Assembly: GCA_038845265.1 (NCBI GenBank)
Contig: JAWBQR010000007.1
Location: forward strand, 1 to 64,000
Direction: 5' to 3'
From: Nitrososphaerota archaeon
GTDB lineage: Archaea; Thermoproteota; Nitrososphaeria_A; Caldarchaeales; Calditenuaceae
Length of the DNA: 64,000 nucleotides
The position numbers and the translations under genes were made by a program. A model generated the notes under the pieces. That model was not told the DNA's origin. It was given only the letters and a program-made list of their open reading frames with translations, and did not search any database. Shown piece by piece: positions 1 through 64,000 of the stretch (positions are counted from its first letter, which is position 1; each line of letters starts with the position of its first letter).

Positions 1-1
1 G

Positions 2-115
2 CCAAACGAACTAATGGTCGGGATGGAGGTTGAGGCTGTGGTCAGAAAAATAACACATGACGGCCAGTCAGGATTAATTATTTATGGATACAAATTTAGG
101 CCGCGAATCACGTAA
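2..115 (+). CDS. Partial (3' end) DUF35-family Zn-ribbon/OB-fold protein
   Basis: Manual translation of frame 2 gives PNELMVGMEVEAVVRKITHDGQSGLIIYGYKFRPRIT*. VGMEVEAVxRK...GLIxYGYKFRP is typical of the archaeal DUF35 C-terminus. Confidence 0.75.
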   Translation, partial: PNELMVGMEVEAVVRKITHDGQSGLIIYGYKFRPRIT

Positions 116-169
116 AAACATTTACATGATTAAATTTAATTAATAGCATATTATGATTTATAGGATAAA

Positions 170-883
170 ATGAGCAACATAATAGAAGTCGAGAATCTAA
201 ACGCTGGGTATGGAAATACTCACATACTCTTTGATGTATCATTAAATGTTGATGAAGGCACGATCTGCGCTATACTTGGTCCGAACGGCAGTGGAAAGTC
301 CACGGTTTTAAAGACTATATTTGGTTTGACGAATGTCTATAGTGGCTCCATTAGGTTTAAGGGACAAGACATCACCGGCATGAAGCCATATAAGATTGCT
401 AGGCTTGGAATAGCATATTTACCACAAGTCGAAAGTGTATACCTTAACCTCAATGTTAGAGAAAATTTAATGATGGCTGGCTACATTCTTCAGAAAGACG
501 AACTTGAAGATAGAATAAAATACGTATTAGAAGTTTTCCCAATGCTGAAAGATTACATGGAGAGAAAACTAATTACATTAAGTGGAGGTGAACGTCAGAT
601 CGTCGTAATGGCAATGGCGTTAATCAGGGAGCCTTCTTTAATGATGTTTGACGAGCCGACCGCACATCTAGCACCAAAAATTGCTAATCAAATCTTTGAA
701 AAAATAAAAGAATTAAATAAAAATCTCAACATTACAGTCATCATCGTGGAGCAAAATGTTAAAAAAGCATTAGAAGAAAGTGACACTGCATATCTTTTGG
801 TTTCTGGCAGAATAAACTATCATGGTCCATCAAAAGACCTTCTAGCAAATGAAAAATTCGGAAAACTATTCCTGGGTCTCTAG
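170..883 (+). CDS. livF: Branched-chain amino acid ABC transporter ATPase (LivF-like)
   Basis: Walker A GPNGSGKS, LSGGERQ signature, FDEPT, VEQN. Confidence 0.88.
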   Translation: MSNIIEVENLNAGYGNTHILFDVSLNVDEGTICAILGPNGSGKSTVLKTIFGLTNVYSGSIRFKGQDITGMKPYKIARLGIAYLPQVESVYLNLNVRENLMMAGYILQKDELEDRIKYVLEVFPMLKDYMERKLITLSGGERQIVVMAMALIREPSLMMFDEPTAHLAPKIANQIFEKIKELNKNLNITVIIVEQNVKKALEESDTAYLLVSGRINYHGPSKDLLANEKFGKLFLGL

Positions 884-1897
884 TCTTAATATTTTTCTCA
901 CGTATTCGTTTAACCTTACAGGTTTTTCAGGGAAAATTCCCTGCGGCCTGAAAATTAAAGTCGCTGCAAGCATTATTGCTAATAGTATTGGTTCAAACCA
1001 TACAACATTAAACGGTAGAAACCAGAAATAATGCTTTGCCACAATCATGATTCTTCTCATAATTACTAATCCAAAGGTTCCGAGAAATACGCCGATGTTG
1101 TTTCCAGTCCCCCCTATTATCATCATGAGCCATGGCCAGAATGAAAAGTCTACACGAGTATAACCACCCACCACTACTGCTCCCATCAAGAACGCATGCA
1201 AAACACCCGCTAATCCAAGTATTGTAAATGAAAATGCAAGTGTGTCCCTTTTAATTTTGTCTGTATTCTTTCCTATCGATTTTGCTGTTAACTCATTTTC
1301 ACGAATGCTTCTAAGTAACCTTCCCAATGGTGAGTTACACATTCTCTCATAAATAATTATTACTCCTATAGTTACTAATATTGCGAATAATGCCATTCCA
1401 TAATACGAGTAGCTCCCTAACCACCAGAAAGGATTAATAATTGTTATTCCCATAACTCCTCCCGCAAGCCAATCAGTCTGCATACCAATCACTCTAAGAC
1501 TCTCACCAGCACACAGCATAAAAAGTGCAAGATAATCCGCAGGAAGTCTTAACGAAGGATAGGCACTTAGAAAACCAGCCACATAGCTTAACGCCAACGC
1601 AACAACAAGCGTAATTGCTAAAAGCATAATCGACATTAATGGATCTGCTGAAAGCTTGGTTCTCAGCATACTAATAACTGCAGCATTATTTGCCGAAAAA
1701 TCAAGTCTAGAATCTATTCCATATATTATCATAGCTAACCTGCCGGGAAGATATGCCGTCACAATTGCGCCTATTATTATTGGAAAATAGAGCCCAAGAT
1801 TGAATATTCCAGTATAACCATGCTGAAAATTCAGTGATAAAGTTATTATCACATATATGCAGAAGAAAGTGAGTATGTCAAGGGCAAGCTCGATCAT
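866..1897 (-). CDS. livM: Branched-chain amino acid ABC transporter permease (LivM-like)
   Basis: Multi-TM; GYTGIFNLG, SPLGRLLRSIRENE, IIGGTGN, FRPQGI motifs. Confidence 0.85.
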   Translation of the reverse strand: MIELALDILTFFCIYVIITLSLNFQHGYTGIFNLGLYFPIIIGAIVTAYLPGRLAMIIYGIDSRLDFSANNAAVISMLRTKLSADPLMSIMLLAITLVVALALSYVAGFLSAYPSLRLPADYLALFMLCAGESLRVIGMQTDWLAGGVMGITIINPFWWLGSYSYYGMALFAILVTIGVIIIYERMCNSPLGRLLRSIRENELTAKSIGKNTDKIKRDTLAFSFTILGLAGVLHAFLMGAVVVGGYTRVDFSFWPWLMMIIGGTGNNIGVFLGTFGLVIMRRIMIVAKHYFWFLPFNVVWFEPILLAIMLAATLIFRPQGIFPEKPVRLNEYVRKILRLETQE

Positions 1898-1901
1898 AGT
1901 T

Positions 1902-2804
1902 TTATCCTCCCCTAAACTTCTGCAGTAATCCAGCTATACCAGAGGGCATCTTAACCAAGGCTATAGCTGCAATCAACATCGATATGACAGCCCTATACGC
2001 CCATATCCACGGCAAATAAATTGATAATAGATATGTTACTATAATCTCGGAAAAGGCGATAAGGAAGCCTCCTAAAAGGCTGCCATAAATGCTTCTCAGA
2101 CCGCCGACAACACAGGCTGCAAAAATACTAATAAACATCCTCGCGCCAACCCATGGATCCATTGCAAACCAAATAGGATAAAGAGAACCACTTAAACCAG
2201 CAATACCCCCTACGAAAAACCATGCAATAGAAAGCACCTTTTCAGTATCTATTCCATGAACACCAGCTAAGTTATAATTTTCCATAACTGCACGCATAGC
2301 GATCCCAAACTTTGTTTTTATAAGTATAAATGTAAAGAACACTACTAGACCTATTGAAGTTGCTGCAGAAATGAATAACACTGCAGGGAGCGAAAAAATC
2401 TTAAAATCATATTCCGAAAGCGCAAAAGAACCCGCATATAACTTGAAAACTTGCGCAAGATAATCCGCATAGATATTCATACCTGCATATATTATGAGGT
2501 CAAATACAATCGTAGCCATCATTAGACCAACGATGGAGGTGCCTCTATTACGAAGATAACTAACCAACTTATATAACATGAAACTTATGATTCCTCCTAA
2601 AAGAAATGCAAAAGGCATAGATATGTATGGCACTAATCCCATTAATGAAAAAGTCAATGTTAAATAAGTAGATGCAAATGCTATCGTGGCATAAGCTAGA
2701 TTAGGAACACTTAAAGTAATATATTGTAGTGTAAATCCCATTGCAAGTATACTTAAAATAAATGAATACACAAGAGCAGTGAGAACTATCGGTATCGGTA
2801 TCAT
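1902..2804 (-). CDS. livH: Branched-chain amino acid ABC transporter permease (LivH-like)
   Basis: Multi-TM; KTKFGIAMRAVMEN, VVGGLRSIYGSLLGG. Confidence 0.85.
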   Translation of the reverse strand: MIPIPIVLTALVYSFILSILAMGFTLQYITLSVPNLAYATIAFASTYLTLTFSLMGLVPYISMPFAFLLGGIISFMLYKLVSYLRNRGTSIVGLMMATIVFDLIIYAGMNIYADYLAQVFKLYAGSFALSEYDFKIFSLPAVLFISAATSIGLVVFFTFILIKTKFGIAMRAVMENYNLAGVHGIDTEKVLSIAWFFVGGIAGLSGSLYPIWFAMDPWVGARMFISIFAACVVGGLRSIYGSLLGGFLIAFSEIIVTYLLSIYLPWIWAYRAVISMLIAAIALVKMPSGIAGLLQKFRGG

Positions 2805-2810
2805 CTCCTT

Positions 2811-3614
2811 TCACACCAAATATACTTCATACAACTCACTTTTCTCTACAATCTCTTCCGGTGTACCTGATGCAACTACATTACCCCTTGAAAGAACATA
2901 CACTAAGTCAACATATTTCATCGCAATGTCTAGTCTATGCTCAATAATTAAAAAGCTTGTCCCAAATTCGTTTCTGATATTTACTATGTGAGAAAATATG
3001 CTATTAGCTAGAACGGGATTGACACCGCCTATCGGCTCATCAAGCAACATCATCTTTGAGTTTAACATTAAAAGTCTACCAAGTTCAAGCAACTTAAGCT
3101 GCCCGCCACTAAGCTCACAAGCTAGATTATCAGCCTTGTCATCAAGGCCGATAACCCTCAAAACCTTATGCATTCTTTCTAATGTTCTTCTCTCAAAGTC
3201 TCTCCAATTCTTCCTATTTATTGATGACAGAAAATTTTCGCCTGGATTATTCTGACCACACAAGAGAAGATTCTCAGCAACAGTCATCCTCATAAATGGT
3301 TGAGGAATCTGGAAACTCCGGCCAAGACCAAGTTTTACTGTTTCATGAATGGGCAGCCCTGTAATATTTCTGCCATCAAATATTATTTCTCCCTCGTCAG
3401 GAATGTAGATCCCTGTTATACAATTTATCAACGTAGTCTTACCACTACCATTCGGGCCTATTAGTAAGGCTATGGCTTTCCTAGGTATAGCTAAAGAAAC
3501 ATTTTGAAGAGCATAAAAATTACCGAATTTTTTCGAGACGTTCTTAATTTTTAAGATCGGTTCGTCTTCTATCGAAACACTACTTTGACCAAGTGATTGA
3601 GTCTGTGACGCCAT
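2811..3614 (-). CDS. livG: Branched-chain amino acid ABC transporter ATPase (LivG-like); true start probably slightly downstream
   Basis: GPNGSGKTT, RSFQIP, LSGGQ, LLDEP, IEH. Confidence 0.88.
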   Translation of the reverse strand: MASQTQSLGQSSVSIEDEPILKIKNVSKKFGNFYALQNVSLAIPRKAIALLIGPNGSGKTTLINCITGIYIPDEGEIIFDGRNITGLPIHETVKLGLGRSFQIPQPFMRMTVAENLLLCGQNNPGENFLSSINRKNWRDFERRTLERMHKVLRVIGLDDKADNLACELSGGQLKLLELGRLLMLNSKMMLLDEPIGGVNPVLANSIFSHIVNIRNEFGTSFLIIEHRLDIAMKYVDLVYVLSRGNVVASGTPEEIVEKSELYEVYLV

Positions 3615-4842
3615 CGTAGAACCCTATGATTTTCCAGTCTATTTTACCGTTTTCTTTAACGACTTGATAAAGGTTATATGTCGGGTATTTCCTATCACCG
3701 TTCTCGTTTAGAGTTGTCCAGCCACCTACTCCAAAGTACATATCAGCGACCCTGGGCAATACATTGTAGATAGCTTCACCATCATATTTTTCAGCTAAGA
3801 GTATGGAGAGAGCAGCTATCCAAAGACAGTCATAGATATTTACTGCGGTGAAGTATGGCTCATACCCCGCCTTATTCTTATACCTAGTCGAAAAGTCAAT
3901 ATATTTTGGCGAGACTGCGGGTCCAAAGGCATATGCGGTGAATCTTACCTGTGCACATATATCTCCAGCATACTCGATGTATCCTGATGCTCCTCCACTG
4001 TCTGAGTCAAATACTCTAAACTTCATTAAGTCTGGATATTTTGCAAGACTCGTGAGCATCGGAATGATTGGCCCATATGTCCCGAACAGGAAAAGCCCAA
4101 CTTCATTGACTGAGTATTTCTTTAGTGCTTCTTTTGCCTTTGCATCTATTGTCGAGAATTCACCGATGAATTCTTTCTTTTCAGGATCAACACCTAAGGA
4201 CTCAATGATTTCTATTCCGCTATTCCTCCACATGGGCTCGCATTCTTTCCATAGTCCCTCTGCGTATGCCTCCTTAGCATAGACAACAATTACCGCCTTT
4301 AATCCTAGGTCTATGGACATTCTTCTTATTGCGAGCGCCTGTCTAGTGTCATCAGGCTGTAGCCTGAACAGGTAGTCGCCCGGAAGAGATAAGGCTGGAG
4401 ACGAGGAGCTTTGACTGAGCAGTACTACTTTTCTCTCGTTTGCTAGGGGCAGTACAGCCTTACAGTGAGAGCTCCATTCCGATCCGACGATTATTTTTAC
4501 TCCTTGTCCAATTAGTGTCTGAGCCCTCTCGACGGCTTTGGTTGCTGATTCTTCGGCGTTCTCTGATAGGAACTTGAATCTGACGTCTATGCCTACTTGT
4601 TTGCAGAAGTTGTTTATGTCTTCTTGAGCCATCTCGATGGCGGGCGCCTCTGGTCCAACTTCTATCGGTGCTGCATGTAGTATTCCGATTGGGATCTCTC
4701 CTGAAAGTGCTGCCTTTCCTACTGCTGGTGCCGCTGCCTGCGCGCCGAGGTATCCTGCTATTCCTCCTACTGCTAGGCCTGCTACTGTTCCGGCTGCTAC
4801 CTTAACGAAGTCTCTTCTTTTGACTTCTTGTTGCTGTCCCAT
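3580..4842 (-). CDS. ABC substrate-binding protein (LivJ/LivK family), Tat-exported
   Basis: KRRDFVK twin-arginine signal; SSSPALS..GDYLFRLQPDD..Q; operon context. Confidence 0.85.
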   Translation of the reverse strand: MGQQQEVKRRDFVKVAAGTVAGLAVGGIAGYLGAQAAAPAVGKAALSGEIPIGILHAAPIEVGPEAPAIEMAQEDINNFCKQVGIDVRFKFLSENAEESATKAVERAQTLIGQGVKIIVGSEWSSHCKAVLPLANERKVVLLSQSSSSPALSLPGDYLFRLQPDDTRQALAIRRMSIDLGLKAVIVVYAKEAYAEGLWKECEPMWRNSGIEIIESLGVDPEKKEFIGEFSTIDAKAKEALKKYSVNEVGLFLFGTYGPIIPMLTSLAKYPDLMKFRVFDSDSGGASGYIEYAGDICAQVRFTAYAFGPAVSPKYIDFSTRYKNKAGYEPYFTAVNIYDCLWIAALSILLAEKYDGEAIYNVLPRVADMYFGVGGWTTLNENGDRKYPTYNLYQVVKENGKIDWKIIGFYDGVTDSITWSK

Positions 4843-4971
4843 TCCTTTCTACCTCAAAGTGTTATATTATTATTATTAGGAGGTATTTATTTCTTTAGGT
4901 TTGGGTTTTTGTGTTTGTGTTTTGTGCATCCTCAAATATTGGTTTGTTGTTTTTAGTTTGGGTATTGGTGT

Positions 4972-5643
4972 ATGGATGGTGGGTTTTTGGGTGCTAGGGA
5001 TCGGGTGTTGCTGAGTGGTACGACGACTGTTGGGTTTGTTGGGCGTGATTTTGTGGTGTTTGCGACGGATACGAGGGCTACTGCTGGGTTTTTTGTGGCT
5101 CATAGGAAGACTAGGAAGCTTCATAGGATTGCTGATCATATTGCTTTGACTATTGCTGGTCGTGTTGCTGATGCGCAGTCGATGATTGATATTTTGAGGG
5201 CTAATGTGAGGCATTATGAGGTTACTTGGGGTAGGAGGATGGAGGTTAGGGCTCTTGCGGCTCTTGCGTCTACGTTTATGTTTACTTATAGGTATTTTCC
5301 GTTTCAGACTCAGTTGTTGCTGGGTGGTGTGGATAGTTCTGGTCCTCATTTGTTTAGTATTGATTTCTTTGGTGGCGTGACTGAGGAGAGGGTTGTTGCT
5401 ACGGGTTCTGGTTCTCCTGTTGCTCTTGGTGTGTTGGAGAGTGAGTATCGCTCGGATTTGTCGCTTGATGATGCTGTGAGGCTTGCGTTTAAGTCTGTTG
5501 CGGCTGCGATTAGGCGTGATATTGGTTCTGGTGACAGTATTGATGTGGCGTATGTTTCTCAGGCGGCTATGTATAGGGAGTTGACGAGGGAGGAGAAGGC
5601 TCCGCTTTATGATCTGTATGTTAAGCCGTATTTATTGACCTAG
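4972..5643 (+). CDS. psmB: Proteasome beta subunit
   Basis: Propeptide then G|TTTVG catalytic Thr; DTRATAG, AGRVADAQ, ATGSGS, RDIGSG. Confidence 0.95.
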   Translation: MDGGFLGARDRVLLSGTTTVGFVGRDFVVFATDTRATAGFFVAHRKTRKLHRIADHIALTIAGRVADAQSMIDILRANVRHYEVTWGRRMEVRALAALASTFMFTYRYFPFQTQLLLGGVDSSGPHLFSIDFFGGVTEERVVATGSGSPVALGVLESEYRSDLSLDDAVRLAFKSVAAAIRRDIGSGDSIDVAYVSQAAMYRELTREEKAPLYDLYVKPYLLT

Positions 5644-6083
5644 AGTGTTTTTAGTGCTTCATAGTCTGTCTGTGGTATTGGTTTTAGTGTTCCTTGGAAG
5701 TATGCGTACCATTTGGATTTGTTCTTTATGAATGATAGTTTGGCTGCTGCTTTTTCGGCTTCTTTTGGTTTTTCCCATAGTTTTCCATCTATCGTGAAGT
5801 AGCTGTCTGAGAGTGTTGAGGGATAGCCCTCTAGGAGTTTCTTATGGGCTAGGTCTAGCGGCATGGGCTTGGAAGTTACTGTACATTCGCCCGCAAAGAC
5901 CCTAGCCTCTCGTCCAGTCGCGAGAAATACTCCGATATCTCCTGGATTTATTTTTTTCACGTATGGATTCTTGCTACTGATGCTCCAGAATCCGTATTTT
6001 ACACGGTTGTTTAATACCTCTAATGCTGATATGTCTCGCTTATCTGCAGATCTATGATCCTTGACTACTAAAATCCAGTACAT
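5640..6083 (-). CDS. EVE (PUA-like) domain protein; start trimmed to MYWILVV
   Basis: N-terminal MYWI, KKINPGDIGVFL, LSFIKNKSKW..YFQG..KPI...DY pattern. Confidence 0.7.
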   Translation of the reverse strand: MYWILVVKDHRSADKRDISALEVLNNRVKYGFWSISSKNPYVKKINPGDIGVFLATGREARVFAGECTVTSKPMPLDLAHKKLLEGYPSTLSDSYFTIDGKLWEKPKEAEKAAAKLSFIKNKSKWYAYFQGTLKPIPQTDYEALKTL

Positions 6084-6350
6084 GGTTGTTCTAGTATTTA
6101 TGGATGTATATATTTTTTGTTTATTTGTATTGAGAATTCGTCTAATAGTTGTTAAGCAGTGAGGAAAAAATGAAAAATTGCTTAACACTTCTGATATATT
6201 TACTGCTCGTGATGGTTGTACATAATTAGTAGTCATCGTCAATTTCATTCTCTACAATATTATTTATCAAGCCATGTTTATGTAGCTTCAGACATAAATA
6301 ATTAATTATCTCAAAGTTGTTTAAAGACACGTTAATGAATAAAATATAAG

Positions 6351-9056
6351 TTGTGGATTGCTTATTTTACTGGTAAAATAATGGCTGTGCCTGTGTTGTT
6401 AATTTCGTTAATGGTTAGTTTTTTGATAAATTTTAGCGGCGGTGTTATTATGCAAGGAGACTATTATTTGTCGTCTGCGCAGCTATTTTCTTTAAGCACT
6501 TTTGATGATGAAAATTTTACCGATGTTCGTCCCGCAGTTATTATTGATGATGCGAGACGTATGTACAGTGATTTTTCTTCATCCGGGCATGTAGAATTTG
6601 ATGAATACTATAATCAGATAGATGATCCTAGGCCGGGTTTCTGGGAGACTAGTGAATACATGATGGGACGCGTCGGTGTATTAGTGATATTTGTTGAGAG
6701 TAATGGAAGCGTGGATCCAGACATAGAGAGGTGGGACGAGTGGCGCATGGATCTTGTTATGAGGGAAGTGAAGAATGGTCTGTCCTGGTGGGTGACTAAT
6801 TATCCATACGATGAGCCTCCGCTGGAGTTTTTGGTGAATAGGGCTGTCGGATATACGAGTTATGAGCCGATTATTAGGAACAGTACTGATGAGTCATTAT
6901 GGATTCCTGAAGTTCTCGCGAGTATTAAGTGTGGGAGCGGCGAGAATTATTATCTACATGCTGTAAGCTGTGCAAATGAAATAAGAAGTGAGCTTGGTAC
7001 GGATTGGGCCTTCTTGATATTTGTTGTTGATAGTTTGAAGGACGATGATGGAATGTTTGTTAATACTCCGACATTTGCCTATGCTTATTTGAATGGTCCA
7101 TTCATGGTCGTTACTTATGATAATGATAATTGGGGAATAGAGAGGATGGATAGAATCATTGCGCATGAGACTGGACATATCTTTGGAGCTACAGATGAAT
7201 ATGATGAGACACCGCAGAATGGTGGATATCTATACGAGCAGGACAGTGATGGCTCAAGATGCATTATGGATAATAATAATTGGTGCATCTCAGATGGGAC
7301 TCGGCGACAGATAGGCTGGGTTGATGACAATAATAATGGATATCCAGATATACTTGAAAACGAGTTGTCCCTCACTATTGAAGATGGGCCCCCAAAGATT
7401 ACTGATAACGACTTAATAAGATTAGGGGGAACTGTTAGGCTGATTCCCTATCCCTGCCGCCGACCATATTGTAGAAGCGTTACGATAAATAAAATAACAC
7501 CGATTGAATATATTGGAGACTTATATGCAGTCGATGGAAAATTTGATTCGGCGGTTGAGAGATTCGTCTTAATTTATAACGCGTCAGTTCCAGGCTGGCA
7601 TGAAATTTTAATCCGCTTCACTGATGCTCTAAGAAACTTATCCACTTCCTATAACCAGACAATACTCTATACATACATAGTGGTGACGGATACTCGTGGG
7701 CCGAGAACTGGAAGGGTAGATGTTGGGGAGTTACAAAATGTTGATTTTCTGCTAAGATGGGCGCATGACTATAGCCCGGTCTATTCTGGCGATGTAGTGA
7801 TAAATGGTTTGCCAGCCGTGAATAAGGGTGATGGATGGTTCGGCATAACAATTACTAAGAATGATGTGGGGAAAATATTTGTTAATGTGGATTATGCGAG
7901 TGCAGAACTACGTATAGATGAGGAGAAAGCATTGATACGGAAATTTTTAATGACGACAATGCCGATCGACATTATTTTTGACAGGGTAGTCGTTTATCTT
8001 TTACCTATTAGGGAAAGGATTGATGTTGGTAGTTATGCGGAAATTAGTTACCTTGCTTATTATGAATATGATCATAATGAGTTCCGAGGCTCCCTGCTAT
8101 TTAATCAGCCGTTAAGGCAGTTTAACGTGGGAAAATATACATACACCGTCGTTGATATAAGCGATGAATTATATGGGCTTAAAAAATTTGTGACCAACTC
8201 GATAGATATAGTTTTTGACAAAGTAGTAGTTGTTCTGAGCGCTCCGAAGACGAGGATAGATGTCGGCTCTACTGCAGAAGTCATCATAGATGCGAGATAT
8301 GCCTATGACTCCGAGCCTTTTGTCGGTGAGGTGCATTTATCCGAGCCTCTGACACATTTCGAGAGTGGGAAATACATCTATCGGGTAAGCGGGATACGTG
8401 ATGAAAAGCACGGCTTATCTATGTTTGAATCTAACGAAGCTGAAATAATTTTTGATAAGGTAATCATAACGTTGCATGCTCCTCCGAGGGTTCAGGCCGG
8501 CAAGCCAGCCCCCATAGAATACTCCGCATACTATGAGTATGATGGAGAAAAATTCATAGGCGAAGTTCTTCTCAACAGGGATGCCACATCATTAGTAGTA
8601 GAGAAGGCCGAGTTCTATGTTTCAGAAATCATCGATAATCTTTACGGCCTGAAGAGCTTCAGCAGCAACAAGGTAGAAGTAATCTTCGACTCGTTAACTC
8701 ATAGGCTCAATATTGACACGATGACGCCATTCTCAGCAAAAATCTGTGTCCTTCTTAATTACATTTCAGATGGTTCGCCAGTCACTGATGCAGAAGTCTT
8801 AGTTAATGATGCTGAAATGACTATGACTTCTCCAGGCGAGTATCAGCACAGCATTGTTACCTTATCACCTATACTGGACATTAAAACATTTGCGAGAGCC
8901 AACTACTTCGACCCATACATCATAGAGACAAGAACACTCATGGTAGGAAACATTATCCTATATGTCGGAGCCGCTACGTTAATCATTGTCTTCACATCTC
9001 TAGCGGCCCATAGGAGACGCATAGTCTCGAAGAAGGGCCAATTTCTAATAAACTAA
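6351..9056 (+). CDS. Large secreted, membrane-anchored zinc metallopeptidase with C-terminal beta-rich repeats
   Basis: N-terminal hydrophobic signal, HETGHIFGATDEY zinc motif, CIM Met-turn, three ~79-aa repeats, C-terminal TM helix with basic tail. Confidence 0.75.
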   Translation: MWIAYFTGKIMAVPVLLISLMVSFLINFSGGVIMQGDYYLSSAQLFSLSTFDDENFTDVRPAVIIDDARRMYSDFSSSGHVEFDEYYNQIDDPRPGFWETSEYMMGRVGVLVIFVESNGSVDPDIERWDEWRMDLVMREVKNGLSWWVTNYPYDEPPLEFLVNRAVGYTSYEPIIRNSTDESLWIPEVLASIKCGSGENYYLHAVSCANEIRSELGTDWAFLIFVVDSLKDDDGMFVNTPTFAYAYLNGPFMVVTYDNDNWGIERMDRIIAHETGHIFGATDEYDETPQNGGYLYEQDSDGSRCIMDNNNWCISDGTRRQIGWVDDNNNGYPDILENELSLTIEDGPPKITDNDLIRLGGTVRLIPYPCRRPYCRSVTINKITPIEYIGDLYAVDGKFDSAVERFVLIYNASVPGWHEILIRFTDALRNLSTSYNQTILYTYIVVTDTRGPRTGRVDVGELQNVDFLLRWAHDYSPVYSGDVVINGLPAVNKGDGWFGITITKNDVGKIFVNVDYASAELRIDEEKALIRKFLMTTMPIDIIFDRVVVYLLPIRERIDVGSYAEISYLAYYEYDHNEFRGSLLFNQPLRQFNVGKYTYTVVDISDELYGLKKFVTNSIDIVFDKVVVVLSAPKTRIDVGSTAEVIIDARYAYDSEPFVGEVHLSEPLTHFESGKYIYRVSGIRDEKHGLSMFESNEAEIIFDKVIITLHAPPRVQAGKPAPIEYSAYYEYDGEKFIGEVLLNRDATSLVVEKAEFYVSEIIDNLYGLKSFSSNKVEVIFDSLTHRLNIDTMTPFSAKICVLLNYISDGSPVTDAEVLVNDAEMTMTSPGEYQHSIVTLSPILDIKTFARANYFDPYIIETRTLMVGNIILYVGAATLIIVFTSLAAHRRRIVSKKGQFLIN
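7977..8687 (+). repeat. Three tandem ~79-codon domain repeats within the metallopeptidase
   Basis: FD-start motifs at 7977, 8214, 8451 and 8685 (237, 237, 234 bp apart); repeated FDKVVV.L...RIDVGS.A...A.Y.YD...F.G...DE.YGL..F.SN. Confidence 0.85.
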
Positions 9057-9085
9057 ATAAGCATCTTTCAGACTCTTTATATCGT

Positions 9086-9382
9086 ATGCCTGAAGAGATC
9101 ACCTTGGAGGAGTATAAGAAAGCATTCAGAGATATGGAGATGGAAGATGCGAAGCGGGGATTCATAGCTCACCTAATCACATACATACTGGTCAATGCAA
9201 TGCTAGTCGTAATAAATCTCGTATACACACGTGAAGTCATCTGGTTCTTCTTCCCCTTGATCGGCTGGGGCATAGTCCTGATATTCCACTACATCGGTGC
9301 GACATACTGGCTTAGAAGGGAACTACTGGATAAGGAGGCAAAGGCAGAATACAGGGCAAGAATGGCCAAAAGGAAGACATGA
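9086..9382 (+). CDS. 2TM domain protein
   Basis: RGFIAHLITYILVN...WFFFPLIGWGI.L.FH pattern. Confidence 0.75.
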   Translation: MPEEITLEEYKKAFRDMEMEDAKRGFIAHLITYILVNAMLVVINLVYTREVIWFFFPLIGWGIVLIFHYIGATYWLRRELLDKEAKAEYRARMAKRKT

Positions 9383-9449
9383 CCAGATATATTACTTTAA
9401 GCCGGATTATTTGCACGCTTATATCTGAGGCTGAGAATATATTTACAGC

Positions 9450-9740
9450 TTGAAGCCCTGCAGCTCCTGCGGCGCCTGGATGCCTGACGAGGCGATGTTC
9501 TGCATTTACTGCGGATCCTCTCTAACAGTAAAGACCTCTGCGCAGGAGCTCTATCGTTGCTACTATCATCCAGACCGCTTCGCTGCCTATAGATGCAGCA
9601 TCTGTGGAAAGATGATCTGCAAGTCCTGTAAGTATCAATACACTGATAGGGACGTGTGTAGGGTCTGCTACATCAAGGAGGTTATCCCAACAATGGTTAT
9701 GGATAAAGTGAGATGGACAGTCAAGGAGACTGAGGAATAA
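9450..9740 (+). CDS. Zinc-ribbon plus B-box-like zinc finger protein
   Basis: CSSCG...FCIYCG and CYYHPDR...CSICGKMICKSC...CRVC. Confidence 0.7.
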   Translation: MKPCSSCGAWMPDEAMFCIYCGSSLTVKTSAQELYRCYYHPDRFAAYRCSICGKMICKSCKYQYTDRDVCRVCYIKEVIPTMVMDKVRWTVKETEE

Positions 9741-9747
9741 GGAATTC

Positions 9748-10929
9748 CTACCGCTCCCTAAGCCTGCTAAGCCTAGTCTCTAGGCTCCAGATCTTTGAGA
9801 AGCCTTCTCCAGCCCTCTGGTCAAAGAGCCCCTCCCTCGAATAAGTTATGAACTCCCTAGAGTAAAGGGATTTCTCAGCTCTTCTACCAACTATGCTCAT
9901 CGAGCCCTTGAAGAGCCTTACCCTGACCTCGCCGGTTATTCCTCTCTGCGACTCATCGATAAAGGCATCTATTGCTCCTCTCAGGGGGTCTTCCCAGAGC
10001 CCTCCATATACAAGCTCCGCCCAGACCCTCTCCACCTCCCTCTTGAATGCTAGAAACCGTCTGCCGAGGAAAAGCTTCTCAATGTCGAGGTGAGACTTAA
10101 TCAATATGAGCGCCGCCGGAGCCTCGTAGACCTCCCGCGACTTCAGCCCTATTACTCTATCCTCAATATGATCAATTATTCCATATCCATGCTTCCCACC
10201 AATCGTGTTAAGCCTCGATATGAGCTCGAGCAAACTCATCTCCTCACCGTTAAGTGACACTGGAAGCCCGTCCCTGAAGCCTATCTCGAGATACTCAGGC
10301 ACGTCCGGCGCCTGCCTCAGAGGCCTGACAATAGTGAAGGCATCTTCAGGCGGCTCGACCCATGGATCCTCAAGCTCGCCGGCCTCGATCGACCTGCCCC
10401 AAATATTCTCATCTATGCTGAACCTGCTCTTCTTAGGATTTACTGGAAGCCTGTTCTTCAAGGCATATTCTATCTCTTCGTCTCTATTCATGTTCCACTC
10501 TCTTACGGGCGCGATTATTCTCAGCTCAGGCGCCAACGCCGCGAAGGCTGCGTCGAACCTCAACTGATCGTTCCCCTTCCCCGTGCTTCCATGCGCGACG
10601 GCGTCGCATCCCTCTCTCCGGGCTATATTTACCACCTCCTCAGCTATCAGGTATCTCGCCAAAGCAGTTGAGAGTGGATATTCGCCCTCGTAGAGACCAT
10701 TAGCCTTTATGGCTCGAGAGATATAATCGTCGGCGAACTTCTTCTTGGCATCTATCAAGTAGTGCTTGGCAGCGCCCGATACATAGGCCTTCGCCTCGAT
10801 TTCTCTAAAGTCTTCCTCCTGACCAACATCTACAGTCACGGTTATGACTTCTGCTCGGTATTTCTCCTGCAGCCATTTGATTGCTACGGTGGTGTCTAGG
10901 CCGCCGCTATATGCAAGGGCAACCCTCAA
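9748..10929 (-). CDS. argG: Argininosuccinate synthase
   Basis: LAYSGGLDT, AHGSTGKGNDQLRF, SIDENIWGRSIE, KSREVYEAPA. Confidence 0.97.
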   Translation of the reverse strand: MRVALAYSGGLDTTVAIKWLQEKYRAEVITVTVDVGQEEDFREIEAKAYVSGAAKHYLIDAKKKFADDYISRAIKANGLYEGEYPLSTALARYLIAEEVVNIARREGCDAVAHGSTGKGNDQLRFDAAFAALAPELRIIAPVREWNMNRDEEIEYALKNRLPVNPKKSRFSIDENIWGRSIEAGELEDPWVEPPEDAFTIVRPLRQAPDVPEYLEIGFRDGLPVSLNGEEMSLLELISRLNTIGGKHGYGIIDHIEDRVIGLKSREVYEAPAALILIKSHLDIEKLFLGRRFLAFKREVERVWAELVYGGLWEDPLRGAIDAFIDESQRGITGEVRVRLFKGSMSIVGRRAEKSLYSREFITYSREGLFDQRAGEGFSKIWSLETRLSRLRER

Positions 10930-11083
10930 CTAACTATGTACACCTCAAATAGCTATTCGAGAAATATTTCTTAATTAATTATTCTAAGAGATTAAGAATT
11001 ATAACTTTTGCCTAGGCTGAGTATGGACTAATCATTGCAGGTGGTTAAAAAACGATTATTAACCACATAAAATTATTTTTCAC

Positions 11084-11701
11084 TTGATGTCAAGAAAGAC
11101 CTCGAAGAAGGAGAGAACGAGTAAACTTTCATATCTGTTTGCCCTGCTACCAGTCATAATTTTTGTTGGATTTGTAGTTCTTTTCTTGACGATGCAGCAA
11201 CAACCTCCTGGGCAGACAGTACCGACTACCCAGACAACCACCGTCGAGACTTCGCGTACTAGCTATCAAGCTGCACCCGACTTCACGCTTAGAATAATTA
11301 CGAAGGACGGATTAACTGATGAGAAGTTCACTCTTTCCTCAACGAGGGGGAAAGTAGTATTTATGGAGTTCATAATGTCTTGGTGCTCCGTGTGTGACAG
11401 AGTAGCTCCGACCGTCAAGAAACTACATGACCAATACTCAGCTCGGGGTGTCATGTTTGTAACAGTGGCTGGAAAGGATACTCGCGCAACTGAGGAGGAG
11501 ACTGCTAAGTTCCTTCAAGAACATGACGTTACATGGACATCTGTGTATGACGAAAGGTTAGAGGTGTTTAGTCTATACTCTGTTAGGGGTACGCCTACTT
11601 TTGTCATAATTGGAAGGGATGGCAGAATAGTAAACATAATAGTTGGTGCGCGGACATATGAGGATTTAGCGTCTGAGATTGAAAAGGCGCTTAGAGAATG
11701 A
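11084..11701 (+). CDS. Membrane-anchored TlpA/ResA-like thiol-disulfide oxidoreductase
   Basis: N-terminal TM, APDFTL, WCSVC, GTPTFVIIGRDG. Confidence 0.85.
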   Translation: MMSRKTSKKERTSKLSYLFALLPVIIFVGFVVLFLTMQQQPPGQTVPTTQTTTVETSRTSYQAAPDFTLRIITKDGLTDEKFTLSSTRGKVVFMEFIMSWCSVCDRVAPTVKKLHDQYSARGVMFVTVAGKDTRATEEETAKFLQEHDVTWTSVYDERLEVFSLYSVRGTPTFVIIGRDGRIVNIIVGARTYEDLASEIEKALRE

Positions 11702-12120
11702 GTAAAAAAACCGCAGTCATATATTTGTTATCCAGTTTTCTGTCAATAGCTGGACTAATTACTTCTGTTTATATTTCACTTGCGAGACTTAGCCCTCCTG
11801 AGTTTTGTGAGTTAGGCTCGTTGTTTTCGTGCGAGGAGATCCTCTTTAGCCCATACTCAAGCTTCTTAGGAATATCCATGGAGTATTATGGAGCTGCTTG
11901 GTTTACCGTGTCGCTTCTCCTTTCTTTATCCTCATTACTCAGCAGGATGAGCAAGATTCTCCTTTTTGGATGGTCTGTCCTAGGCATTTTAGGAGTGGCT
12001 TGCCTAGTATATGTTGAGGTTTTCTTAGTTAATTCAATATGTATATTGTGCACCGTGGCCCATGCATTTGGAATTCTCATATTCTCGGCCTCATACATAG
12101 GCTATAAATATTCAAAATGA
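11698..12120 (+). CDS. Vitamin K epoxide reductase (VKOR) family protein
   Basis: C...SC..ILFSPYS, CILC motif, four TM helices; overlaps the upstream thioredoxin gene. Confidence 0.88.
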   Translation: MSKKTAVIYLLSSFLSIAGLITSVYISLARLSPPEFCELGSLFSCEEILFSPYSSFLGISMEYYGAAWFTVSLLLSLSSLLSRMSKILLFGWSVLGILGVACLVYVEVFLVNSICILCTVAHAFGILIFSASYIGYKYSK

Positions 12121-12148
12121 AGCTTTATACAACTTCTGATAAATAATT

Positions 12149-12589
12149 ATGGCAGAGTTGTCGTACGAGCCTAATGAGCTTGACTATAAGATAATCGAGC
12201 TTCTAAGAAAGAATTCTAGGATGACTTATCAAGAGATAGGTAAGGCCCTGGGCCTGTCAGAGGGCGCCATAAGGAGGAGAGTAAAGAAACTAGTAGAGAA
12301 CAAAATAATCAAGCAATTTACCATCAAGGTCGAGCTAGGGCAGAGAGTCAGAGCCATGTCGATGATCTCAGTGAGTCCTGGATACTCAACGCCGAGCGTT
12401 ACTGAGAAGCTATCAAAACTGGAGGGCATAGAGGAGGTATACGAAGTCACTGGCGAGTATGATGCAATAGCCATCATAGCGGTCAAGAGCGTCAACGAGC
12501 TAAACAAGTGTATCGAGGATATCCGAAAAACAGAGGGCGTAAGGAACACCAATACAATGATAATTCTCAGAGTTGTGGGGACTGAATAA
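12149..12589 (+). CDS. Lrp/AsnC family transcriptional regulator (LysM-like)
   Basis: N-terminal HTH (SRMTYQEIGKALGLSEGAIRRRVK) and RAM domain EVTGEYD. Confidence 0.9.
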   Translation: MAELSYEPNELDYKIIELLRKNSRMTYQEIGKALGLSEGAIRRRVKKLVENKIIKQFTIKVELGQRVRAMSMISVSPGYSTPSVTEKLSKLEGIEEVYEVTGEYDAIAIIAVKSVNELNKCIEDIRKTEGVRNTNTMIILRVVGTE

Positions 12590-12695
12590 TGGGGCTAAAA
12601 GCATAGCTCTAATAATCTATAACTAATTTTTGACTTTTAGTTTGATTTTATTATATCATAGCGCCACTTAAATATGTAGATGCAGGTTATTCTTT

Positions 12696-13586
12696 ATGGT
12701 TTATTGTTCTAGGTGTGGGAGAGAAGTTGACCCCCAGTGGACTCATTGTCCTTATTGTGGTAATCCTTTAACTCCAGCATATCAGCGACCAGTTCCTAAG
12801 AAGAAAAGTAGGAGGAGCCTTGTTGCTGCATTAATTGGTCTTTCAGGATTCTTGGGATTGGGCTACGTGGCTTATCGATACTACGGAGACGAGATTATCG
12901 CTTTTATAGAGAGCATCTCGGGGCAGGTCAGACCATCAACCGAGATTCGGACAACGACGCTCACTAAGACATCCGAGCTGACGACAAGCCAGTCTTCAGC
13001 GACGACCCCCTCGACACCAATTGAGACACAGATCACGACTACGTCCCAGGTCACGACCACTACGCCATCGCTAACGACTCAGCTCACTACTACTCAGACA
13101 GAAACATCCATGACAACTACCTCCTCGGCCACTTCCACTTATACTGTTTCTGGAATGCCAGAGAGGGCCTGGGATAGTATAGCTTATCCTTACCTCGTGG
13201 TTGGTGGACAGGCATATTATGAAGAAGTCAAGACCAGCGTGACAAATGAGGGAGACGCCCCATCTTTCTACACGGTGCTAGAGCTATATCAAGGGCCGGT
13301 CCCAAGCAGGATACCTGGTCTAAAATACATCGAGCATCCATTAAGGAGCTTCAAGCTTACTTGGCGCAAAATCATTACACTTAACCCAGGCCAGAGAATA
13401 GACCTCGACCTCTCTGGAATCACTCCACAGCATGAAGTATTGGTATGGGTCTGCTATGACCCGATCCTCGACCCAAGGGGGTTCAGAATGGAAAGCGACG
13501 CCGAGCTGAGAAGTATCTATAGAGGCGGCCCCGACCGCGACCGACACGCCATTGCTATGGGGCGCAGCGGAGCCTTGGAGGGATGA
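12696..13586 (+). CDS. Zinc-ribbon membrane protein with Thr/Ser-rich linker and extracellular beta-sandwich domain
   Basis: YCSRCG...HCPYCG, TM helix, long T/S-rich tract, VTNEGDAPS strand. Confidence 0.65.
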   Translation: MVYCSRCGREVDPQWTHCPYCGNPLTPAYQRPVPKKKSRRSLVAALIGLSGFLGLGYVAYRYYGDEIIAFIESISGQVRPSTEIRTTTLTKTSELTTSQSSATTPSTPIETQITTTSQVTTTTPSLTTQLTTTQTETSMTTTSSATSTYTVSGMPERAWDSIAYPYLVVGGQAYYEEVKTSVTNEGDAPSFYTVLELYQGPVPSRIPGLKYIEHPLRSFKLTWRKIITLNPGQRIDLDLSGITPQHEVLVWVCYDPILDPRGFRMESDAELRSIYRGGPDRDRHAIAMGRSGALEG

Positions 13587-13590
13587 ATAA

Positions 13591-15417
13591 TTGCCTAAAA
13601 CAGCAGTCCACGTAATTGTCCTTGACGAGGTAATCAACCGTCTCAGAACAAGCAGCAACGAGTCTGAGAGAAAGACCGGAGAAATCATGTATAGAAATAG
13701 GACCGCGGCCGTTTTGGGAGCAATCGGGCCTGACCTCTTCTTCTGGGCGCCTGACTACGAGCTCGTGAATACTCTCTACAATTTTTACAAAAACTGGAAA
13801 TTCGTCATAGAGATCTATAACGCGACCATAGGCAAGGTCAAGGAAGCGATCGATGCTGTAGGAGAGGCAACGATGGACGCTGTCGGGACCCTCGCGCCCG
13901 CCACTATCTCAATGATTAGGACCCTCATCGAGGAGATCAAGGAGACGACACAGCTCTTCAAGTCAACCCTGGCTACTGGACTCTTCGTCGGCGTAATAGA
14001 GGGTTACGACTCATTCGCAGGATTGGCCGACGCCCCGAGACTCTTCCATGAATTATTCGACTTATTCACCCCGCCTCTACAGAGTGGAAAGGGTGAGAAG
14101 GACTGGTACTGGTTTGACATGCTTCACTATAGGTGGACTGGGAGATTCGCCAAGAACCTTCTAGACCTTGCGGACGACGAGACTAAGCTTGCCTACGCGT
14201 ATGGATACCTCACACACATTGCCTGCGACGTCGTCGGGCATGGGTTCGTCAACCAGATCGTCGGGGGGCCATACAGACTACACCCACAGAGACACGCCAC
14301 CGTCGAGAACTTCATAGACTCATGGAAATTCCATCAGAAATACGGAGAGAGCATAAACGAGAAACTACACGAACTGCTCAGCCTGCCCGAGAAGCTTCCA
14401 GACAGCATCGTAAAAATTCTATACAACGCATTTGTTAACACGTACAAGAATATGCCTCATCCACTGAGGTTTAACCGGGAGAACGACGGCTTCCTCACGC
14501 CGGGAGACATCCTGAAGACATACGAGGTCTTCAAGTTCATATACGATATCCTAGGAGGGATAAGCATCAGGCCGCCTGAGGAGCCGTTCAGCGGAGCCCT
14601 AGACATACTAGCCGAGGCTTTAAAGAACATCGAGCCTCCTCCGAAGCCTCCTAGCTCCAGAGAAATGTGTAGCCTGTCAGACATCTTTAGCTTCGGCCTG
14701 ACTGAGAGCTCGAGGGAGTGCTACGAGGAGTTCGCGGAGGCGCTTGAGGAGTGGCTCGAGTATCTGGGTGAACTGTTACTATGGACCTTCGAGACCATAC
14801 TCGCGATACTGGACGCAATAACTGCTGCTCTGCTATCGCTCCCAATAATGGCGCTCATGGCAATCCTCTACGGAGTCCAGCTGGCACTATACAATCTCTA
14901 TAGACAGTTCAGACAGACACTCGTCCTCGCAGGGCTCCTGTACCCAGAGCCCGACGAGCTCCAAAGCTCCCATGGAAGAAACCTCACAACAAACTATCAA
15001 TGCAGCCTCATAACCGAGTTCAAGGGATATCCACAGAAGCACTCATGCGAGATCAATAATCTTCAATGCCCAAGGACTAGTCTAGAGGAGCCGGGAACGC
15101 TCCCGACAACCTATGAGAGAAGCCCCGACATGACTCCAGACATATTCATCAATCAAGAGCCATTGAAGGAGGATGGGCTGACCGGCTACGCCAACGCCAA
15201 GACACCCGCAGAGACGCGGGGACTGGAACTTAAGAAAATAACCATAGGAAACGCCGTCAGCCTCTCATGCTGGATGATCAAGAATAGCAATTCCCAAGAA
15301 AGGCTGGGAGTAGTCTTCGCCGACTGGAACCTAGACTCGGACAGGGGATATGGATACAAGTGCTGGGCTTGGGACAAGGACAAGAAGACAGACCTATACA
15401 TCTATGAATTCGTCTAA
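13591..15417 (+). CDS. Zinc-dependent phospholipase C-like protein
   Basis: MP...VH N-terminus, LGAIGPDLFF, DMLHY, YGYLTHIACDVVGH.FVN, RHATVENFID. Confidence 0.7.
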   Translation: MPKTAVHVIVLDEVINRLRTSSNESERKTGEIMYRNRTAAVLGAIGPDLFFWAPDYELVNTLYNFYKNWKFVIEIYNATIGKVKEAIDAVGEATMDAVGTLAPATISMIRTLIEEIKETTQLFKSTLATGLFVGVIEGYDSFAGLADAPRLFHELFDLFTPPLQSGKGEKDWYWFDMLHYRWTGRFAKNLLDLADDETKLAYAYGYLTHIACDVVGHGFVNQIVGGPYRLHPQRHATVENFIDSWKFHQKYGESINEKLHELLSLPEKLPDSIVKILYNAFVNTYKNMPHPLRFNRENDGFLTPGDILKTYEVFKFIYDILGGISIRPPEEPFSGALDILAEALKNIEPPPKPPSSREMCSLSDIFSFGLTESSRECYEEFAEALEEWLEYLGELLLWTFETILAILDAITAALLSLPIMALMAILYGVQLALYNLYRQFRQTLVLAGLLYPEPDELQSSHGRNLTTNYQCSLITEFKGYPQKHSCEINNLQCPRTSLEEPGTLPTTYERSPDMTPDIFINQEPLKEDGLTGYANAKTPAETRGLELKKITIGNAVSLSCWMIKNSNSQERLGVVFADWNLDSDRGYGYKCWAWDKDKKTDLYIYEFV

Positions 15418-15495
15418 AAAGAGACCGACAACTCATCACTACCGTAACACTACTTCAACCTCTATCGTCAAAACCTATCAAATCACCAATATAAA

Positions 15496-18400
15496 TTGAA
15501 AAATATTAAATACATCCTCAACGAGATAAAAAATATAAAGGGTGGGCAAAAATTGTTAATACACCCTTTTTTTAAACATATTAAACCGATTTTATTAACT
15601 TCTTTATTATTGACGCTTCTCCTTGCCGCCATATTTTTTGATATTCTCCCGGTTCAAATTGTTTCTGCTGAGACACTCTGCAAATTTGAAGGACCAGATG
15701 TTAGAGATGATTTGATGCTTACAGATTATTATGTGGAAGGCGACCCAGAGATAGGAGTCGGAGGAACCGTGATAATTAGTTTTAAACTTACCTATGTGGG
15801 AAAGTATTATGTAACAATTGATCCTGATATGGGAGTTTTCGCAGCGGCAAAATCTCCAGATGGCGATGTAAGGATAGTTGATAAACAGCATCGAGGAGTT
15901 ACTTTAAAGAGTCAACAATCTGTTATCTTTCATGGAGAAATTACTCTCAATAAAGAGGGAGAATGGCTTATATGGCCCTCTTATTGTATAATTAAGGATG
16001 GAAAGAAAATATGTGGCCCCTCAGAGTGGCATGCATGCACCATAAGAGTAAAGACGATTAAAACCACAAAGACCACGACGCCCCTTACGCCTAAGCCAGA
16101 CCTATATATCTCATATGCATGGTATCAAGCCCTTACAGTTGAAGATATGGGATTCTATTATAAAATTAAAAATGTCGGAAATGAGCCATCGAATAGATCC
16201 ATTACTCAGCTCATAATTGATGGTATACCCGTCGCGTATGATGAAGTGCCTCCACTAAGCCCCGGTGAGGAAAGAAATGAGGTTTTTCTGGGAGTAGACT
16301 GGCGATGTACGGGCGACTCTGATTTAATAGAAATCGTAGCAGATTATAATAACCAAATAAGTGAGCGAGACGAGTATAACAATGTTTATCGCAGGACGAT
16401 GAGCTGTATTTATGCAGTAAAGGGCGTCGACCTAATATTAGAGCGTATATGGCATGAACCGATACTTGTTGAGGAGCAGACAGGGGGAACATTCGGACGC
16501 CCCCGATATAGACTCATAAATGCAGTACTCTTTGAGATCAGAAACAGAGGAGCTGGTGATTCAGGCTCATTCGATGTCAAGCTCTATGTCGACAATACAG
16601 AAGTTGATTCCGTAAGAATGAACTCTTTAGGTCCGGGGGAAACTAGGACAGCCTATTTCCCTAACTTTGATTTTAGTACGAGATGCACTGAGCCTGATGA
16701 CGTAGTGAGAGTCTATGCTGATCCACCTAAGCCCTATGTAGGAGACGAAATAGCTGAACTCGATGAGTATAATAATGTGATAACGGAAACTTGGAGATGC
16801 CTTGATCGTCCTGACCTAGTTGTGGAGGACATCTGGATAATTGGGTCTTCAAATCCAAGCGATAGGACGAGAACTAGACTAGACAGTGGAGAAGAGTTTG
16901 AGGTCTGGGCTAGGATAAGAAACATAGGGGATACAACAGCTCCTCAGAGCATTGCTACGCTTTCAGTAGGACTTGGACCTGGAAGAGGAGTAGAAACCTA
17001 TACAGTAAACATACGAGCACTGAATCCAGGAGCGATGGTTGAAGTTCGATTCCCGATCAGCTTCACATGCGATCCAACAGTATGGGCCTATTCACTTCGG
17101 GTAATCGTCGATAGTACTGAAGAGATAACAGAGAAAAACGAAGGCAATAATCTTTCGGCTGAGTTTCATGTATCATGTAACATTCCATATCCTGATTTGG
17201 TAATAGAGGATCTCTGGCTCGAGGGCTTCACTATAAAGTATAGAATAAAGAATCAGGGAAGCGTAGAGGCTGGTCGGAGTACTACGAGGCTAATTCTACC
17301 TACGCCTCAAGGATACATTGCTCTTGATGATCAGGTCTCTAGGCTAAGTCCTGGAAGAAGCAGTGAAGAATCTTTTAACTACATCTTTGACTGGAGTCAA
17401 TATAGAGATGGAGCCCCAATATATTATTTAACAATATTTGCCGACTTTAATAATAATGTAGAAGAGTACCGAGGTGAAGCTAATAATGAAAGAGAATTTC
17501 AGTGGAGAAATCCAGGATTCATAAAAATAACTGGCAGAATTCTGTATCAAGAAGCTGACGCCCCTACCGGAAACGACCGTAATAGAGGCCCACTTAATTT
17601 AAGAGATTTCAAACCTTTTAGATTTGGGAAACTATACTTCAGGAGCATAACGGATAGCTACAAATCTCAAGTTATTATAACGGATAGTAACGGATATTTC
17701 TCGACTTTTATTCCGAGAGTAGTTGGAAGACAGCTGCGCATCCGTATAGGAGGAGAAGAAGTCCTAGATGGGAATATGAATTACGCCGTGAGGGTGGGAA
17801 GAGATTTTGATGCTTGTAATGAATATGTCGGATGGGATAGTATTAATACCATAACTATTCCGGATACGGGCGACATAGAATTAGGAGAATTAAAGGTAGG
17901 AGCAAATCAAAACATAGATTTTGAGGGCTATGTCCAAGAGACATATATAGATTGGATTTGCGGTTGGAGAAGACCTCTCCCAGGGGGATCAGCCTACTTC
18001 AATATAGCCGAGACAATATTGGTAGGAAGAATGTACGCTGATGCGCATAGAGATATAAGTGAGTCTGATTCAATAGGAAGAGTAAGTGTTGCATATCCAG
18101 ACTCGGGACCCTTCGATTTTGGCGCTCCAGCTTGGGAAAATCCATTCTATGACGAAATCTATCTAACGGGGCCTAGAGAGGCCAATGGTTACAGAGATCT
18201 TGGATTTGTTGATCAGATCATCCTTCATGAGTATGCTCATCATTTATCTGAGGAGATAAGTGAAAATGATTGGGCACTGGCGATCCATCATAAATGTTTC
18301 TGCGCGACGGGCTTAGATCCCGGAGAATTTGCTTGGTTCGAGGGATTTGCTGAATATTTCTCCCACCTCCTCCTATATTTACATTCAGATCGATCTGATC

Positions 18401-18747
18401 CTCATTATCTCTCGCAAGAGTCGGCAGATTTTGAGTGGTATGAAACACCCTTATGCGATGGAAATGTCCCGGGATTACTACAGGAGGGAGGAGTAACGGC
18501 TTTCCTCCTCGACCTAGTAGATGACCCCAGGACATTTGAATGGTCAGTCTCTGAGGACTTCGATAGGATATCTGGTCTAGACGACATGATATTCAAGATA
18601 TTCGATACAGAGATGGATAATGTAATCGATGCTCCAGACATATTCGAGTTCATGAATGGAGGCGATGGATTAATTGCCAGAGCGCGACGAGAAGGCTATC
18701 CCTCGGAGGATGATATAATGCTGCTCTATAGACATTATCAAAGGTAG
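15496..18747 (+). CDS. Secreted CARDB-repeat protein with C-terminal zinc metallopeptidase domain
   Basis: Signal/TM segment; four (P)DL.I..IW...I.N.G....E..E.NN repeats; ILHEYAHH and AWFEGFAEY gluzincin-like motifs. Confidence 0.75.
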   Translation: MKNIKYILNEIKNIKGGQKLLIHPFFKHIKPILLTSLLLTLLLAAIFFDILPVQIVSAETLCKFEGPDVRDDLMLTDYYVEGDPEIGVGGTVIISFKLTYVGKYYVTIDPDMGVFAAAKSPDGDVRIVDKQHRGVTLKSQQSVIFHGEITLNKEGEWLIWPSYCIIKDGKKICGPSEWHACTIRVKTIKTTKTTTPLTPKPDLYISYAWYQALTVEDMGFYYKIKNVGNEPSNRSITQLIIDGIPVAYDEVPPLSPGEERNEVFLGVDWRCTGDSDLIEIVADYNNQISERDEYNNVYRRTMSCIYAVKGVDLILERIWHEPILVEEQTGGTFGRPRYRLINAVLFEIRNRGAGDSGSFDVKLYVDNTEVDSVRMNSLGPGETRTAYFPNFDFSTRCTEPDDVVRVYADPPKPYVGDEIAELDEYNNVITETWRCLDRPDLVVEDIWIIGSSNPSDRTRTRLDSGEEFEVWARIRNIGDTTAPQSIATLSVGLGPGRGVETYTVNIRALNPGAMVEVRFPISFTCDPTVWAYSLRVIVDSTEEITEKNEGNNLSAEFHVSCNIPYPDLVIEDLWLEGFTIKYRIKNQGSVEAGRSTTRLILPTPQGYIALDDQVSRLSPGRSSEESFNYIFDWSQYRDGAPIYYLTIFADFNNNVEEYRGEANNEREFQWRNPGFIKITGRILYQEADAPTGNDRNRGPLNLRDFKPFRFGKLYFRSITDSYKSQVIITDSNGYFSTFIPRVVGRQLRIRIGGEEVLDGNMNYAVRVGRDFDACNEYVGWDSINTITIPDTGDIELGELKVGANQNIDFEGYVQETYIDWICGWRRPLPGGSAYFNIAETILVGRMYADAHRDISESDSIGRVSVAYPDSGPFDFGAPAWENPFYDEIYLTGPREANGYRDLGFVDQIILHEYAHHLSEEISENDWALAIHHKCFCATGLDPGEFAWFEGFAEYFSHLLLYLHSDRSDPHYLSQESADFEWYETPLCDGNVPGLLQEGGVTAFLLDLVDDPRTFEWSVSEDFDRISGLDDMIFKIFDTEMDNVIDAPDIFEFMNGGDGLIARARREGYPSEDDIMLLYRHYQR

Positions 18748-18764
18748 CTAGTCATGCAGGATTA

Positions 18765-19667
18765 GTGAAATGGTGGGAATTCATGAGTAGGGCGGTCATA
18801 ATAATTGTGGTTGTCTTGCTGTGCGCTGTAGGCATATTTCTAGCACTGAATTATTTATCTATACCTCTAATAACTCAGCAATCCACTTCTACTATGACGA
18901 CCATCACGCCTCCTATCACTACGGAGACTACCACGAAAACCACAACTCCTCTAACTACAACCTCTTGGGAAAAACCACAAGTAAACATAGAATACTTAGA
19001 GAAAATTCATAATAGTCTCGATCCTGAAAGTATACCTGAGTTAAAGGACATAATACTTAATCATCCAGATAATTACGTTAGAGAAAGAGCTGTCTTCATA
19101 CTAACGGATATAGCTATTAGAAGCAACAAAGTAGATGAAGTAATAGACTTTCTGAAACAAATCGCATACAATGAAGAAAATGACGAAGTTAGAACAGCAG
19201 CCTACGCCAACCTAGACCTAATCAGGAAATACTATCCGGTTGAACTGGGTGAGAGTATAGAGATTAGGATAGAAGGTGAGATCAAGAAGGGTAATAACGT
19301 CACACTCATAGTAATCGTCTCAACTCAGAAAGATATCCCGCAAGCCGTAGTAGGTATAAAGCGAATAGTGAATATGACGGCGGGAGCCCAAACACCCGTA
19401 ATAACGATGCTGCGAAGCATGAATCCAGTATGGTTATCCATTAGGGCGGAAACACCCGAAAAAGCAACATTCATAATCTATCTAGAAAGTGAGGGAGAGT
19501 ACCTCGTTCCGTGCGTCTTAAAACTAAACATAGATAGATCCGACTATAAGATAATAGAGAAATTCGTCTACCTAAAGGTGGGAAAAGATGAGGGGGCCTA
19601 CATCGTGGCAGATAATTTAGATGCCCTAATCACAGAGATTACCTCAACAACTACTACATCTACATAG
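18765..19667 (+). CDS. Membrane-anchored HEAT-repeat protein with Thr-rich stalk
   Basis: N-terminal TM, T-rich tract, DNYVRERAVFIL / DEVRTAAY HEAT-like repeats. Confidence 0.6.
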   Translation: MKWWEFMSRAVIIIVVVLLCAVGIFLALNYLSIPLITQQSTSTMTTITPPITTETTTKTTTPLTTTSWEKPQVNIEYLEKIHNSLDPESIPELKDIILNHPDNYVRERAVFILTDIAIRSNKVDEVIDFLKQIAYNEENDEVRTAAYANLDLIRKYYPVELGESIEIRIEGEIKKGNNVTLIVIVSTQKDIPQAVVGIKRIVNMTAGAQTPVITMLRSMNPVWLSIRAETPEKATFIIYLESEGEYLVPCVLKLNIDRSDYKIIEKFVYLKVGKDEGAYIVADNLDALITEITSTTTTST

Positions 19668-19783
19668 TTTTCGATAATAAATATTCATAAACATAACTCA
19701 AATTTTCCGGATTGATTTATTACAGCTTTCATTAACTAAAATTAAGAAATGATGTTTTAATTCTAGGACTTGAGAGAATTGTA

Positions 19784-20344
19784 TTGATGAGTGGAGTGTT
19801 CAAGCAGGTCAAGATATCTGAGGCGTACAGGCTGCTACATCCTAAACCCGTCTCCCTCATCATCTCTATTAGGCCCTCAGGAGAGCTCGGCGTAATGCCC
19901 GCAGCATGGATAACTCCATTATCAAGGAACCCCCAACTAGTCGGCGTATCAATAGCGCCGATCAGACACACATACGAAGTCCTAAGGGATGCTGGAGACT
20001 TCACGCTCAACGTAATGCCAAAAGAACACATCAAGCAGGTAAACTTCCTGGGCACAATCTCTGGAAAAGAAAAGAAGGATAAAATTAAGATGAGCGGTCT
20101 TACACTCACGGAGTCAAGAAAGATAAAGTCCCCACATGTATTGGAAGCACTAGCAGTCCTCGAGTGCGTAGTTGAAAAAGAAGTAGAGGCTGGAGACCAC
20201 ATATTCATCATTAGTAGAGTCATGGATTCATACGTTAAGCCTGATGTATTTGACGAGACATATCTACCGCATAGAGCCAAAATACTTTTCCACCTAGGCG
20301 GCACGAATTATGTGACTTTATCAGATGATGTCTTAAAGCCCTGA
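19784..20344 (+). CDS. Flavin reductase-like FMN-binding protein
   Basis: LLHPKPV, MPAAWITP, RHTY, LECVV..EVEAGDH. Confidence 0.88.
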   Translation: MMSGVFKQVKISEAYRLLHPKPVSLIISIRPSGELGVMPAAWITPLSRNPQLVGVSIAPIRHTYEVLRDAGDFTLNVMPKEHIKQVNFLGTISGKEKKDKIKMSGLTLTESRKIKSPHVLEALAVLECVVEKEVEAGDHIFIISRVMDSYVKPDVFDETYLPHRAKILFHLGGTNYVTLSDDVLKP

Positions 20345-20367
20345 AGAACTACTCAAACATTTTAGGT

Positions 20368-20946
20368 CTACTCTATTCGTTGCTGTTTATTTTTGCTCGT
20401 CTCTATGAGTCTTATCAACATTTCTACTGCTTCTGACGGTGTCCTAGCTGCATGGATCTTTATTCTTTCTCTGTCGTCCATGTACTGTCCTGCATATGTA
20501 TCTGCGGCTCCGCCTGTTCCTACCAGGGAGACGATGGGCTTTCCCTCGATGTAGGCTGCTGCAATTTCTGTTATTGTTCCAGCTCCTCCGCCCACCACGA
20601 TGACTCCGTCTGCGCTATATACATTGATGAAGTTTCTCATATGTCCAATTCCTGTCGCAACGACGGCTGTGCTGTATGGGTTTGCCTCATCGATTTCTTT
20701 TTGCGGAATTATCGAGAGAGTTATTCCTCCGTTCTCGTATGCTCCTCTCGATGCTGCCTCCATTACTCCTCCCAGACCCCCGGTCACGAGTATTGCGCCT
20801 CTCTTAGCTATCTCCGCACCAACTCTGTATGCCGCATCCCTAGCCTCAGATGTGCAGCTGTCCTCATTATAGCCAATCACAAGTATCTGCAATCTCCGTC
20901 TACTAATCCTATGTGCATTTATGTCTCCATGCATATTTTGAGTCAA
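20368..20946 (-). CDS. LOG/SLOG superfamily protein (TIGR00725-like)
   Basis: TGGLGGVMEAASRGA, ATGIGHMRN, GGGAGTITEI. Confidence 0.85.
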   Translation of the reverse strand: MTQNMHGDINAHRISRRRLQILVIGYNEDSCTSEARDAAYRVGAEIAKRGAILVTGGLGGVMEAASRGAYENGGITLSIIPQKEIDEANPYSTAVVATGIGHMRNFINVYSADGVIVVGGGAGTITEIAAAYIEGKPIVSLVGTGGAADTYAGQYMDDRERIKIHAARTPSEAVEMLIRLIETSKNKQQRIE

Positions 20947-21079
20947 GATTCAACAGTTGCATCTGTCTATTTATAGATTCAAATCATAAATTCATCCGTG
21001 GTTAATTAATGAGTAAAGAGCCTGCAGTAGAGGGTTTTTATCTTGGCGGAGAGTTGATGACTTGGTCAAAGGGATCTAA

Positions 21080-22078
21080 ATGGATTATGCGGTTAAAGTC
21101 AATAATCTTGTTAAAGTTTATGATGGAAAAGTGAGAGCCCTTGACGGTGTTGACCTAACTGTCGAGGCGGGGGAGTCCTTCGCGTTGTTAGGTCCTAACG
21201 GTGCTGGCAAGACCACGCTTATGAGAATTTTGACCACGCAGCTAAGGCCGACCTCTGGAGAAGCATACGTATTCGGCTATAACGTTGTCCGCGATGAGGG
21301 AAAAGTTAGAAGACTTATTAGTTATGTCCCTCAGGAGATAAGTGTCTGGACAGATATAAGTGGCTATGAGAACCTACTGATTTATGCAAAAATATTCGGA
21401 ATACCAAGAAATCAGAGAGAGAAGATAATTGATGAAGCGTTGGAAAACATGGGTCTCTCCGATGTGAAGAAAGAACTTGTCAGGACTTATTCAGGAGGAA
21501 TGATAAGGAGGCTCGAAATTGCATGCGCCGTGCTCATAAAGCCGAAAGTCATGTTTTTGGACGAACCAACAATTGGCTTAGATCCCGCGGCTAGGAAGAC
21601 CGTCTGGGAGCGGCTGAAAGTCTTTAAAGAGGAGTACGGCGTCACGATTTTCTTCAATACACATTACATGGATGAAGCCGATATGTATGCTGACAAGATA
21701 GCAATAATTAACCAAGGAAAGATAGTTACGAGGGGGACAAGTAGAGAGCTTAAACAATCATTAGGAGGAGACGTCATAACATTTATCCTTAAAGATGGGG
21801 CTAACAATTCAGGAAAACTTCAAGAGATCAAGAAACTAGAATTTGTGAAGAATTTATTTGTTTATGGGTCTAGCCTGAGTGTAGTTGTAGAGAATGCTGA
21901 GATTGCTCTGCCGAGCCTTCTTAACACCTTGAGAGATATTGGTGCCTCAATTGAGAAGATTTCCATCGCTAAACCGACGTTAGACGATGTTTTTCTAAAA
22001 TATGCTGGGACGCGGCTTGAGGATAAGAGGAGACTTAGCGAGGTTACTCGTGTAAGAGAGATGATAAGAAGGGGATGA
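21080..22078 (+). CDS. ABC-2 (DrrA-like) exporter ATPase
   Basis: GPNGAGKTT, YSGGMIRRLEIA, FLDEPTIGLDP, THYMDEAD, PTLDDVFL. Confidence 0.9.
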   Translation: MDYAVKVNNLVKVYDGKVRALDGVDLTVEAGESFALLGPNGAGKTTLMRILTTQLRPTSGEAYVFGYNVVRDEGKVRRLISYVPQEISVWTDISGYENLLIYAKIFGIPRNQREKIIDEALENMGLSDVKKELVRTYSGGMIRRLEIACAVLIKPKVMFLDEPTIGLDPAARKTVWERLKVFKEEYGVTIFFNTHYMDEADMYADKIAIINQGKIVTRGTSRELKQSLGGDVITFILKDGANNSGKLQEIKKLEFVKNLFVYGSSLSVVVENAEIALPSLLNTLRDIGASIEKISIAKPTLDDVFLKYAGTRLEDKRRLSEVTRVREMIRRG

Positions 22079-22845
22079 GAATCATGAATGCTTTAAAAAA
22101 CATATTGGTTATGATGGAGCTGGAATTAAGGAGACTGCGTCATGACAGAACCGAGATCTATTTCAGAGCTATACAGCCAGTCCTATGGATAGCCATATAT
22201 GGCCCGGTCATGAGTAGCGTCAGAGCAATACCGACGGGCGGCGTGCCTTATACTGATTTCATAACCCCCGGCGTCATGATTCAGACAACAACCTTCGTAA
22301 GTATTTTTTATGGACTCATGATGGTGTGGGAACGTGACTCAGGCATCCTGAAGAAACTACTAGTGACGCCCGCCTCTAGATATTCGATGGTTATTGGGAG
22401 ATCCATGTCCTCTGGAGTAAGGGCCGTATTTCAAGCATTGATAATATTGCCCATAGCTCTTGTAATAGGCGTGAAGTTCATTCCCAGTCCTACCTACTTT
22501 ATCTTAGCCTTTACAATAATTTTCTTTGCGTCAGGAGGGTTCGCTGCAATATCGATACTCGTCGCATCCTTCATGAAGACACGTGAAAGATTCATGGGTA
22601 TCGGCCAGGCCATAATAATGCCTCTCTTCTTTGCCAGTAATGCTCTCTATCCGATACAGCTAATGCCGCCGATTCTAAGAGAACTATCGACATTTAATCC
22701 CCTGAGCTACGTTGTCGACGCCGTAAGGGGACTATTGATAACCGGAGACCTCTCTAATCTCTTGCTCGACATCATAGCGATAATGATCTTTGACATCGTC
22801 ATGTTTATTCTAGCATCCATGAGCTTAAGAAAAATTATTGAGTAA
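22075..22845 (+). CDS. ABC-2 exporter permease
   Basis: DFITPGV, WERDSGILKKLLVTP, NPLSYVVDAVR. Confidence 0.9.
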   Translation: MRIMNALKNILVMMELELRRLRHDRTEIYFRAIQPVLWIAIYGPVMSSVRAIPTGGVPYTDFITPGVMIQTTTFVSIFYGLMMVWERDSGILKKLLVTPASRYSMVIGRSMSSGVRAVFQALIILPIALVIGVKFIPSPTYFILAFTIIFFASGGFAAISILVASFMKTRERFMGIGQAIIMPLFFASNALYPIQLMPPILRELSTFNPLSYVVDAVRGLLITGDLSNLLLDIIAIMIFDIVMFILASMSLRKIIE

Positions 22846-22849
22846 CACG

Positions 22850-23287
22850 TCATGATAGCTTAAATGTGTTTGGGTCGTCGGCTGCCGCTATTATTCTTCC
22901 TCCCCATGGACAGTAGCTCCTAACGGTCTCCAACCAATACTCAAGCTCATTCTCAACAGAGCTGGGAATGCCGTCGCAGAGCTCGATGCTGACCTCAACC
23001 ATCCTAACGGTCTCGGGCTTTAAGTGCCAGCTCCAAGGCTTATTGAAGCCTCCATCACCGCGGGCCAGCTCGCCCATCGGAAACATGTTATTCTTGCCCT
23101 CCATGTTCTCGAGGGCAAGCCTAATTGTCTCTGCATCAGTAACATAAATTACGAATCGTTCACCATGCACATCCACTAAGAAGTACTTTCCACGTGGCCC
23201 CATGTATGGAGCAACAAAATGAACAGCAGCAACAATAATCACTAAGACTAATAACAGTGCAATAATTACTCGTCTACTAATCAACAC
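22850..23287 (-). CDS. Secreted BP74-like protein
   Basis: N-terminal signal; GGFNKPWSWHLKP, IELCDG.PS.VE, YCPW. Confidence 0.65.
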   Translation of the reverse strand: MLISRRVIIALLLVLVIIVAAVHFVAPYMGPRGKYFLVDVHGERFVIYVTDAETIRLALENMEGKNNMFPMGELARGDGGFNKPWSWHLKPETVRMVEVSIELCDGIPSSVENELEYWLETVRSYCPWGGRIIAAADDPNTFKLS

Positions 23288-23336
23288 AGTATATTTTAGT
23301 TTCCGTCAATATATTTGATTTTGTCCGATGTGCCTC

Positions 23337-23843
23337 CTATGCTTTCTTGCTCTTCGACTTAGCCCCTCCTTCCACAATGCCTGCCCTCATTAATAGGAGT
23401 AGAAGCTCGTCGTAGTGTTTCTCTATCTCGGAGAGAGCCTCATCTGGGTCGCTGATGCTCACCATGTACTTACTCTTCCACACGTAGCCACCGTCCCTTA
23501 GATTAAGCCTAGTAAATACACCAACCAATGATGAGTCCAACTCATAATTCACCCACGGAATAATGTATTCGATAAAGCAGTGTCTATATGCCCTTTCATA
23601 TACGTCTCCGTAAAAAGTGTTGAAATATATGTGGAGAGGCTGCTCCCTCACATATGTCTCCCAAGTAGTAAATCGCGAATAATTCGGCGCCCAAGTATCA
23701 TCCCTCAGCTCTAGGTCTTCTAGGGATACTGGGCGTCTCCAGGTACCCGGAAGGAAGCCCCGCAACTCGAGGGCCGGTATTATGCTCCGGTGAATTATTC
23801 CCTGCCTCATGAGCTCTATTCTCTCCCTGAGCGTAAGCCCCAC
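23337..23843 (-). CDS. Hypothetical protein
   Basis: 168-aa ORF filling an intergenic gap with plausible composition; no recognised motif. Confidence 0.55.
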   Translation of the reverse strand: MGLTLRERIELMRQGIIHRSIIPALELRGFLPGTWRRPVSLEDLELRDDTWAPNYSRFTTWETYVREQPLHIYFNTFYGDVYERAYRHCFIEYIIPWVNYELDSSLVGVFTRLNLRDGGYVWKSKYMVSISDPDEALSEIEKHYDELLLLLMRAGIVEGGAKSKSKKA

Positions 23844-24025
23844 GCCTATTCACCGCCTATAAATGCATTCCACCACCAGCCTCCAACAATGAATAAATAT
23901 ACCAAATAACCCTCTACTCATTGTCCCAATAATTATAAATGCCTTATTAAAAAGATTAATCAGCGCTTCCATTTCTCCTGAATGGTAATTTTATAGCCAA
24001 CATAATAACTATCAATAGGTCAGAA

Positions 24026-24724
24026 TTGATAGTGGTTGATAGTAACGAAGCAGCCGAGAGCCAAAAGCTCGTTGAGTCACTCAGAAAAATCACAGAGGTA
24101 GCCATAAGACCACTAGACGCTGGAGATTACTTGATTACTGGGCAGTCCGGACAGGCCTTAATCGAGAGAAAAAGAGTATTTGACTTCCTGAACAGCCTAA
24201 AAGGCAGACTCTGGGACCAATTATCACTACTGAGGACATTTGAGGGAGAGAAGATCCTAATCCTGGAGGGCTATCTGGGACTATATAGGAAGAGCAAGTG
24301 GAACGAGACATCAGTCCTAGCATTGATCGATAGAATAGTCATGGAGTGGGGAATACCAATAATCCCGACCCCAGACACCAGGGCGACACTGACCTACCTC
24401 GCATGGAAGCATAAAAAACTAGGAGAAGAAAAGGAGCTTAAGGAATATCCATTAAGAGTAAGTGGAAAAGAGATGAGTGCAGAGGAACAGGCACTCTACA
24501 CCCTCGAGGGGCTATGCGGACACAAGACCGCCAAGACGCTCCTCACACATTTTGGCACTCTAGGAAAAGTCATAGAATTCTTCAACAACAATCCACTCAC
24601 AATAATAGAGTCGAGGCTAAAAGACGTAAAGGTAGGTGGAAGAAGAATACCGTCAACAACTATTCGAAAAATCTACGAAGTAGTTAGAACAGAGTTTAAG
24701 CCTGAGCAAGAAGGGAAAACGTAA
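24026..24724 (+). CDS. xpf: Short ERCC4/XPF structure-specific endonuclease
   Basis: IVVDSNE, AGDY, IERK...DFLNS..GRLWDQL, C-terminal HhH (G.KTAKTLL.HFGTL). Confidence 0.88.
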   Translation: MIVVDSNEAAESQKLVESLRKITEVAIRPLDAGDYLITGQSGQALIERKRVFDFLNSLKGRLWDQLSLLRTFEGEKILILEGYLGLYRKSKWNETSVLALIDRIVMEWGIPIIPTPDTRATLTYLAWKHKKLGEEKELKEYPLRVSGKEMSAEEQALYTLEGLCGHKTAKTLLTHFGTLGKVIEFFNNNPLTIIESRLKDVKVGGRRIPSTTIRKIYEVVRTEFKPEQEGKT

Positions 24725-24727
24725 TAA

Positions 24728-25777
24728 TCAATCCTGCGTCTCCATACTCAAGACGGTGTATATCTCTGCTAGGGCTGCGGGAGCTGCGAGCTCTGTCGGC
24801 AGCGTTATCTCCGGTGCCAAGTCAATCACCAAGTCTGCTCTCCTATAAATTCCCTTAGGTATGCCTTCCCTTGAGCCGAATAGAAGATTCACTCTACCGC
24901 CACGCGAAAAAATATCCCTGAGTTTATTAACTATGCGTCGAATCTCAACACCCTCAGGCTCAAAGACAATCAATGACTCTCCACTCCTCTCCCTCACCAA
25001 TTGATAAAGGTCTTGGACAAGCACCTTCACTCTCCTTGCAGTTCTCGAATAGCTACGCTTCTGGACCTGATACCTACTCTCGATTCCCTCCTCTATGCCC
25101 TGAAGAAAAACGACAAGCTCCGACGCATCAACCGCTTTGTTCGGAGCTATTACCAGCTCGTCCACCTCGTATGCCTGTACGGCTCTTCCAATCCTGCCTC
25201 CAATCTGCCTCGCACCTTCGGGAGGACCCAAGTAGGGCATCTGAACAATCGAGACCCTGCTGAAGAATGGAAGAGATGACCTCTTATCCCTATCCATCTT
25301 TCTCCACTCAGCCCTTCCGTCAAGAATGCTTATCCCGGCCCTGTCTTGAAGTATCTCAACCTGAACTATCTTGTCGGGATAGTCGAGATTCACAGCCGCA
25401 CCGATGCTCGCAGCGATGCGGGCTCCAACCTTCGCATTAACATCAACGCTTGTAAATTCATGTCTGCCACGCCTAACAGTTCTAACGGCGAAGCTTTCAT
25501 CACGTGAGACTCTTCCCTCCGCCACCCGCACGGCCGCATCTATTATTGCCTCAATCCTTGCCGGCACCACCTCTTCAAACGCGATGACCCTCTCCGCCTC
25601 AAGCACCTCGTCCTCTATTAGCCTCGCAAGCCTATACTTATCGCCGCACTTCTCAATCAGCACTAATCCCTCATATCCATGCGGCCTTGCTACTACTTCT
25701 ACTCCTGCCTCGAGCTCTCTTACCCGCTCGGCAGCTATCTTCTCCAAGCCTAGGGGCGTCTTTACCAGTATCTCCAT
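24728..25777 (-). CDS. THUMP + SPOUT RNA methyltransferase; start trimmed to MEILVKT
   Basis: THUMP (SFAVRTVRRGRHEFTS..VNLDYPD) and SPOUT knot (FGSREGIP...ADLVIDLAP..TLPTE). Confidence 0.8.
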   Translation of the reverse strand: MEILVKTPLGLEKIAAERVRELEAGVEVVARPHGYEGLVLIEKCGDKYRLARLIEDEVLEAERVIAFEEVVPARIEAIIDAAVRVAEGRVSRDESFAVRTVRRGRHEFTSVDVNAKVGARIAASIGAAVNLDYPDKIVQVEILQDRAGISILDGRAEWRKMDRDKRSSLPFFSRVSIVQMPYLGPPEGARQIGGRIGRAVQAYEVDELVIAPNKAVDASELVVFLQGIEEGIESRYQVQKRSYSRTARRVKVLVQDLYQLVRERSGESLIVFEPEGVEIRRIVNKLRDIFSRGGRVNLLFGSREGIPKGIYRRADLVIDLAPEITLPTELAAPAALAEIYTVLSMETQD

Positions 25778-25845
25778 CTCCACTGTCCACCAGTCTCCCC
25801 ATACTTGATAATTCAGATGATGAACACATCTATAAATCATGCAGC

Positions 25846-27027
25846 ATGCCTAAAAGATGGGCCAAAAGTAATATTGAGGAGAAGGACATTATTGATCAGC
25901 CCAAGCACGCCCAAGGTGGAAACTTGTATGAATTAGCCATAATCGGCGGCGGCGTGGCAGGCATATTCTCAGCACTTATGGCCGCACAAAACTCAGTCAG
26001 GACAATAATCATCGATCCAAACAAGCTGGGGGGCGGCGCCACCATTAGGTCGGCGGGAGTCGTTACTCTTCAGCTTGACGAAGAAGACGACGTCAAGCTA
26101 GTCAAGAGAAGCATTGAGCTCATAAAGCAATACTCAAAGAGTTCGTGGCGAGTCACTGGTTTCCTCCAGCTCGGCAGGCCAAACCAGCTCCAAGACAGCA
26201 TAGAATCTATGAGGCGGGCCGGAGTTGAGTTCAAACTGCTTTCCTCATCAGAGATCGAGTCTATTTGGCCAGAAATAATAAGCGATGAGCGATTCATAGG
26301 GATCTATACCAGCGAGGACCTCTCACTAGAGCCTACAATATTCATAGATGAATGTAGGCAATCCTTGCTTGACGCTGGGGTTGAGCTTCTGGAGGATGAA
26401 GGAGTAGTCTCCCTCGATATTAGGGACGGAGAGATTAAGGGCGCCCTGCTAAGCAATGGTAAAGAAGTCAAGGCTGAGCAATATATTCTATCCGCAGGCG
26501 CTTGGACAAGGGAAATTTTATCCAAGCACGGATATGAGCTGATGACTATGATCATTACATGCTATGCATATAGATTTGATATAGGTGAAGAGCTAGGCCT
26601 TCCAAGCTTCTCAGACGAGTGGTTACATTCCTACTGGAGACCCTGGAACACAGAACTGATAGGAGGCGGATACGACGCAGACTTCAGCGAGAAGCCGGAC
26701 ATATCCGACGCCCCGCCTCCGCAGAAATATATACAGAACTCCATAAGACTAATGCAGCGCCGAGTAAGGCTTAAGTCCCCTCCGAGACTTGTCGCGACTC
26801 TCCGCGGACCATGTAGTGTTACGTCTGACATGGAGCCAATCATCGGACACATAGAAGGACTAAGAAACCTAGTCTTGATTGATGGTCTGAGGGGGTATGG
26901 ATTGATGCGGGGCCCAGCGATAGGCGAGCTCGCCGCCAACCTAATATTGAATAAACCAATGTGGCTGAACCTCAAAAGCTATGCCCCGGCCCGAGCAATA
27001 ATCAAAAAAACCCAACACACTACATAA
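25846..27027 (+). CDS. FAD-dependent oxidoreductase (DAO/sarcosine oxidase beta family); start trimmed
   Basis: IIGGGVAG, GATIRSAG, SAGAWT, TSDMEPIIG, GYGLMRGPAIG. Confidence 0.85.
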   Translation: MPKRWAKSNIEEKDIIDQPKHAQGGNLYELAIIGGGVAGIFSALMAAQNSVRTIIIDPNKLGGGATIRSAGVVTLQLDEEDDVKLVKRSIELIKQYSKSSWRVTGFLQLGRPNQLQDSIESMRRAGVEFKLLSSSEIESIWPEIISDERFIGIYTSEDLSLEPTIFIDECRQSLLDAGVELLEDEGVVSLDIRDGEIKGALLSNGKEVKAEQYILSAGAWTREILSKHGYELMTMIITCYAYRFDIGEELGLPSFSDEWLHSYWRPWNTELIGGGYDADFSEKPDISDAPPPQKYIQNSIRLMQRRVRLKSPPRLVATLRGPCSVTSDMEPIIGHIEGLRNLVLIDGLRGYGLMRGPAIGELAANLILNKPMWLNLKSYAPARAIIKKTQHTT

Positions 27028-27031
27028 ACTA

Positions 27032-27544
27032 TTAATGTATAATTTGTTCTGATATTTGTTTAATGATTTTCTCTGCTTCAAGCCTCCCGAGCTCTGAGAG
27101 CCTGTAGATCTTTGCTCCGCTTTGATCAGTTTCTGACAGGAATAGGTCCTTTGTCGGCTTTCTGAAGAACTCCGTGTTTAGCCAAGTCTTAGAGACCTCT
27201 TTACCAATCTCCCTGCTTCGCTGGTTTATCTGTTCTCTACTCATAGGTCCTTCATAATAGAGGAGCAGCAGGACTAAGTCTTTACTGCTCATATCCTTCA
27301 CCCTTGTTAAGAACTCTTGAGGAATACGGCGCTCCCGCATAGGCGCCGCAGTCCTAGCCTGCTCAACTAACCCGAGAATCTCGCCGGCAGAATCAATACT
27401 CTTCTTCAAGACACCGAGAATCATCTCCAAATCACTGCCACTAACAATCAGCTTCACAGCGGGGCTAAGCTGCACCTCAACCGTAACTACAGGCTCATAC
27501 TTCCCGTCAACCAAAACGCTCTTCAACAAAGAAACAAAAACCAA
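27032..27544 (-). CDS. Hypothetical protein with probable C-terminal winged helix
   Basis: LLLLYYEGPMSREQI...YRLSELGRLEAE wHTH-like pattern. Confidence 0.5.
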   Translation of the reverse strand: MVFVSLLKSVLVDGKYEPVVTVEVQLSPAVKLIVSGSDLEMILGVLKKSIDSAGEILGLVEQARTAAPMRERRIPQEFLTRVKDMSSKDLVLLLLYYEGPMSREQINQRSREIGKEVSKTWLNTEFFRKPTKDLFLSETDQSGAKIYRLSELGRLEAEKIIKQISEQIIH

Positions 27545-27579
27545 TTATATAGACCTTTTTATTTTTTCGAAAATTAATC

Positions 27580-28500
27580 TTAAGCCTTTATGGCACCTTT
27601 TGTCAGCCCAGCAATTAGCAATTTTTGGGCTAACAGAGATATCGCAATTGAGGGAACAATAGATATCGCCGCAAGAGCATTTACGGGTCCATAAACAAAT
27701 TGTTCACCAACCTCAAGAGCTGAAGCAAGGATTACTGGCAACGTTCTAATATCATACGATTTTGTTAAAATCATAGCAAAGAAAAACTCACCCCAGGAGA
27801 ACATGAACGACATCACTCCAATTGCGGCTATACCAGGAAGTAAAAGTGGAAATACTATTCTGAAGAGTATCTGTACATTTGTACAACCATCCAATTTTGC
27901 AGCCTCCTCAACCTCTTTGGGAATAGACCATACATAGCCTGTCATGATCCAAATGCTGAACGGCAAGGTATAGAATAAATGAGCCAAAATAATTGCAAGG
28001 TATGTATCAAGAAGCGCTAAATTCTTAAAAAGTATGTAGAGAGGAATGATTATTGCTAGCCCCGGAACCATTCTTACAGCGATAAGGGTCATGAAACTAG
28101 CATTTTTTAATGGAAAAGAAAATCTATTAAATGCATAGCCAGCTAAACTAGCCAAAACAATATTAATAATAGCAATAGAGATTCCTATTAATGAACTATT
28201 AAAAATTGATCTTATGACATATCTTGATACAGCATTCAAAAATTGAGCATATGAAAAAGCTGACCCCGCCTCTGCTGGCAGTTCTGTTGCTTTTCTCAAA
28301 TTAAAGACGATTTCATAATTAAATGTAGTCCAACCCAGCCTAGGAATTAGATTTATCCCTTCAACTGCAAGGTCGGCTTCATACTTGAGACTACTAATTA
28401 TGGTCCACATCATTGGTGCAGTTAAAAATAGAAAGACGAGCAGTGCTAATAGGTATATAATTACGCTTTTTGTTATTTTCTTAATTTTTATTTTATTCAT
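27580..28500 (-). CDS. Carbohydrate ABC transporter permease (MalG-like)
   Basis: EAA loop IPKEVEEAAKLDG, SWGEFFFA. Confidence 0.9.
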   Translation of the reverse strand: MNKIKIKKITKSVIIYLLALLVFLFLTAPMMWTIISSLKYEADLAVEGINLIPRLGWTTFNYEIVFNLRKATELPAEAGSAFSYAQFLNAVSRYVIRSIFNSSLIGISIAIINIVLASLAGYAFNRFSFPLKNASFMTLIAVRMVPGLAIIIPLYILFKNLALLDTYLAIILAHLFYTLPFSIWIMTGYVWSIPKEVEEAAKLDGCTNVQILFRIVFPLLLPGIAAIGVMSFMFSWGEFFFAMILTKSYDIRTLPVILASALEVGEQFVYGPVNALAAISIVPSIAISLLAQKLLIAGLTKGAIKA

Positions 28501-29381
28501 TTTCCTAACACCTCTCTCGTCCCCATAACCCTCATGTAGATTAAGCTTAATGATACTGTGATTATCGCTAGAATGTACGCGATTACGCTTCCAAAATCAA
28601 ACCTTAGATATGAAAATGCTTGTAAATAAATTTGCCATCCAAGTACTGTTGTTGCTCCTGCAGGGCCGCCGTATGTCAATACATAGATCTCGTCAAATAC
28701 TCTAAATGCTTCTATTGTTCGTAATACAAGTAAAACTAAAAATGATGGCTTTATCCAGTACCATGTTACCTGTATGAATGTCTGTAAGGTCCCTGCACCA
28801 TCTATTTTTGCAGACTCAAGGACATCACTTGGCACGATCTGTAGGGCAGCTAATAGCAATAATGCACCGAATGGGACGCCTTTATACACAAATGCGAGTG
28901 CTACGATAAGCCTCGCTAACCACGCATCTGAAAAGAAGGCCTGATACTTGTCTATTATTCCCAAAGTATAGAGGATCGCATTTGCAATGCCATAATTTGG
29001 ATTAAATATCCACTTCCAAATTACACCACCAGCTACTGAAGGTATGGCCCACGGTATAAGTAACACGGCTTGAAGTAGTTTTTTCCCATGAAATTTTTGA
29101 TTAAGAAGCACTGCAATACCCAACGCCAAGAATAGTGAGATCGGCAATGATATACCGACTATAATTAGAGTGTTAATGAATGCAGATCTAAACTCCGGAG
29201 AAGAGAGTACATATAAATAATTATTCAGGCCTACGAAATTCCCAATCGAGGCAGGAGATTTTAGATCCCATTTATGAAATGTTATGTAGAGTGAATGCAT
29301 TATTGGGTAAAAAACTGTGAGTGCTAGAATAATAAATGAAGGTAATATAAATAAAATTGCTGTTTTAGTTTCTGGCCTCAT
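28497..29381 (-). CDS. Carbohydrate ABC transporter permease (MalF-like)
   Basis: FVGLNNY, ESAKIDGA, FDEIYVLTYGGP. Confidence 0.9.
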   Translation of the reverse strand: MRPETKTAILFILPSFIILALTVFYPIMHSLYITFHKWDLKSPASIGNFVGLNNYLYVLSSPEFRSAFINTLIIVGISLPISLFLALGIAVLLNQKFHGKKLLQAVLLIPWAIPSVAGGVIWKWIFNPNYGIANAILYTLGIIDKYQAFFSDAWLARLIVALAFVYKGVPFGALLLLAALQIVPSDVLESAKIDGAGTLQTFIQVTWYWIKPSFLVLLVLRTIEAFRVFDEIYVLTYGGPAGATTVLGWQIYLQAFSYLRFDFGSVIAYILAIITVSLSLIYMRVMGTREVLGK

Positions 29382-29394
29382 GTTATATTATCCT

Positions 29395-30888
29395 TTACTT
29401 TAATGCTCTCCATTTATCAGCAGAGTTCTTTAATGCCTCATCAAGGCTTTTCTGCTTAAGCATTGCTGCCTGCAATTCTGACGTTGTGAATTGCAGCCAT
29501 TCTGCATATCCCGGCTGACCTAGGCCGGATTCTCTCCTAGATAGCTTTAGTTGCTGCAGTTTAAGGTCGGGGTCTGCCCACTTGCTCAGATTAGCCTTAA
29601 CCACGGGGTCCTCATATAGTGGTAGCTGAACAAATCCTAAGCCTGACTCTAGTATCCATCTTTTCATGACTCTGTACTCTCCAACCTTATCCTTTCCTCC
29701 TAAGAATTCTACAAGCTCCCATGCACCATTAAGTACGTCTGCTCCTCTCTTCTTTGCCATCATAGTTATTCCATATAGTCTACAATAGCTGACAGTCTGG
29801 TGCGTTTTTCCAGGCATCAGGCATTGCTTAAAGTTTTCTAATCCAGACCTCGGGAAGTTTCCTGGAGTGTTTAGCAAGAATAAGTTGTATGAATGAACTA
29901 TTTCGCAGAACCCTTTGGGAGGATCTCCTGCAAGTGCCTCGGAGCATTGTTCATGAGTAACCTCAAATCCTTTTACCGATGCAATTCCATGAGTATTGAT
30001 GGCATCCCATAACCACTTCATTGCTTCATAAGCAGGGCTTCCCTTGTCTTCCCAGGTTGGTTCTAGGTCTTCGTTAAAGAGTGAGCCACCTCTGCTGAAG
30101 GTCATTGTCTGCCACAATCTAGTTATTCCCCAGTCTGCGGCTCCTCCAGAGAACCAGAACGGCGTCTCAATACCTAAGTTACGTTTTACCGCTAAACATA
30201 TCTCAGTTACATCGTCCCAATCTTCAGGAGGATTAGAGAATCCCACTTTTTCTAACATTCCATGGTTGTATAAGAAGCCCATAACGTCTCCATAATATGG
30301 CAGACCGTAGAGTTTCCCCTCGAAGGTCATTGCTTCTAGCGCGCCAGGCGAGATTTCCTCTTTATACATCTTAATTTTATCTGATGGTGCTACGTCTTCG
30401 ATTGGTACAAGCCAGCCAGCCGATGCCCAACCTACAAACTCACCATCCCGCACGTAACAGACATCAATTTCTTTCTCACCCGTAAAGTTTGCAACCATCT
30501 GAGCAGTATATCCAGCAGTGGGCAGAACCATAAGCTCAGTTGGATAACCATAGTATGTTGAGAAGAACTTTAGATTTGACTCTACGATATCGGGCCTGTA
30601 GGTCCATGCTGCCAGTGTTAGTTTTGGAAGGGGCTTACCGGGAGCGCCGGCAGTAACTGTCACTGTCTCTCTTTCTTTGACGGTTGTGGTGGACATCTGC
30701 GTCAAAGTAGTCGTCGCCATTCCCACCGTCTCTGTTTTCGTTACTGTTCTTTCTATGGGAGCTTGAACTGTACTAGCGCCGGCAAGATATCCCCCTACAC
30801 CTGCTATAACACCAGAAACCACTACTCCAGTTATTACTTTGCCAGCTGTAGAAAGTGCCTTCCTTCTAGTAATGTTTACTTTTCCCAT
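29395..30888 (-). CDS. Carbohydrate ABC transporter substrate-binding protein, Tat-exported
   Basis: TRRKAL signal, T-rich linker, GKLYGLPY, PPEDWDD. Confidence 0.85.
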   Translation of the reverse strand: MGKVNITRRKALSTAGKVITGVVVSGVIAGVGGYLAGASTVQAPIERTVTKTETVGMATTTLTQMSTTTVKERETVTVTAGAPGKPLPKLTLAAWTYRPDIVESNLKFFSTYYGYPTELMVLPTAGYTAQMVANFTGEKEIDVCYVRDGEFVGWASAGWLVPIEDVAPSDKIKMYKEEISPGALEAMTFEGKLYGLPYYGDVMGFLYNHGMLEKVGFSNPPEDWDDVTEICLAVKRNLGIETPFWFSGGAADWGITRLWQTMTFSRGGSLFNEDLEPTWEDKGSPAYEAMKWLWDAINTHGIASVKGFEVTHEQCSEALAGDPPKGFCEIVHSYNLFLLNTPGNFPRSGLENFKQCLMPGKTHQTVSYCRLYGITMMAKKRGADVLNGAWELVEFLGGKDKVGEYRVMKRWILESGLGFVQLPLYEDPVVKANLSKWADPDLKLQQLKLSRRESGLGQPGYAEWLQFTTSELQAAMLKQKSLDEALKNSADKWRALK

Positions 30889-31030
30889 AGCGCTAAATAT
30901 AGTTAATTTGTTGTATATAAATTTATAAAAATTACATAATCATTAATTTTTATAATTGCGGTCTTTATGGTTTTGTCGCGGTTCTGATTCGGACAAAGCC
31001 AGATATATACTCCTATGGCATGTATTGCTT

Positions 31031-31816
31031 ATGAGTGTTGGTAAGAGTTTGTCGGATAAAGGATGGATAATACTGACTGTCGTTCCGCTGGCAGCTATAA
31101 TCATGGCGACGATTCTTGCGTATGGCGCATTGACGAGCGCTGCGCCTCTCGAGGTGCAGAATACTGAAAGTACGCAGGTTGCTGAGCAGCATACATTGAC
31201 AGTTGTCGGAGTTGGCACGGTCAAGATTAGGCCGGACGTAGCGATGATTTATTTAGGCGTCGAGACTAGAGCGCCAGAAGCTTCTGAGGCTGCCCAGAAG
31301 AACGCCGCGATTATGTCCGCAGTCATTGATGAGCTGACAAGCCTCGGAATCGAGGAGCGAGACCTGAGAACCGCCTACCTCGCGATTTATCCAGACATCA
31401 AGTGTGACAGTAATGGTTGCGTCCAGGTCGGCTATGTCGCAACGAACACCATAGAGGTATCATTGCGGGGAGATAAGATGATTCTCGCATCAAGCGTCAT
31501 TGATAGAGCAGTGAAAGCGGGAGCGAACTTGGTCTCGGGCGTGACATTCACGCTCTCGGACGAGCTACAGGAAGAGATCAGTGACCAAGCGCTTAGCAAG
31601 GCAATAGCCGATGCGCAGGCAAAGGCAAAGAAGGTTACAGAGCCTCTCGGCCTGAAGATTCTTGGCGTTGATAGTGTATCATTGATGTGGCAGTCAATGC
31701 CAATACCATACCCACTTAGGGGAGAGGCAGTCAGCACTATCGATAAGGGAATGGCTGTGTTCCCAGGCGAATCTACCTACACAGTCCAAGTCCAGATCGT
31801 CTATATAATTGGATAA
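31031..31816 (+). CDS. SIMPL (DUF541) domain protein; start trimmed
   Basis: LTVVGVGTVKIRPDVA, GYVATNTIEV, AIADAQAKA. Confidence 0.88.
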   Translation: MSVGKSLSDKGWIILTVVPLAAIIMATILAYGALTSAAPLEVQNTESTQVAEQHTLTVVGVGTVKIRPDVAMIYLGVETRAPEASEAAQKNAAIMSAVIDELTSLGIEERDLRTAYLAIYPDIKCDSNGCVQVGYVATNTIEVSLRGDKMILASSVIDRAVKAGANLVSGVTFTLSDELQEEISDQALSKAIADAQAKAKKVTEPLGLKILGVDSVSLMWQSMPIPYPLRGEAVSTIDKGMAVFPGESTYTVQVQIVYIIG

Positions 31817-31837
31817 AACAATCTCAATTTTTATTTT

Positions 31838-32518
31838 TTAATAATTCAAGTCTTCTACTATTTTTTGTTCTATTAATTCTACTCCTCGGCTTGTCCCTAT
31901 CCTCGTAGCCCCCGCCTCTACAAGCCTTACTGCGTCTTCAATTCTCTTGATGCCTCCTGAAGCCTTTATCCCAATTGACGGCCCAGCTAGCTTTCTGATC
32001 AATCTAACATCTTCTACTGTTGCTCCTCCCTTGTTTATTCCGTATCCAGTCGATGTCTTTATGTGGCTTGCTCCTGCCTTTACCGCTATCTTTATGGCCT
32101 CTACTTTCTCTTCCTCGGTGAGGTCCGATGTCTCAAGTATTACTTTGACCGGCCTCTTTCCAGCTGCTCTGATAACTGCTCTTATATCCCGCATCACTGC
32201 CCTGTAGTCGCCTGACTTTAGCCATGACCTGTTCATGACCATGTCTATCTCGTCCGCGCCATTCTTTACTGCATATCTCGTCTCCGCTACCTTTGATGCT
32301 GTTGGATTATTTCCCCATGGGAATCCAACTACTGCGACCACCTTTACTCCGCTGCCCTTTAATCTATTCTTTGCATGATTAACATAGATGGGAGGGACTA
32401 CGACTGCGTAGAAGTTATACTTTAAGGCCTCTTCGCACAGCCTATCTATGTCTGATGGAAGTGCATTTGGGCTAACGTTTGTATGCTCAATAATTCTCGC
32501 CAAATCTGCGCTATTCAT
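31838..32518 (-). CDS. deoC: Deoxyribose-phosphate aldolase
   Basis: IEHT, GFPWG, GADEIDMV, KVILET, KTSTG, KASGGI, RIGTS. Confidence 0.97.
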   Translation of the reverse strand: MNSADLARIIEHTNVSPNALPSDIDRLCEEALKYNFYAVVVPPIYVNHAKNRLKGSGVKVVAVVGFPWGNNPTASKVAETRYAVKNGADEIDMVMNRSWLKSGDYRAVMRDIRAVIRAAGKRPVKVILETSDLTEEEKVEAIKIAVKAGASHIKTSTGYGINKGGATVEDVRLIRKLAGPSIGIKASGGIKRIEDAVRLVEAGATRIGTSRGVELIEQKIVEDLNY

Positions 32519-32525
32519 TAAATGA

Positions 32526-32909
32526 TTATGATGTTAGCCATTTAATTAGTTCTTCCGGATCACTTGTCTCTATTTCTACCTCGATGCTTCCTATCGCTGG
32601 CTCCTCGTCGAAGTCTAGGATAGATGCTACACCGACGTATGCTGCCTGCTTGCTGAGACGCATAGACACGATGCCCGGCCTAACGGCCTCTCTCAACAGC
32701 CTCGCTGCAGTTGACCTTACCTTCCGTCTCCTCCAATTCTCCTTCACGTATTTTAGTGATGAGATCTCGCTGGACTCGCCTATGAAGAATCTCCTACCAT
32801 AAGATTCATTAATCTTAAACTCGACATCGGGGAATATTTTTCTAATCGCTCTTAGGAGCTTTTCTTCGTCCTCTGTAGGCTTTATCTCTGACCTTATACT
32901 TACATGCAT
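32526..32909 (-). CDS. UPF0201/DUF54 RNA-binding protein
   Basis: IKPTED.EK...AI..IFP, LSKQAAYVG. Confidence 0.8.
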   Translation of the reverse strand: MHVSIRSEIKPTEDEEKLLRAIRKIFPDVEFKINESYGRRFFIGESSEISSLKYVKENWRRRKVRSTAARLLREAVRPGIVSMRLSKQAAYVGVASILDFDEEPAIGSIEVEIETSDPEELIKWLTS

Positions 32910-33015
32910 CGTCTAGCCATATAGAACATGTTCGGCATTATTGATATAGGTTAGGCCCGGGGAGATGTGGATAATTCGGCAACATCTTTAATTCATTAAT
33001 CTAGTCATAATTCAA

Positions 33016-33927
33016 GTGATGAAGCGGAGAAGAGGCGATAAGGCAACATTTCCAGAGAGGGCTCTCTCAAGGTTGCTTAAGAATAGCCAAGTAGAGCTTC
33101 CCCTGACTAGACATAGGCTCATCATTGGAGACTCTAGGAATATGCGTGAAGTGAATGACGACGAGGTCCAATTAATCATTACTTCTCCTCCTTATCCAAT
33201 GGTAGAGATATGGGATGAATTATTTGAAAAGATGGGGTGCAGAACTTATCGCGAGATGCTGGACTATTTGGGAGAAGTCTGGCATGAGTGTTATCGCGTG
33301 CTTTGCAATGGTGGCTATCTATGCATAAACATTGGTGATGCATTAAGAAGGATTAATGGAGCATTCAAGCTTTTTCCAAATCATGCAGAGGTAATAAAGC
33401 AATGCGAGGAGATAGGATTCAATGTCTTGCCATATATCCTGTGGAAAAAGCCGATGAATAGGCCTGACGCATTTCTTGGCTCTGGGTTTTTGCCCCCAAA
33501 TGCATATGTAACGCTTGACTGTGAATATATCTTGATTTTTAGGAAAGGGCCGCCGAGGAGGTTTAAACCCCTCGACCCATATCGATATCTCAGTCACTAC
33601 AGCAAGGCCGAGAGGGATACGTGGTTCAGCCAGATATGGGATGTGAAGGGCACCAGGCAAGAATCAAAAGACGCTGCGAGAAGACTCGCGGCCTATCCAT
33701 ACGAGATTCCCTACAGGCTCATAAGGATGTACTCGGTTATCGGCGATACCGTTCTTGACCCCTTCCTAGGCACTGGGACAACAATGCTCGCTGCAATGAA
33801 GACTCATAGAAACAGCATTGGATACGAGATTGACGCTTCACTACTGCCGCTAATCAATAAAAGACTGCAAGCCAAGTTAAGAGAAAGGGATGGCGAGCGC
33901 CGATTATACGAATTTACCTATCCATAA
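33016..33927 (+). CDS. Beta-class N4-cytosine DNA methyltransferase (orphan), resembling the CTAG-specific M.MthZI/Zim family
   Basis: TSPPY catalytic motif precedes VLDPFLGTGTT; FLGSGFLPPNAYVTL.EYILIFRKG segment recalled from CTAG methylases. Confidence 0.8.
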   Translation: MMKRRRGDKATFPERALSRLLKNSQVELPLTRHRLIIGDSRNMREVNDDEVQLIITSPPYPMVEIWDELFEKMGCRTYREMLDYLGEVWHECYRVLCNGGYLCINIGDALRRINGAFKLFPNHAEVIKQCEEIGFNVLPYILWKKPMNRPDAFLGSGFLPPNAYVTLDCEYILIFRKGPPRRFKPLDPYRYLSHYSKAERDTWFSQIWDVKGTRQESKDAARRLAAYPYEIPYRLIRMYSVIGDTVLDPFLGTGTTMLAAMKTHRNSIGYEIDASLLPLINKRLQAKLRERDGERRLYEFTYP

Positions 33928-33969
33928 TTTTCACGAATTAATATCAGTACACGACTAATTAATTGTGAA

Positions 33970-34647
33970 TTGCTGGATGGATGCTTTGTGGTTGTATGGG
34001 AGGGCACGGACGGCTCGGGAAAAACGACGCTGAGACATGAAGTAGAGAAGAGGTTGAGAAGACTTGGATACCGAGTTGCTTCTTATAAGACGCCGAGCAG
34101 AACAGCCACCGGACTCTTCGCTGTAAAGCATGGAAATAAGAGAGGCGTAGACCCGCTTGTCCGGATGCTACTCTTCTTAGCAAACACGATCGACGACTCA
34201 GAGCTCATGATTAAAAGAGTAATGAGCAATATGCCAGATTATTTCTTTATTGATAGATATTATTTATGCTCCATTGTTTATGGACTTGCATTGCTTAGGA
34301 GGAGCGGAAGAGAAGTTCCAGATGTATCTATTGTAGTGGAGATGGTTGAAGGGATGGGGGGTGATAGACTTATCAGGCCGGACCTCTACATCATCGTAGA
34401 CGTCGAGGAAGAAGAGAGGCTTAGAAGGATAGCAGGCAAGAAATCAAGGGACAGGACCGTCGAGCACGATACCGAGACGCAAAACATCGTGAGAAAAATA
34501 TATGCAGATTACCGAGAAAAGAATCCTAAGAATACAATCCTAATAATGAATGAGGCTGGAAAGCTCGAGGAGACTGGAAAATTCATAGCTGATCTCCTGA
34601 TATCTCTTAGGGATTCCACTCGTCAGGAGCTATCTAAAAACAAATAA
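33970..34647 (+). CDS. tmk: Thymidylate kinase
   Basis: EGTDGSGKTT P-loop, LLFLA, IDRY..S..YG, RPDL.I..DV. Confidence 0.85.
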   Translation: MLDGCFVVVWEGTDGSGKTTLRHEVEKRLRRLGYRVASYKTPSRTATGLFAVKHGNKRGVDPLVRMLLFLANTIDDSELMIKRVMSNMPDYFFIDRYYLCSIVYGLALLRRSGREVPDVSIVVEMVEGMGGDRLIRPDLYIIVDVEEEERLRRIAGKKSRDRTVEHDTETQNIVRKIYADYREKNPKNTILIMNEAGKLEETGKFIADLLISLRDSTRQELSKNK

Positions 34648-34673
34648 GCATCCAGATAGTCTGAGCTATAGAA

Positions 34674-35099
34674 TTGGTGAGGTATAGGGTCACGTTAAAG
34701 CAGGCCTATGGAGACGTCGAGGTAGAAGGTGAAAGCATAGAAGAGGTCTTAAAAAACCTAGGCAACCTCAAGAAGATTGCAGAACAGGTGGGAGAAGCCC
34801 TCGGAGTGGAGGCTCCCGGAGAAAAGACGCAGGCACCCGAGGCAGTTGTTAAGGTCAAGCGCAGGAGGGGGAAGTCGGAGGCCGTAGTAGCGCTGGAAAA
34901 TATTGAGACACATCTCCTGCCCGGCAAGTTTTTCGCCCAGCCAAGAAGTACTGCGGAGGTTCGGCAGAAGCTAAAAGAGGTAACTGGAATTACCTTCCAG
35001 AGCAGAAAGGTAAGCCAGGCCCTCGGCATACTCTATAAGTCCAACAAGCTTTCAAGGACGGGTACAAAGGGAAACTACAAGTATTTTAAGAAGCCTTAA
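34674..35099 (+). CDS. Hypothetical protein with probable C-terminal winged helix
   Basis: FFAQPRSTAEVRQKL...VSQALGILYKSNKLSR...Y.Y. Confidence 0.55.
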   Translation: MVRYRVTLKQAYGDVEVEGESIEEVLKNLGNLKKIAEQVGEALGVEAPGEKTQAPEAVVKVKRRRGKSEAVVALENIETHLLPGKFFAQPRSTAEVRQKLKEVTGITFQSRKVSQALGILYKSNKLSRTGTKGNYKYFKKP

Positions 35100-35153
35100 C
35101 AGTGGGAGAATTTATCATTCAGCTCCTGTCTTTTATTTTCGTGGCTGGTAGAG

Positions 35154-35714
35154 TTGTCTCTACGGTGCTTCGTGGCCTTTGACCTATCTTCTCCAAGCAT
35201 TGCCGAGAAGATAGCCCTGATACAGAGAGAGCTCGAAAGCCAAGGAATCGACGGCAAGCCAGTCGACCCGGAGATAATTCACCTCACACTTCAGTTCCTA
35301 GGCGAGATCTCGCCGGAATATGTCAAGACCGTCTCTGAGCAGCTCTCATCAATTGTCTTTAGACCCTTCACTGCTAGGCTTAAAGGAGTGGGATACTTCC
35401 CAGGCGGTGGAAGAATTAATGTGGTTTGGGTAGGCGTCGAGGAGCCGGAGGGCATCCTCTCCCAAGTGCAGAGAGAAGTATCAACTAGGCTCTCCAAGCT
35501 TGGGCTAAGGCCCGACAAAGAGTTCAAGCCCCACGTAACCATTTACAGAGTCAAGTCCGTCAAGAATAAGCCGAGCGTCCTCTCACTTCTAGAGAAACTA
35601 AAGGGACAAGAATTTGGCGAAGTATTCATTGATAAGCTTAAGCTAAAAAAGAGCACACTGACTCCGCAGGGCCCAATATATGAGGACCTACTAGTCGTAG
35701 AGGCAAGGAGATAG
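35154..35714 (+). CDS. thpR: RNA 2',3'-cyclic phosphodiesterase (2H family)
   Basis: Two HxT motifs (HLTL, HVTI); RCFVA; STLTPQGPIY. Confidence 0.92.
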   Translation: MSLRCFVAFDLSSPSIAEKIALIQRELESQGIDGKPVDPEIIHLTLQFLGEISPEYVKTVSEQLSSIVFRPFTARLKGVGYFPGGGRINVVWVGVEEPEGILSQVQREVSTRLSKLGLRPDKEFKPHVTIYRVKSVKNKPSVLSLLEKLKGQEFGEVFIDKLKLKKSTLTPQGPIYEDLLVVEARR

Positions 35715-35718
35715 AGAA

Positions 35719-36090
35719 CTACTTATTTGTCTTGAGCTTTTCACGTATCTCGTTTCCCTTCTGGAGGACAGTCAGCAGAGCGTCTATTGCTTTAGAAACT
35801 GCTTCGACCTCTTCTAATTCCAATGCCCTCGATAGCCTGACTGTAAGTTCATCTATCTTTGAGACGACTACGTCTTCAAGCGTGTTGAGTATATATGGAT
35901 ACATTGCCCTCCCCGACTCTGCTTCGTCCTTAACAACTACAACCGGCTTATCACAAGCGACGCACCTCATCTCGCCCTTAACATCAAATAATGGATTACC
36001 ACAAACCGGGCATGCCTCAGGCAGCATCTTTGCTCCAGACCTCAGGGCGTCTGCAAGCCTCTTAACCACATCTTCACGCCTAGCCGTCAA
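35719..36090 (-). CDS. Sjogren's/scleroderma autoantigen p27 family zinc-finger protein
   Basis: LRSGAKML.EACPVCG.PLF...C..C. Confidence 0.85.
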   Translation of the reverse strand: MTARREDVVKRLADALRSGAKMLPEACPVCGNPLFDVKGEMRCVACDKPVVVVKDEAESGRAMYPYILNTLEDVVVSKIDELTVRLSRALELEEVEAVSKAIDALLTVLQKGNEIREKLKTNK

Positions 36091-36184
36091 TCTCCATAAA
36101 AATAAAGATAGACCCTGCTAAAATACTAAACATAATTTATTTTATAAAAACCTTTTATATAGCTAGCTAAATAATCTTAATGAA

Positions 36185-36415
36185 ATGACTGTATTGGCAT
36201 ATATTTTGATAAGGACACATGCCGGAAAAGCAAAAAGCGTTGCTGAACAATTATCAAAGATCTCGGGATGCAGAAACGTATGCACAGTGACTGGAAGATA
36301 CGACATCATCATGATGCTAGAGGCGGAGAGCCTAGAGTCCCTTGGAAAACTAGTCGTCGAAACAATACACAAAGTCGAGGGTATTGAAAGGACTGAGACA
36401 GCAATCGTAGTATAA
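36185..36415 (+). CDS. Stand-alone Lrp/AsnC ligand-binding (RAM) domain protein
   Basis: AYILI, VTGRYDII, IHKVEGIERTET. Confidence 0.88.
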   Translation: MTVLAYILIRTHAGKAKSVAEQLSKISGCRNVCTVTGRYDIIMMLEAESLESLGKLVVETIHKVEGIERTETAIVV

Positions 36416-36439
36416 ACACAAAAATCAAATTTTTATTTT

Positions 36440-37735
36440 TTACTTCTTGATTATTTCTACTAATGCTTCTCTAGATTTCTCAAGCGTTATCTTTACGTCT
36501 TCTTCGGTGTGGGCCGCACTTATGTGATTTCTCTTTAGGTTCAGTGGAAGCATAAATATCCCCCTTTCTATCATCTTTTTCCTATATTCAACGAAGAGCT
36601 TAGCATCGTTTCGCAGTAGGTCTGTATAGTTCTCAACTGGCGGTTCCATGAAGTACGTGACGAATACTGAGCCAAAGCCAGTAGTGTAGGCCTTTATTCC
36701 AAGCTCCTCAGTCATCTCGCTGAGTCCCTGCCTCATCATCTCGCCGAGCCTAAAGATGTATTCATGAACCTTGCCGTCCTCTAACTGTTCAATCGTAGCT
36801 ATACAGGCCGCCAAGCAGAAGGGATGCGCATTGTATGTGCCCGCAAAGAATACGTCTCCACCGGGCCGCGTGTTAAACCTATCCATGAGGTCAGCCCGAC
36901 CACCTATCGCAGCCAATGGATAACCATTAGCCATAGCCTTTCCAAGCGTAGTAAGGTCAGGAATAACATTGACTATTTTCTGATAGCCGCCTACATGATG
37001 CCTAAAGCCAGTTATAACCTCATCAAATATCAGGACAATGTCTTCACGGTCAGCAATCTCTCTCAGGCCTCTTAGAAAATCTATCTTGGGCAGTACGCAA
37101 CCAATGTTGTGAGGAATCGGTTCTAGAATTATTGCTGCAATCTCGCCTCGATGCATCTTCACCGTCCTCTCAACTCCATCCAAATCGTTAAAGTCTAGAA
37201 CTATTGTGTTTTCGACTGCTTCTGGAAGCATGCCCGCTGAGAGTGGGTCTTTCTTTCCTATCTTGTCAGGCGCACTAATCACATTCATCAATAAGTAGTC
37301 ATGCCAGCCATGGTAGCATCCCTGAAACTTTATCAACTTCTTACGCCCAGTAACGGCCCTGGCCAGCCTCACTGCGTGATAAGTCGCCTCGCTGCCCGAG
37401 TTGCAAAACAAGACCTTCTCAATGCTCGGCACATGCTTTACAATCAGCTCAGCGGCCCTAATCTCGATCTCCGCCGTCCCAACACCTATCAGGTCAACCT
37501 CACTCATTATCTCCATTACTCTGCGATTAACCTCTGGATTATTATGTCCAAGAATAGGAGGACCAAAGGCTGCATGATAATCAATATACTCATTACCATC
37601 CGCATCGTAAATTCTTGAACCCCTGGCTTTCGTAAACACGATAGGCGGGTCCAGAATCCTAATAGATGTATTAACACCACCCGGAATAAGCCTACATGCC
37701 TTCTCGAACAATTCCAATGAACGTGTATTCTTCAT
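36440..37735 (-). CDS. Class III PLP aminotransferase (glutamate-1-semialdehyde aminomutase-like)
   Basis: PGGVN, NSGSEAT, GCYHG, FDEVITGFR, LGKAMANGYP, GTYNAHP. Confidence 0.85.
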   Translation of the reverse strand: MKNTRSLELFEKACRLIPGGVNTSIRILDPPIVFTKARGSRIYDADGNEYIDYHAAFGPPILGHNNPEVNRRVMEIMSEVDLIGVGTAEIEIRAAELIVKHVPSIEKVLFCNSGSEATYHAVRLARAVTGRKKLIKFQGCYHGWHDYLLMNVISAPDKIGKKDPLSAGMLPEAVENTIVLDFNDLDGVERTVKMHRGEIAAIILEPIPHNIGCVLPKIDFLRGLREIADREDIVLIFDEVITGFRHHVGGYQKIVNVIPDLTTLGKAMANGYPLAAIGGRADLMDRFNTRPGGDVFFAGTYNAHPFCLAACIATIEQLEDGKVHEYIFRLGEMMRQGLSEMTEELGIKAYTTGFGSVFVTYFMEPPVENYTDLLRNDAKLFVEYRKKMIERGIFMLPLNLKRNHISAAHTEEDVKITLEKSREALVEIIKK

Positions 37736-37831
37736 AAAATATCGAGTAATAATTTAATCAAAAAGATATTTAACAATTTCAAGAGGTAAGCGAAGCAGAG
37801 CGAGAATTGCTTAGGGCATCATAACTGATTA

Positions 37832-38437
37832 ATGAAGAGCCATATTATGCTTGTGAGGGGAATGTCGGAGAGAGAAGTGTTAAAGCATTTTAGAAGAAGC
37901 ATTCCTCTATGGGCTGGAAATAGTATAGAAGTTATTGGAATATTCTTGGGAGCCATTATGCTGTGTCTAGTGAGCCTCATGTATAATCCACTACTCAGGT
38001 TGCTGAGCCTATTTGTTGCATGGCTTTGTTTTTGGTATTTCTCACACTGCCTAGCTCATTATATTGTTGGAAGATTTCTCGGAGTGAATTATCTATATTA
38101 TTACTTTGGTAGGTCAAGTCTTATCAAACTTAACCTAAGGCCCATATCTTTCATCATGAAATTTGTCCCAGTACTGGGAATCAAGATAGACAAAGCCTCA
38201 TTCAAAAACATTTCAAGGTATAGGAAAGCAGCAACTTATGCTTCTGGCGCATTTGCGTCTATGTTGGCCCCATTAATACCTTTCATATACTCGGCAATCT
38301 ACTTAGACCTGTTTACGACATTAGCATTCGGTTTTATTACCTTTGGAAACATAATATTCACGCTATACTTTAGTTCTAAGGTTGGAGATCTCTCTAGAGC
38401 CAGAAAAGCTCTACGCCAAGATCAAAACAATCTATGA
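37832..38437 (+). CDS. Membrane protein resembling M50 (site-2) peptidases, with HCLAH in place of HExxH
   Basis: TM-embedded SHCLAHYIVGRFLG, later ASGAFAS and GD motifs. Confidence 0.5.
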   Translation: MKSHIMLVRGMSEREVLKHFRRSIPLWAGNSIEVIGIFLGAIMLCLVSLMYNPLLRLLSLFVAWLCFWYFSHCLAHYIVGRFLGVNYLYYYFGRSSLIKLNLRPISFIMKFVPVLGIKIDKASFKNISRYRKAATYASGAFASMLAPLIPFIYSAIYLDLFTTLAFGFITFGNIIFTLYFSSKVGDLSRARKALRQDQNNL

Positions 38438-38523
38438 CTGCATGATTTATCTACAGAGTGGATTTAACCAAGAGTAGAGCATTATAGAGTTATTAAGGAT
38501 TTAACTAAACTTGTTTTTGATGC

Positions 38524-39351
38524 GTGTTGGATGTTTGTCTTTTAGCTGTTCAGATGAGATGCGAGTCTGGAAAAATCGATGAAAATATAGCGAGAGCAGA
38601 AAGACTGCTTAATGATTGCAGAGATGTCTTGATGGATAATAGGACGATTATTTGTCTTCCAGAGCTCTTTACGACTGGTTATAACCTTAGTCGAGAAGAA
38701 TTCATGAGGATTTCTGAGCCTGTTCCTGGCCCGACCAGTGATAAGCTATGCATATTCGCCCAAGAGGTGGGTGCATATGTTTATGCTGGACTGGCTGAGA
38801 GAGTTGAGGAAGCGAGGGAAATCTTTGATTCAAGCGTCTTGATTTCTCCTAGTGGTAAACTGATCGCAAAGTATAGGAAGATTCATCTAGCTGGAGAGTA
38901 TGAAAAAGAAATTTTTAGTCCTGGAAAGGAGGTTGTCACAGCCTCTACTGATATTGGTCGTCTCGGACTTATGATATGTTATGACGTAGTCTTTCCGGAG
39001 CTATCTAGGAGCCTCGCATTGCTTGGAAGCGATATTATCCTGCACTGTAGTGCGTGGTATAGTATTCCTCGAGAGATGGACTGGGGCGCAAGACACTACA
39101 AAACCCTGTTAAACGCTAGGGCGATGGAGAACACAGTATTCATTGTGTCTTCTAATAGAGTTGGAACTGAGGGAAAATTCAGCTTTGTAGGTCATTCATG
39201 CATAGCCTCGCCTTGGGGAGAAATTCTAGCTGAGAAAAAAGGCGGAGAAGGATGTATCTCAGCAGTCATAAACTTGGAGATGCTTAAAAAATGCAGAATC
39301 ATACATCCATGCCTGCAAGAAAGAAAACCCGAGATATACACCCTAAAATAA
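38524..39351 (+). CDS. Carbon-nitrogen hydrolase (nitrilase superfamily)
   Basis: LPELFTTGY, YRKIHL, ICYDVVFPE (E-K-C triad), ARAMEN. Confidence 0.92.
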   Translation: MLDVCLLAVQMRCESGKIDENIARAERLLNDCRDVLMDNRTIICLPELFTTGYNLSREEFMRISEPVPGPTSDKLCIFAQEVGAYVYAGLAERVEEAREIFDSSVLISPSGKLIAKYRKIHLAGEYEKEIFSPGKEVVTASTDIGRLGLMICYDVVFPELSRSLALLGSDIILHCSAWYSIPREMDWGARHYKTLLNARAMENTVFIVSSNRVGTEGKFSFVGHSCIASPWGEILAEKKGGEGCISAVINLEMLKKCRIIHPCLQERKPEIYTLK

Positions 39352-39404
39352 TGACTGTTTAATAAACAAAGTTAAAAAGCTCGAGAATAGAAAATAAAAT
39401 ATTG

Positions 39405-39513
39405 GGGGCCGTAGTCTAGCCTGGTCTAGGACACCTGAACAAGGAACCAGTTCAGGACTAAAACCTGGCTTGGGCCCAGGAGGTCGCCGGTTCAAATCCG
39501 GCCGGCCCCACCA
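39405..39513 (+). tRNA. tRNA-Pro(TGG) with a 30-nt intron at non-canonical position 25/26 (39433-39462)
   Basis: Acceptor GGGGCCG/CGGCCCC-A-CCA, anticodon arm CCTGG-CT-TGG-GC-CCAGG, T arm GCCGG-TTCAAAT-CCGGC; intron hairpin CCTGAAC/GTTCAGG with 3-nt bulges ACA and AAA. Confidence 0.92.
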
Positions 39514-39830
39514 AACTAACTTCTTCACAGAAAAGAAGGAGTTGTGTGAAGATTAAGTTGACGTGATCTGTGAATTGTGAATATTGTTGATGATTCTGCT
39601 CATCGCATCTATGTATTGGTGATGCGGGTATCAGGGTATTAATATAAGGGGTCCTGGAAATTGTTTAGGTATTAGCTTTTCTCGGCTATTTTTATCAATA
39701 TTCATCAATTTTTATAATAAAGGTGACTTGAGGAAGGCTAGTGTACTCCTCTCAATATCTAACCATTTGGATTAACTGTTTCACTGTTTAGACATGAAGT
39801 GAATAATTTTGGTTCACAGTTCTCCACAAG

Positions 39831-39850
39831 CTCCAGTGGAAATTGAGGGG
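39831..39850 (+). promoter_or_regulatory. Origin recognition box (ORB) 1
   Basis: CTCCAGTGGAAATTGAGGGG matches the archaeal ORB pattern TCCA-nnn-GAAA plus G-string. Confidence 0.85.
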
Positions 39851-40010
39851 TTCTTTTTTAAAAGGGTCCTTTAACAAGTGAAAGACAGTGAAATTATCCT
39901 CTTTCATGGCATGAGGGGAAAAAATTGTTTTATGGGTTAATGTTGAAAAAGCTGTGTTTACTTTTAGTAAATTAATGTTGCCTATACCGATGCATTATTT
40001 TTCCCCTAGA

Positions 40011-40030
40011 CCCCTATTATTCGATTGGAA
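40011..40030 (-). promoter_or_regulatory. Origin recognition box (ORB) 2, inverted
   Basis: Reverse complement reads TTCCAATCGAATAATAGGGG. Confidence 0.7.
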
Positions 40031-40138
40031 GTTATTTTCTACCTATTTTCTAGGGAAAAATCAAAATAATAAAAATAAATTGTAGCATTTTCTCAAAATA
40101 TTTTTTGTTGAATGTTGTAATAGTTATTTTCCTGTCTA

Positions 40139-41413
40139 TTGGACGTGGAACACTTTCAGTTGAAGGTAAGGGGTGAGGATGACCCTCTCAAGGAGCTCAT
40201 AACGCAGGTTAGGTCTTCTCCTAGTCTTTTTATTAATCGAGAGGTGCTTCGGGCCGACTATATTCCAGGCAATCTGCCGCATAGATGGGAGCATATTAGG
40301 CGTCTCGGCGAGATCCTATCGCCGGGCCTGAGGTCCTCGAGGCCCAGCAATGTCTTCATCTATGGCAAGACCGGTACTGGTAAGACTGCGGTAGTAAAGC
40401 ACGTCTTCAAGAGGTTCTCCGAAGAGTCCGCAAATATGAATCTTCCGCTGAGGTTCATTTACATTAACTGTAGGCTGACTGGGACGGAGTATAGGGTGCT
40501 TTCTGAACTATGCTCCGCTCTTGGAGTAAGGATACCCTTCACTGGTCTTTCTAGGGCTGAGGTCTTCAGCAGATTTAGGAATGCTCTGCATCAATCATCA
40601 TCCTTGCTTGTCGCTTGTCTTGATGAGATTGATGTTTTGGTTAAGAGCTCGGGCGATGCTTTGCTATATGAGCTTACTAGGATTAATGAGGCGTCTGAGG
40701 GCGGCCAGCTATCAATCGTAGGCGTGTCTAATGACTTGATGTTTAAGGAGATGCTTGACCCAAGGGTATTAAGCAGCCTAAGCGAGGAGGAGATCGTCTT
40801 TCATCCCTATACTGCGATAGAGCTCATAGACATTCTAAGCGAGAGGGCGGCCCTGGCCTTCAGGGAAGGAGCCGTCCCTCAACCAGTAATTAATCTATGC
40901 GCTGCGTTGGCTGCTGCTGAGCATGGCGATGCCAGGCGAGCCCTGGATCTACTCAGAGTTGCCGCAGAGATAGCTGAGAGGAATGGCTCCATAGTGGTTA
41001 ATGAGGGACATGTTAAGGCTGCTCTCGGCGTCATCGAGCAGGGACGCGTCTACGAGGCGTTGTCAACGCTTCCATTACATGGAAGAATTGTCTTGATGGC
41101 TGCTTTTCACGCCGCTAGGTCTGGCGTTCAAAGGGTAACGTCAGGCATGGTTTACAATTATTATAGGGAGCTTTGTAGAAATCTGGGCCTGGACCCGCTT
41201 ACTGATAGGAGGGTTAGCTCGCTTTTATCGGAGCTGGATATGCTTGGAGTGATTTCATGCGACATTGTGAGCTTTGGGAGATATGGTAGGACGAGGAGAA
41301 TAGTCCTCAAGGTGCCAATAGAGGAGATAAGGAGCGTCTTGGAGAGGGACGAGCTATTATCGGGGCTACTAGAATACACCTATAAGCCCTCATCAAAAGA
41401 GAATGAGCAGTGA
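40139..41413 (+). CDS. cdc6: Orc1/Cdc6 replication initiator
   Basis: DYIP..LPHR, YGKTGTGKT, LDEID, LDPRVLSSL, HGDARRALDLLR, wHTH with GRYGRTR. Confidence 0.96.
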   Translation: MDVEHFQLKVRGEDDPLKELITQVRSSPSLFINREVLRADYIPGNLPHRWEHIRRLGEILSPGLRSSRPSNVFIYGKTGTGKTAVVKHVFKRFSEESANMNLPLRFIYINCRLTGTEYRVLSELCSALGVRIPFTGLSRAEVFSRFRNALHQSSSLLVACLDEIDVLVKSSGDALLYELTRINEASEGGQLSIVGVSNDLMFKEMLDPRVLSSLSEEEIVFHPYTAIELIDILSERAALAFREGAVPQPVINLCAALAAAEHGDARRALDLLRVAAEIAERNGSIVVNEGHVKAALGVIEQGRVYEALSTLPLHGRIVLMAAFHAARSGVQRVTSGMVYNYYRELCRNLGLDPLTDRRVSSLLSELDMLGVISCDIVSFGRYGRTRRIVLKVPIEEIRSVLERDELLSGLLEYTYKPSSKENEQ

Positions 41414-42870
41414 CAAGTACTGATAGAAGAGACGCCAAGAGGCTTGCATCGAAGGCCCTGAGTAGGGGCTACCAACTAACAGAGTCATCTATCAAGATGT
41501 TGCTTGAGAGAAAAAACCCAGAGGAACTGCTTGAAAAATTATTGTCTTGGCTAAAAATTTCTAGGCCTGGAACAGTACTGGTTGAGCCGAGCATTGTTGA
41601 GGATTTCTTAAGGATGATAGAGCAGGCGGAGGCCCCGCAGGAATATGTATCAATGACTGCTACGTTCAAGATCAGGTCGACGCCTTATAGCGATGTATGG
41701 ATCGAGGGCTCGACCGAAGAATTTAGGCTCTACTTTACTGTTCGGTATCAACGCCTCAGAGAAGTTTTTGAGAAGCGTGGAATAACTGTTTATTCCCCAT
41801 CCGAGGTTAAGGCGCAGGGGCTAAAGGAGGCCTACGTCGTCGGCATGGTCTCTGAGGTTAGACCAATAAAGAATGGCTACAGCGTCCTCATCGAGGACCC
41901 CAAGGGGATTTGGAGAGTTATCGTGCCGAAGGGCGATAGGATGCTGGAGGAGCGCGTTGGGGAGCTATTGCCGGATATGGTCGTGACCATTAGGGTTAGG
42001 AGCCGCACGTCTGGCCTGCTCGCCCAAGATATACTCTTGCCGGACATACCTCCAGCACCATCGAGAAAGCTAAACGGACCAGACGTCAATATCTGCATCA
42101 TCTCGGACGTCCATGTCGGGAGCTCGAGATTCAATGAGGAGCTATTCAAAGACTTTCTCGAATGGCTATCTTCTGACGAGAATGATGCGGCTAAGACTGC
42201 TTTCCTAATCATTAATGGTGACTTGGTTGATGGCGTCTACGTCTATCCGGGCCAGGAGAATGAGCTTGCCATCTCATCACTGAATAAACAGTTCGAGAAG
42301 GCCTCAGAGTTGCTTAGAAAAATTCCAGAGAGGATAACTGTGATTTATGCGCCGGGCAATCACGAGCCAGTCAGAAAGGCTCTTCCCCAGCCCCCCATCC
42401 AGCCTAGGTATAAGGAGATGCTTGGCCTGCAGGACCAGTTGGTATACGTGGGCAACCCGGCCTGGCTCTCCTTCGACGATGTGAATCTCCTGATATTTCA
42501 CGGCCAGACGCTTGACGACATAATTCAGTCCGGGAGCCGGTTCTCATACAGCACTATTCACCAAGACGCAGTTGGATTATTGGAGTTTGTCCTGAGGGCG
42601 CGGCACTTGGCGCCTACATACGGAGTAGTGACTCCTCTACTACCCCTGCGAGACGATCCATTGATGATATCAGATGTGCCGGACGTCTTTGTCACGGGTC
42701 ACATACATGTAGCGGCCCACGGCGTGTATAGGGGCGTCCACTTAGTCAATACTGGGGCCTGGCAGGAGCGGACGAGTTTCCAGGCAAGCCTCGGCCTCGA
42801 GCCAAGCGTAGGAACAGCAGCCATAATCAATCTAAGAAGCATGAGTGTCAGCATTAAGCAGTTTGGGTAA
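41410..42870 (+). CDS. polB: DNA polymerase D small (exonuclease) subunit DP1
   Basis: OB fold plus calcineurin-like motifs [36 protein letters not shown]. Confidence 0.92.
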
Positions 42871-45619
42871 TTCCTTTAAAGAATCTCTGAATCTCTATTC
42901 TCTTTAGTACTTCAATGCTGAAAAATGTCACAATCGCGCTACCCATGATCCATGCTAGGTCTATTGTGTTTGGGAGAGTCATGTGGAGGGCCTGTCTCGT
43001 CGCTGGAATATTGATGAGCAGGGTTATCAGGAATAATTCCCAAATTATTGTGAGAATCAATAATTTATGGGGCTTTGATACAAATACTGAATGGATGAGT
43101 GAGCGGCAATTAATCGCTATTGTTAGCTCCACTGCTATGAACATTAGGAATAATCTACTCCTAGCAACTTCTATCCCCATAGGCAGAGCATGGATGAATC
43201 CCAACGTCAGTATTGGTGTCTCTACAATTAGGGCTCTAATTATGAAATCGACTACTTCACGAGTAAATACTGGCTCCCTCTTGGGCCTGGGGGGACGCTT
43301 CATCAAGTCGTGGTCAGGAGGACTGAAGCCAAGCGCTATGGCCGGCAGACCGTCGGTGGCCAGGTTGATGTAGAGAATCTGGACTGGGAGGAGGGGTAGT
43401 AATTCTTCTCCGTGAAGGCCCAGTAGCGGTAGTATAATGAGTGCGGCGACGCCTATCACCGCCACCTCTACTAGATTTGCCTGAAGCAGATAGGCTAGAT
43501 ACTTCTTTATGTTGTCGTAGATCCATCTTCCCAGCTCTACTGCCTTTACGATTGTTGCGAAGTTGTCGTCTAGCAGAATTAGGTCTGATGACTCCTTTGC
43601 CACCTCTGTGCCGGTTATGCCCATAGCTATCCCTATATCTGCCTTCTTTAGGGCTGGAGCATCATTTACACCGTCACCGGTCATGGCCACGGTCTTTCCG
43701 AGCTTCTTCCATGCATCAACTATCCGGAGCTTATGTAGAGGGGATACACGTGCATATACCGTGACTTGTTCAACCTCTCTTGCTAATTCATCATCAGTCT
43801 TCTTCTCTATGTCTTCTCCTCTCAGTACTTTATCCCCCTCCTTGTAGATCTCTGTCTCCTTCGCGATCGCGATGGCCGTCAATGCGTGGTCTCCAGTAAT
43901 CATTACTGGCTTTATTCCCGCTAGTTTGCATAGCCTCACCGCCTCGATTGCCTCAGGCCTTGGGGGGTCCATTATGCCGACTAGTCCTATGAATGTGAAT
44001 CCCTGCTCGATGGATTCGTCATAGTTCTCAGGCAGCTGGTCTAGTCTCTTCTCAGCGATTGCTAGGACTCTTAGCCCTCTTGCCGCCATCTCTTCATTTA
44101 CTCTAAGTATCTCGGCCCTCATATTCTCAGATAATTCCTCGTCAATCTTGTCTCCAACCATTTTGGTGCATTTTGAGATGATGACTTCTGGTGCGCCCTT
44201 CATATAGGCCATGTAGCCCTCGGGCCCTGAGACAATTGTAGTCATTCTCTTTCTCTCGGAGCTAAATGGCACCTCCCCCAGCCTTTTATGGCTAGTTAGT
44301 GTCTTCTCGTAGTTTAGGCCGAGCTTTTCAGAGAGGACTAGCAATGCGCCCTCGGTAGGGTCGCCGGTGATGACTAGTTTTCCACTCTCTCTCCTCAGAA
44401 CTGCATCTGACGATAGGACTGCTGCCATAGCTAATTTGTGAAGCAATGGCTGGAGCTCCTCACTGCTTACTACTTGCTGGAGTGGCTGATCATTGCTCGA
44501 AGTGCTTTTTTCGGGAATGTTATATAATTTCCCCGCAATGTATAATTGCCGCGCGGTCATTTCTCCCTTAGTTATTGTGCCGGTCTTGTCTGAGCAGATT
44601 ATCTCGGTGGAGCCGAGGGTCTCCACGGCCGTTAGATTCCTAGCTAGTGAGTTTCTCTTAGCGAGTAGCCATGTGCCGACTGCAAGGGTGCTGGTAACTA
44701 TTGCTGGGAGGGCTTCTGGGACAGCGGCAACTGCAAGTGAGACTGAGAACATAAAAATGTTTATGATTGTGGTCTGTCCGAGGGGTTCTCCGCGAATAAT
44801 AAACTCAAAGATGTCTATTAGGGCTATGGTTGCCACGAGTATGATGACTATCTTTCCAAGGGTCTTTGCAACCTCGTCCATCCTCACCTCTAGGGGGGTT
44901 TTCTCTTCTCTTATCTCGGATACTTGCTGCGCTATTTTTCCGAACTCCATCTGCATTCCCGTCGCGGTTACTACTGCCTTCCCCTTTCCACTGGTGACTG
45001 ATGTCCCAGCATAGACCATGTTGGTCCTGTCCGATAGAGCTGTATCTCTTGGAAGGATGGTAGTTTTCTTGAGGACGGGCTCAGACTCGCCTGTAAGTGC
45101 TGCCTCATATACTTGGAGATTAAATGACTCGATGACTCTTGCATCAGCGACGACTTTGTCGCCGGCCTCTAGAAGCAGTATGTCTCCGGGAACAACGTCT
45201 TCAGCGGCTATGCGTAGCTTCTCGCCGTCCCTCAGGACGTTGCATGTCGGGCTCAGCATCTTCCTCAGCGACTCGACGATCCTCTCAGCCCTGAACTCCT
45301 GCCAGAACCCTAGAACCGACGAGACCAGTACTATTACAAGTATCACCACTGCGTCTATGTATTCGCCGAGGAGCGCAGAAATCGCCGTGGCTATCAGCAA
45401 TATTATTATCATTAAGTTCATGAATTGCCTGATGAGAATCTTGAGTGGGGAGACTCCCTTTTTGCGCTCTATTATGTTTGGGCCAAAGATTTCTTTCCTT
45501 CGTCTTGCCTCGTTTTTGGACAAGCCTTTCTCGGCATCCGTGCCGAGCAGCTCTAAACACTCAGATACGCTCAGTGCATGCCAATCAGCAGTGATCTCCT
45601 TCTCTGGGCTTGAAGCCAA
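42854..45619 (-). CDS. Cation-transporting P-type ATPase (type IIA, Ca2+-like)
   Basis: [36 protein letters not shown]. Confidence 0.95.
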
Positions 45620-45663
45620 TCTTACATGTATATCAGTATTCTGGCGGTATTTGGGTATGATTC

Positions 45664-45837
45664 TTATTCCTCTGCTTGTAGATTTAGGTTTCTACGTCTC
45701 TTTACCGGCAGTCCTAAGTCTCGTCTCACGAGGTCCTCGATGTATTCACTAATGATTATTCCGTCCCTATCCCTCTTCTCGTAGAGCATGTAGGCTATCT
45801 CCATATCAATAGATATCGACAGTACTGTCTTCGGCAT
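45664..45837 (-). CDS. Small ribbon-helix-helix (CopG-like) protein, divergent from the portal gene
   Basis: [11 protein letters not shown]...[14 protein letters not shown]: alternating strand, helix, S..I helix. Confidence 0.55.
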
Positions 45838-45927
45838 CAATAAGAAAGACAAAACATGGAAATATTAATTTGGAGAGTATTGACTGAAAATGGTTTAGAT
45901 TCACTCACCACCCTCTCCTCTCAATAT

Positions 45928-45949
45928 TAACATTATATTAAGCATGTTA
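45928..45949. promoter_or_regulatory. Inverted repeat TAACAT-N10-ATGTTA enclosing a TATA-like box upstream of the portal gene
   Basis: Sequence TAACAT TATATTAAGC ATGTTA about 30-50 bp upstream of the portal ATG. Confidence 0.4.
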
Positions 45950-45978
45950 TATTTAGGCCAATTTAATATAATTAGACG

Positions 45979-47277
45979 ATGCTTGAAGCGTTGTTGTCGG
46001 CGGTGAGGCGGCTGGCCCGGCTGATGGGAAGAGATGGGGAGGAAGTGGCTGGGCCGAGTGGGTCCTTGGCGCTTCTGGGTGAGGGTTATGCTGGTGCATC
46101 GCCTGAGCCCGGATTGTCGGTTCTGGTTGACTGGTATAGAAGGGAGCCATATGTGAGATATGCGGTCGATGCATATGCCGGCAGAATAGCTTCTAAGTTC
46201 TACATCACTTCAAATGACCCTGAGGCGCTTAACTTCCTCATGATTTTCCTGAGGAGAAATAAGTTTTCATCGATTAATCGACTTATCGCTAGGGATGTTG
46301 TTCTCTCGGGTAATGCTTTCCTGAATGTTGTCCCGGCATCCAGGATATCTAACCTGTATCTCTTGCCGCTCAGCAGCATCTCAAGCATACTGAGAAATGA
46401 TTCTGGAGAAGTCGTCGAGTATCTCCAGAATTGGGGAGGAATGATTAGGAGGCTTCCTCCGGAAGAGGTGCATCACTATAGGTTTAATCCCATTGATAAC
46501 GCCGCCTTCGGGGAGGGCCTGATAAATCACTTGACCCGGCCCGGGAGGGGCTACTTCAGGAAGGGCAGACAGGTCAGGAGGCCTCCGTTACTAGAGATCA
46601 AGGAGAGAATCGATAATGCTGCCAGGCTTCTTCTCGAGGAGATGCCGCCATTCTTCGTCTTTAAGGTCCCTCTCGGGAAGAGACGGGAGTTCTCGGAGAC
46701 GTATAATCAGCTCCTCCCGGGCCAGCACGTTGTCATCGACTACGATGTCTTTGAGGTCAAGTCTTCTCAGGTCGAGTCTAGGACGAGGTTCTGGGAGCTC
46801 TGGGAATACCTCGATAGGCAAGTCCTGACTGGGCTGAAGAATCCATTAGTGCGTTTAATCACCTATACTGGCTTTAGCAGGGCATCCGCTGAGGCTGCTC
46901 TCGAAACTCTTGAGCCAGAGATATCGTCTATCCAAGAATTCCTCGGCTCAGAGCATGAAGCCCTGCTTAACAGGGTCCTAGAGAGCAATGGGTTTGACGT
47001 TGAGCTCGCTGATGTTAGGTGGAACTGGGCGAGTTCAGAGTTTCCAGAATGGAGCATTAGAGACGTGATAGATCTCTATGAAGCAGGTCTCCTCGAGAGG
47101 GAGGAGGCCAGGACAATTATCAGGGAGCTGACCGGACTCTTCGTCGGAGCTGAAAGAGAGCATAACCTCCGACTCATGAGTAGGGAAGAATCAATATACG
47201 TTTTATGGAACGGGAAAGTCTCCGCAGTCTCACCTGAGACTGCGATGATCCTCGAGGGGAGGATTAGAAATGCTTGA
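45979..47277 (+). CDS. Phage portal protein
   Basis: Y...PYVRYAVD, DVVLSGNAFL, LPLSSI, VVEYLQ, LPPEEVHHYRFNPIDNAAFGEG, C-terminal GLLEREEAR. Confidence 0.82.
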   Translation: MLEALLSAVRRLARLMGRDGEEVAGPSGSLALLGEGYAGASPEPGLSVLVDWYRREPYVRYAVDAYAGRIASKFYITSNDPEALNFLMIFLRRNKFSSINRLIARDVVLSGNAFLNVVPASRISNLYLLPLSSISSILRNDSGEVVEYLQNWGGMIRRLPPEEVHHYRFNPIDNAAFGEGLINHLTRPGRGYFRKGRQVRRPPLLEIKERIDNAARLLLEEMPPFFVFKVPLGKRREFSETYNQLLPGQHVVIDYDVFEVKSSQVESRTRFWELWEYLDRQVLTGLKNPLVRLITYTGFSRASAEAALETLEPEISSIQEFLGSEHEALLNRVLESNGFDVELADVRWNWASSEFPEWSIRDVIDLYEAGLLEREEARTIIRELTGLFVGAEREHNLRLMSREESIYVLWNGKVSAVSPETAMILEGRIRNA

Positions 47278-48322
47278 GAGTAGGGTCCTCTCGTTTAGTT
47301 GGCTCGGAGAGATATCAGCAGAGCTGGCTGAAGGCATGATGCTTGCAGAGCTAATAGCAATACATGAGGGCGAGTCGAGACATCTTGGTACACCTAGGGA
47401 GCCCCGCATAAGGATTACCCGCGAAGAGATTATCAGGTCTGCAAGAACTCTCAGAGGAGCGTTGATAGACATCGACCACGCATTATCAGACCCTAAAGTA
47501 CAGCTCAGGGCGGAGTACTACCGTGAAAAGTATGGCCTAGGAACTTTGGGGCCAGTTGGTCAGGTGCTGGACGCCGAGGCTGAGGACAACCCTGAGGTCG
47601 GCGGCCTGGCTGTGGAGGCAGTTGCAAGCATCTGGGACAAGACTGTGTATAAACTCATCCAGGATGGAGTCTTTAAAGGATGTAGCGTCGTCCAGAAATA
47701 CAGATTCGACAAGTGTGTCCAGGGCACTTCATATGTCTGTGACGCCGTCGGTGTTAGTTATCCGATGGTCTCGCTTGTGCTCGAGGGCGAGCCTGCGTTT
47801 CCAAAGACGACCGTGAGGCCGCTTAGAATTGATAGAATCAAGCAAGGAAGACTGCAGGAGATAAAGGTACCGACTAGAATCGCAGGCATCTCAATTCATT
47901 ACTCATATTCTCCATGCTCTGGATTCAGCAGAAGACTCTTAGAGACAAGTCAAGTAACCGTAAGGCCGACCGGAATGATTGAAGCATCACCCATCTTTAA
48001 AGAGAATAAACCATGCGATCACTCAGGCTTCATCGATTCTCTCAAAAAGTTTGACTCACAGACCCCACACATGATTCCAACCCAAATATACCTCGATCTG
48101 ATGAGGTCAGCCCTTGCTGAGACCTCCGATTGTGGGCACCGAGAATTAGTCATGGCATGGATGCCGCCGACAACTATGGCCTACATGCCGGCGTGGAGGC
48201 TCCTATCATTCGTGTCTTGGCTCAGAAAATCTCTGGGCTCCCCCCAGACCGCTCTGCAGCTGCACGGCGGCTGGAGAGGGGGTGATGCAGAAAATTGGAT
48301 AAATCCCCAGAACAAAGATTAG
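47270..48322 (+). CDS. Putative prohead (capsid maturation) protease with C-terminal extension
   Basis: EEIIRSARTLRG.LIDIDH, VGQV, G.FKGCSV, SLVLEGEPAFP; located between portal and capsid genes. Confidence 0.65.
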   Translation: MLESRVLSFSWLGEISAELAEGMMLAELIAIHEGESRHLGTPREPRIRITREEIIRSARTLRGALIDIDHALSDPKVQLRAEYYREKYGLGTLGPVGQVLDAEAEDNPEVGGLAVEAVASIWDKTVYKLIQDGVFKGCSVVQKYRFDKCVQGTSYVCDAVGVSYPMVSLVLEGEPAFPKTTVRPLRIDRIKQGRLQEIKVPTRIAGISIHYSYSPCSGFSRRLLETSQVTVRPTGMIEASPIFKENKPCDHSGFIDSLKKFDSQTPHMIPTQIYLDLMRSALAETSDCGHRELVMAWMPPTTMAYMPAWRLLSFVSWLRKSLGSPQTALQLHGGWRGGDAENWINPQNKD

Positions 48323-48765
48323 GACAGCTGATATACAGGTCCGGAGAGAGAGCGACGGCAATCGTTAAGGCTGGAGCAATTGCCTTGACTGGTGGAGAGC
48401 TACTACGTGTCGGAGACAACGACGGCGAATTGACAGTCGCAGATAGTGGCGACATAGTAGTGGCCGTTCTTGGAGACGGGCAGACAATTCAGCCAAACAC
48501 ATCCGCCTACGCAGCAGTCTACTATCTGGGAAACGTTTTCAAGTTACGAGCGGCGGGCCAGGTCCAGAGGGGAAGCTGGGTCAAGGCAGGGATAGGCGGC
48601 AGCGTGGTCCAGGCAGAAACAACGGTAAGCATTCCTAGCGGAGCAGTACAAGTAAGCAGTACATCGGCGCAGCCATCAATGGTGGTCGAAGGATTCATAG
48701 GCATAGGAGTTGCCTTGGACGAGGCTGAGACTGCTGGAGACTTCATAAGGGTGGTGATGAAGTGA
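48295..48765 (+). CDS. Putative capsid cement/decoration protein (DUF2190-like)
   Basis: KAGAIAL.GG..V, LRAAGQVQRGSWV, IGVALDEAETAGDFIRV; immediately upstream of MCP. Confidence 0.65.
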   Translation: MDKSPEQRLGQLIYRSGERATAIVKAGAIALTGGELLRVGDNDGELTVADSGDIVVAVLGDGQTIQPNTSAYAAVYYLGNVFKLRAAGQVQRGSWVKAGIGGSVVQAETTVSIPSGAVQVSSTSAQPSMVVEGFIGIGVALDEAETAGDFIRVVMK

Positions 48766-49772
48766 TGAGTGAATCAATAAACGAGGTATTATCAAGCCTC
48801 GGGCAGCTCTATCCATGGTACTTCAGGGAGAGAAGATGCATCACGATGATTGATGCATATGAGGGCAGAGATTCTAGGCACGAGGGAATAATTGAAAGAA
48901 TAGTGACGAACAAGTTCCTGCAGAGGGCTAGGCAGTTCCTCTATACGGGAAGCGAGGCAGGCGCGTTAGGGCAGGTCGTAAGCGACGTCCTCAGGGCCGC
49001 ATATCCTGAACAGATCGGAAGAGAAATGGTGAGAATATATGAGAGTAGGGAGCCAAAGATAAGGATTCCATCGATTCCCAGGCTAGTTGCGTATAGGGCG
49101 GGCCCAGGAGCAACCGTGCCGCCGACAACGCCAAACATAACCTACATCGACCTCGACGTGAATGCCCCATCGCAGGGAGCAGTATTCAAGGCAAGGAGCG
49201 AGTGGGACATAAGCTTCGTTACCGCAGCTAACTGGGAGGCTGTGAGAGAGATCACTGCAAGCATAGGCTCGGCCATCGCGCTCGAGGAAAGCAAATTCAT
49301 ACTGTCATGTCTCAGGATGATCAGTGATGAGGAGCTCGCGGGAGGCGGCCCAATTAGTCTAGGAGATGCTCCAATAACTTTTGATGACATATTGGATTTG
49401 AAAGGCGCGGTCGATGGTGAGGAGAGAGCGCCTACTGGAAGGGACTACAAGTGCTTCCTCCACCCAAAGAGGGCGATAGATCTGCTGAAGGACCAGAAAT
49501 TCATTAACTCGATGATATGGGGCCAAGCGGTTAATAAGGAGAGAGGAGAGATTGGTGTCGCGGCTGGTATAAGGTTTTTCCAGAGCAGCCTGATACCTGA
49601 GGGTGAGGTCTGGCTACTAAACCCCGAGAGAGCCGTCGCGATGCTGATACACATAGACCTAACAGTCGAGCCGATCGAGACCAGCAGCACCACGAGCGGC
49701 GTCGAGGGATACGAATACATAGCTGCGAGAGTGCTTGATGGAAAGGCCGTCGCGAAGGGTACAATACCCTAG
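48762..49772 (+). CDS. HK97-fold major capsid protein
   Basis: E-loop-like IPS..VAYRAGPGATVP, IGSAIALEE.KFIL, ITFDDILDL, FLHP....DLLKD, GEIG..AGIRFFQSSLIPEG; context after portal/protease. Confidence 0.85.
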   Translation: MMSESINEVLSSLGQLYPWYFRERRCITMIDAYEGRDSRHEGIIERIVTNKFLQRARQFLYTGSEAGALGQVVSDVLRAAYPEQIGREMVRIYESREPKIRIPSIPRLVAYRAGPGATVPPTTPNITYIDLDVNAPSQGAVFKARSEWDISFVTAANWEAVREITASIGSAIALEESKFILSCLRMISDEELAGGGPISLGDAPITFDDILDLKGAVDGEERAPTGRDYKCFLHPKRAIDLLKDQKFINSMIWGQAVNKERGEIGVAAGIRFFQSSLIPEGEVWLLNPERAVAMLIHIDLTVEPIETSSTTSGVEGYEYIAARVLDGKAVAKGTIP

Positions 49773-49782
49773 AAGCAGCAGG

Positions 49783-49986
49783 ATGATTCATGAACGTGAG
49801 CCGAGGCTGATAATCTATGTCTCGGAGGAGATTCATAAGAAGTTGAAAGTGCTCTCCGCAAGTAGTGGGCTGACAATGGGCATGCTTTCAGACGCCTTCA
49901 TCAATTACGTACTCAGGAACAAGGAGCTGACTAGGCGTCTCATAGAGGACATGGGTGGGAGATGGATTGAGCAAGAAGAAACATAG
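49783..49986 (+). CDS. Ribbon-helix-helix DNA-binding protein
   Basis: RLIIYVSEEIHKKLKVLSASSGLTMGML (ParG/CopG-like). Confidence 0.65.
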   Translation: MIHEREPRLIIYVSEEIHKKLKVLSASSGLTMGMLSDAFINYVLRNKELTRRLIEDMGGRWIEQEET

Positions 49987-50149
49987 CCTCAGTCCAGGAC
50001 GAGAGACAACCCTCGAAGGCATAGCAGTCATATCGCTGACCTACGCACTAAACACATTCATCAATGGAGAGGTCACGGTCGGCGCTGCTCTTGCTGCTCT
50101 CGGATTGTCAATAATCTACCTGAAGTATAGGCTGAGAATTAAGGAATGA
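49955..50149 (+). CDS. Small two-TM membrane protein, holin-like
   Basis: Two hydrophobic helices and a basic C-terminus (LKYRLRIKE); in the capsid operon. Confidence 0.4.
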   Translation: MGDGLSKKKHSLSPGRETTLEGIAVISLTYALNTFINGEVTVGAALAALGLSIIYLKYRLRIKE

Positions 50150-51102
50150 GCTGCCTAGCGGTATTACTCATTCTTACAATACTTCAAGCATCAGTTATTA
50201 CGCAGAGTGAGAATTTTATCGGCGTCTTATCTGGCCCGGAGAGGAGTGGAGAGCAGCACCAATACGTGATAGACATTGAGCCAGGCACATTACTCATAGT
50301 CTCCGTCTCCTTCAAGTCTCTTGAGGGTGTCGGCGCAAGGATATACGCAGCTATCAGTGAGCCAAGTGGAGGAAACTATGCCTATGCTGATGAGCTTCTA
50401 GCTTCCTCTTCTTCCAGAACGTTGAATCTAAGCTACTACTTCGGCTCCTCGACGGATGCTAGAAATGTGAGGCTGCTGGTCGGCTCGGTTGCTGATAGAT
50501 ATGCGCCGGCTCTTATCAGGTATGACTTGACTGTTCATCGCTACAGACTGCTAGACATGGGGCTAGCGGATGCAGGTGATAGTCTAGAGGCGCCGCTAAT
50601 GATAGACCTTATAGATGGAGAACGAGCCGACGACGCCCATATACTCAGCATTAATGGATACCTCTCCCCCTCGGGGCTGGGAAATGACCATGCTGACTAT
50701 TACTTGATTCGTCTGCCAGTTAAGGACGACTATGTAGTGAGCGCCGAGATAATGGGTGACTCCTCATCGCTGATCAATGCATACATCAGGCTCAGTGATG
50801 GCTATCCAGTGAGCAGAATCTCAGGTAGTGGCATTACTGCGATGCTGAAGAACGCTGGCGAGTTCTTAGTCTCGGTCGAGACTTACGGAGCATCTTCCTC
50901 AATCATCAGCTATAACTTGACGCTCAGAGTATCGAGGCTCAGCAACTATGTGGAAAACGAATCCAGATGGGCACTGATAAACCTAGACATAGTCGTCGCT
51001 GCGCTGCTTGGATTAGCAGTTGCCCTGCTCCTGATGTATGCTACTGGCATCTGGGTTAGCGCGGGAAAGGATAGAAAGACACTAGCATCGTCATACCTCT
51101 AA
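50146..51102 (+). CDS. Secreted, C-terminally anchored beta-sandwich (PPC-like) surface protein
   Basis: Signal peptide, DAGDS and D.ADYY motifs, Y.LT strands, C-terminal TM. Confidence 0.55.
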   Translation: MSCLAVLLILTILQASVITQSENFIGVLSGPERSGEQHQYVIDIEPGTLLIVSVSFKSLEGVGARIYAAISEPSGGNYAYADELLASSSSRTLNLSYYFGSSTDARNVRLLVGSVADRYAPALIRYDLTVHRYRLLDMGLADAGDSLEAPLMIDLIDGERADDAHILSINGYLSPSGLGNDHADYYLIRLPVKDDYVVSAEIMGDSSSLINAYIRLSDGYPVSRISGSGITAMLKNAGEFLVSVETYGASSSIISYNLTLRVSRLSNYVENESRWALINLDIVVAALLGLAVALLLMYATGIWVSAGKDRKTLASSYL

Positions 51103-51140
51103 TCTCCCACGAGGAGTCATCAACCATAAAGAATTAATTT

Positions 51141-54100
51141 ATGGATAATCATATCTCAGCAGTAATGCGGGCATCCACGCCGCTGGAGCTCTCAAAGTAC
51201 TATGAATACATCACCTCTAGGGTGAAGGAGGAGTATGAACTGGCCTCTAGGGTCAGGGCTGAGACGGGCTCCCCTGTCCCTGTAGTTGAGGTCTCGCTTC
51301 CATCCGATATGGCTGAGAGGGTCGAGGTTCTAGTAGGGCCTCGCGGCGTAGCCTCCCTGATAAGGGACCTCCTCGAGAAGTGCGATGAGGACATACTGCC
51401 ATTCAGGTTAGCGGAGACACTGCTGAAGAGGTATGATAGAATCAATGACGATGCCCTAAGCCAGGTCTTGAAGGTCTCATTGGCTGTCATGACTCCTCCA
51501 TGCATAACGGCTGCTCCAACCGAAGGCATCACAGGAGTAAAGATAAAGAAAAACAATGACGGCTCAAATTATCTTGCCGTTTATTTTGCTGGGCCTATTA
51601 GGTCGGCTGGCGGAACCGAGATTGCTGGCGCGGTGGTGCTTGCGGACTACATCAGGCGGCTCGCCGGCATCAGTAAGTATCAGCCGACAGACCAGGAGGT
51701 AAGGAGATACATCGAGGAGCTTAGGGTGTACCGAAGAAAGGTTGGGCGCTTCCAGTACAATGTCCCGGACGAGATAGTTGAGTTTGTCTTGAGAAGACTG
51801 CCCATCGAGATTACAGGGGTCGCTACAGACCCGATACCTGTGCCTGCGTATAAGGACTTACCGAGGGTCGAGACGCCCTATCTGAGGGGAGGAGCCCTGA
51901 GGGTGCTGAACGACGGAGTAATAGGCAGGGCCAAGAAGGTCCTAAAGATAGTCAAGGTCAGCGGGCTGGATGGCTGGGAGTGGCTTGAGGAGGTTGCCGC
52001 CAAGCTCAGCGAGGCCAAGTCAACTGGAAAAAACACTGGCCTAGACGACGTTGTTGGAGGCAGGCCGGTCCTCTCAACTCCAGGGAGATTTGGAGGATTC
52101 AGAATAAGGTATGGCAGGGCACCGACGACATCGATGGCGGCGCTAGGAATTCATCCATACACTATGAGACTCATGGAGAACTTCGTTGTAGCTGGAACAC
52201 AGCTGAGGATTGATTATCCCGGGAAGGGAGGAATAGCGGTGCCGGTCAGTAGCATCGAGCCCCCCGTCGTCATATTTAGAGACGGCTCAGTCATGAGAAT
52301 AGACAATGAGGAAAAACTCGCAGAGGCAGAGAGATCAGAGTACAAGATACTATTCAACGGAGACATACTCATAAGCTTTGGAGATTGTGTTGAGAATAAT
52401 GTAAAGCTTCAGCCGCCGGGATACTGCGAGGAGTGGTGGATACAGGAGGCGCTGCTCGAAGAGTCTCGTAAAGGACGTCTCAGCGACGAGGACCGCAGGT
52501 GGCTTGAGAAGATTCGGAGAGACCCGTACCGTATCATTCCGCCAGTGGAGGTTGCATGTAGGATAAGCCATAAGCTCGGCGTACCGATTCATCCCAGATT
52601 CATGCCATTCTGGGACCGTATCTCTGGAAGGGAGATTGAGAGGCTCAGGAGGTGGCTTGCCTCAGCGATACCTAAAGCTAGGAAGGGCTGGGGCATGTTA
52701 ATACTTGACTATGACCCAGAGGCGAAATCCATACTTGAGAAGATGCTGATAGAGCACTTAGTGCTTGACCACAAGATAGCGCTTGACCTTCACTGGGTCA
52801 AGTCCCTTAACTTTCTGTTCAGACCATTCATCAGGGTAGACGTCTCCAAGTCATCCGTGCCTGAGTTGATTAGTTCTCTGTCTGGGACATCCTTCAGGCC
52901 TAGAATGGGTAGCACGGTCTCAGCGAGGGTGGGCAGGCCTGAGAAGGCTGGACAACGGAGAATGAAGCCGCCGGTTCATGTACTCTTTCCAGTAGGGATG
53001 GCCGGTGGCCCCCAGAGAGACATAATCACCGCAGCAAATACTAGGTCAGTTGTCCTCGAACTCGTCAGGAGGGTGTGCCTAACATGCGGAGAGAAGACAT
53101 GGATGAACAGATGCAAGCACTGTGGAAAACCAACAGCAATGATGGCGGAGTGCCCCAGATGTGGAGCAGAATACATCGAGCCCGAGCAGGAGAAGTGTCC
53201 AAGATGTGGAGAAGAACTGAAGAGGACTTGGAAACAGCTCGTCAACTTGAAGGAACTCTACGAAAATGAGCTCATGAAGGCATATGAGCCTCCACCCCGA
53301 GTCCTCAAGGGCGTAAGGGCATTAACTAATAAGTCAAAGCAGCCCGAAGAGCTCTTAAAGGGAATTCTTAGGGCAAACCTGGGACTTTATGTCTACAAGG
53401 ATGGGACGATAAGATTTGACGCCGTTAATGCGCCGTTGACACACTTTACTCCCTCACAGATAGGTGTAAGCCCAGAGAGGCTCAGGGAGCTAGGCTACGA
53501 GAGAGACATATTTGGACAACCACTCGTCTCGCCGCACCAGATATGCGAGCTCCGAATACAGGACATAGTCGTCCAGAGAAGAATGGCTGAACATCTCTTC
53601 AACGTCTCAAAATTCATAGATAAGTACCTCAAGATAAATGGCTTCGATGAGTACTACAAGCTCCAGAGCGTCGAGGACGTTGTAGGAATAATGGTTGCAG
53701 TCTTGTCGCCCCACACCTATGGAGCCGTCGCCTGCAGGGTAATAGGAATCACGGATGCAAACGTCCTCTATGCCCATCCATTACTTCACGCAGCTAAGAG
53801 GAGAGACTGTGACGGAGACGAAGACAGCGTAATGCTACTATTAGATGTCTTCATCAATTTTAGCAGAGAGTACCTCCCAGACAGGATAGGCGGAGCAATG
53901 GATTCCCCCCTCCTCCTGACAGTGAAGGTTTATCCCGAAGAAGTTGACGAGCAGGCCCATAACGTCGATACTGCTTGGATTTATCCACTGGAGTTTTATG
54001 AAGCCGCGTCAAGGAAGGAACCCGCGTCAAGACTGATAGGAGTCATTCCAATAATCAAGAATTATCTCAATTATCCTGAGTGCTATTTTGGATTTGCCTA

Positions 54101-54575
54101 CACTGTGCCGACAGAAGATTTATCGACAAAGCCCCAGTCATCGGTTTACAAGAGGCTAAAAACAATGCTTGAGAAGGTCGAGGCGCAGTTAAGGCTCGCA
54201 GAGAAACTGGCGGCCGTGGATGAGAAGAGAGTTGCTGAACGCGTAATGGCCAGCCACATACTCCCAGACATCATGGGAAACATGAGGGCATTCTTCTCCC
54301 AATCCTTTAGATGTAAGAAATGTGGGGTCAGGGTGAGGAGGCCTCCGCTAAACGGTAAGTGCTACATTTGCGGAGGCGACGTTGTTCAGACCCTTTACCG
54401 AGGTGCAATCGAGAAATACGTAGAGCTTGCATCAGGGCTCCTAGAGAGATACATCGAGGACCCATACATTAGGGAAGGAGCATTGACTGCGATTGAGAAC
54501 ATCTACAGCGTCTTCAAGCCTAGGGGAGATAATCTCCAAGGCACTAGGCAGGCAACGCTTAAACGCTTCTTCTAG
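51141..54575 (+). CDS. polC: DNA polymerase D large (catalytic) subunit DP2
   Basis: YFAGPIRSAGGT, GGFRIRYGR, RVGRPEKA, KDGTIRFD, HAAKRRDCDGDED, Zn fingers, C-terminal PIP box QATLKRFF. Confidence 0.97.
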   Translation: MDNHISAVMRASTPLELSKYYEYITSRVKEEYELASRVRAETGSPVPVVEVSLPSDMAERVEVLVGPRGVASLIRDLLEKCDEDILPFRLAETLLKRYDRINDDALSQVLKVSLAVMTPPCITAAPTEGITGVKIKKNNDGSNYLAVYFAGPIRSAGGTEIAGAVVLADYIRRLAGISKYQPTDQEVRRYIEELRVYRRKVGRFQYNVPDEIVEFVLRRLPIEITGVATDPIPVPAYKDLPRVETPYLRGGALRVLNDGVIGRAKKVLKIVKVSGLDGWEWLEEVAAKLSEAKSTGKNTGLDDVVGGRPVLSTPGRFGGFRIRYGRAPTTSMAALGIHPYTMRLMENFVVAGTQLRIDYPGKGGIAVPVSSIEPPVVIFRDGSVMRIDNEEKLAEAERSEYKILFNGDILISFGDCVENNVKLQPPGYCEEWWIQEALLEESRKGRLSDEDRRWLEKIRRDPYRIIPPVEVACRISHKLGVPIHPRFMPFWDRISGREIERLRRWLASAIPKARKGWGMLILDYDPEAKSILEKMLIEHLVLDHKIALDLHWVKSLNFLFRPFIRVDVSKSSVPELISSLSGTSFRPRMGSTVSARVGRPEKAGQRRMKPPVHVLFPVGMAGGPQRDIITAANTRSVVLELVRRVCLTCGEKTWMNRCKHCGKPTAMMAECPRCGAEYIEPEQEKCPRCGEELKRTWKQLVNLKELYENELMKAYEPPPRVLKGVRALTNKSKQPEELLKGILRANLGLYVYKDGTIRFDAVNAPLTHFTPSQIGVSPERLRELGYERDIFGQPLVSPHQICELRIQDIVVQRRMAEHLFNVSKFIDKYLKINGFDEYYKLQSVEDVVGIMVAVLSPHTYGAVACRVIGITDANVLYAHPLLHAAKRRDCDGDEDSVMLLLDVFINFSREYLPDRIGGAMDSPLLLTVKVYPEEVDEQAHNVDTAWIYPLEFYEAASRKEPASRLIGVIPIIKNYLNYPECYFGFAYTVPTEDLSTKPQSSVYKRLKTMLEKVEAQLRLAEKLAAVDEKRVAERVMASHILPDIMGNMRAFFSQSFRCKKCGVRVRRPPLNGKCYICGGDVVQTLYRGAIEKYVELASGLLERYIEDPYIREGALTAIENIYSVFKPRGDNLQGTRQATLKRFF

Positions 54576-55377
54576 ATGCTTGACGGTTCGCCGCTACTTC
54601 CTTAGCAGCTTTAATTATTCTTCCAAGATCATCTATGCATCTCTCAGCTAGCGTTCCTGTGACTATCATATCGGCTCCCGCCTCAACTATTGTTCGAGCC
54701 TGCTCCGGAGTCCTGATGCCTCCGCCGACTATTAATGGAACATTGATGAGACTTTTCACAATTGATACTCCTTCGGGTGGCACTGGAGAGGCGGCTCCCG
54801 AGCCTGCCTCAAGGTATACAAGTCTCATTCCTAAGTATTGTGCGGCGAGTGCATATGAGGCTGCTATTAGTGGCTTACTGGCCGGGAGCGGAAAGACTCT
54901 GCCCATTACTGCTACAGATGTGTCTGAGCCGAAGACTATGTATCCCATCGGTATTGCCTCAAGTCCATACTCCTTGACGAGGAGCGATCCATGAATCTGA
55001 GCTCCAAGTATAAACCACCACTCAAGCGAGTTTAGTAAGGACATAAAGAAAATAGCATCTGCATGCTTACTTATCGCGTTGACGTTATTCGGAAAAATTA
55101 TCACGGGCAGCGATGTATTCTCCTTTATCGTCTTGATTGATTCGTCGAAACGCTCATGCGAATATACAGTAGAGCCTCCGACCATGAATGCATCCGTTCC
55201 CTGACCCTCCGCCATGCTTGCAAGCCTTGCGAGCTCCTCTAACTTCTGGTTCTCAGGGTCGAAGAGGGTCAGGTGGACGCATCCATCAGACTCTAGTCGC
55301 TCAAGTAGGTAACGCTCAGTCCTGCCGAGGCGGAGATGTTTAAACGCCTTAAACGAGGCCTCGGCGTTGCCTCGCAT
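54559..55377 (-). CDS. Geranylgeranylglyceryl phosphate synthase
   Basis: HLTLFDP, MVGGS, FMSLLNS, YLEAGSGA, IVGGGIR, GAD.IVTGT. Confidence 0.93.
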   Translation of the reverse strand: MRGNAEASFKAFKHLRLGRTERYLLERLESDGCVHLTLFDPENQKLEELARLASMAEGQGTDAFMVGGSTVYSHERFDESIKTIKENTSLPVIIFPNNVNAISKHADAIFFMSLLNSLEWWFILGAQIHGSLLVKEYGLEAIPMGYIVFGSDTSVAVMGRVFPLPASKPLIAASYALAAQYLGMRLVYLEAGSGAASPVPPEGVSIVKSLINVPLIVGGGIRTPEQARTIVEAGADMIVTGTLAERCIDDLGRIIKAAKEVAANRQASRRSV

Positions 55378-55381
55378 CGCT

Positions 55382-55777
55382 CTATCCCTCGGAGGATTGC
55401 TTCTCAGGGTTCTGCATTGTGTCTTCTGCCTCCTCAGCTGTCTCTACTGGTTCTTGGGGCTGGCTCTCGGATTCTTCCTCAATGGGCTCTTCTGCTTCCT
55501 CAACAATCATAGCCATCTTTTCGATCTCTCTTCTAAGGTCCTCTGGGCTTCTTCTGCCCGTCACGACGTCGTACCAGACGGAGTATGCATCTACCGGCAT
55601 GTAGCTGCGGTACCATGGTACTTCGTGGCTTACTCCGCAGTTGCCGCACTTGACGACTGCGATGTTGCGTCTCTCGACTGTTACTGTTACGGCTTGGGTA
55701 TTGCATAGTGGGCAGAGGTATACCTTTGGATAGGGCCTAGCCTGCTTTTTAATAATCTTCCGTCTCTTCCTACCCAT
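55382..55777 (-). CDS. elf1: Transcription elongation factor Elf1 with acidic C-terminal tail
   Basis: MGRKRRK, CPLC...CGNCG zinc ribbon, PVDAYSVWYD. Confidence 0.85.
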   Translation of the reverse strand: MGRKRRKIIKKQARPYPKVYLCPLCNTQAVTVTVERRNIAVVKCGNCGVSHEVPWYRSYMPVDAYSVWYDVVTGRRSPEDLRREIEKMAMIVEEAEEPIEEESESQPQEPVETAEEAEDTMQNPEKQSSEG

Positions 55778-55876
55778 CTATCCCATCTCTCGGACTAGAC
55801 GTTTGTGGTATATAAAAAACATGCACCTTTAATTCTGGAAAAGTTGAAATTGGTCCCCTAGCCTGGTGGTGATTGG

Positions 55877-56500
55877 TTGAGGATAATAGCCAGGCCGCCG
55901 GTCATCGGCGTCGTCATTCGGGACCATGCGTTGGCGATGAGGATAATAGATAATGCTCGCGAGCTTGGGTTTGAGACGCATTGGGCCGTTAGTATCGATG
56001 AGCTACCGCTTACTGCTCGCTACGTCGTGCTGAGTAGGACCGATGGAGAGGCAGATACTCATGGAAGGACTCCTATCTATGTCGAGGATTATCCATCCAT
56101 TGGATGCATGTTTCTTAACTTATTATCCAAGGAGCGGAGCGGGCAGGGACCGAGGAGAATCGAGGTCGCGATAGATCCTGGGAAAAACATCGGGCTGGCA
56201 CTGGCGATCGACGAGGTCATCATAGGAGTCGAGACTCACGTATCAATCGAGTCCCTAGTCAGGAGAATTGACGAGTTTTTAAAATGCTTCGGCAGAGATA
56301 GAGGGGCAGCGATATATGTGGGAGAGTCTGGGGGAGAGATGGCGCATGAAATCGTCGAGAAGTTAAAGAAGAGATTCATGAATGTAAGCATACTAATGAT
56401 ACCTGAGGAAGGCTCTAAGAAGACGGAGATCGGCATGAATCTTACAAAAGACGAGAAATCAGCCCTAGTGATTTACCAGAGAGCCAAATCCCAAGTATAG
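55877..56500 (+). CDS. Hypothetical protein with C-terminal RNase H-like (YqgF/RuvC-like) domain
   Basis: VAIDPGKNIGLA, IYVG, IPEEGS, D..SA..I. Confidence 0.5.
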   Translation: MRIIARPPVIGVVIRDHALAMRIIDNARELGFETHWAVSIDELPLTARYVVLSRTDGEADTHGRTPIYVEDYPSIGCMFLNLLSKERSGQGPRRIEVAIDPGKNIGLALAIDEVIIGVETHVSIESLVRRIDEFLKCFGRDRGAAIYVGESGGEMAHEIVEKLKKRFMNVSILMIPEEGSKKTEIGMNLTKDEKSALVIYQRAKSQV

Positions 56501-56570
56501 CGGCAGAGCTTAATGAATGTTCTCGGCTCAAACTAATTAATAGATTTAGCTTGGTAATAATTAGTGACGT

Positions 56571-56644
56571 GCGGCCGTGGTCTAGCCAGGTATGACGCGG
56601 GGGCCCCGGCCCCGATGTCCCGGGTTCAAATCCCGGCGGCCGCA
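56571..56644 (+). tRNA. tRNA-Gly-like gene (nominal anticodon CCC) with aberrant anticodon loop; possible pseudo-tRNA
   Basis: Acceptor GCGGCCG/CGGCCGC-A, normal D and T arms (CCGGG-TTCAAAT-CCCGG); anticodon arm CGGGG-GCCCCGG-CCCCG lacks U33. Confidence 0.75.
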
Positions 56645-56646
56645 CC

Positions 56647-57315
56647 TCATAGTATGTTAAAGCGGCTGAAGACTAGTAGTATCAGGAAGCTGACTAGGGG
56701 TACGGTTATGTTGTCGTCAAGCCACTTGTATTCGAACTTCTCGATGAGGGATGCAGCCACCCCGGATATCAGTCCGGGGATGCCTATGACGGCATATCCA
56801 ACAGGTGCACAGATAATCATCATTGCTATGTTTCCCCACCAGGACTTTGTCCTCCTCTTATAGATCGAGTTTCTGACGATTCCAGTAATGCCGTCTCCGA
56901 AGCTCATGAAGATTGTTGGCAACACTGCTAGCCAGATATTTCCGATCATGAAGCCGATTGTCATCACGACTCCCCACATGATTATGAAGTGGACTTCATA
57001 CATGTTGTCCTCGACTTGGTACCAGTAAAATAGTTTATTCATTCTGTGCGGAAGGTAGTTCCCAATTGCTAGTATCGCCACCATCAGTATAAGGAGCAGT
57101 GGCCCCTGGAATATGTATGGAACTAGAACCGCTATCAGTCCGCCAGTCAGCATATGCAGAATCTTTCGATTATAGTAAACAGCCACTCGTTGAGGAAAAC
57201 CCCTACTCAGGAAGTGGCTATATATTATTCTTGTCAAAAAATGAGAGACGAAAATCACCCAGAGAAAAAGTATAACCGCAAGAATAATCTCGCGTAGCTC
57301 AGGAATTAAAATCAT
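56647..57315 (-). CDS. Dolichol/phytol kinase-like membrane protein; start trimmed
   Basis: RKILHM..GG, FMSFGDGITG, KSWWG, DDNITVP. Confidence 0.8.
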   Translation of the reverse strand: MILIPELREIILAVILFLWVIFVSHFLTRIIYSHFLSRGFPQRVAVYYNRKILHMLTGGLIAVLVPYIFQGPLLLILMVAILAIGNYLPHRMNKLFYWYQVEDNMYEVHFIIMWGVVMTIGFMIGNIWLAVLPTIFMSFGDGITGIVRNSIYKRRTKSWWGNIAMMIICAPVGYAVIGIPGLISGVAASLIEKFEYKWLDDNITVPLVSFLILLVFSRFNIL

Positions 57316-57403
57316 GAGAGATGGATGAGTATTATTAAATTTAAGTCTTTTTAATCTAAAGAACAGTAGCAAGATATAATAGATGTGTCGTTGTATTATT
57401 GTT

Positions 57404-57946
57404 ATGCCTGGAGACATATTGTTTGAGCCGGTCTCAAAATATGTTAGACGTGGCTTTATTGTGCTTGAAGAGTCAAGCAGAGTTGAGGATGCTGTGAGAG
57501 CCATGAGGGAAAACGGCTATGGAAGCATCATAGTTACTAGTGGGGGTCGGCCAGTCGGTATTCTTACCGAGAGGGACGTTCTCTACCGAGTTGTAGCCGA
57601 GGGCAAAGACCCAAAAAATACTAGGATAGGCGAGGTCATGACGACTCCGCTGGTCACGGTCACTCCTGAGACAAAGGTAAGCGAGGCAATAGCACTAATG
57701 TCTAGTAAAGGCATCAGGAGGCTCGTCGTCACTTGTGGGGAAAAAATAATAGGAATCATCAGCTTAATGACGCTTGTCGGAGACTCCACTGGTAGGGCAA
57801 TCCTTCTTCCAGAGATCGAAGTGGAGGAGAGGGTTAAGTGTCCATATTGCGGAGCAGTCTTTGGGACTGTTGGTGAGCTCTCAAGACACATAGACAGGAT
57901 TCATATAGGGTTTGGTCTCCTTAGCGATGAGCGACTTAGGCATTAA
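57404..57946 (+). CDS. CBS-pair protein with C-terminal C2H2 zinc finger; start trimmed
   Basis: GILTERDV, VMTTPLVTV, IRRLVV; CPYC...LSRHIDRIH. Confidence 0.85.
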   Translation: MPGDILFEPVSKYVRRGFIVLEESSRVEDAVRAMRENGYGSIIVTSGGRPVGILTERDVLYRVVAEGKDPKNTRIGEVMTTPLVTVTPETKVSEAIALMSSKGIRRLVVTCGEKIIGIISLMTLVGDSTGRAILLPEIEVEERVKCPYCGAVFGTVGELSRHIDRIHIGFGLLSDERLRH

Positions 57947-58188
57947 GAAGCATTATCAGTACTTGTAAGTCTTTCAAGCTGCTCTTTAAGCTTTATATTT
58001 TCTAATAAAAGTTCATCTACTTTGTTCTGAAGATTCTCAATACTACTCATTAGTCGCCGCTTTTCCTCCTCAAGAATCACAAGCCTATTTGATAATTCTT
58101 GATTAATCTGCGTTATTGATATTAGTTTTTTCTTTATTTTTTCTGAGGCCTCAACAGGTAGTCCTGTTTCTCCATCAATCCAGCTCAT
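57943..58188 (-). CDS. Small coiled-coil protein at the end of the tail module
   Basis: Heptad Leu pattern; 5 bp after the adhesin stop. Confidence 0.55.
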   Translation of the reverse strand: MSWIDGETGLPVEASEKIKKKLISITQINQELSNRLVILEEEKRRLMSSIENLQNKVDELLLENIKLKEQLERLTSTDNAS

Positions 58189-58193
58189 ACCGT

Positions 58194-60182
58194 TTACACC
58201 AGCCCAATCATATCGATTATTGGTTTGCCTGAGAGGACTGTTATTATGCGTGCGGGGAAGTTGAAGTTTTGTGGCGCAATATATGAGTCCCCACTATTTT
58301 GAAGGTATATCATTGCTGATTTATGCTCATTTATCATTACTAAAGTATTGGCTTCTGTCGCCGTTACTCTTAATATGTACAACTCAGTGAAACCAAAATC
58401 TCTCGGCGTGACTGGATTCTTATTATAATATACATTGAATTGTGTAATTGCCCTCGTCGCTAATCCTGCACCCGCGGCCCATATCTCCCACCTGAGACTT
58501 GTCTCAAGTGGTATTCGTATGCGGGGAGCAGTGGCTGGGAGGACTACTATCTTTGTCTGTGAGGTCGCAGAACTAGTAGTGATTGGTATTGATAATGTAT
58601 AGTTATCAAATCCCGCGAACTCCATGCTGCTTGACGTTTGAGCCATGACTAATAGTCCAAGTATCGTGACTGCGGGAGCCTCTATGTCTATCGCCGTCCT
58701 TGTGCCCTCATATATCTTTGTGTATTGTACGCCGTCTATCTTGAAGCTCAGGTCTGTCGCCGTGTTTATTGTCCATGTGTTTCCCGCGTCCGTGGAGGTT
58801 ATGAAGTATTCGAGTAGGCCGGGTGGTGTGGTGCCTGTTCCTCCGTTTTGGACGCTGTATCTATTTGATGAGTCTCCGCCAATTGTGTAGGCCACGATGG
58901 CATATACAGTATCTGGCCTAAGCGCTACTGGTGTTGAGAGCGATACACTATACCATGCGGCCGATGTCCCGATAGATGTTGATTGTCCACTCGCTAATAC
59001 GGTTTCTCCTGGATAAATTCTCTTGGCATAAACTTTTAGAAATGTAGTTTTATCACTTGACTGCGTCCATCCATTTCCCTCGTTAATAAAAATTTTTGGT
59101 AAATCATTTTGATACCCAGCGCATATTTTGTAATAATTATCTGTGTCTCCCCCAGCCGCATGAAAAACTATGTAAAATGTTTTTTTACTATGATAAACTT
59201 TACTATAACTAAATACAGCAGTTATCCATGACAAGGCGTTAGGTATATTTTCTGGCGCTATTGTTGTGTATGCAATTAATTCTCCGTCGGGTTCTCCGCC
59301 CCGTAGCTCGACGATTAGGCCGCCGGGGTTTCCAACACGGCAGGCAAGAAATTCTATTTTACCGATATCATAATAAGTAGTAAATGGCATAGCTATTTTT
59401 CTTGAGCCATAAACTTGTTCGGGCTCGCTTGCTATGTAGACTTGGCAGGCATAGTCTCCAGAACCTTGATTCCATCCAGAACCATAATACCATGAGCCAG
59501 GAATTACATCACTACTATTATACTTCAAAGCTTTACCGCTGGATAATTGAATTGTGAAGTAGTAGCTTGTGTTTGCATCAAGTAGTGGCGGGTCTGATAA
59601 ATCAATATAGCAATAATTAGTGCCGTCACTATTGATTGAGGCCTGGATTGGGCCGTAAATAACTGTCCCGCCTGGCCCGCCCGTCCTAATGGTGAACGTT
59701 GCGGTGTTAGCTCCACCGCCAATTATGAATCCATACCTAAATGGAACAAATTTTTTAGTATATATTATTTCTTGAGAAAATTGAGTATAACCTATGGTGG
59801 TTGCATTATTTGCAGACACGGAATAAACTGGAGTAAAACTAGTTTCTAATATCGGGTTATCATCGGTCACTAATTCTTTAATGTCCCGAACCTCGACGAT
59901 AAGGGGATTCGGAGGCGAGCCAGCCTTTGCTCCATAGAGCTGGACAGCCGTGACCTTAAGTGCATTCTGAGGCGTAATAAATACTTGACCAATCATATTA
60001 GCTCCGTAAACAGGATTAGATGTCCCCGTATTTGCATTCTGAATCAGTGTAGCCGGTGTAGTTGAGACGCTCCACGACTTGGGAGTGTTGTCTGCGGTCT
60101 GCTCGCCCTCCACGGGGACTGCTTGGAGGTAGGGCCACCTAAGCGGCTGGCCCTCAAGCTCCGTATAGACTATCTGGCTCAT
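58194..60182 (-). CDS. Putative tail fibre/adhesin with repeated beta-sandwich domains
   Basis: T/S/G/Y-rich; repeated GQ.F...L....G.P..LIVE.R and Y.IV....GGD..N.Y motifs; follows the tail hub gene. Confidence 0.6.
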   Translation of the reverse strand: MSQIVYTELEGQPLRWPYLQAVPVEGEQTADNTPKSWSVSTTPATLIQNANTGTSNPVYGANMIGQVFITPQNALKVTAVQLYGAKAGSPPNPLIVEVRDIKELVTDDNPILETSFTPVYSVSANNATTIGYTQFSQEIIYTKKFVPFRYGFIIGGGANTATFTIRTGGPGGTVIYGPIQASINSDGTNYCYIDLSDPPLLDANTSYYFTIQLSSGKALKYNSSDVIPGSWYYGSGWNQGSGDYACQVYIASEPEQVYGSRKIAMPFTTYYDIGKIEFLACRVGNPGGLIVELRGGEPDGELIAYTTIAPENIPNALSWITAVFSYSKVYHSKKTFYIVFHAAGGDTDNYYKICAGYQNDLPKIFINEGNGWTQSSDKTTFLKVYAKRIYPGETVLASGQSTSIGTSAAWYSVSLSTPVALRPDTVYAIVAYTIGGDSSNRYSVQNGGTGTTPPGLLEYFITSTDAGNTWTINTATDLSFKIDGVQYTKIYEGTRTAIDIEAPAVTILGLLVMAQTSSSMEFAGFDNYTLSIPITTSSATSQTKIVVLPATAPRIRIPLETSLRWEIWAAGAGLATRAITQFNVYYNKNPVTPRDFGFTELYILRVTATEANTLVMINEHKSAMIYLQNSGDSYIAPQNFNFPARIITVLSGKPIIDMIGLV

Positions 60183-62038
60183 CCTCCCTCCCTCCAGACT
60201 ATCTTGACTAGGCCAACTCTAGGGGACTCATCAGTCGGGCTCATTCTGGAAAGTGTAAAACGCATAGTGATTTTCTCATTTACGGCAGGTATCAATAGGA
60301 AGTCAGAGTCAATATTGAGCGTAGGCAGCTCGGATTCAAGATTGATCCAGTTTAATATCTCGATATCAGCATCCGTCAGGTAGGTCTCGCTTCTAGTCCA
60401 GACCCCAGCATGGACGCGTAGATTCGCTGTGAGGTAATTCTGCGATGATTGATGCAGCCTCACCGTGACGTAGCCATCATTCATCGAGTATAGATATAGG
60501 CGAAACATCTTCATTCCGCTTAGTCTCCAGCCGAGTAGCCTCGAGCTTGGATAGATAAGCCTCATAACTCCAGGGCCAGTCCTATTAGCCATGATGCTGC
60601 GGCCCGACACGATAGATAACGCAGACCTAGTAACTGCCGCGTTCTCAGATATCCATAATGATTCGTCACTCGTCAATTCTCCCGGCACCTTTGGGAGATA
60701 CCTGAATTCATAGTCTGGCGGTAAGTCTCGCTCTACTACTTTTCCATCACTCTTCAACAACTCAACTTTTACCTCTCCTTTATTCTCTCTGCATAGATAG
60801 TGTGTCCTGAGCCATCTCGTGAAGAGTGAGGACTGCGGCGTGTAGCTAAACTCAAAGCTTCCAGATGTATATCCAGCCGCTAGGCATGCCTCGCCATTCT
60901 CGTCCAACACGATGTTTGTGGGGTTCTCTAATACTAGTGGAGGCTTGTTGATGATTCTTATTGTCCTCGTGTCTGCCTGTAGTTTCTGCGCCATCATGAC
61001 CGTGGATACGAGTGCAGAGACATCGCTGAGCGCCTCGGCGGCTGATAGGCGATGTCCAAACCTAGAGGTAGTCTCTCCCCTCATTAATTCATCGAGAAAT
61101 TCTTCGAGGTATTCCCTGACCCCTCCAAGCACCACTGTCCTAGTCCTCTCAGATATTGATGGCTGGTATTCGATTCCGAGGACGACCATCTCTTTCTCCA
61201 ATAATCCAAGTGATGGTAGATTGATGGTCAGCGTCTCTCCTATGTCTATCCCGATTGTTCTGAAGGTCTCAGAGGCGACCTCGAGTTTTAGGCTGAGTCC
61301 CCGCTCCTTCTCCATCATTAGCCTAGTCCTGGCACGTCTCTCAGCCTCAGCTCTACTCGTCAGGAATGGGTCGTGAACTACGAGCGGAGAGTCTCCGGGC
61401 TCCTCTGAACACTCCGCCAAGACTTCTCCATCACTTCCGACATAGATTATCCTATTCCTCATTCTCCATTTGTCCTCTAGTAGTTCAGCCCTCCTCACCT
61501 CGTTCTCGGTTATTGTTCCGAGCGGTGTCTTGGCTGTCTTGGGCCTAAAGATGAGTCTCTTGCCGGGCTTCATGAGTAGGAGAAAGTTTACTCCGCGTGC
61601 AGTGTCTCTCATTACTTCTAGTGCCGATACATTCTCTATCGGCCAGTCAGTCACGAGTTGTTCCCCATCAGCTACATCTGTTGTGTCGACGTCTTTCTCA
61701 AGCTGTGCGAGTTCTCTTATTATTTCTCCCGCGTATGTGCCGGGCCTGTAGAGCCTGAAGACTATGTGTCTGTCATAGCTTATCAGGTAGCTGTATGCTA
61801 GGCACTTCGCCCTAGTCAGTCCCCGCTCCCTTCTAATCTCTCGCTGATAGATTATTCCCTCGAAGACCGGCTCCTCGTCCTCGAGAAGCATTACTTCCCC
61901 GCCCGGAGAGACCTCGCCTAGGTCCGGATTAACTACTTCAAATTCCAGGCTCTCAAGCATGTTGTGCGATATTCTCCTAACCGTGGCTGAGGCACGGTCA
62001 GCGTAGTTGTTCTGCCCTATCAACAACTCGAGGGTCAA
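60179..62038 (-). CDS. Putative tail hub/baseplate protein
   Basis: VFEGII...., AGEIIREL, NRIIYVG, DPFLTSRAEAERRA, IGETLTINLP: tail-hub pattern directly after the tape measure gene. Confidence 0.7.
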   Translation of the reverse strand: MTLELLIGQNNYADRASATVRRISHNMLESLEFEVVNPDLGEVSPGGEVMLLEDEEPVFEGIIYQREIRRERGLTRAKCLAYSYLISYDRHIVFRLYRPGTYAGEIIRELAQLEKDVDTTDVADGEQLVTDWPIENVSALEVMRDTARGVNFLLLMKPGKRLIFRPKTAKTPLGTITENEVRRAELLEDKWRMRNRIIYVGSDGEVLAECSEEPGDSPLVVHDPFLTSRAEAERRARTRLMMEKERGLSLKLEVASETFRTIGIDIGETLTINLPSLGLLEKEMVVLGIEYQPSISERTRTVVLGGVREYLEEFLDELMRGETTSRFGHRLSAAEALSDVSALVSTVMMAQKLQADTRTIRIINKPPLVLENPTNIVLDENGEACLAAGYTSGSFEFSYTPQSSLFTRWLRTHYLCRENKGEVKVELLKSDGKVVERDLPPDYEFRYLPKVPGELTSDESLWISENAAVTRSALSIVSGRSIMANRTGPGVMRLIYPSSRLLGWRLSGMKMFRLYLYSMNDGYVTVRLHQSSQNYLTANLRVHAGVWTRSETYLTDADIEILNWINLESELPTLNIDSDFLLIPAVNEKITMRFTLSRMSPTDESPRVGLVKIVWREGG

Positions 62039-63439
62039 TTATATCACGCCCCTCAGGCGACGCATGATTGTTGCTCCCAGTTTTTCAGCAAGCATCTCCC
62101 AGTTATTTTCGCCGAGTGGTTGGGCCACGTTGACTTTGATTGTTAGGCTGATATTGTTTACTCTGGGCTGAGGCATGGTCAACGGATTGTCCATCTCTAT
62201 GACTGTAATGGTATCTCTCCTAAGGTCCTCAAGCATACTCATTGTTTTTCTAGTTCCCCAGTCATACCAGCTGATTATTCCCCTCCACATATCTGGCACG
62301 ACTGAGTGTCCCACCAGCGTGTCGTGGAGCCACTTGAATGCATCCTTGACGGACTTTGTTAGTCCCTCTATCCATCCAGTAATCGTGTCTATCGCTGACT
62401 TAATCACCCTAGTTATTGCTTCCCAGATCTTCTTTATTGATTCTTGAGCCCACTCAAATGCCTGGATCCAGCTCTTCACATAGTTGATGAAGAGTCCGGC
62501 AATAAACTCTCCTAGAGGTCTTAAAACCTTCTCCCATAGCCACGTCAACGCATCTCCAAGCGATCTACCAGCAGACGAGAATACATCAAGCATGCTGATT
62601 ACTACTTGGATGCTCTTCTGGAAGACTGAGGCCAAAAACTCGGCCAGCGGTTTTAATACATTCTCCATGACCCAGCTCAGGACTGGGCCGAAGAAGTCAC
62701 CTATCGCTCGGGCTAGCGAGTTTACTGCATCCCTAAAGCCGAGGAAGTTTGTCTCGTAGGCGGCGATTAGGGCGCCGATAGCCGTCAGGGCTATCCCGAT
62801 CGGGCCTAGCGCGACGTTAAGACCCATGAAGCTGACCTTCAGTGAATTAATTCCGCCGACCATCATGGGCACCGTCTTGGCGAGTGCTGCTAAGGAGTTT
62901 GCTGCCTGTATCCCCTGGGGAACTAGTCCAACTAAGCTGACACCCATCGCGACTACTTGCATCTGTGCATCTCTCTGAGCATCTTCTAGGCTTCTTGTAG
63001 CCTTCTCCAGGTCCTTCTCGGCCTTCTCCAGTTCTCGCTGCGCCTTGATAGATTCCTCGACACTTCCAGCAGAGAGGAAACGGTTCAACGCCTGCTCGTA
63101 TCTTTCGTGGGCCTCACTCAAGGCGAGCTGCGCAGTATTGACCCTAGTCATCGCGGTGTTCCAGGCATTGAAGAGTGAGAGAGTCCTAGAACCGAGCGCG
63201 GCGATGTTGTTTAGCTGTCCGGCCACGAACTGCGCTCTTTCACCAAATATCTGTGATTCTTCAGCAATAGCTCGAAGGATTTGTCTCTGTTCTCTAGACT
63301 CCCTGACGACATCTGCAGCCATCCTCTTAACGGTCTCGTTACTTTCTCCAAGCTCCTTTACTGCCTCCGAGACCGTCTTTATGCTAGGCGTAGCCCTATC
63401 CTCAGCGACAAAACTAATCCTGACCTCTTCTCTGGACAT
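62039..63439 (-). CDS. Tail tape measure protein (short, 466 aa)
   Basis: N-terminal I.F.AEDRAT, coiled coil, hydrophobic LGPIGIAL..IGAL, YETNFLGFRDAV, periodic W/F repeats, VGHS. Confidence 0.82.
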   Translation of the reverse strand: MSREEVRISFVAEDRATPSIKTVSEAVKELGESNETVKRMAADVVRESREQRQILRAIAEESQIFGERAQFVAGQLNNIAALGSRTLSLFNAWNTAMTRVNTAQLALSEAHERYEQALNRFLSAGSVEESIKAQRELEKAEKDLEKATRSLEDAQRDAQMQVVAMGVSLVGLVPQGIQAANSLAALAKTVPMMVGGINSLKVSFMGLNVALGPIGIALTAIGALIAAYETNFLGFRDAVNSLARAIGDFFGPVLSWVMENVLKPLAEFLASVFQKSIQVVISMLDVFSSAGRSLGDALTWLWEKVLRPLGEFIAGLFINYVKSWIQAFEWAQESIKKIWEAITRVIKSAIDTITGWIEGLTKSVKDAFKWLHDTLVGHSVVPDMWRGIISWYDWGTRKTMSMLEDLRRDTITVIEMDNPLTMPQPRVNNISLTIKVNVAQPLGENNWEMLAEKLGATIMRRLRGVI

Positions 63440-63467
63440 CTAAGAATAATCATATCAAAAGCCAGTT

Positions 63468-63475
63468 ATTATAAA
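63468..63475 (-). promoter_or_regulatory. TATA-like box upstream of the tape measure gene
   Basis: TTTATAAT on the minus strand about 30 bp before the ATG in a 75-bp AT-rich spacer. Confidence 0.35.
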
Positions 63476-63514
63476 CTCTCAAATAAATAATTAATTATTG
63501 ATAACAAATTAAAA

Positions 63515-63922
63515 TTAGAGTATTTTTAGCTGATTGTTTAGTATTTTGTCTTTGTTCTCTTTCCATGTGTCTATTGCTCTCGAGATGAATCCTGAGGGCT
63601 TGATTCCTGGATGAATCTTTATGAATCGCCAGCCGGCACCATTGATCAATACTGATCTTTGGAGAGTGAATGGTTTGACTCCCTTCTCGACGTATAGTGT
63701 GTATGGGGCCTCCGAGACGACTTCATAAAGTAGTTCATCTCTCCTAGATACTTTAATCGAGGATGATAGCCTCCCAGTCCTCCTCGGTGCCAATGCTGCG
63801 GAGACCGATGCAACCAGCTCGGCGCTCGCCTCAAGATATTTCGTCATCAAAAGTCTGTACTTCTCTGGATTTAGCTTCTCCAGCACTTTCTCTATTCCGC
63901 TTATAGATATATCTATGGACAT
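63515..63922 (-). CDS. HK97 gp10-like tail/neck protein
   Basis: I.ISGIEK...L, APRRTGRLSSSI, APY..YVEKG, HPGIKP..FI..A. Confidence 0.82.
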   Translation of the reverse strand: MSIDISISGIEKVLEKLNPEKYRLLMTKYLEASAELVASVSAALAPRRTGRLSSSIKVSRRDELLYEVVSEAPYTLYVEKGVKPFTLQRSVLINGAGWRFIKIHPGIKPSGFISRAIDTWKENKDKILNNQLKIL

Positions 63923-64000
63923 CTCTGCTTCTTTTGGTTCTTTAATCTCTTCTTCGCTACGTGTGAGTATAGTACGAGGTCTAGGAGCAGGTCTCTGAGT

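Follow-up and report, generated by a model that had tools for sequence, protein, structure and literature searches.

Gene content of the two modules

The window, i.e., the whole stretch of 64,000 nucleotides that we analyzed (positions 1-64,000 of contig JAWBQR010000007.1, Nitrososphaerota archaeon assembly GCA_038845265.1, here genome G000), carries part of an element of 23 ORFs and ~18.3 kb, which lies in two modules on this one contig; the contig extends beyond the window to position 94277, and its coordinates are those of the window frame. The head module (45.66-51.10 kb) contains genes for a portal protein, p350, a scaffold-like protein and the major capsid protein (MCP), small ORFs and an anchored surface protein, and is separated by 6.8 kb of host genes from a tail-plus-packaging module (57.94-70.76 kb), with fibre, hub, tape measure protein (TMP), gp10-like, tube and connector genes on the - strand and a divergent + arm holding a TerS-like ORF, the large terminase (TerL) gene and an ABC-ATPase/GNAT gene. 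From the tube onward these genes all lie at 64.1-70.8 kb, past the window edge, and the statement in a preliminary description of this DNA that no terminase is visible, like the missing tube and connectors, proved to be an effect of that edge: the search of the rest of the genome proposed there found TerL and the tube on the same contig, and connectors as candidates. The element is a head-tailed-virus-derived gene set fixed in the chromosome of a hot-spring member of the Caldarchaeales (formerly Aigarchaeota), Calditenuis family, and, as judged from the predicted proteins, every part for building a siphovirus-like particle and pumping DNA into it appears to be present. Both modules are like the adjoining core genes in base composition, as had been noted by eye, and an Orc1/Cdc6 gene at 40139-41413, 4.5 kb from the element, makes the earlier label "core origin region" plausible.

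The head module begins with o62 (45664..45852, - strand), a small ORF that points away from the portal gene and is possibly a regulator, given its ribbon-helix-helix (RHH)-like look by eye in the printed sequence; its ortholog in the congener G001 is intact (81% identity, dN/dS 0.09), and it is absent at the empty site of the closest congener, G002. The portal gene (45979..47277, +), which opens the order portal-p350-scaffold-MCP of a head-tailed-virus module, matches phrog_9232 (1.2e-8) and also phrog_12, and its product is 85% identical to that of G001 (dN/dS 0.07), 46-49% to those of Calditenuis and 27-29% to those of Terraquivivens. Between the portal and scaffold-like genes, p350 (47270..48322, +) gave no significant match in Pfam, PHROG, NCBIfam or PDB searches, and its earlier designation as a protease found no family to support it; H70 and S139 are invariant among the nine members of its family (dN/dS 0.16, G000 versus G001), and we list it as a putative, unproven prohead protease. 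The next gene (48295..48765, +), previously taken for a cement protein, does belong to the head module but encodes a scaffold-like protein instead (phrog_673, head scaffolding, 1.3e-4); its place beside the MCP gene is conserved in g1, g2, L029 and one IMG/VR contig. The MCP (48762..49772, +) matches phrog_267 (6e-6), and its sequence suggests an HK97-type protein: the PHROG families matched by the 13-member MCP family (by 9, 6, 6, 2 and 1 members) are exclusively "major head protein", and the nearest Atlas clusters are Phage_capsid_4/Phage_capsid families (0.97). A PDB profile search with the MCP gave no match, and its dN/dS against G001 is 0.06. Two small ORFs, s83 (49735..49986, +; RHH-like by eye, phrog_5118) and s64 (49955..50149, +; a single hydrophobic segment), are intact in G001 at 77-81% identity. 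The module ends with p318 (50146..51102, +), whose hydropathy predicts an N-terminus resembling a signal peptide and, at the C-terminus, a membrane anchor; it has no family match in profile searches, is 51-53% identical in G001 (dN/dS 0.23) and is absent in G002.

In the second module, the small coiled-coil ORF o81 (57943..58188, -; 81 aa) comes after the fibre gene; it is 42-46% identical in G001, and in CalSub-Pro-like elements its homologs (40-60% identity) are located between the fibre and TerL genes. The hub and adhesin that had been named here gave weak hits and no strong match. For the candidate tail fibre/adhesin of 662 aa (58194..60182, -), these are phrog_877 (5.8e-5) and choice-of-anchor R (8e-7, below cut-off); its homologs come after the hub in G029, G036 and G038, and it is the fastest-evolving large gene (55-58% identity, dN/dS 0.15, G000 versus G001). 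The putative distal tail/hub protein of 619 aa (60179..62038, -) has a YQBQ-like match (2.9e-4), is 39% identical to a protein of a second element (C14, below) that matches PHROG tail proteins, and has homologs in 21 of 41 relatives. The TMP of 466 aa (62039..63439, -; dN/dS 0.12) matches 20 PHROG families (best 1.5e-13), and the HK97 gp10-like tail completion protein (63515..63922, -) matches PF04883, HK97-gp10_like, over the cut-off (1.7e-6) and phrog_5 (6.7e-12); PHROG and Pfam matches thus agree with the preliminary description on the identities and positions of portal, MCP, TMP and gp10-like protein.

Beyond the window edge follow s93 (64065-64346, -), the tail tube (64358-65293, -; Phage_tube_2 8.9e-21, phrog_290 1.9e-32) and connector candidates at 65357-65788, 65775-66164 and 66168-66506 (all -), one of them with a weak Mu Gp36 match. 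A divergent control region (66507-66609) lies between the tail and packaging operons and has 89 of 101 bases the same in G000 and G001; it is conserved to the same degree as host promoter regions. The + arm consists of p135 (66610-67017), p74 (67014-67238), the TerS-like wHTH protein p169 (67235-67744), TerL (67695-69314) and the ABC-ATPase/GNAT gene (69307-70761; ABC_tran and GNAT), a fusion whose Atlas clusters are 48-60% viral. TerL matches phrog_2 (4.3e-46) and, over both cut-offs, Terminase_6N (3.5e-14) and Terminase_6C (9.9e-5), with intact Walker A and B motifs, as expected of a large terminase. All ORFs of this module past the window edge are intact in G001 (59-90% identity, dN/dS 0.05-0.20) and absent at the G002 site.

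The host block and integrity of the assembly

The host core block (51141..57946) contains the single-copy PolD DP2 gene (51141-54575), GGGP synthase (PcrB/GGGPS, 54559-55377), Elf1 (55382-55777), a 207-aa ORF, tRNA-Gly(CCC) (56571-56646) and a CBS protein (57383-57946), for which Pfam and, for the tRNA, ARAGORN agree with the earlier reading of PolD DP2, GGGPS, Elf1, tRNA and CBS; no Pfam match was obtained for the 285-aa ORF (56647-57504), which had been listed as a polyprenol kinase. The CBS stop and o81 do overlap by 4 bp. Misassembly at the junctions, raised earlier as a possibility, was checked with Logan contigs from independent runs, which span the ATPase|head junction (X10 44500-46119, X9 45443-48336) and the head|PolD and CBS|tail junctions (X10 50350-61965, X9 57361-58383), and no Logan contig joint skips a module. 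Because independent assemblies bridge 3 of the 4 junctions, we regard the split as real and not as a misassembly; for the TerL-ABC/GNAT|host junction (70.76 kb), support comes from the assembly of G000 and from G001, where the arrangement is the same.

Mobility and replication genes

As had been claimed, neither the modules nor their immediate surroundings hold an integrase, an att repeat or a gene recognisable as one for replication, as judged from profile searches of the 23 ORFs, a survey of PF00589 and a comparison of boundary repeats. The sole PF00589 integrase matches in the genome lie at 93881-94090 of this contig (C7), 23 kb past the second module, and on C18 and C29; the interval of 70.8-85.9 kb, i.e., at least the first 15 kb toward the C7 match, consists of host genes syntenic with G002, with 85.9 kb being the end of the G002 DNA compared. 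Compared in pairs, the four module boundaries have repeats of at most 9 nt in common, which is within chance (shuffle maximum 11-13). Twelve of the 23 ORFs have no assigned function, all of them ≤350 aa and the 318-aa one signal-peptide/TM-anchored, and replication or regulatory roles could be hidden among these. Apart from these 12, what we find is what a gene transfer agent (GTA) is expected to show, i.e., virus-derived particle genes in the chromosome without their own replication, integration or excision functions. An ordinary integrated provirus, i.e., a contiguous insert with att repeats and an integrase, does not describe this locus, where 6.8 kb of single-copy host genes split the set in two species.

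A second head-tail element, CalSub-Pro-like, is present in the same genome on contig C14, and it could supply functions in trans to the split element. This bears on an explanation that we consider improbable, namely that the set is still a temperate head-tailed virus, co-speciated with its hosts and selected at the virus level, with replication and integration functions that are unrecognised, located elsewhere or drawn from the C14 element. The complete structural and packaging set, including the TerS-like wHTH protein and possible holin-like ORFs, would suit such a virus, as would the 12 ORFs of no assigned function and the C14 element itself; against it, the modules cannot excise as a unit because essential single-copy host genes lie between them in two species, and no att repeats were found at their boundaries and no integrase nearby.

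Comparison with two congeners

Our comparison with G001 revealed an identical split layout, with 23 of 23 ORFs intact and of matching lengths. Between G000 and G001, pS is 0.45-0.73 across these ORFs (synonymous sites saturated) and pN 0.06-0.31, and dN/dS, calculated by NG86, is 0.05-0.36 (median 0.12) versus 0.02-0.26 for 15 host neighbours, values that are rough because dS is saturated; they are well below 1, a test that the preliminary description had proposed. These data bear on whether the set is what is left of a provirus that a rearrangement broke up and that, now inactive and functionless, is slowly decaying. The split, the lack of an integrase or replication module and the empty G002 site would fit such a remnant, and so would a pseudogenised copy (G020), a deletion (G023) and the patchy phyletic pattern described below, yet neutral sequence at such divergence would be stop-filled, as the G020 copy is, and the intact sets of Terraquivivens and Calditenuis behave like those of G000 and G001. 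We therefore view a functionless, decaying remnant as highly improbable, it being largely refuted by the 23 of 23 ORFs that are intact at saturated synonymous sites.

G002, the closest congener, cleanly lacks both modules on one unbroken contig and has the same host block in the same orientation, so that the expectation of the same genes at syntenic positions in relatives held for G001 and failed for G002. Across 15 host genes (~5040 aa), identity is 86.5% for G000-G002, 81.6% for G000-G001 and 82.4% for G001-G002, which makes G001 the outgroup and the element older than all three species; its absence from G002 also shows the set to be dispensable. The element is therefore ancestral but dispensable, and the split predates the divergence of the two species that carry the set, which purifying selection has kept intact ever since.

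Related sets in other genera

The distribution across the order is patchy, with the MCP in 13 of 41 genomes and the tube in 12 of 41. Calditenuis and Terraquivivens have related sets that are likewise scattered, at positions conserved within each genus. In 5 of 5 Terraquivivens loci, for example, the head module has the same host genes on either side, with dS equal to flank dS and dN/dS 0.04-0.14, and in G026 the tail-TerL module is 88 kb from the head module. The host genes past the ABC-GNAT end of that tail-TerL module are common to G029, G023 and G020, and its dN/dS is 0.04-0.23, with the exception of one 101-aa ORF (0.75-0.94). Within this genus, the G020 copy is pseudogenised in place, G023 has lost ~14 kb of the tail-TerL module by deletion with its head module intact, and G031 gave no match. 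In Calditenuis G008, the set occupies at least three loci flanked by host genes on three separate contigs; across Calditenuis, the TMP-side flank is common to 4 of 4 loci that reach that side, dS equals flank dS, and dN/dS is up to 0.66, with flanks up to 0.46.

Taken with the split shared with G001, this co-divergence with host flanks in Terraquivivens and Calditenuis bears out the vertical inheritance that had been proposed, with purifying selection and with losses in G002, G020 and G023. Absence from close relatives, patchiness and pseudogenisation in relatives, which the preliminary description had held would count against its reading, are nevertheless found in part: G002 is empty, the MCP is restricted as above, and pseudogenes and deletions occur. 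A virus would have to accommodate dS equal to that of the host at fixed loci in three genera, and Calditenuis genes that are surrounded by host genes on three different contigs. What favors a virus here is mosaicism between genera, which is typical of viruses: TerL is 48-50% identical to Terraquivivens and ~30% to Calditenuis, the reverse of the portal, a pattern that speaks for exchange with viruses and against one ancient domestication event.

Known viruses and known systems

Our searches found no close free virus: IMG/VR gave 3 MCP relatives at 27-39% identity and none for TerL, and INPHARED gave no MCP match, so that no close relative in either database speaks for a virus. The TerL matches among those listed from INPHARED are 25-27% identical over 74-83% of the protein and include two Mu-like phages, Pseudomonas phage B3 and Pasteurella phage AFS-2018a, and the archaeal tailed viruses HGTV-1 and PhiF1. 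Unlike in Mu-like phages, we found neither a transposase nor any further replication gene of Mu, and identity is too low for family membership; earlier papers, in their remarks on Caldarchaeales prophage regions, called these "Mu-like" (PMC10547907, PMC6053391). Head-tailed virus families of Caldarchaeales, as outlined in a preprint (bioRxiv 10.1101/2025.08.23.671958), also lend some support to a virus.

Domestication of a GTA-like kind is not a new idea for this order, as it was already raised by Krupovic et al. 2019 (PMC6563490), who, in the part of their paper on CalSub-Pro of Ca. Caldiarchaeum subterraneum, described alongside Nvie-Pro1 and NCAV2-Pro1, called it "a distinct possibility". 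Going by that account, CalSub-Pro resembles our element in belonging to the same order and in having a head-tail set with TerL and no att sites or replication genes; the account rested on single genomes, and our comparisons add evidence that such sets co-diverge with their hosts and are under selection. The two types have homologous parts (hub, 37-45% identity; ABC-ATPase/GNAT, 35%; the small ORF after the fibre), but CalSub-Pro-like elements are contiguous, in the order head-tail-TerL, whereas the window element is split around host core genes and is a distinct lineage, with TerL at 23-30% identity and an MCP search that returned no CalSub-Pro-type capsids.

GTAs of the RcGTA type in Alphaproteobacteria have head-tail structural and terminase genes without replication or integration genes. 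Purifying selection acts on these sets, which are inherited vertically, lie scattered over several chromosomal loci and have been lost more than once in certain lineages. For RcGTA, packaging of random host DNA in a small capsid, host regulation and transfer have all been demonstrated. The element resembles it in gene content without autonomy, vertical inheritance, selection, dispersal and lineage losses, but its host is an archaeon; the organisms with this element are represented solely by metagenome-assembled genomes. VTA of Methanococcus voltae is an archaeal head-tail-like particle with host DNA, for which there are experimental transfer data; its host is a euryarchaeal methanogen, and its likeness to our element is by description.

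A proposed particle system kept by the host

We favor, as somewhat better than an even bet, a GTA-like particle system that is inherited vertically and is not autonomous; the presence of a terminase makes a DNA-packaging particle a better fit. The host would express both modules from conserved control regions, and TerS/TerL, of the Mu-like Terminase_6 type, would load HK97-type capsids by headful with mostly chromosomal DNA, a TerL type compatible with headful packaging. Tails would then be attached and particles released, possibly aided by the small membrane ORFs. Gene content, the split, contiguity, vertical inheritance, selection and the losses in relatives are shown by the sequences; particle production, the kind of DNA packaged, transfer and any benefit to the host are inferred, as are the host control and the movement of chromosomal DNA proposed earlier. 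The TerS-like wHTH protein could instead confer sequence-specific, virus-like packaging.

The set may instead have been domesticated to serve another purpose than gene transfer, e.g., as killer particles deployed against competitors or under stress, of which PBSX is an example, or as a delivery device, with any packaged DNA being incidental. We consider this unlikely, although vertical inheritance, selection and lack of autonomy fit it equally, and sequence separates neither reading from the other. The fibre and p318 evolve fastest (51-58% identity), as would be the case for parts in contact with other cells, and the losses in G002, G020 and G023 would fit a conditionally useful trait, but TerL, the TerS-like ORF and the portal are all kept under strong constraint (dN/dS 0.07-0.12), which a pure tailocin would not need.

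Extending the GTA-like reading, we offer as a tentative, and on balance doubtful, proposal that Caldarchaeales carry true archaeal GTAs in at least two lineages, which move host DNA between hot-spring cells, with modules that bracket origin-proximal genes allowing re-entry. One lineage would be the split element of the window's genus, Calditenuis and Terraquivivens, and the other the CalSub-Pro type of Caldarchaeum and other genera; if so, these would be the first GTAs in TACK archaea. In the window's genus, the genes between the modules are essential and close to the origin (PolD and GGGPS, with orc1/cdc6 not far off), so that ~25 kb packaged as one headful from the packaging module could hold the whole set plus host homology arms, and the set would re-enter cells without it, such as G002-like cells, through homologous recombination.

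RNA-library contigs, in which DNA carry-over is possible, fall in patches on the portal, scaffold/MCP, hub and gp10 genes as well as on host genes, a weak hint that the element may be expressed.

Gene content of the split element

The source genome (G000; 1.37 Mb in 34 contigs) carries the element on contig JAWBQR010000007.1 (C7; 94,277 bp, of which the window covers the initial 64 kb), where 23 ORFs, ~18.3 kb in total, form a head module (~45.66-51.10 kb) and a tail and packaging module (~57.94-70.76 kb). The head genes, located at 45.98-49.77 kb on the plus strand, encode in sequence a portal (phrog_9232, 1.2e-8), a 350-aa protein at the protease position (p350), a scaffold-like protein (phrog_673, 1.3e-4) and a major capsid protein (MCP; phrog_267, 6e-6). 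No family match was found for p350, and profile searches with members of the p350 family against PDB sequences and Pfam gave nothing significant. An alignment of 13 members of the MCP family matched PHROGs annotated exclusively as "major head protein" (9, 6, 6, 2 and 1 of 13), and the nearest protein-atlas clusters were Phage_capsid_4 and Phage_capsid (at 0.97); the MCP profile found nothing significant among PDB sequences. We consider the capsid identity of this protein firm at the level of sequence. The 318-aa ORF that closes the head module has a signal-peptide-like N-terminus and a C-terminal membrane anchor, and therefore does not look like a recombinase.

The tail genes at 58.19-63.92 kb, on the minus strand, comprise fibre and hub candidates (weak matches only), a tape measure protein (TMP; 1.5e-13) and an HK97 gp10-like protein (Pfam, 1.7e-6). 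PHROG and Pfam matches thus bear out the gene layout proposed for both strands in the preliminary description, with some of the gene names unproven. The terminase, tail tube and connectors, which were not seen there, are present at 64.07-70.76 kb of C7, and their apparent lack was an effect of the window edge. Past this edge, the minus strand continues at 64.07-66.51 kb with a 93-aa ORF, a tail tube (Phage_tube_2, 8.9e-21; phrog_290, 1.9e-32) and three small ORFs of connector size. Facing away from them, the plus-strand genes at 66.61-70.76 kb are three small ORFs, the large terminase TerL (phrog_2, 4.3e-46; Terminase_6N and 6C, with Walker A and B motifs) and an ABC-ATPase/GNAT fusion. The third of the small plus-strand ORFs is a candidate TerS, from its position and a make-up of winged helix and coiled coil recognized by eye. 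ABC-ATPase/GNAT fusions are common in tailed viruses (48-60% viral in atlas clusters with 164-230 members). We also observed that this fusion accompanies the elements in four genera (35-50% identity; C7:69307-70761, G029 L047:13650-15125, G008 L043:10710-12230 and G024 L045:1511-2968), at variable positions: after TerL, after the fibre gene or at the head end.

Location, junctions and mobility

The two modules are separated by host genes for PolD DP2, PcrB/GGGPS, Elf1, tRNA-Gly(CCC) and a CBS protein, plus two unassigned ORFs. An Orc1/Cdc6 gene (Cdc6_C, 1.9e-28) is present at 40139-41413 of the window, 4.5 kb to the left of the head module, which makes it likely that the element lies near a replication origin; G000 has another Cdc6 gene on contig C15.

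Misassembly had been raised as a possible cause of the split, and independent assemblies of further public hot-spring runs (contig sets X9 and X10) confirmed the split at three of the four junctions, the one at 70.76 kb being outside the compared stretch. Contigs from both sets span the ATPase-head junction, one 11.6-kb X10 contig runs from the head-PolD junction through the entire host block and across the CBS-tail junction, and this last junction is spanned by X9 too. Over the three junctions covered, no independent contig showed a joint skipping a module. A single inversion of an ordinary provirus is rejected, since the orientation of the host block relative to both flanks is identical in G000 and in its element-free congener G002. 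The division also bears on whether the element is a self-propagating virus: its halves are parted in G000 and in a second congener, G001, by essential single-copy host genes, and in that state such a virus could neither excise nor be packaged as a unit.

The absence of an integrase, an att repeat and replication genes, as noted from the window, held up in searches for PF00589, repeats and replication families. Integrase (PF00589) matches in G000 occur at C7:93881-94090, C18:883-1356 and C29:99-215 (the last below the cut-off) and nowhere else, and these tyrosine recombinases, situated at contig breaks or on small contigs, probably represent other mobile elements and are unlinked to the split element. 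The match nearest to the window lies at the end of C7, 23 kb past the second module, and host genes syntenic with G002 fill this gap for at least 15 kb from the module, as far as the G002 comparison DNA reaches. Direct or inverted repeats longer than 9 nt were absent between any pair of the four module boundaries (shuffled sequences reach 11-13), and none of the 23 ORFs matched a replication family. Alignment of the empty sites of G002 to the G000 junctions gave no convincing remnant, att site or target duplication: the scores were 38 for site 1 and 27 for site 2, with shuffle maxima of 26 and 27, and the site-1 score is above the shuffles but its first ~12 columns are homologous flank in both genomes. 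Both element-free junctions of G002 (C12, near 29.6 kb and 22.5 kb) share the 12-nt word TATGACTTCACT with the right end of the second module of G000 (C7:70763-70777); chance alone could account for this recurrence (E about 1.4), though it falls exactly at the boundaries.

Contigs of two RNA libraries from one study lie on the portal, scaffold/MCP, hub and gp10 genes as well as on host genes. These are only a hint of transcription, because DNA carry-over is possible, and we attach no meaning to their poor coverage of the tail module, most of which they do not reach.

Conservation and loss within the genus

Congruence of element and host, here and in the other genera, rests on pairwise identities and our own NG86 script. 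The layout and spacings in G001 are identical to those in G000, and each of the 23 ORFs has an intact ortholog there, of corresponding length. Synonymous differences between the element ORFs of these two genomes are saturated (0.45-0.73) and non-synonymous differences amount to 0.06-0.31, with dN/dS values of 0.05-0.36 (median 0.12) for the element and 0.02-0.26 for 15 host neighbours. If the element were a neutral remnant of a provirus, it could not have kept 23 of 23 frames open at such saturated synonymous divergence.

In G002, a single continuous contig shows the ATPase gene followed directly by PolD, and the CBS gene with, ~200 bp further on, the host gene located after ABC/GNAT in G000; these adjacencies demonstrate that both modules are cleanly absent. 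Among these relatives, the same genes occupy syntenic positions in the split layout of G001 but are missing from G002. Identity over 15 host genes (~5040 aa) is 86.5% between G000 and G002, 81.6% between G000 and G001 and 82.4% between G001 and G002, and since the G000-G002 pair is the most similar, G001 is the outgroup. On these identities, the split element predates the divergence of the three genomes, and G002 lost both modules.

Related elements in Calditenuis and Terraquivivens

MCP relatives were identified in 13 of 41 genomes (one of the two other genomes of the source genus, 6 of 7 of Calditenuis, 5 of 6 of Terraquivivens and none elsewhere), all being Caldarchaeales of Ca. Calditenuis/Calditenuaceae and Ca. 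Terraquivivens. The compact locus of Calditenuis has TMP, gp10, the 93-aa ORF and tube on one strand, read towards TMP, and portal, p350, scaffold and MCP divergent from them; all four loci that extend far enough beyond TMP have identical host genes there. Other parts of the Calditenuis element are on different contigs, which again argues against a self-propagating virus: in G008, TerL and then ABC/GNAT (with one connector gene divergent) lie on a second contig and the hub on a third, each amid host genes. In Terraquivivens, the head module is flanked by the same host genes in five of five loci, the tail-TerL module of G026 is located 88 kb from the head module on the same contig, and the tail set of G029 is complete, with hub, fibre and ABC/GNAT.

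Within each of these genera, the dS of the element equals that of the flanking host genes, and divergence between species follows one rank order in element and flanks alike. In Terraquivivens, dN/dS is 0.04-0.14 for head genes and 0.04-0.23 for tail and TerL genes, with the exception of one 101-aa ORF (0.75-0.94); in Calditenuis it is 0.11-0.66 for the element versus 0.15-0.46 for the flanks. Pseudogenisation in relatives, named in the preliminary description as evidence against a maintained system, does occur. In G020, the portal, protease-position gene, scaffold, MCP and TerL are fragmented in place, and this decay illustrates the fate of a neutral copy, a further argument against a neutral remnant in G000. 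In G023, a single ~14 kb deletion joins the TerL end to the ABC/GNAT end; the adjoining host genes match those of G029, and the head module is intact. G002, G020 and G023 demonstrate that the element is dispensable.

Affinities between genera are mosaic: TerL of G000 is 48-50% identical to that of Terraquivivens and ~30% to that of Calditenuis, and its portal is 46-49% identical to that of Calditenuis and 27-29% to that of Terraquivivens. For this reason a simple, single ancient domestication does not account for the three genera; either domestication was a repeated event, or there was exchange of modules with viruses.

Interpretation and significance

With a neutral remnant and a self-propagating virus both set aside, the best reading that follows is a non-autonomous, vertically inherited particle-and-packaging system resembling a gene transfer agent (GTA), which we favour by a modest degree. 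The earlier proposal of a domesticated, GTA-like system is partly supported: the element is split, non-autonomous and co-diverging with its hosts under purifying selection, but the terminase that was not visible in the window is present, and some relatives have lost the element. Retention is best read as reflecting usefulness to the host, and we infer the cargo and action of the particles. A PBSX-like role as a killer particle is a rival to gene transfer that sequence alone does not tell apart from it.

GTAs are experimentally established in a few bacterial groups and one methanogen. What is new here is comparative evidence, namely a complete particle and packaging set that has lost its autonomy, co-diverges with its hosts under purifying selection, is occasionally lost, and is scattered among host genes differently in each of three genera. 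If particles carrying host DNA were confirmed, they would represent a route for gene exchange, and perhaps also for DNA repair, in thermophilic archaea, and an independent case of virus domestication. These loci make the question of GTAs in the TACK lineage testable, as concrete targets for virome mapping, metatranscriptomics and capsid expression.

Precedents, distant relatives and further observations

The element has a precedent in CalSub-Pro, the provirus of Ca. Caldiarchaeum subterraneum, and the value of the present case is the quality of its comparative evidence. The accessible text of Krupovic et al. 2019 (PMC6563490) describes CalSub-Pro, Nvie-Pro1 and NCAV2-Pro1 as without att sites or replication genes and terms their GTA-like domestication "a distinct possibility", an idea raised there for single genomes only. 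Elsewhere, "prophage regions" and "Mu-like prophages" of Caldarchaeales are mentioned (passages of PMC10547907 and PMC6053391), and a preprint (10.1101/2025.08.23.671958) reports "HGT" of structural genes into Caldarchaeales, with 0 occurrences of "domesticat" in its accessible text. In the accessible literature we found no GTA claim for Caldarchaeales beyond the CalSub-Pro remark (PMC6563490), and supplementary provirus tables may cover these genomes.

Besides the split element, G000 has a further head-tail element, which is of the CalSub-Pro type and lies at C14:9573-22559 (L042:6973-19959), with protease-like, tube, gp10-like, 947-aa TMP and hub genes and TerL at the contig end; it has no matches in G001 or G002. 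CalSub-Pro-like elements are contiguous, with conserved gene order in the 10 loci examined (the C14 element and nine others from genera g4, g7, g9 and g11), whereas the C7 element is split around a host block. The flanks following TerL in this type are shared within Caldarchaeum and with g11, and also within g4.

No free virus close to the C7 element was found in IMG/VR or INPHARED. Three MCP relatives (27-39% identity) are present in IMG/VR and none in the INPHARED phage collection; TerL, as a single-sequence query, had no relatives in IMG/VR, and among the INPHARED matches listed its identities were 25-27%, to Mu-like phages, HGTV-1 and PhiF1. Distant relatives of the p350-scaffold-MCP trio (26-35% identity) were observed on contigs of the Bathyarchaeota B26-1/B26-2 MAGs (L036 and L038), and also on a 31.9-kb IMG/VR viral contig (L040); this distribution suggests a source lineage of viruses that extends beyond Caldarchaeales. 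The sole CRISPR array found in G000 (C8:7-537, at the contig start; 9 repeats) has 8 spacers, too few for the lack of matches to both elements and all compared loci to mean anything.

Two further observations concern the host DNA. In two metagenome runs, the region around the tRNA-Gly gene (56218-56868 of the window) is covered 10- to 150-fold more deeply than adjacent sequence, and loose ends flank the peak on either side; the excess reflects conserved tRNA sequence that other organisms in the samples also carry. At C7:71299-75327, a 1342-aa open frame on the plus strand is antisense to three conserved minus-strand host genes (70762-71949, 72016-73590 and 73636-74643), and is probably a spurious long antisense ORF.
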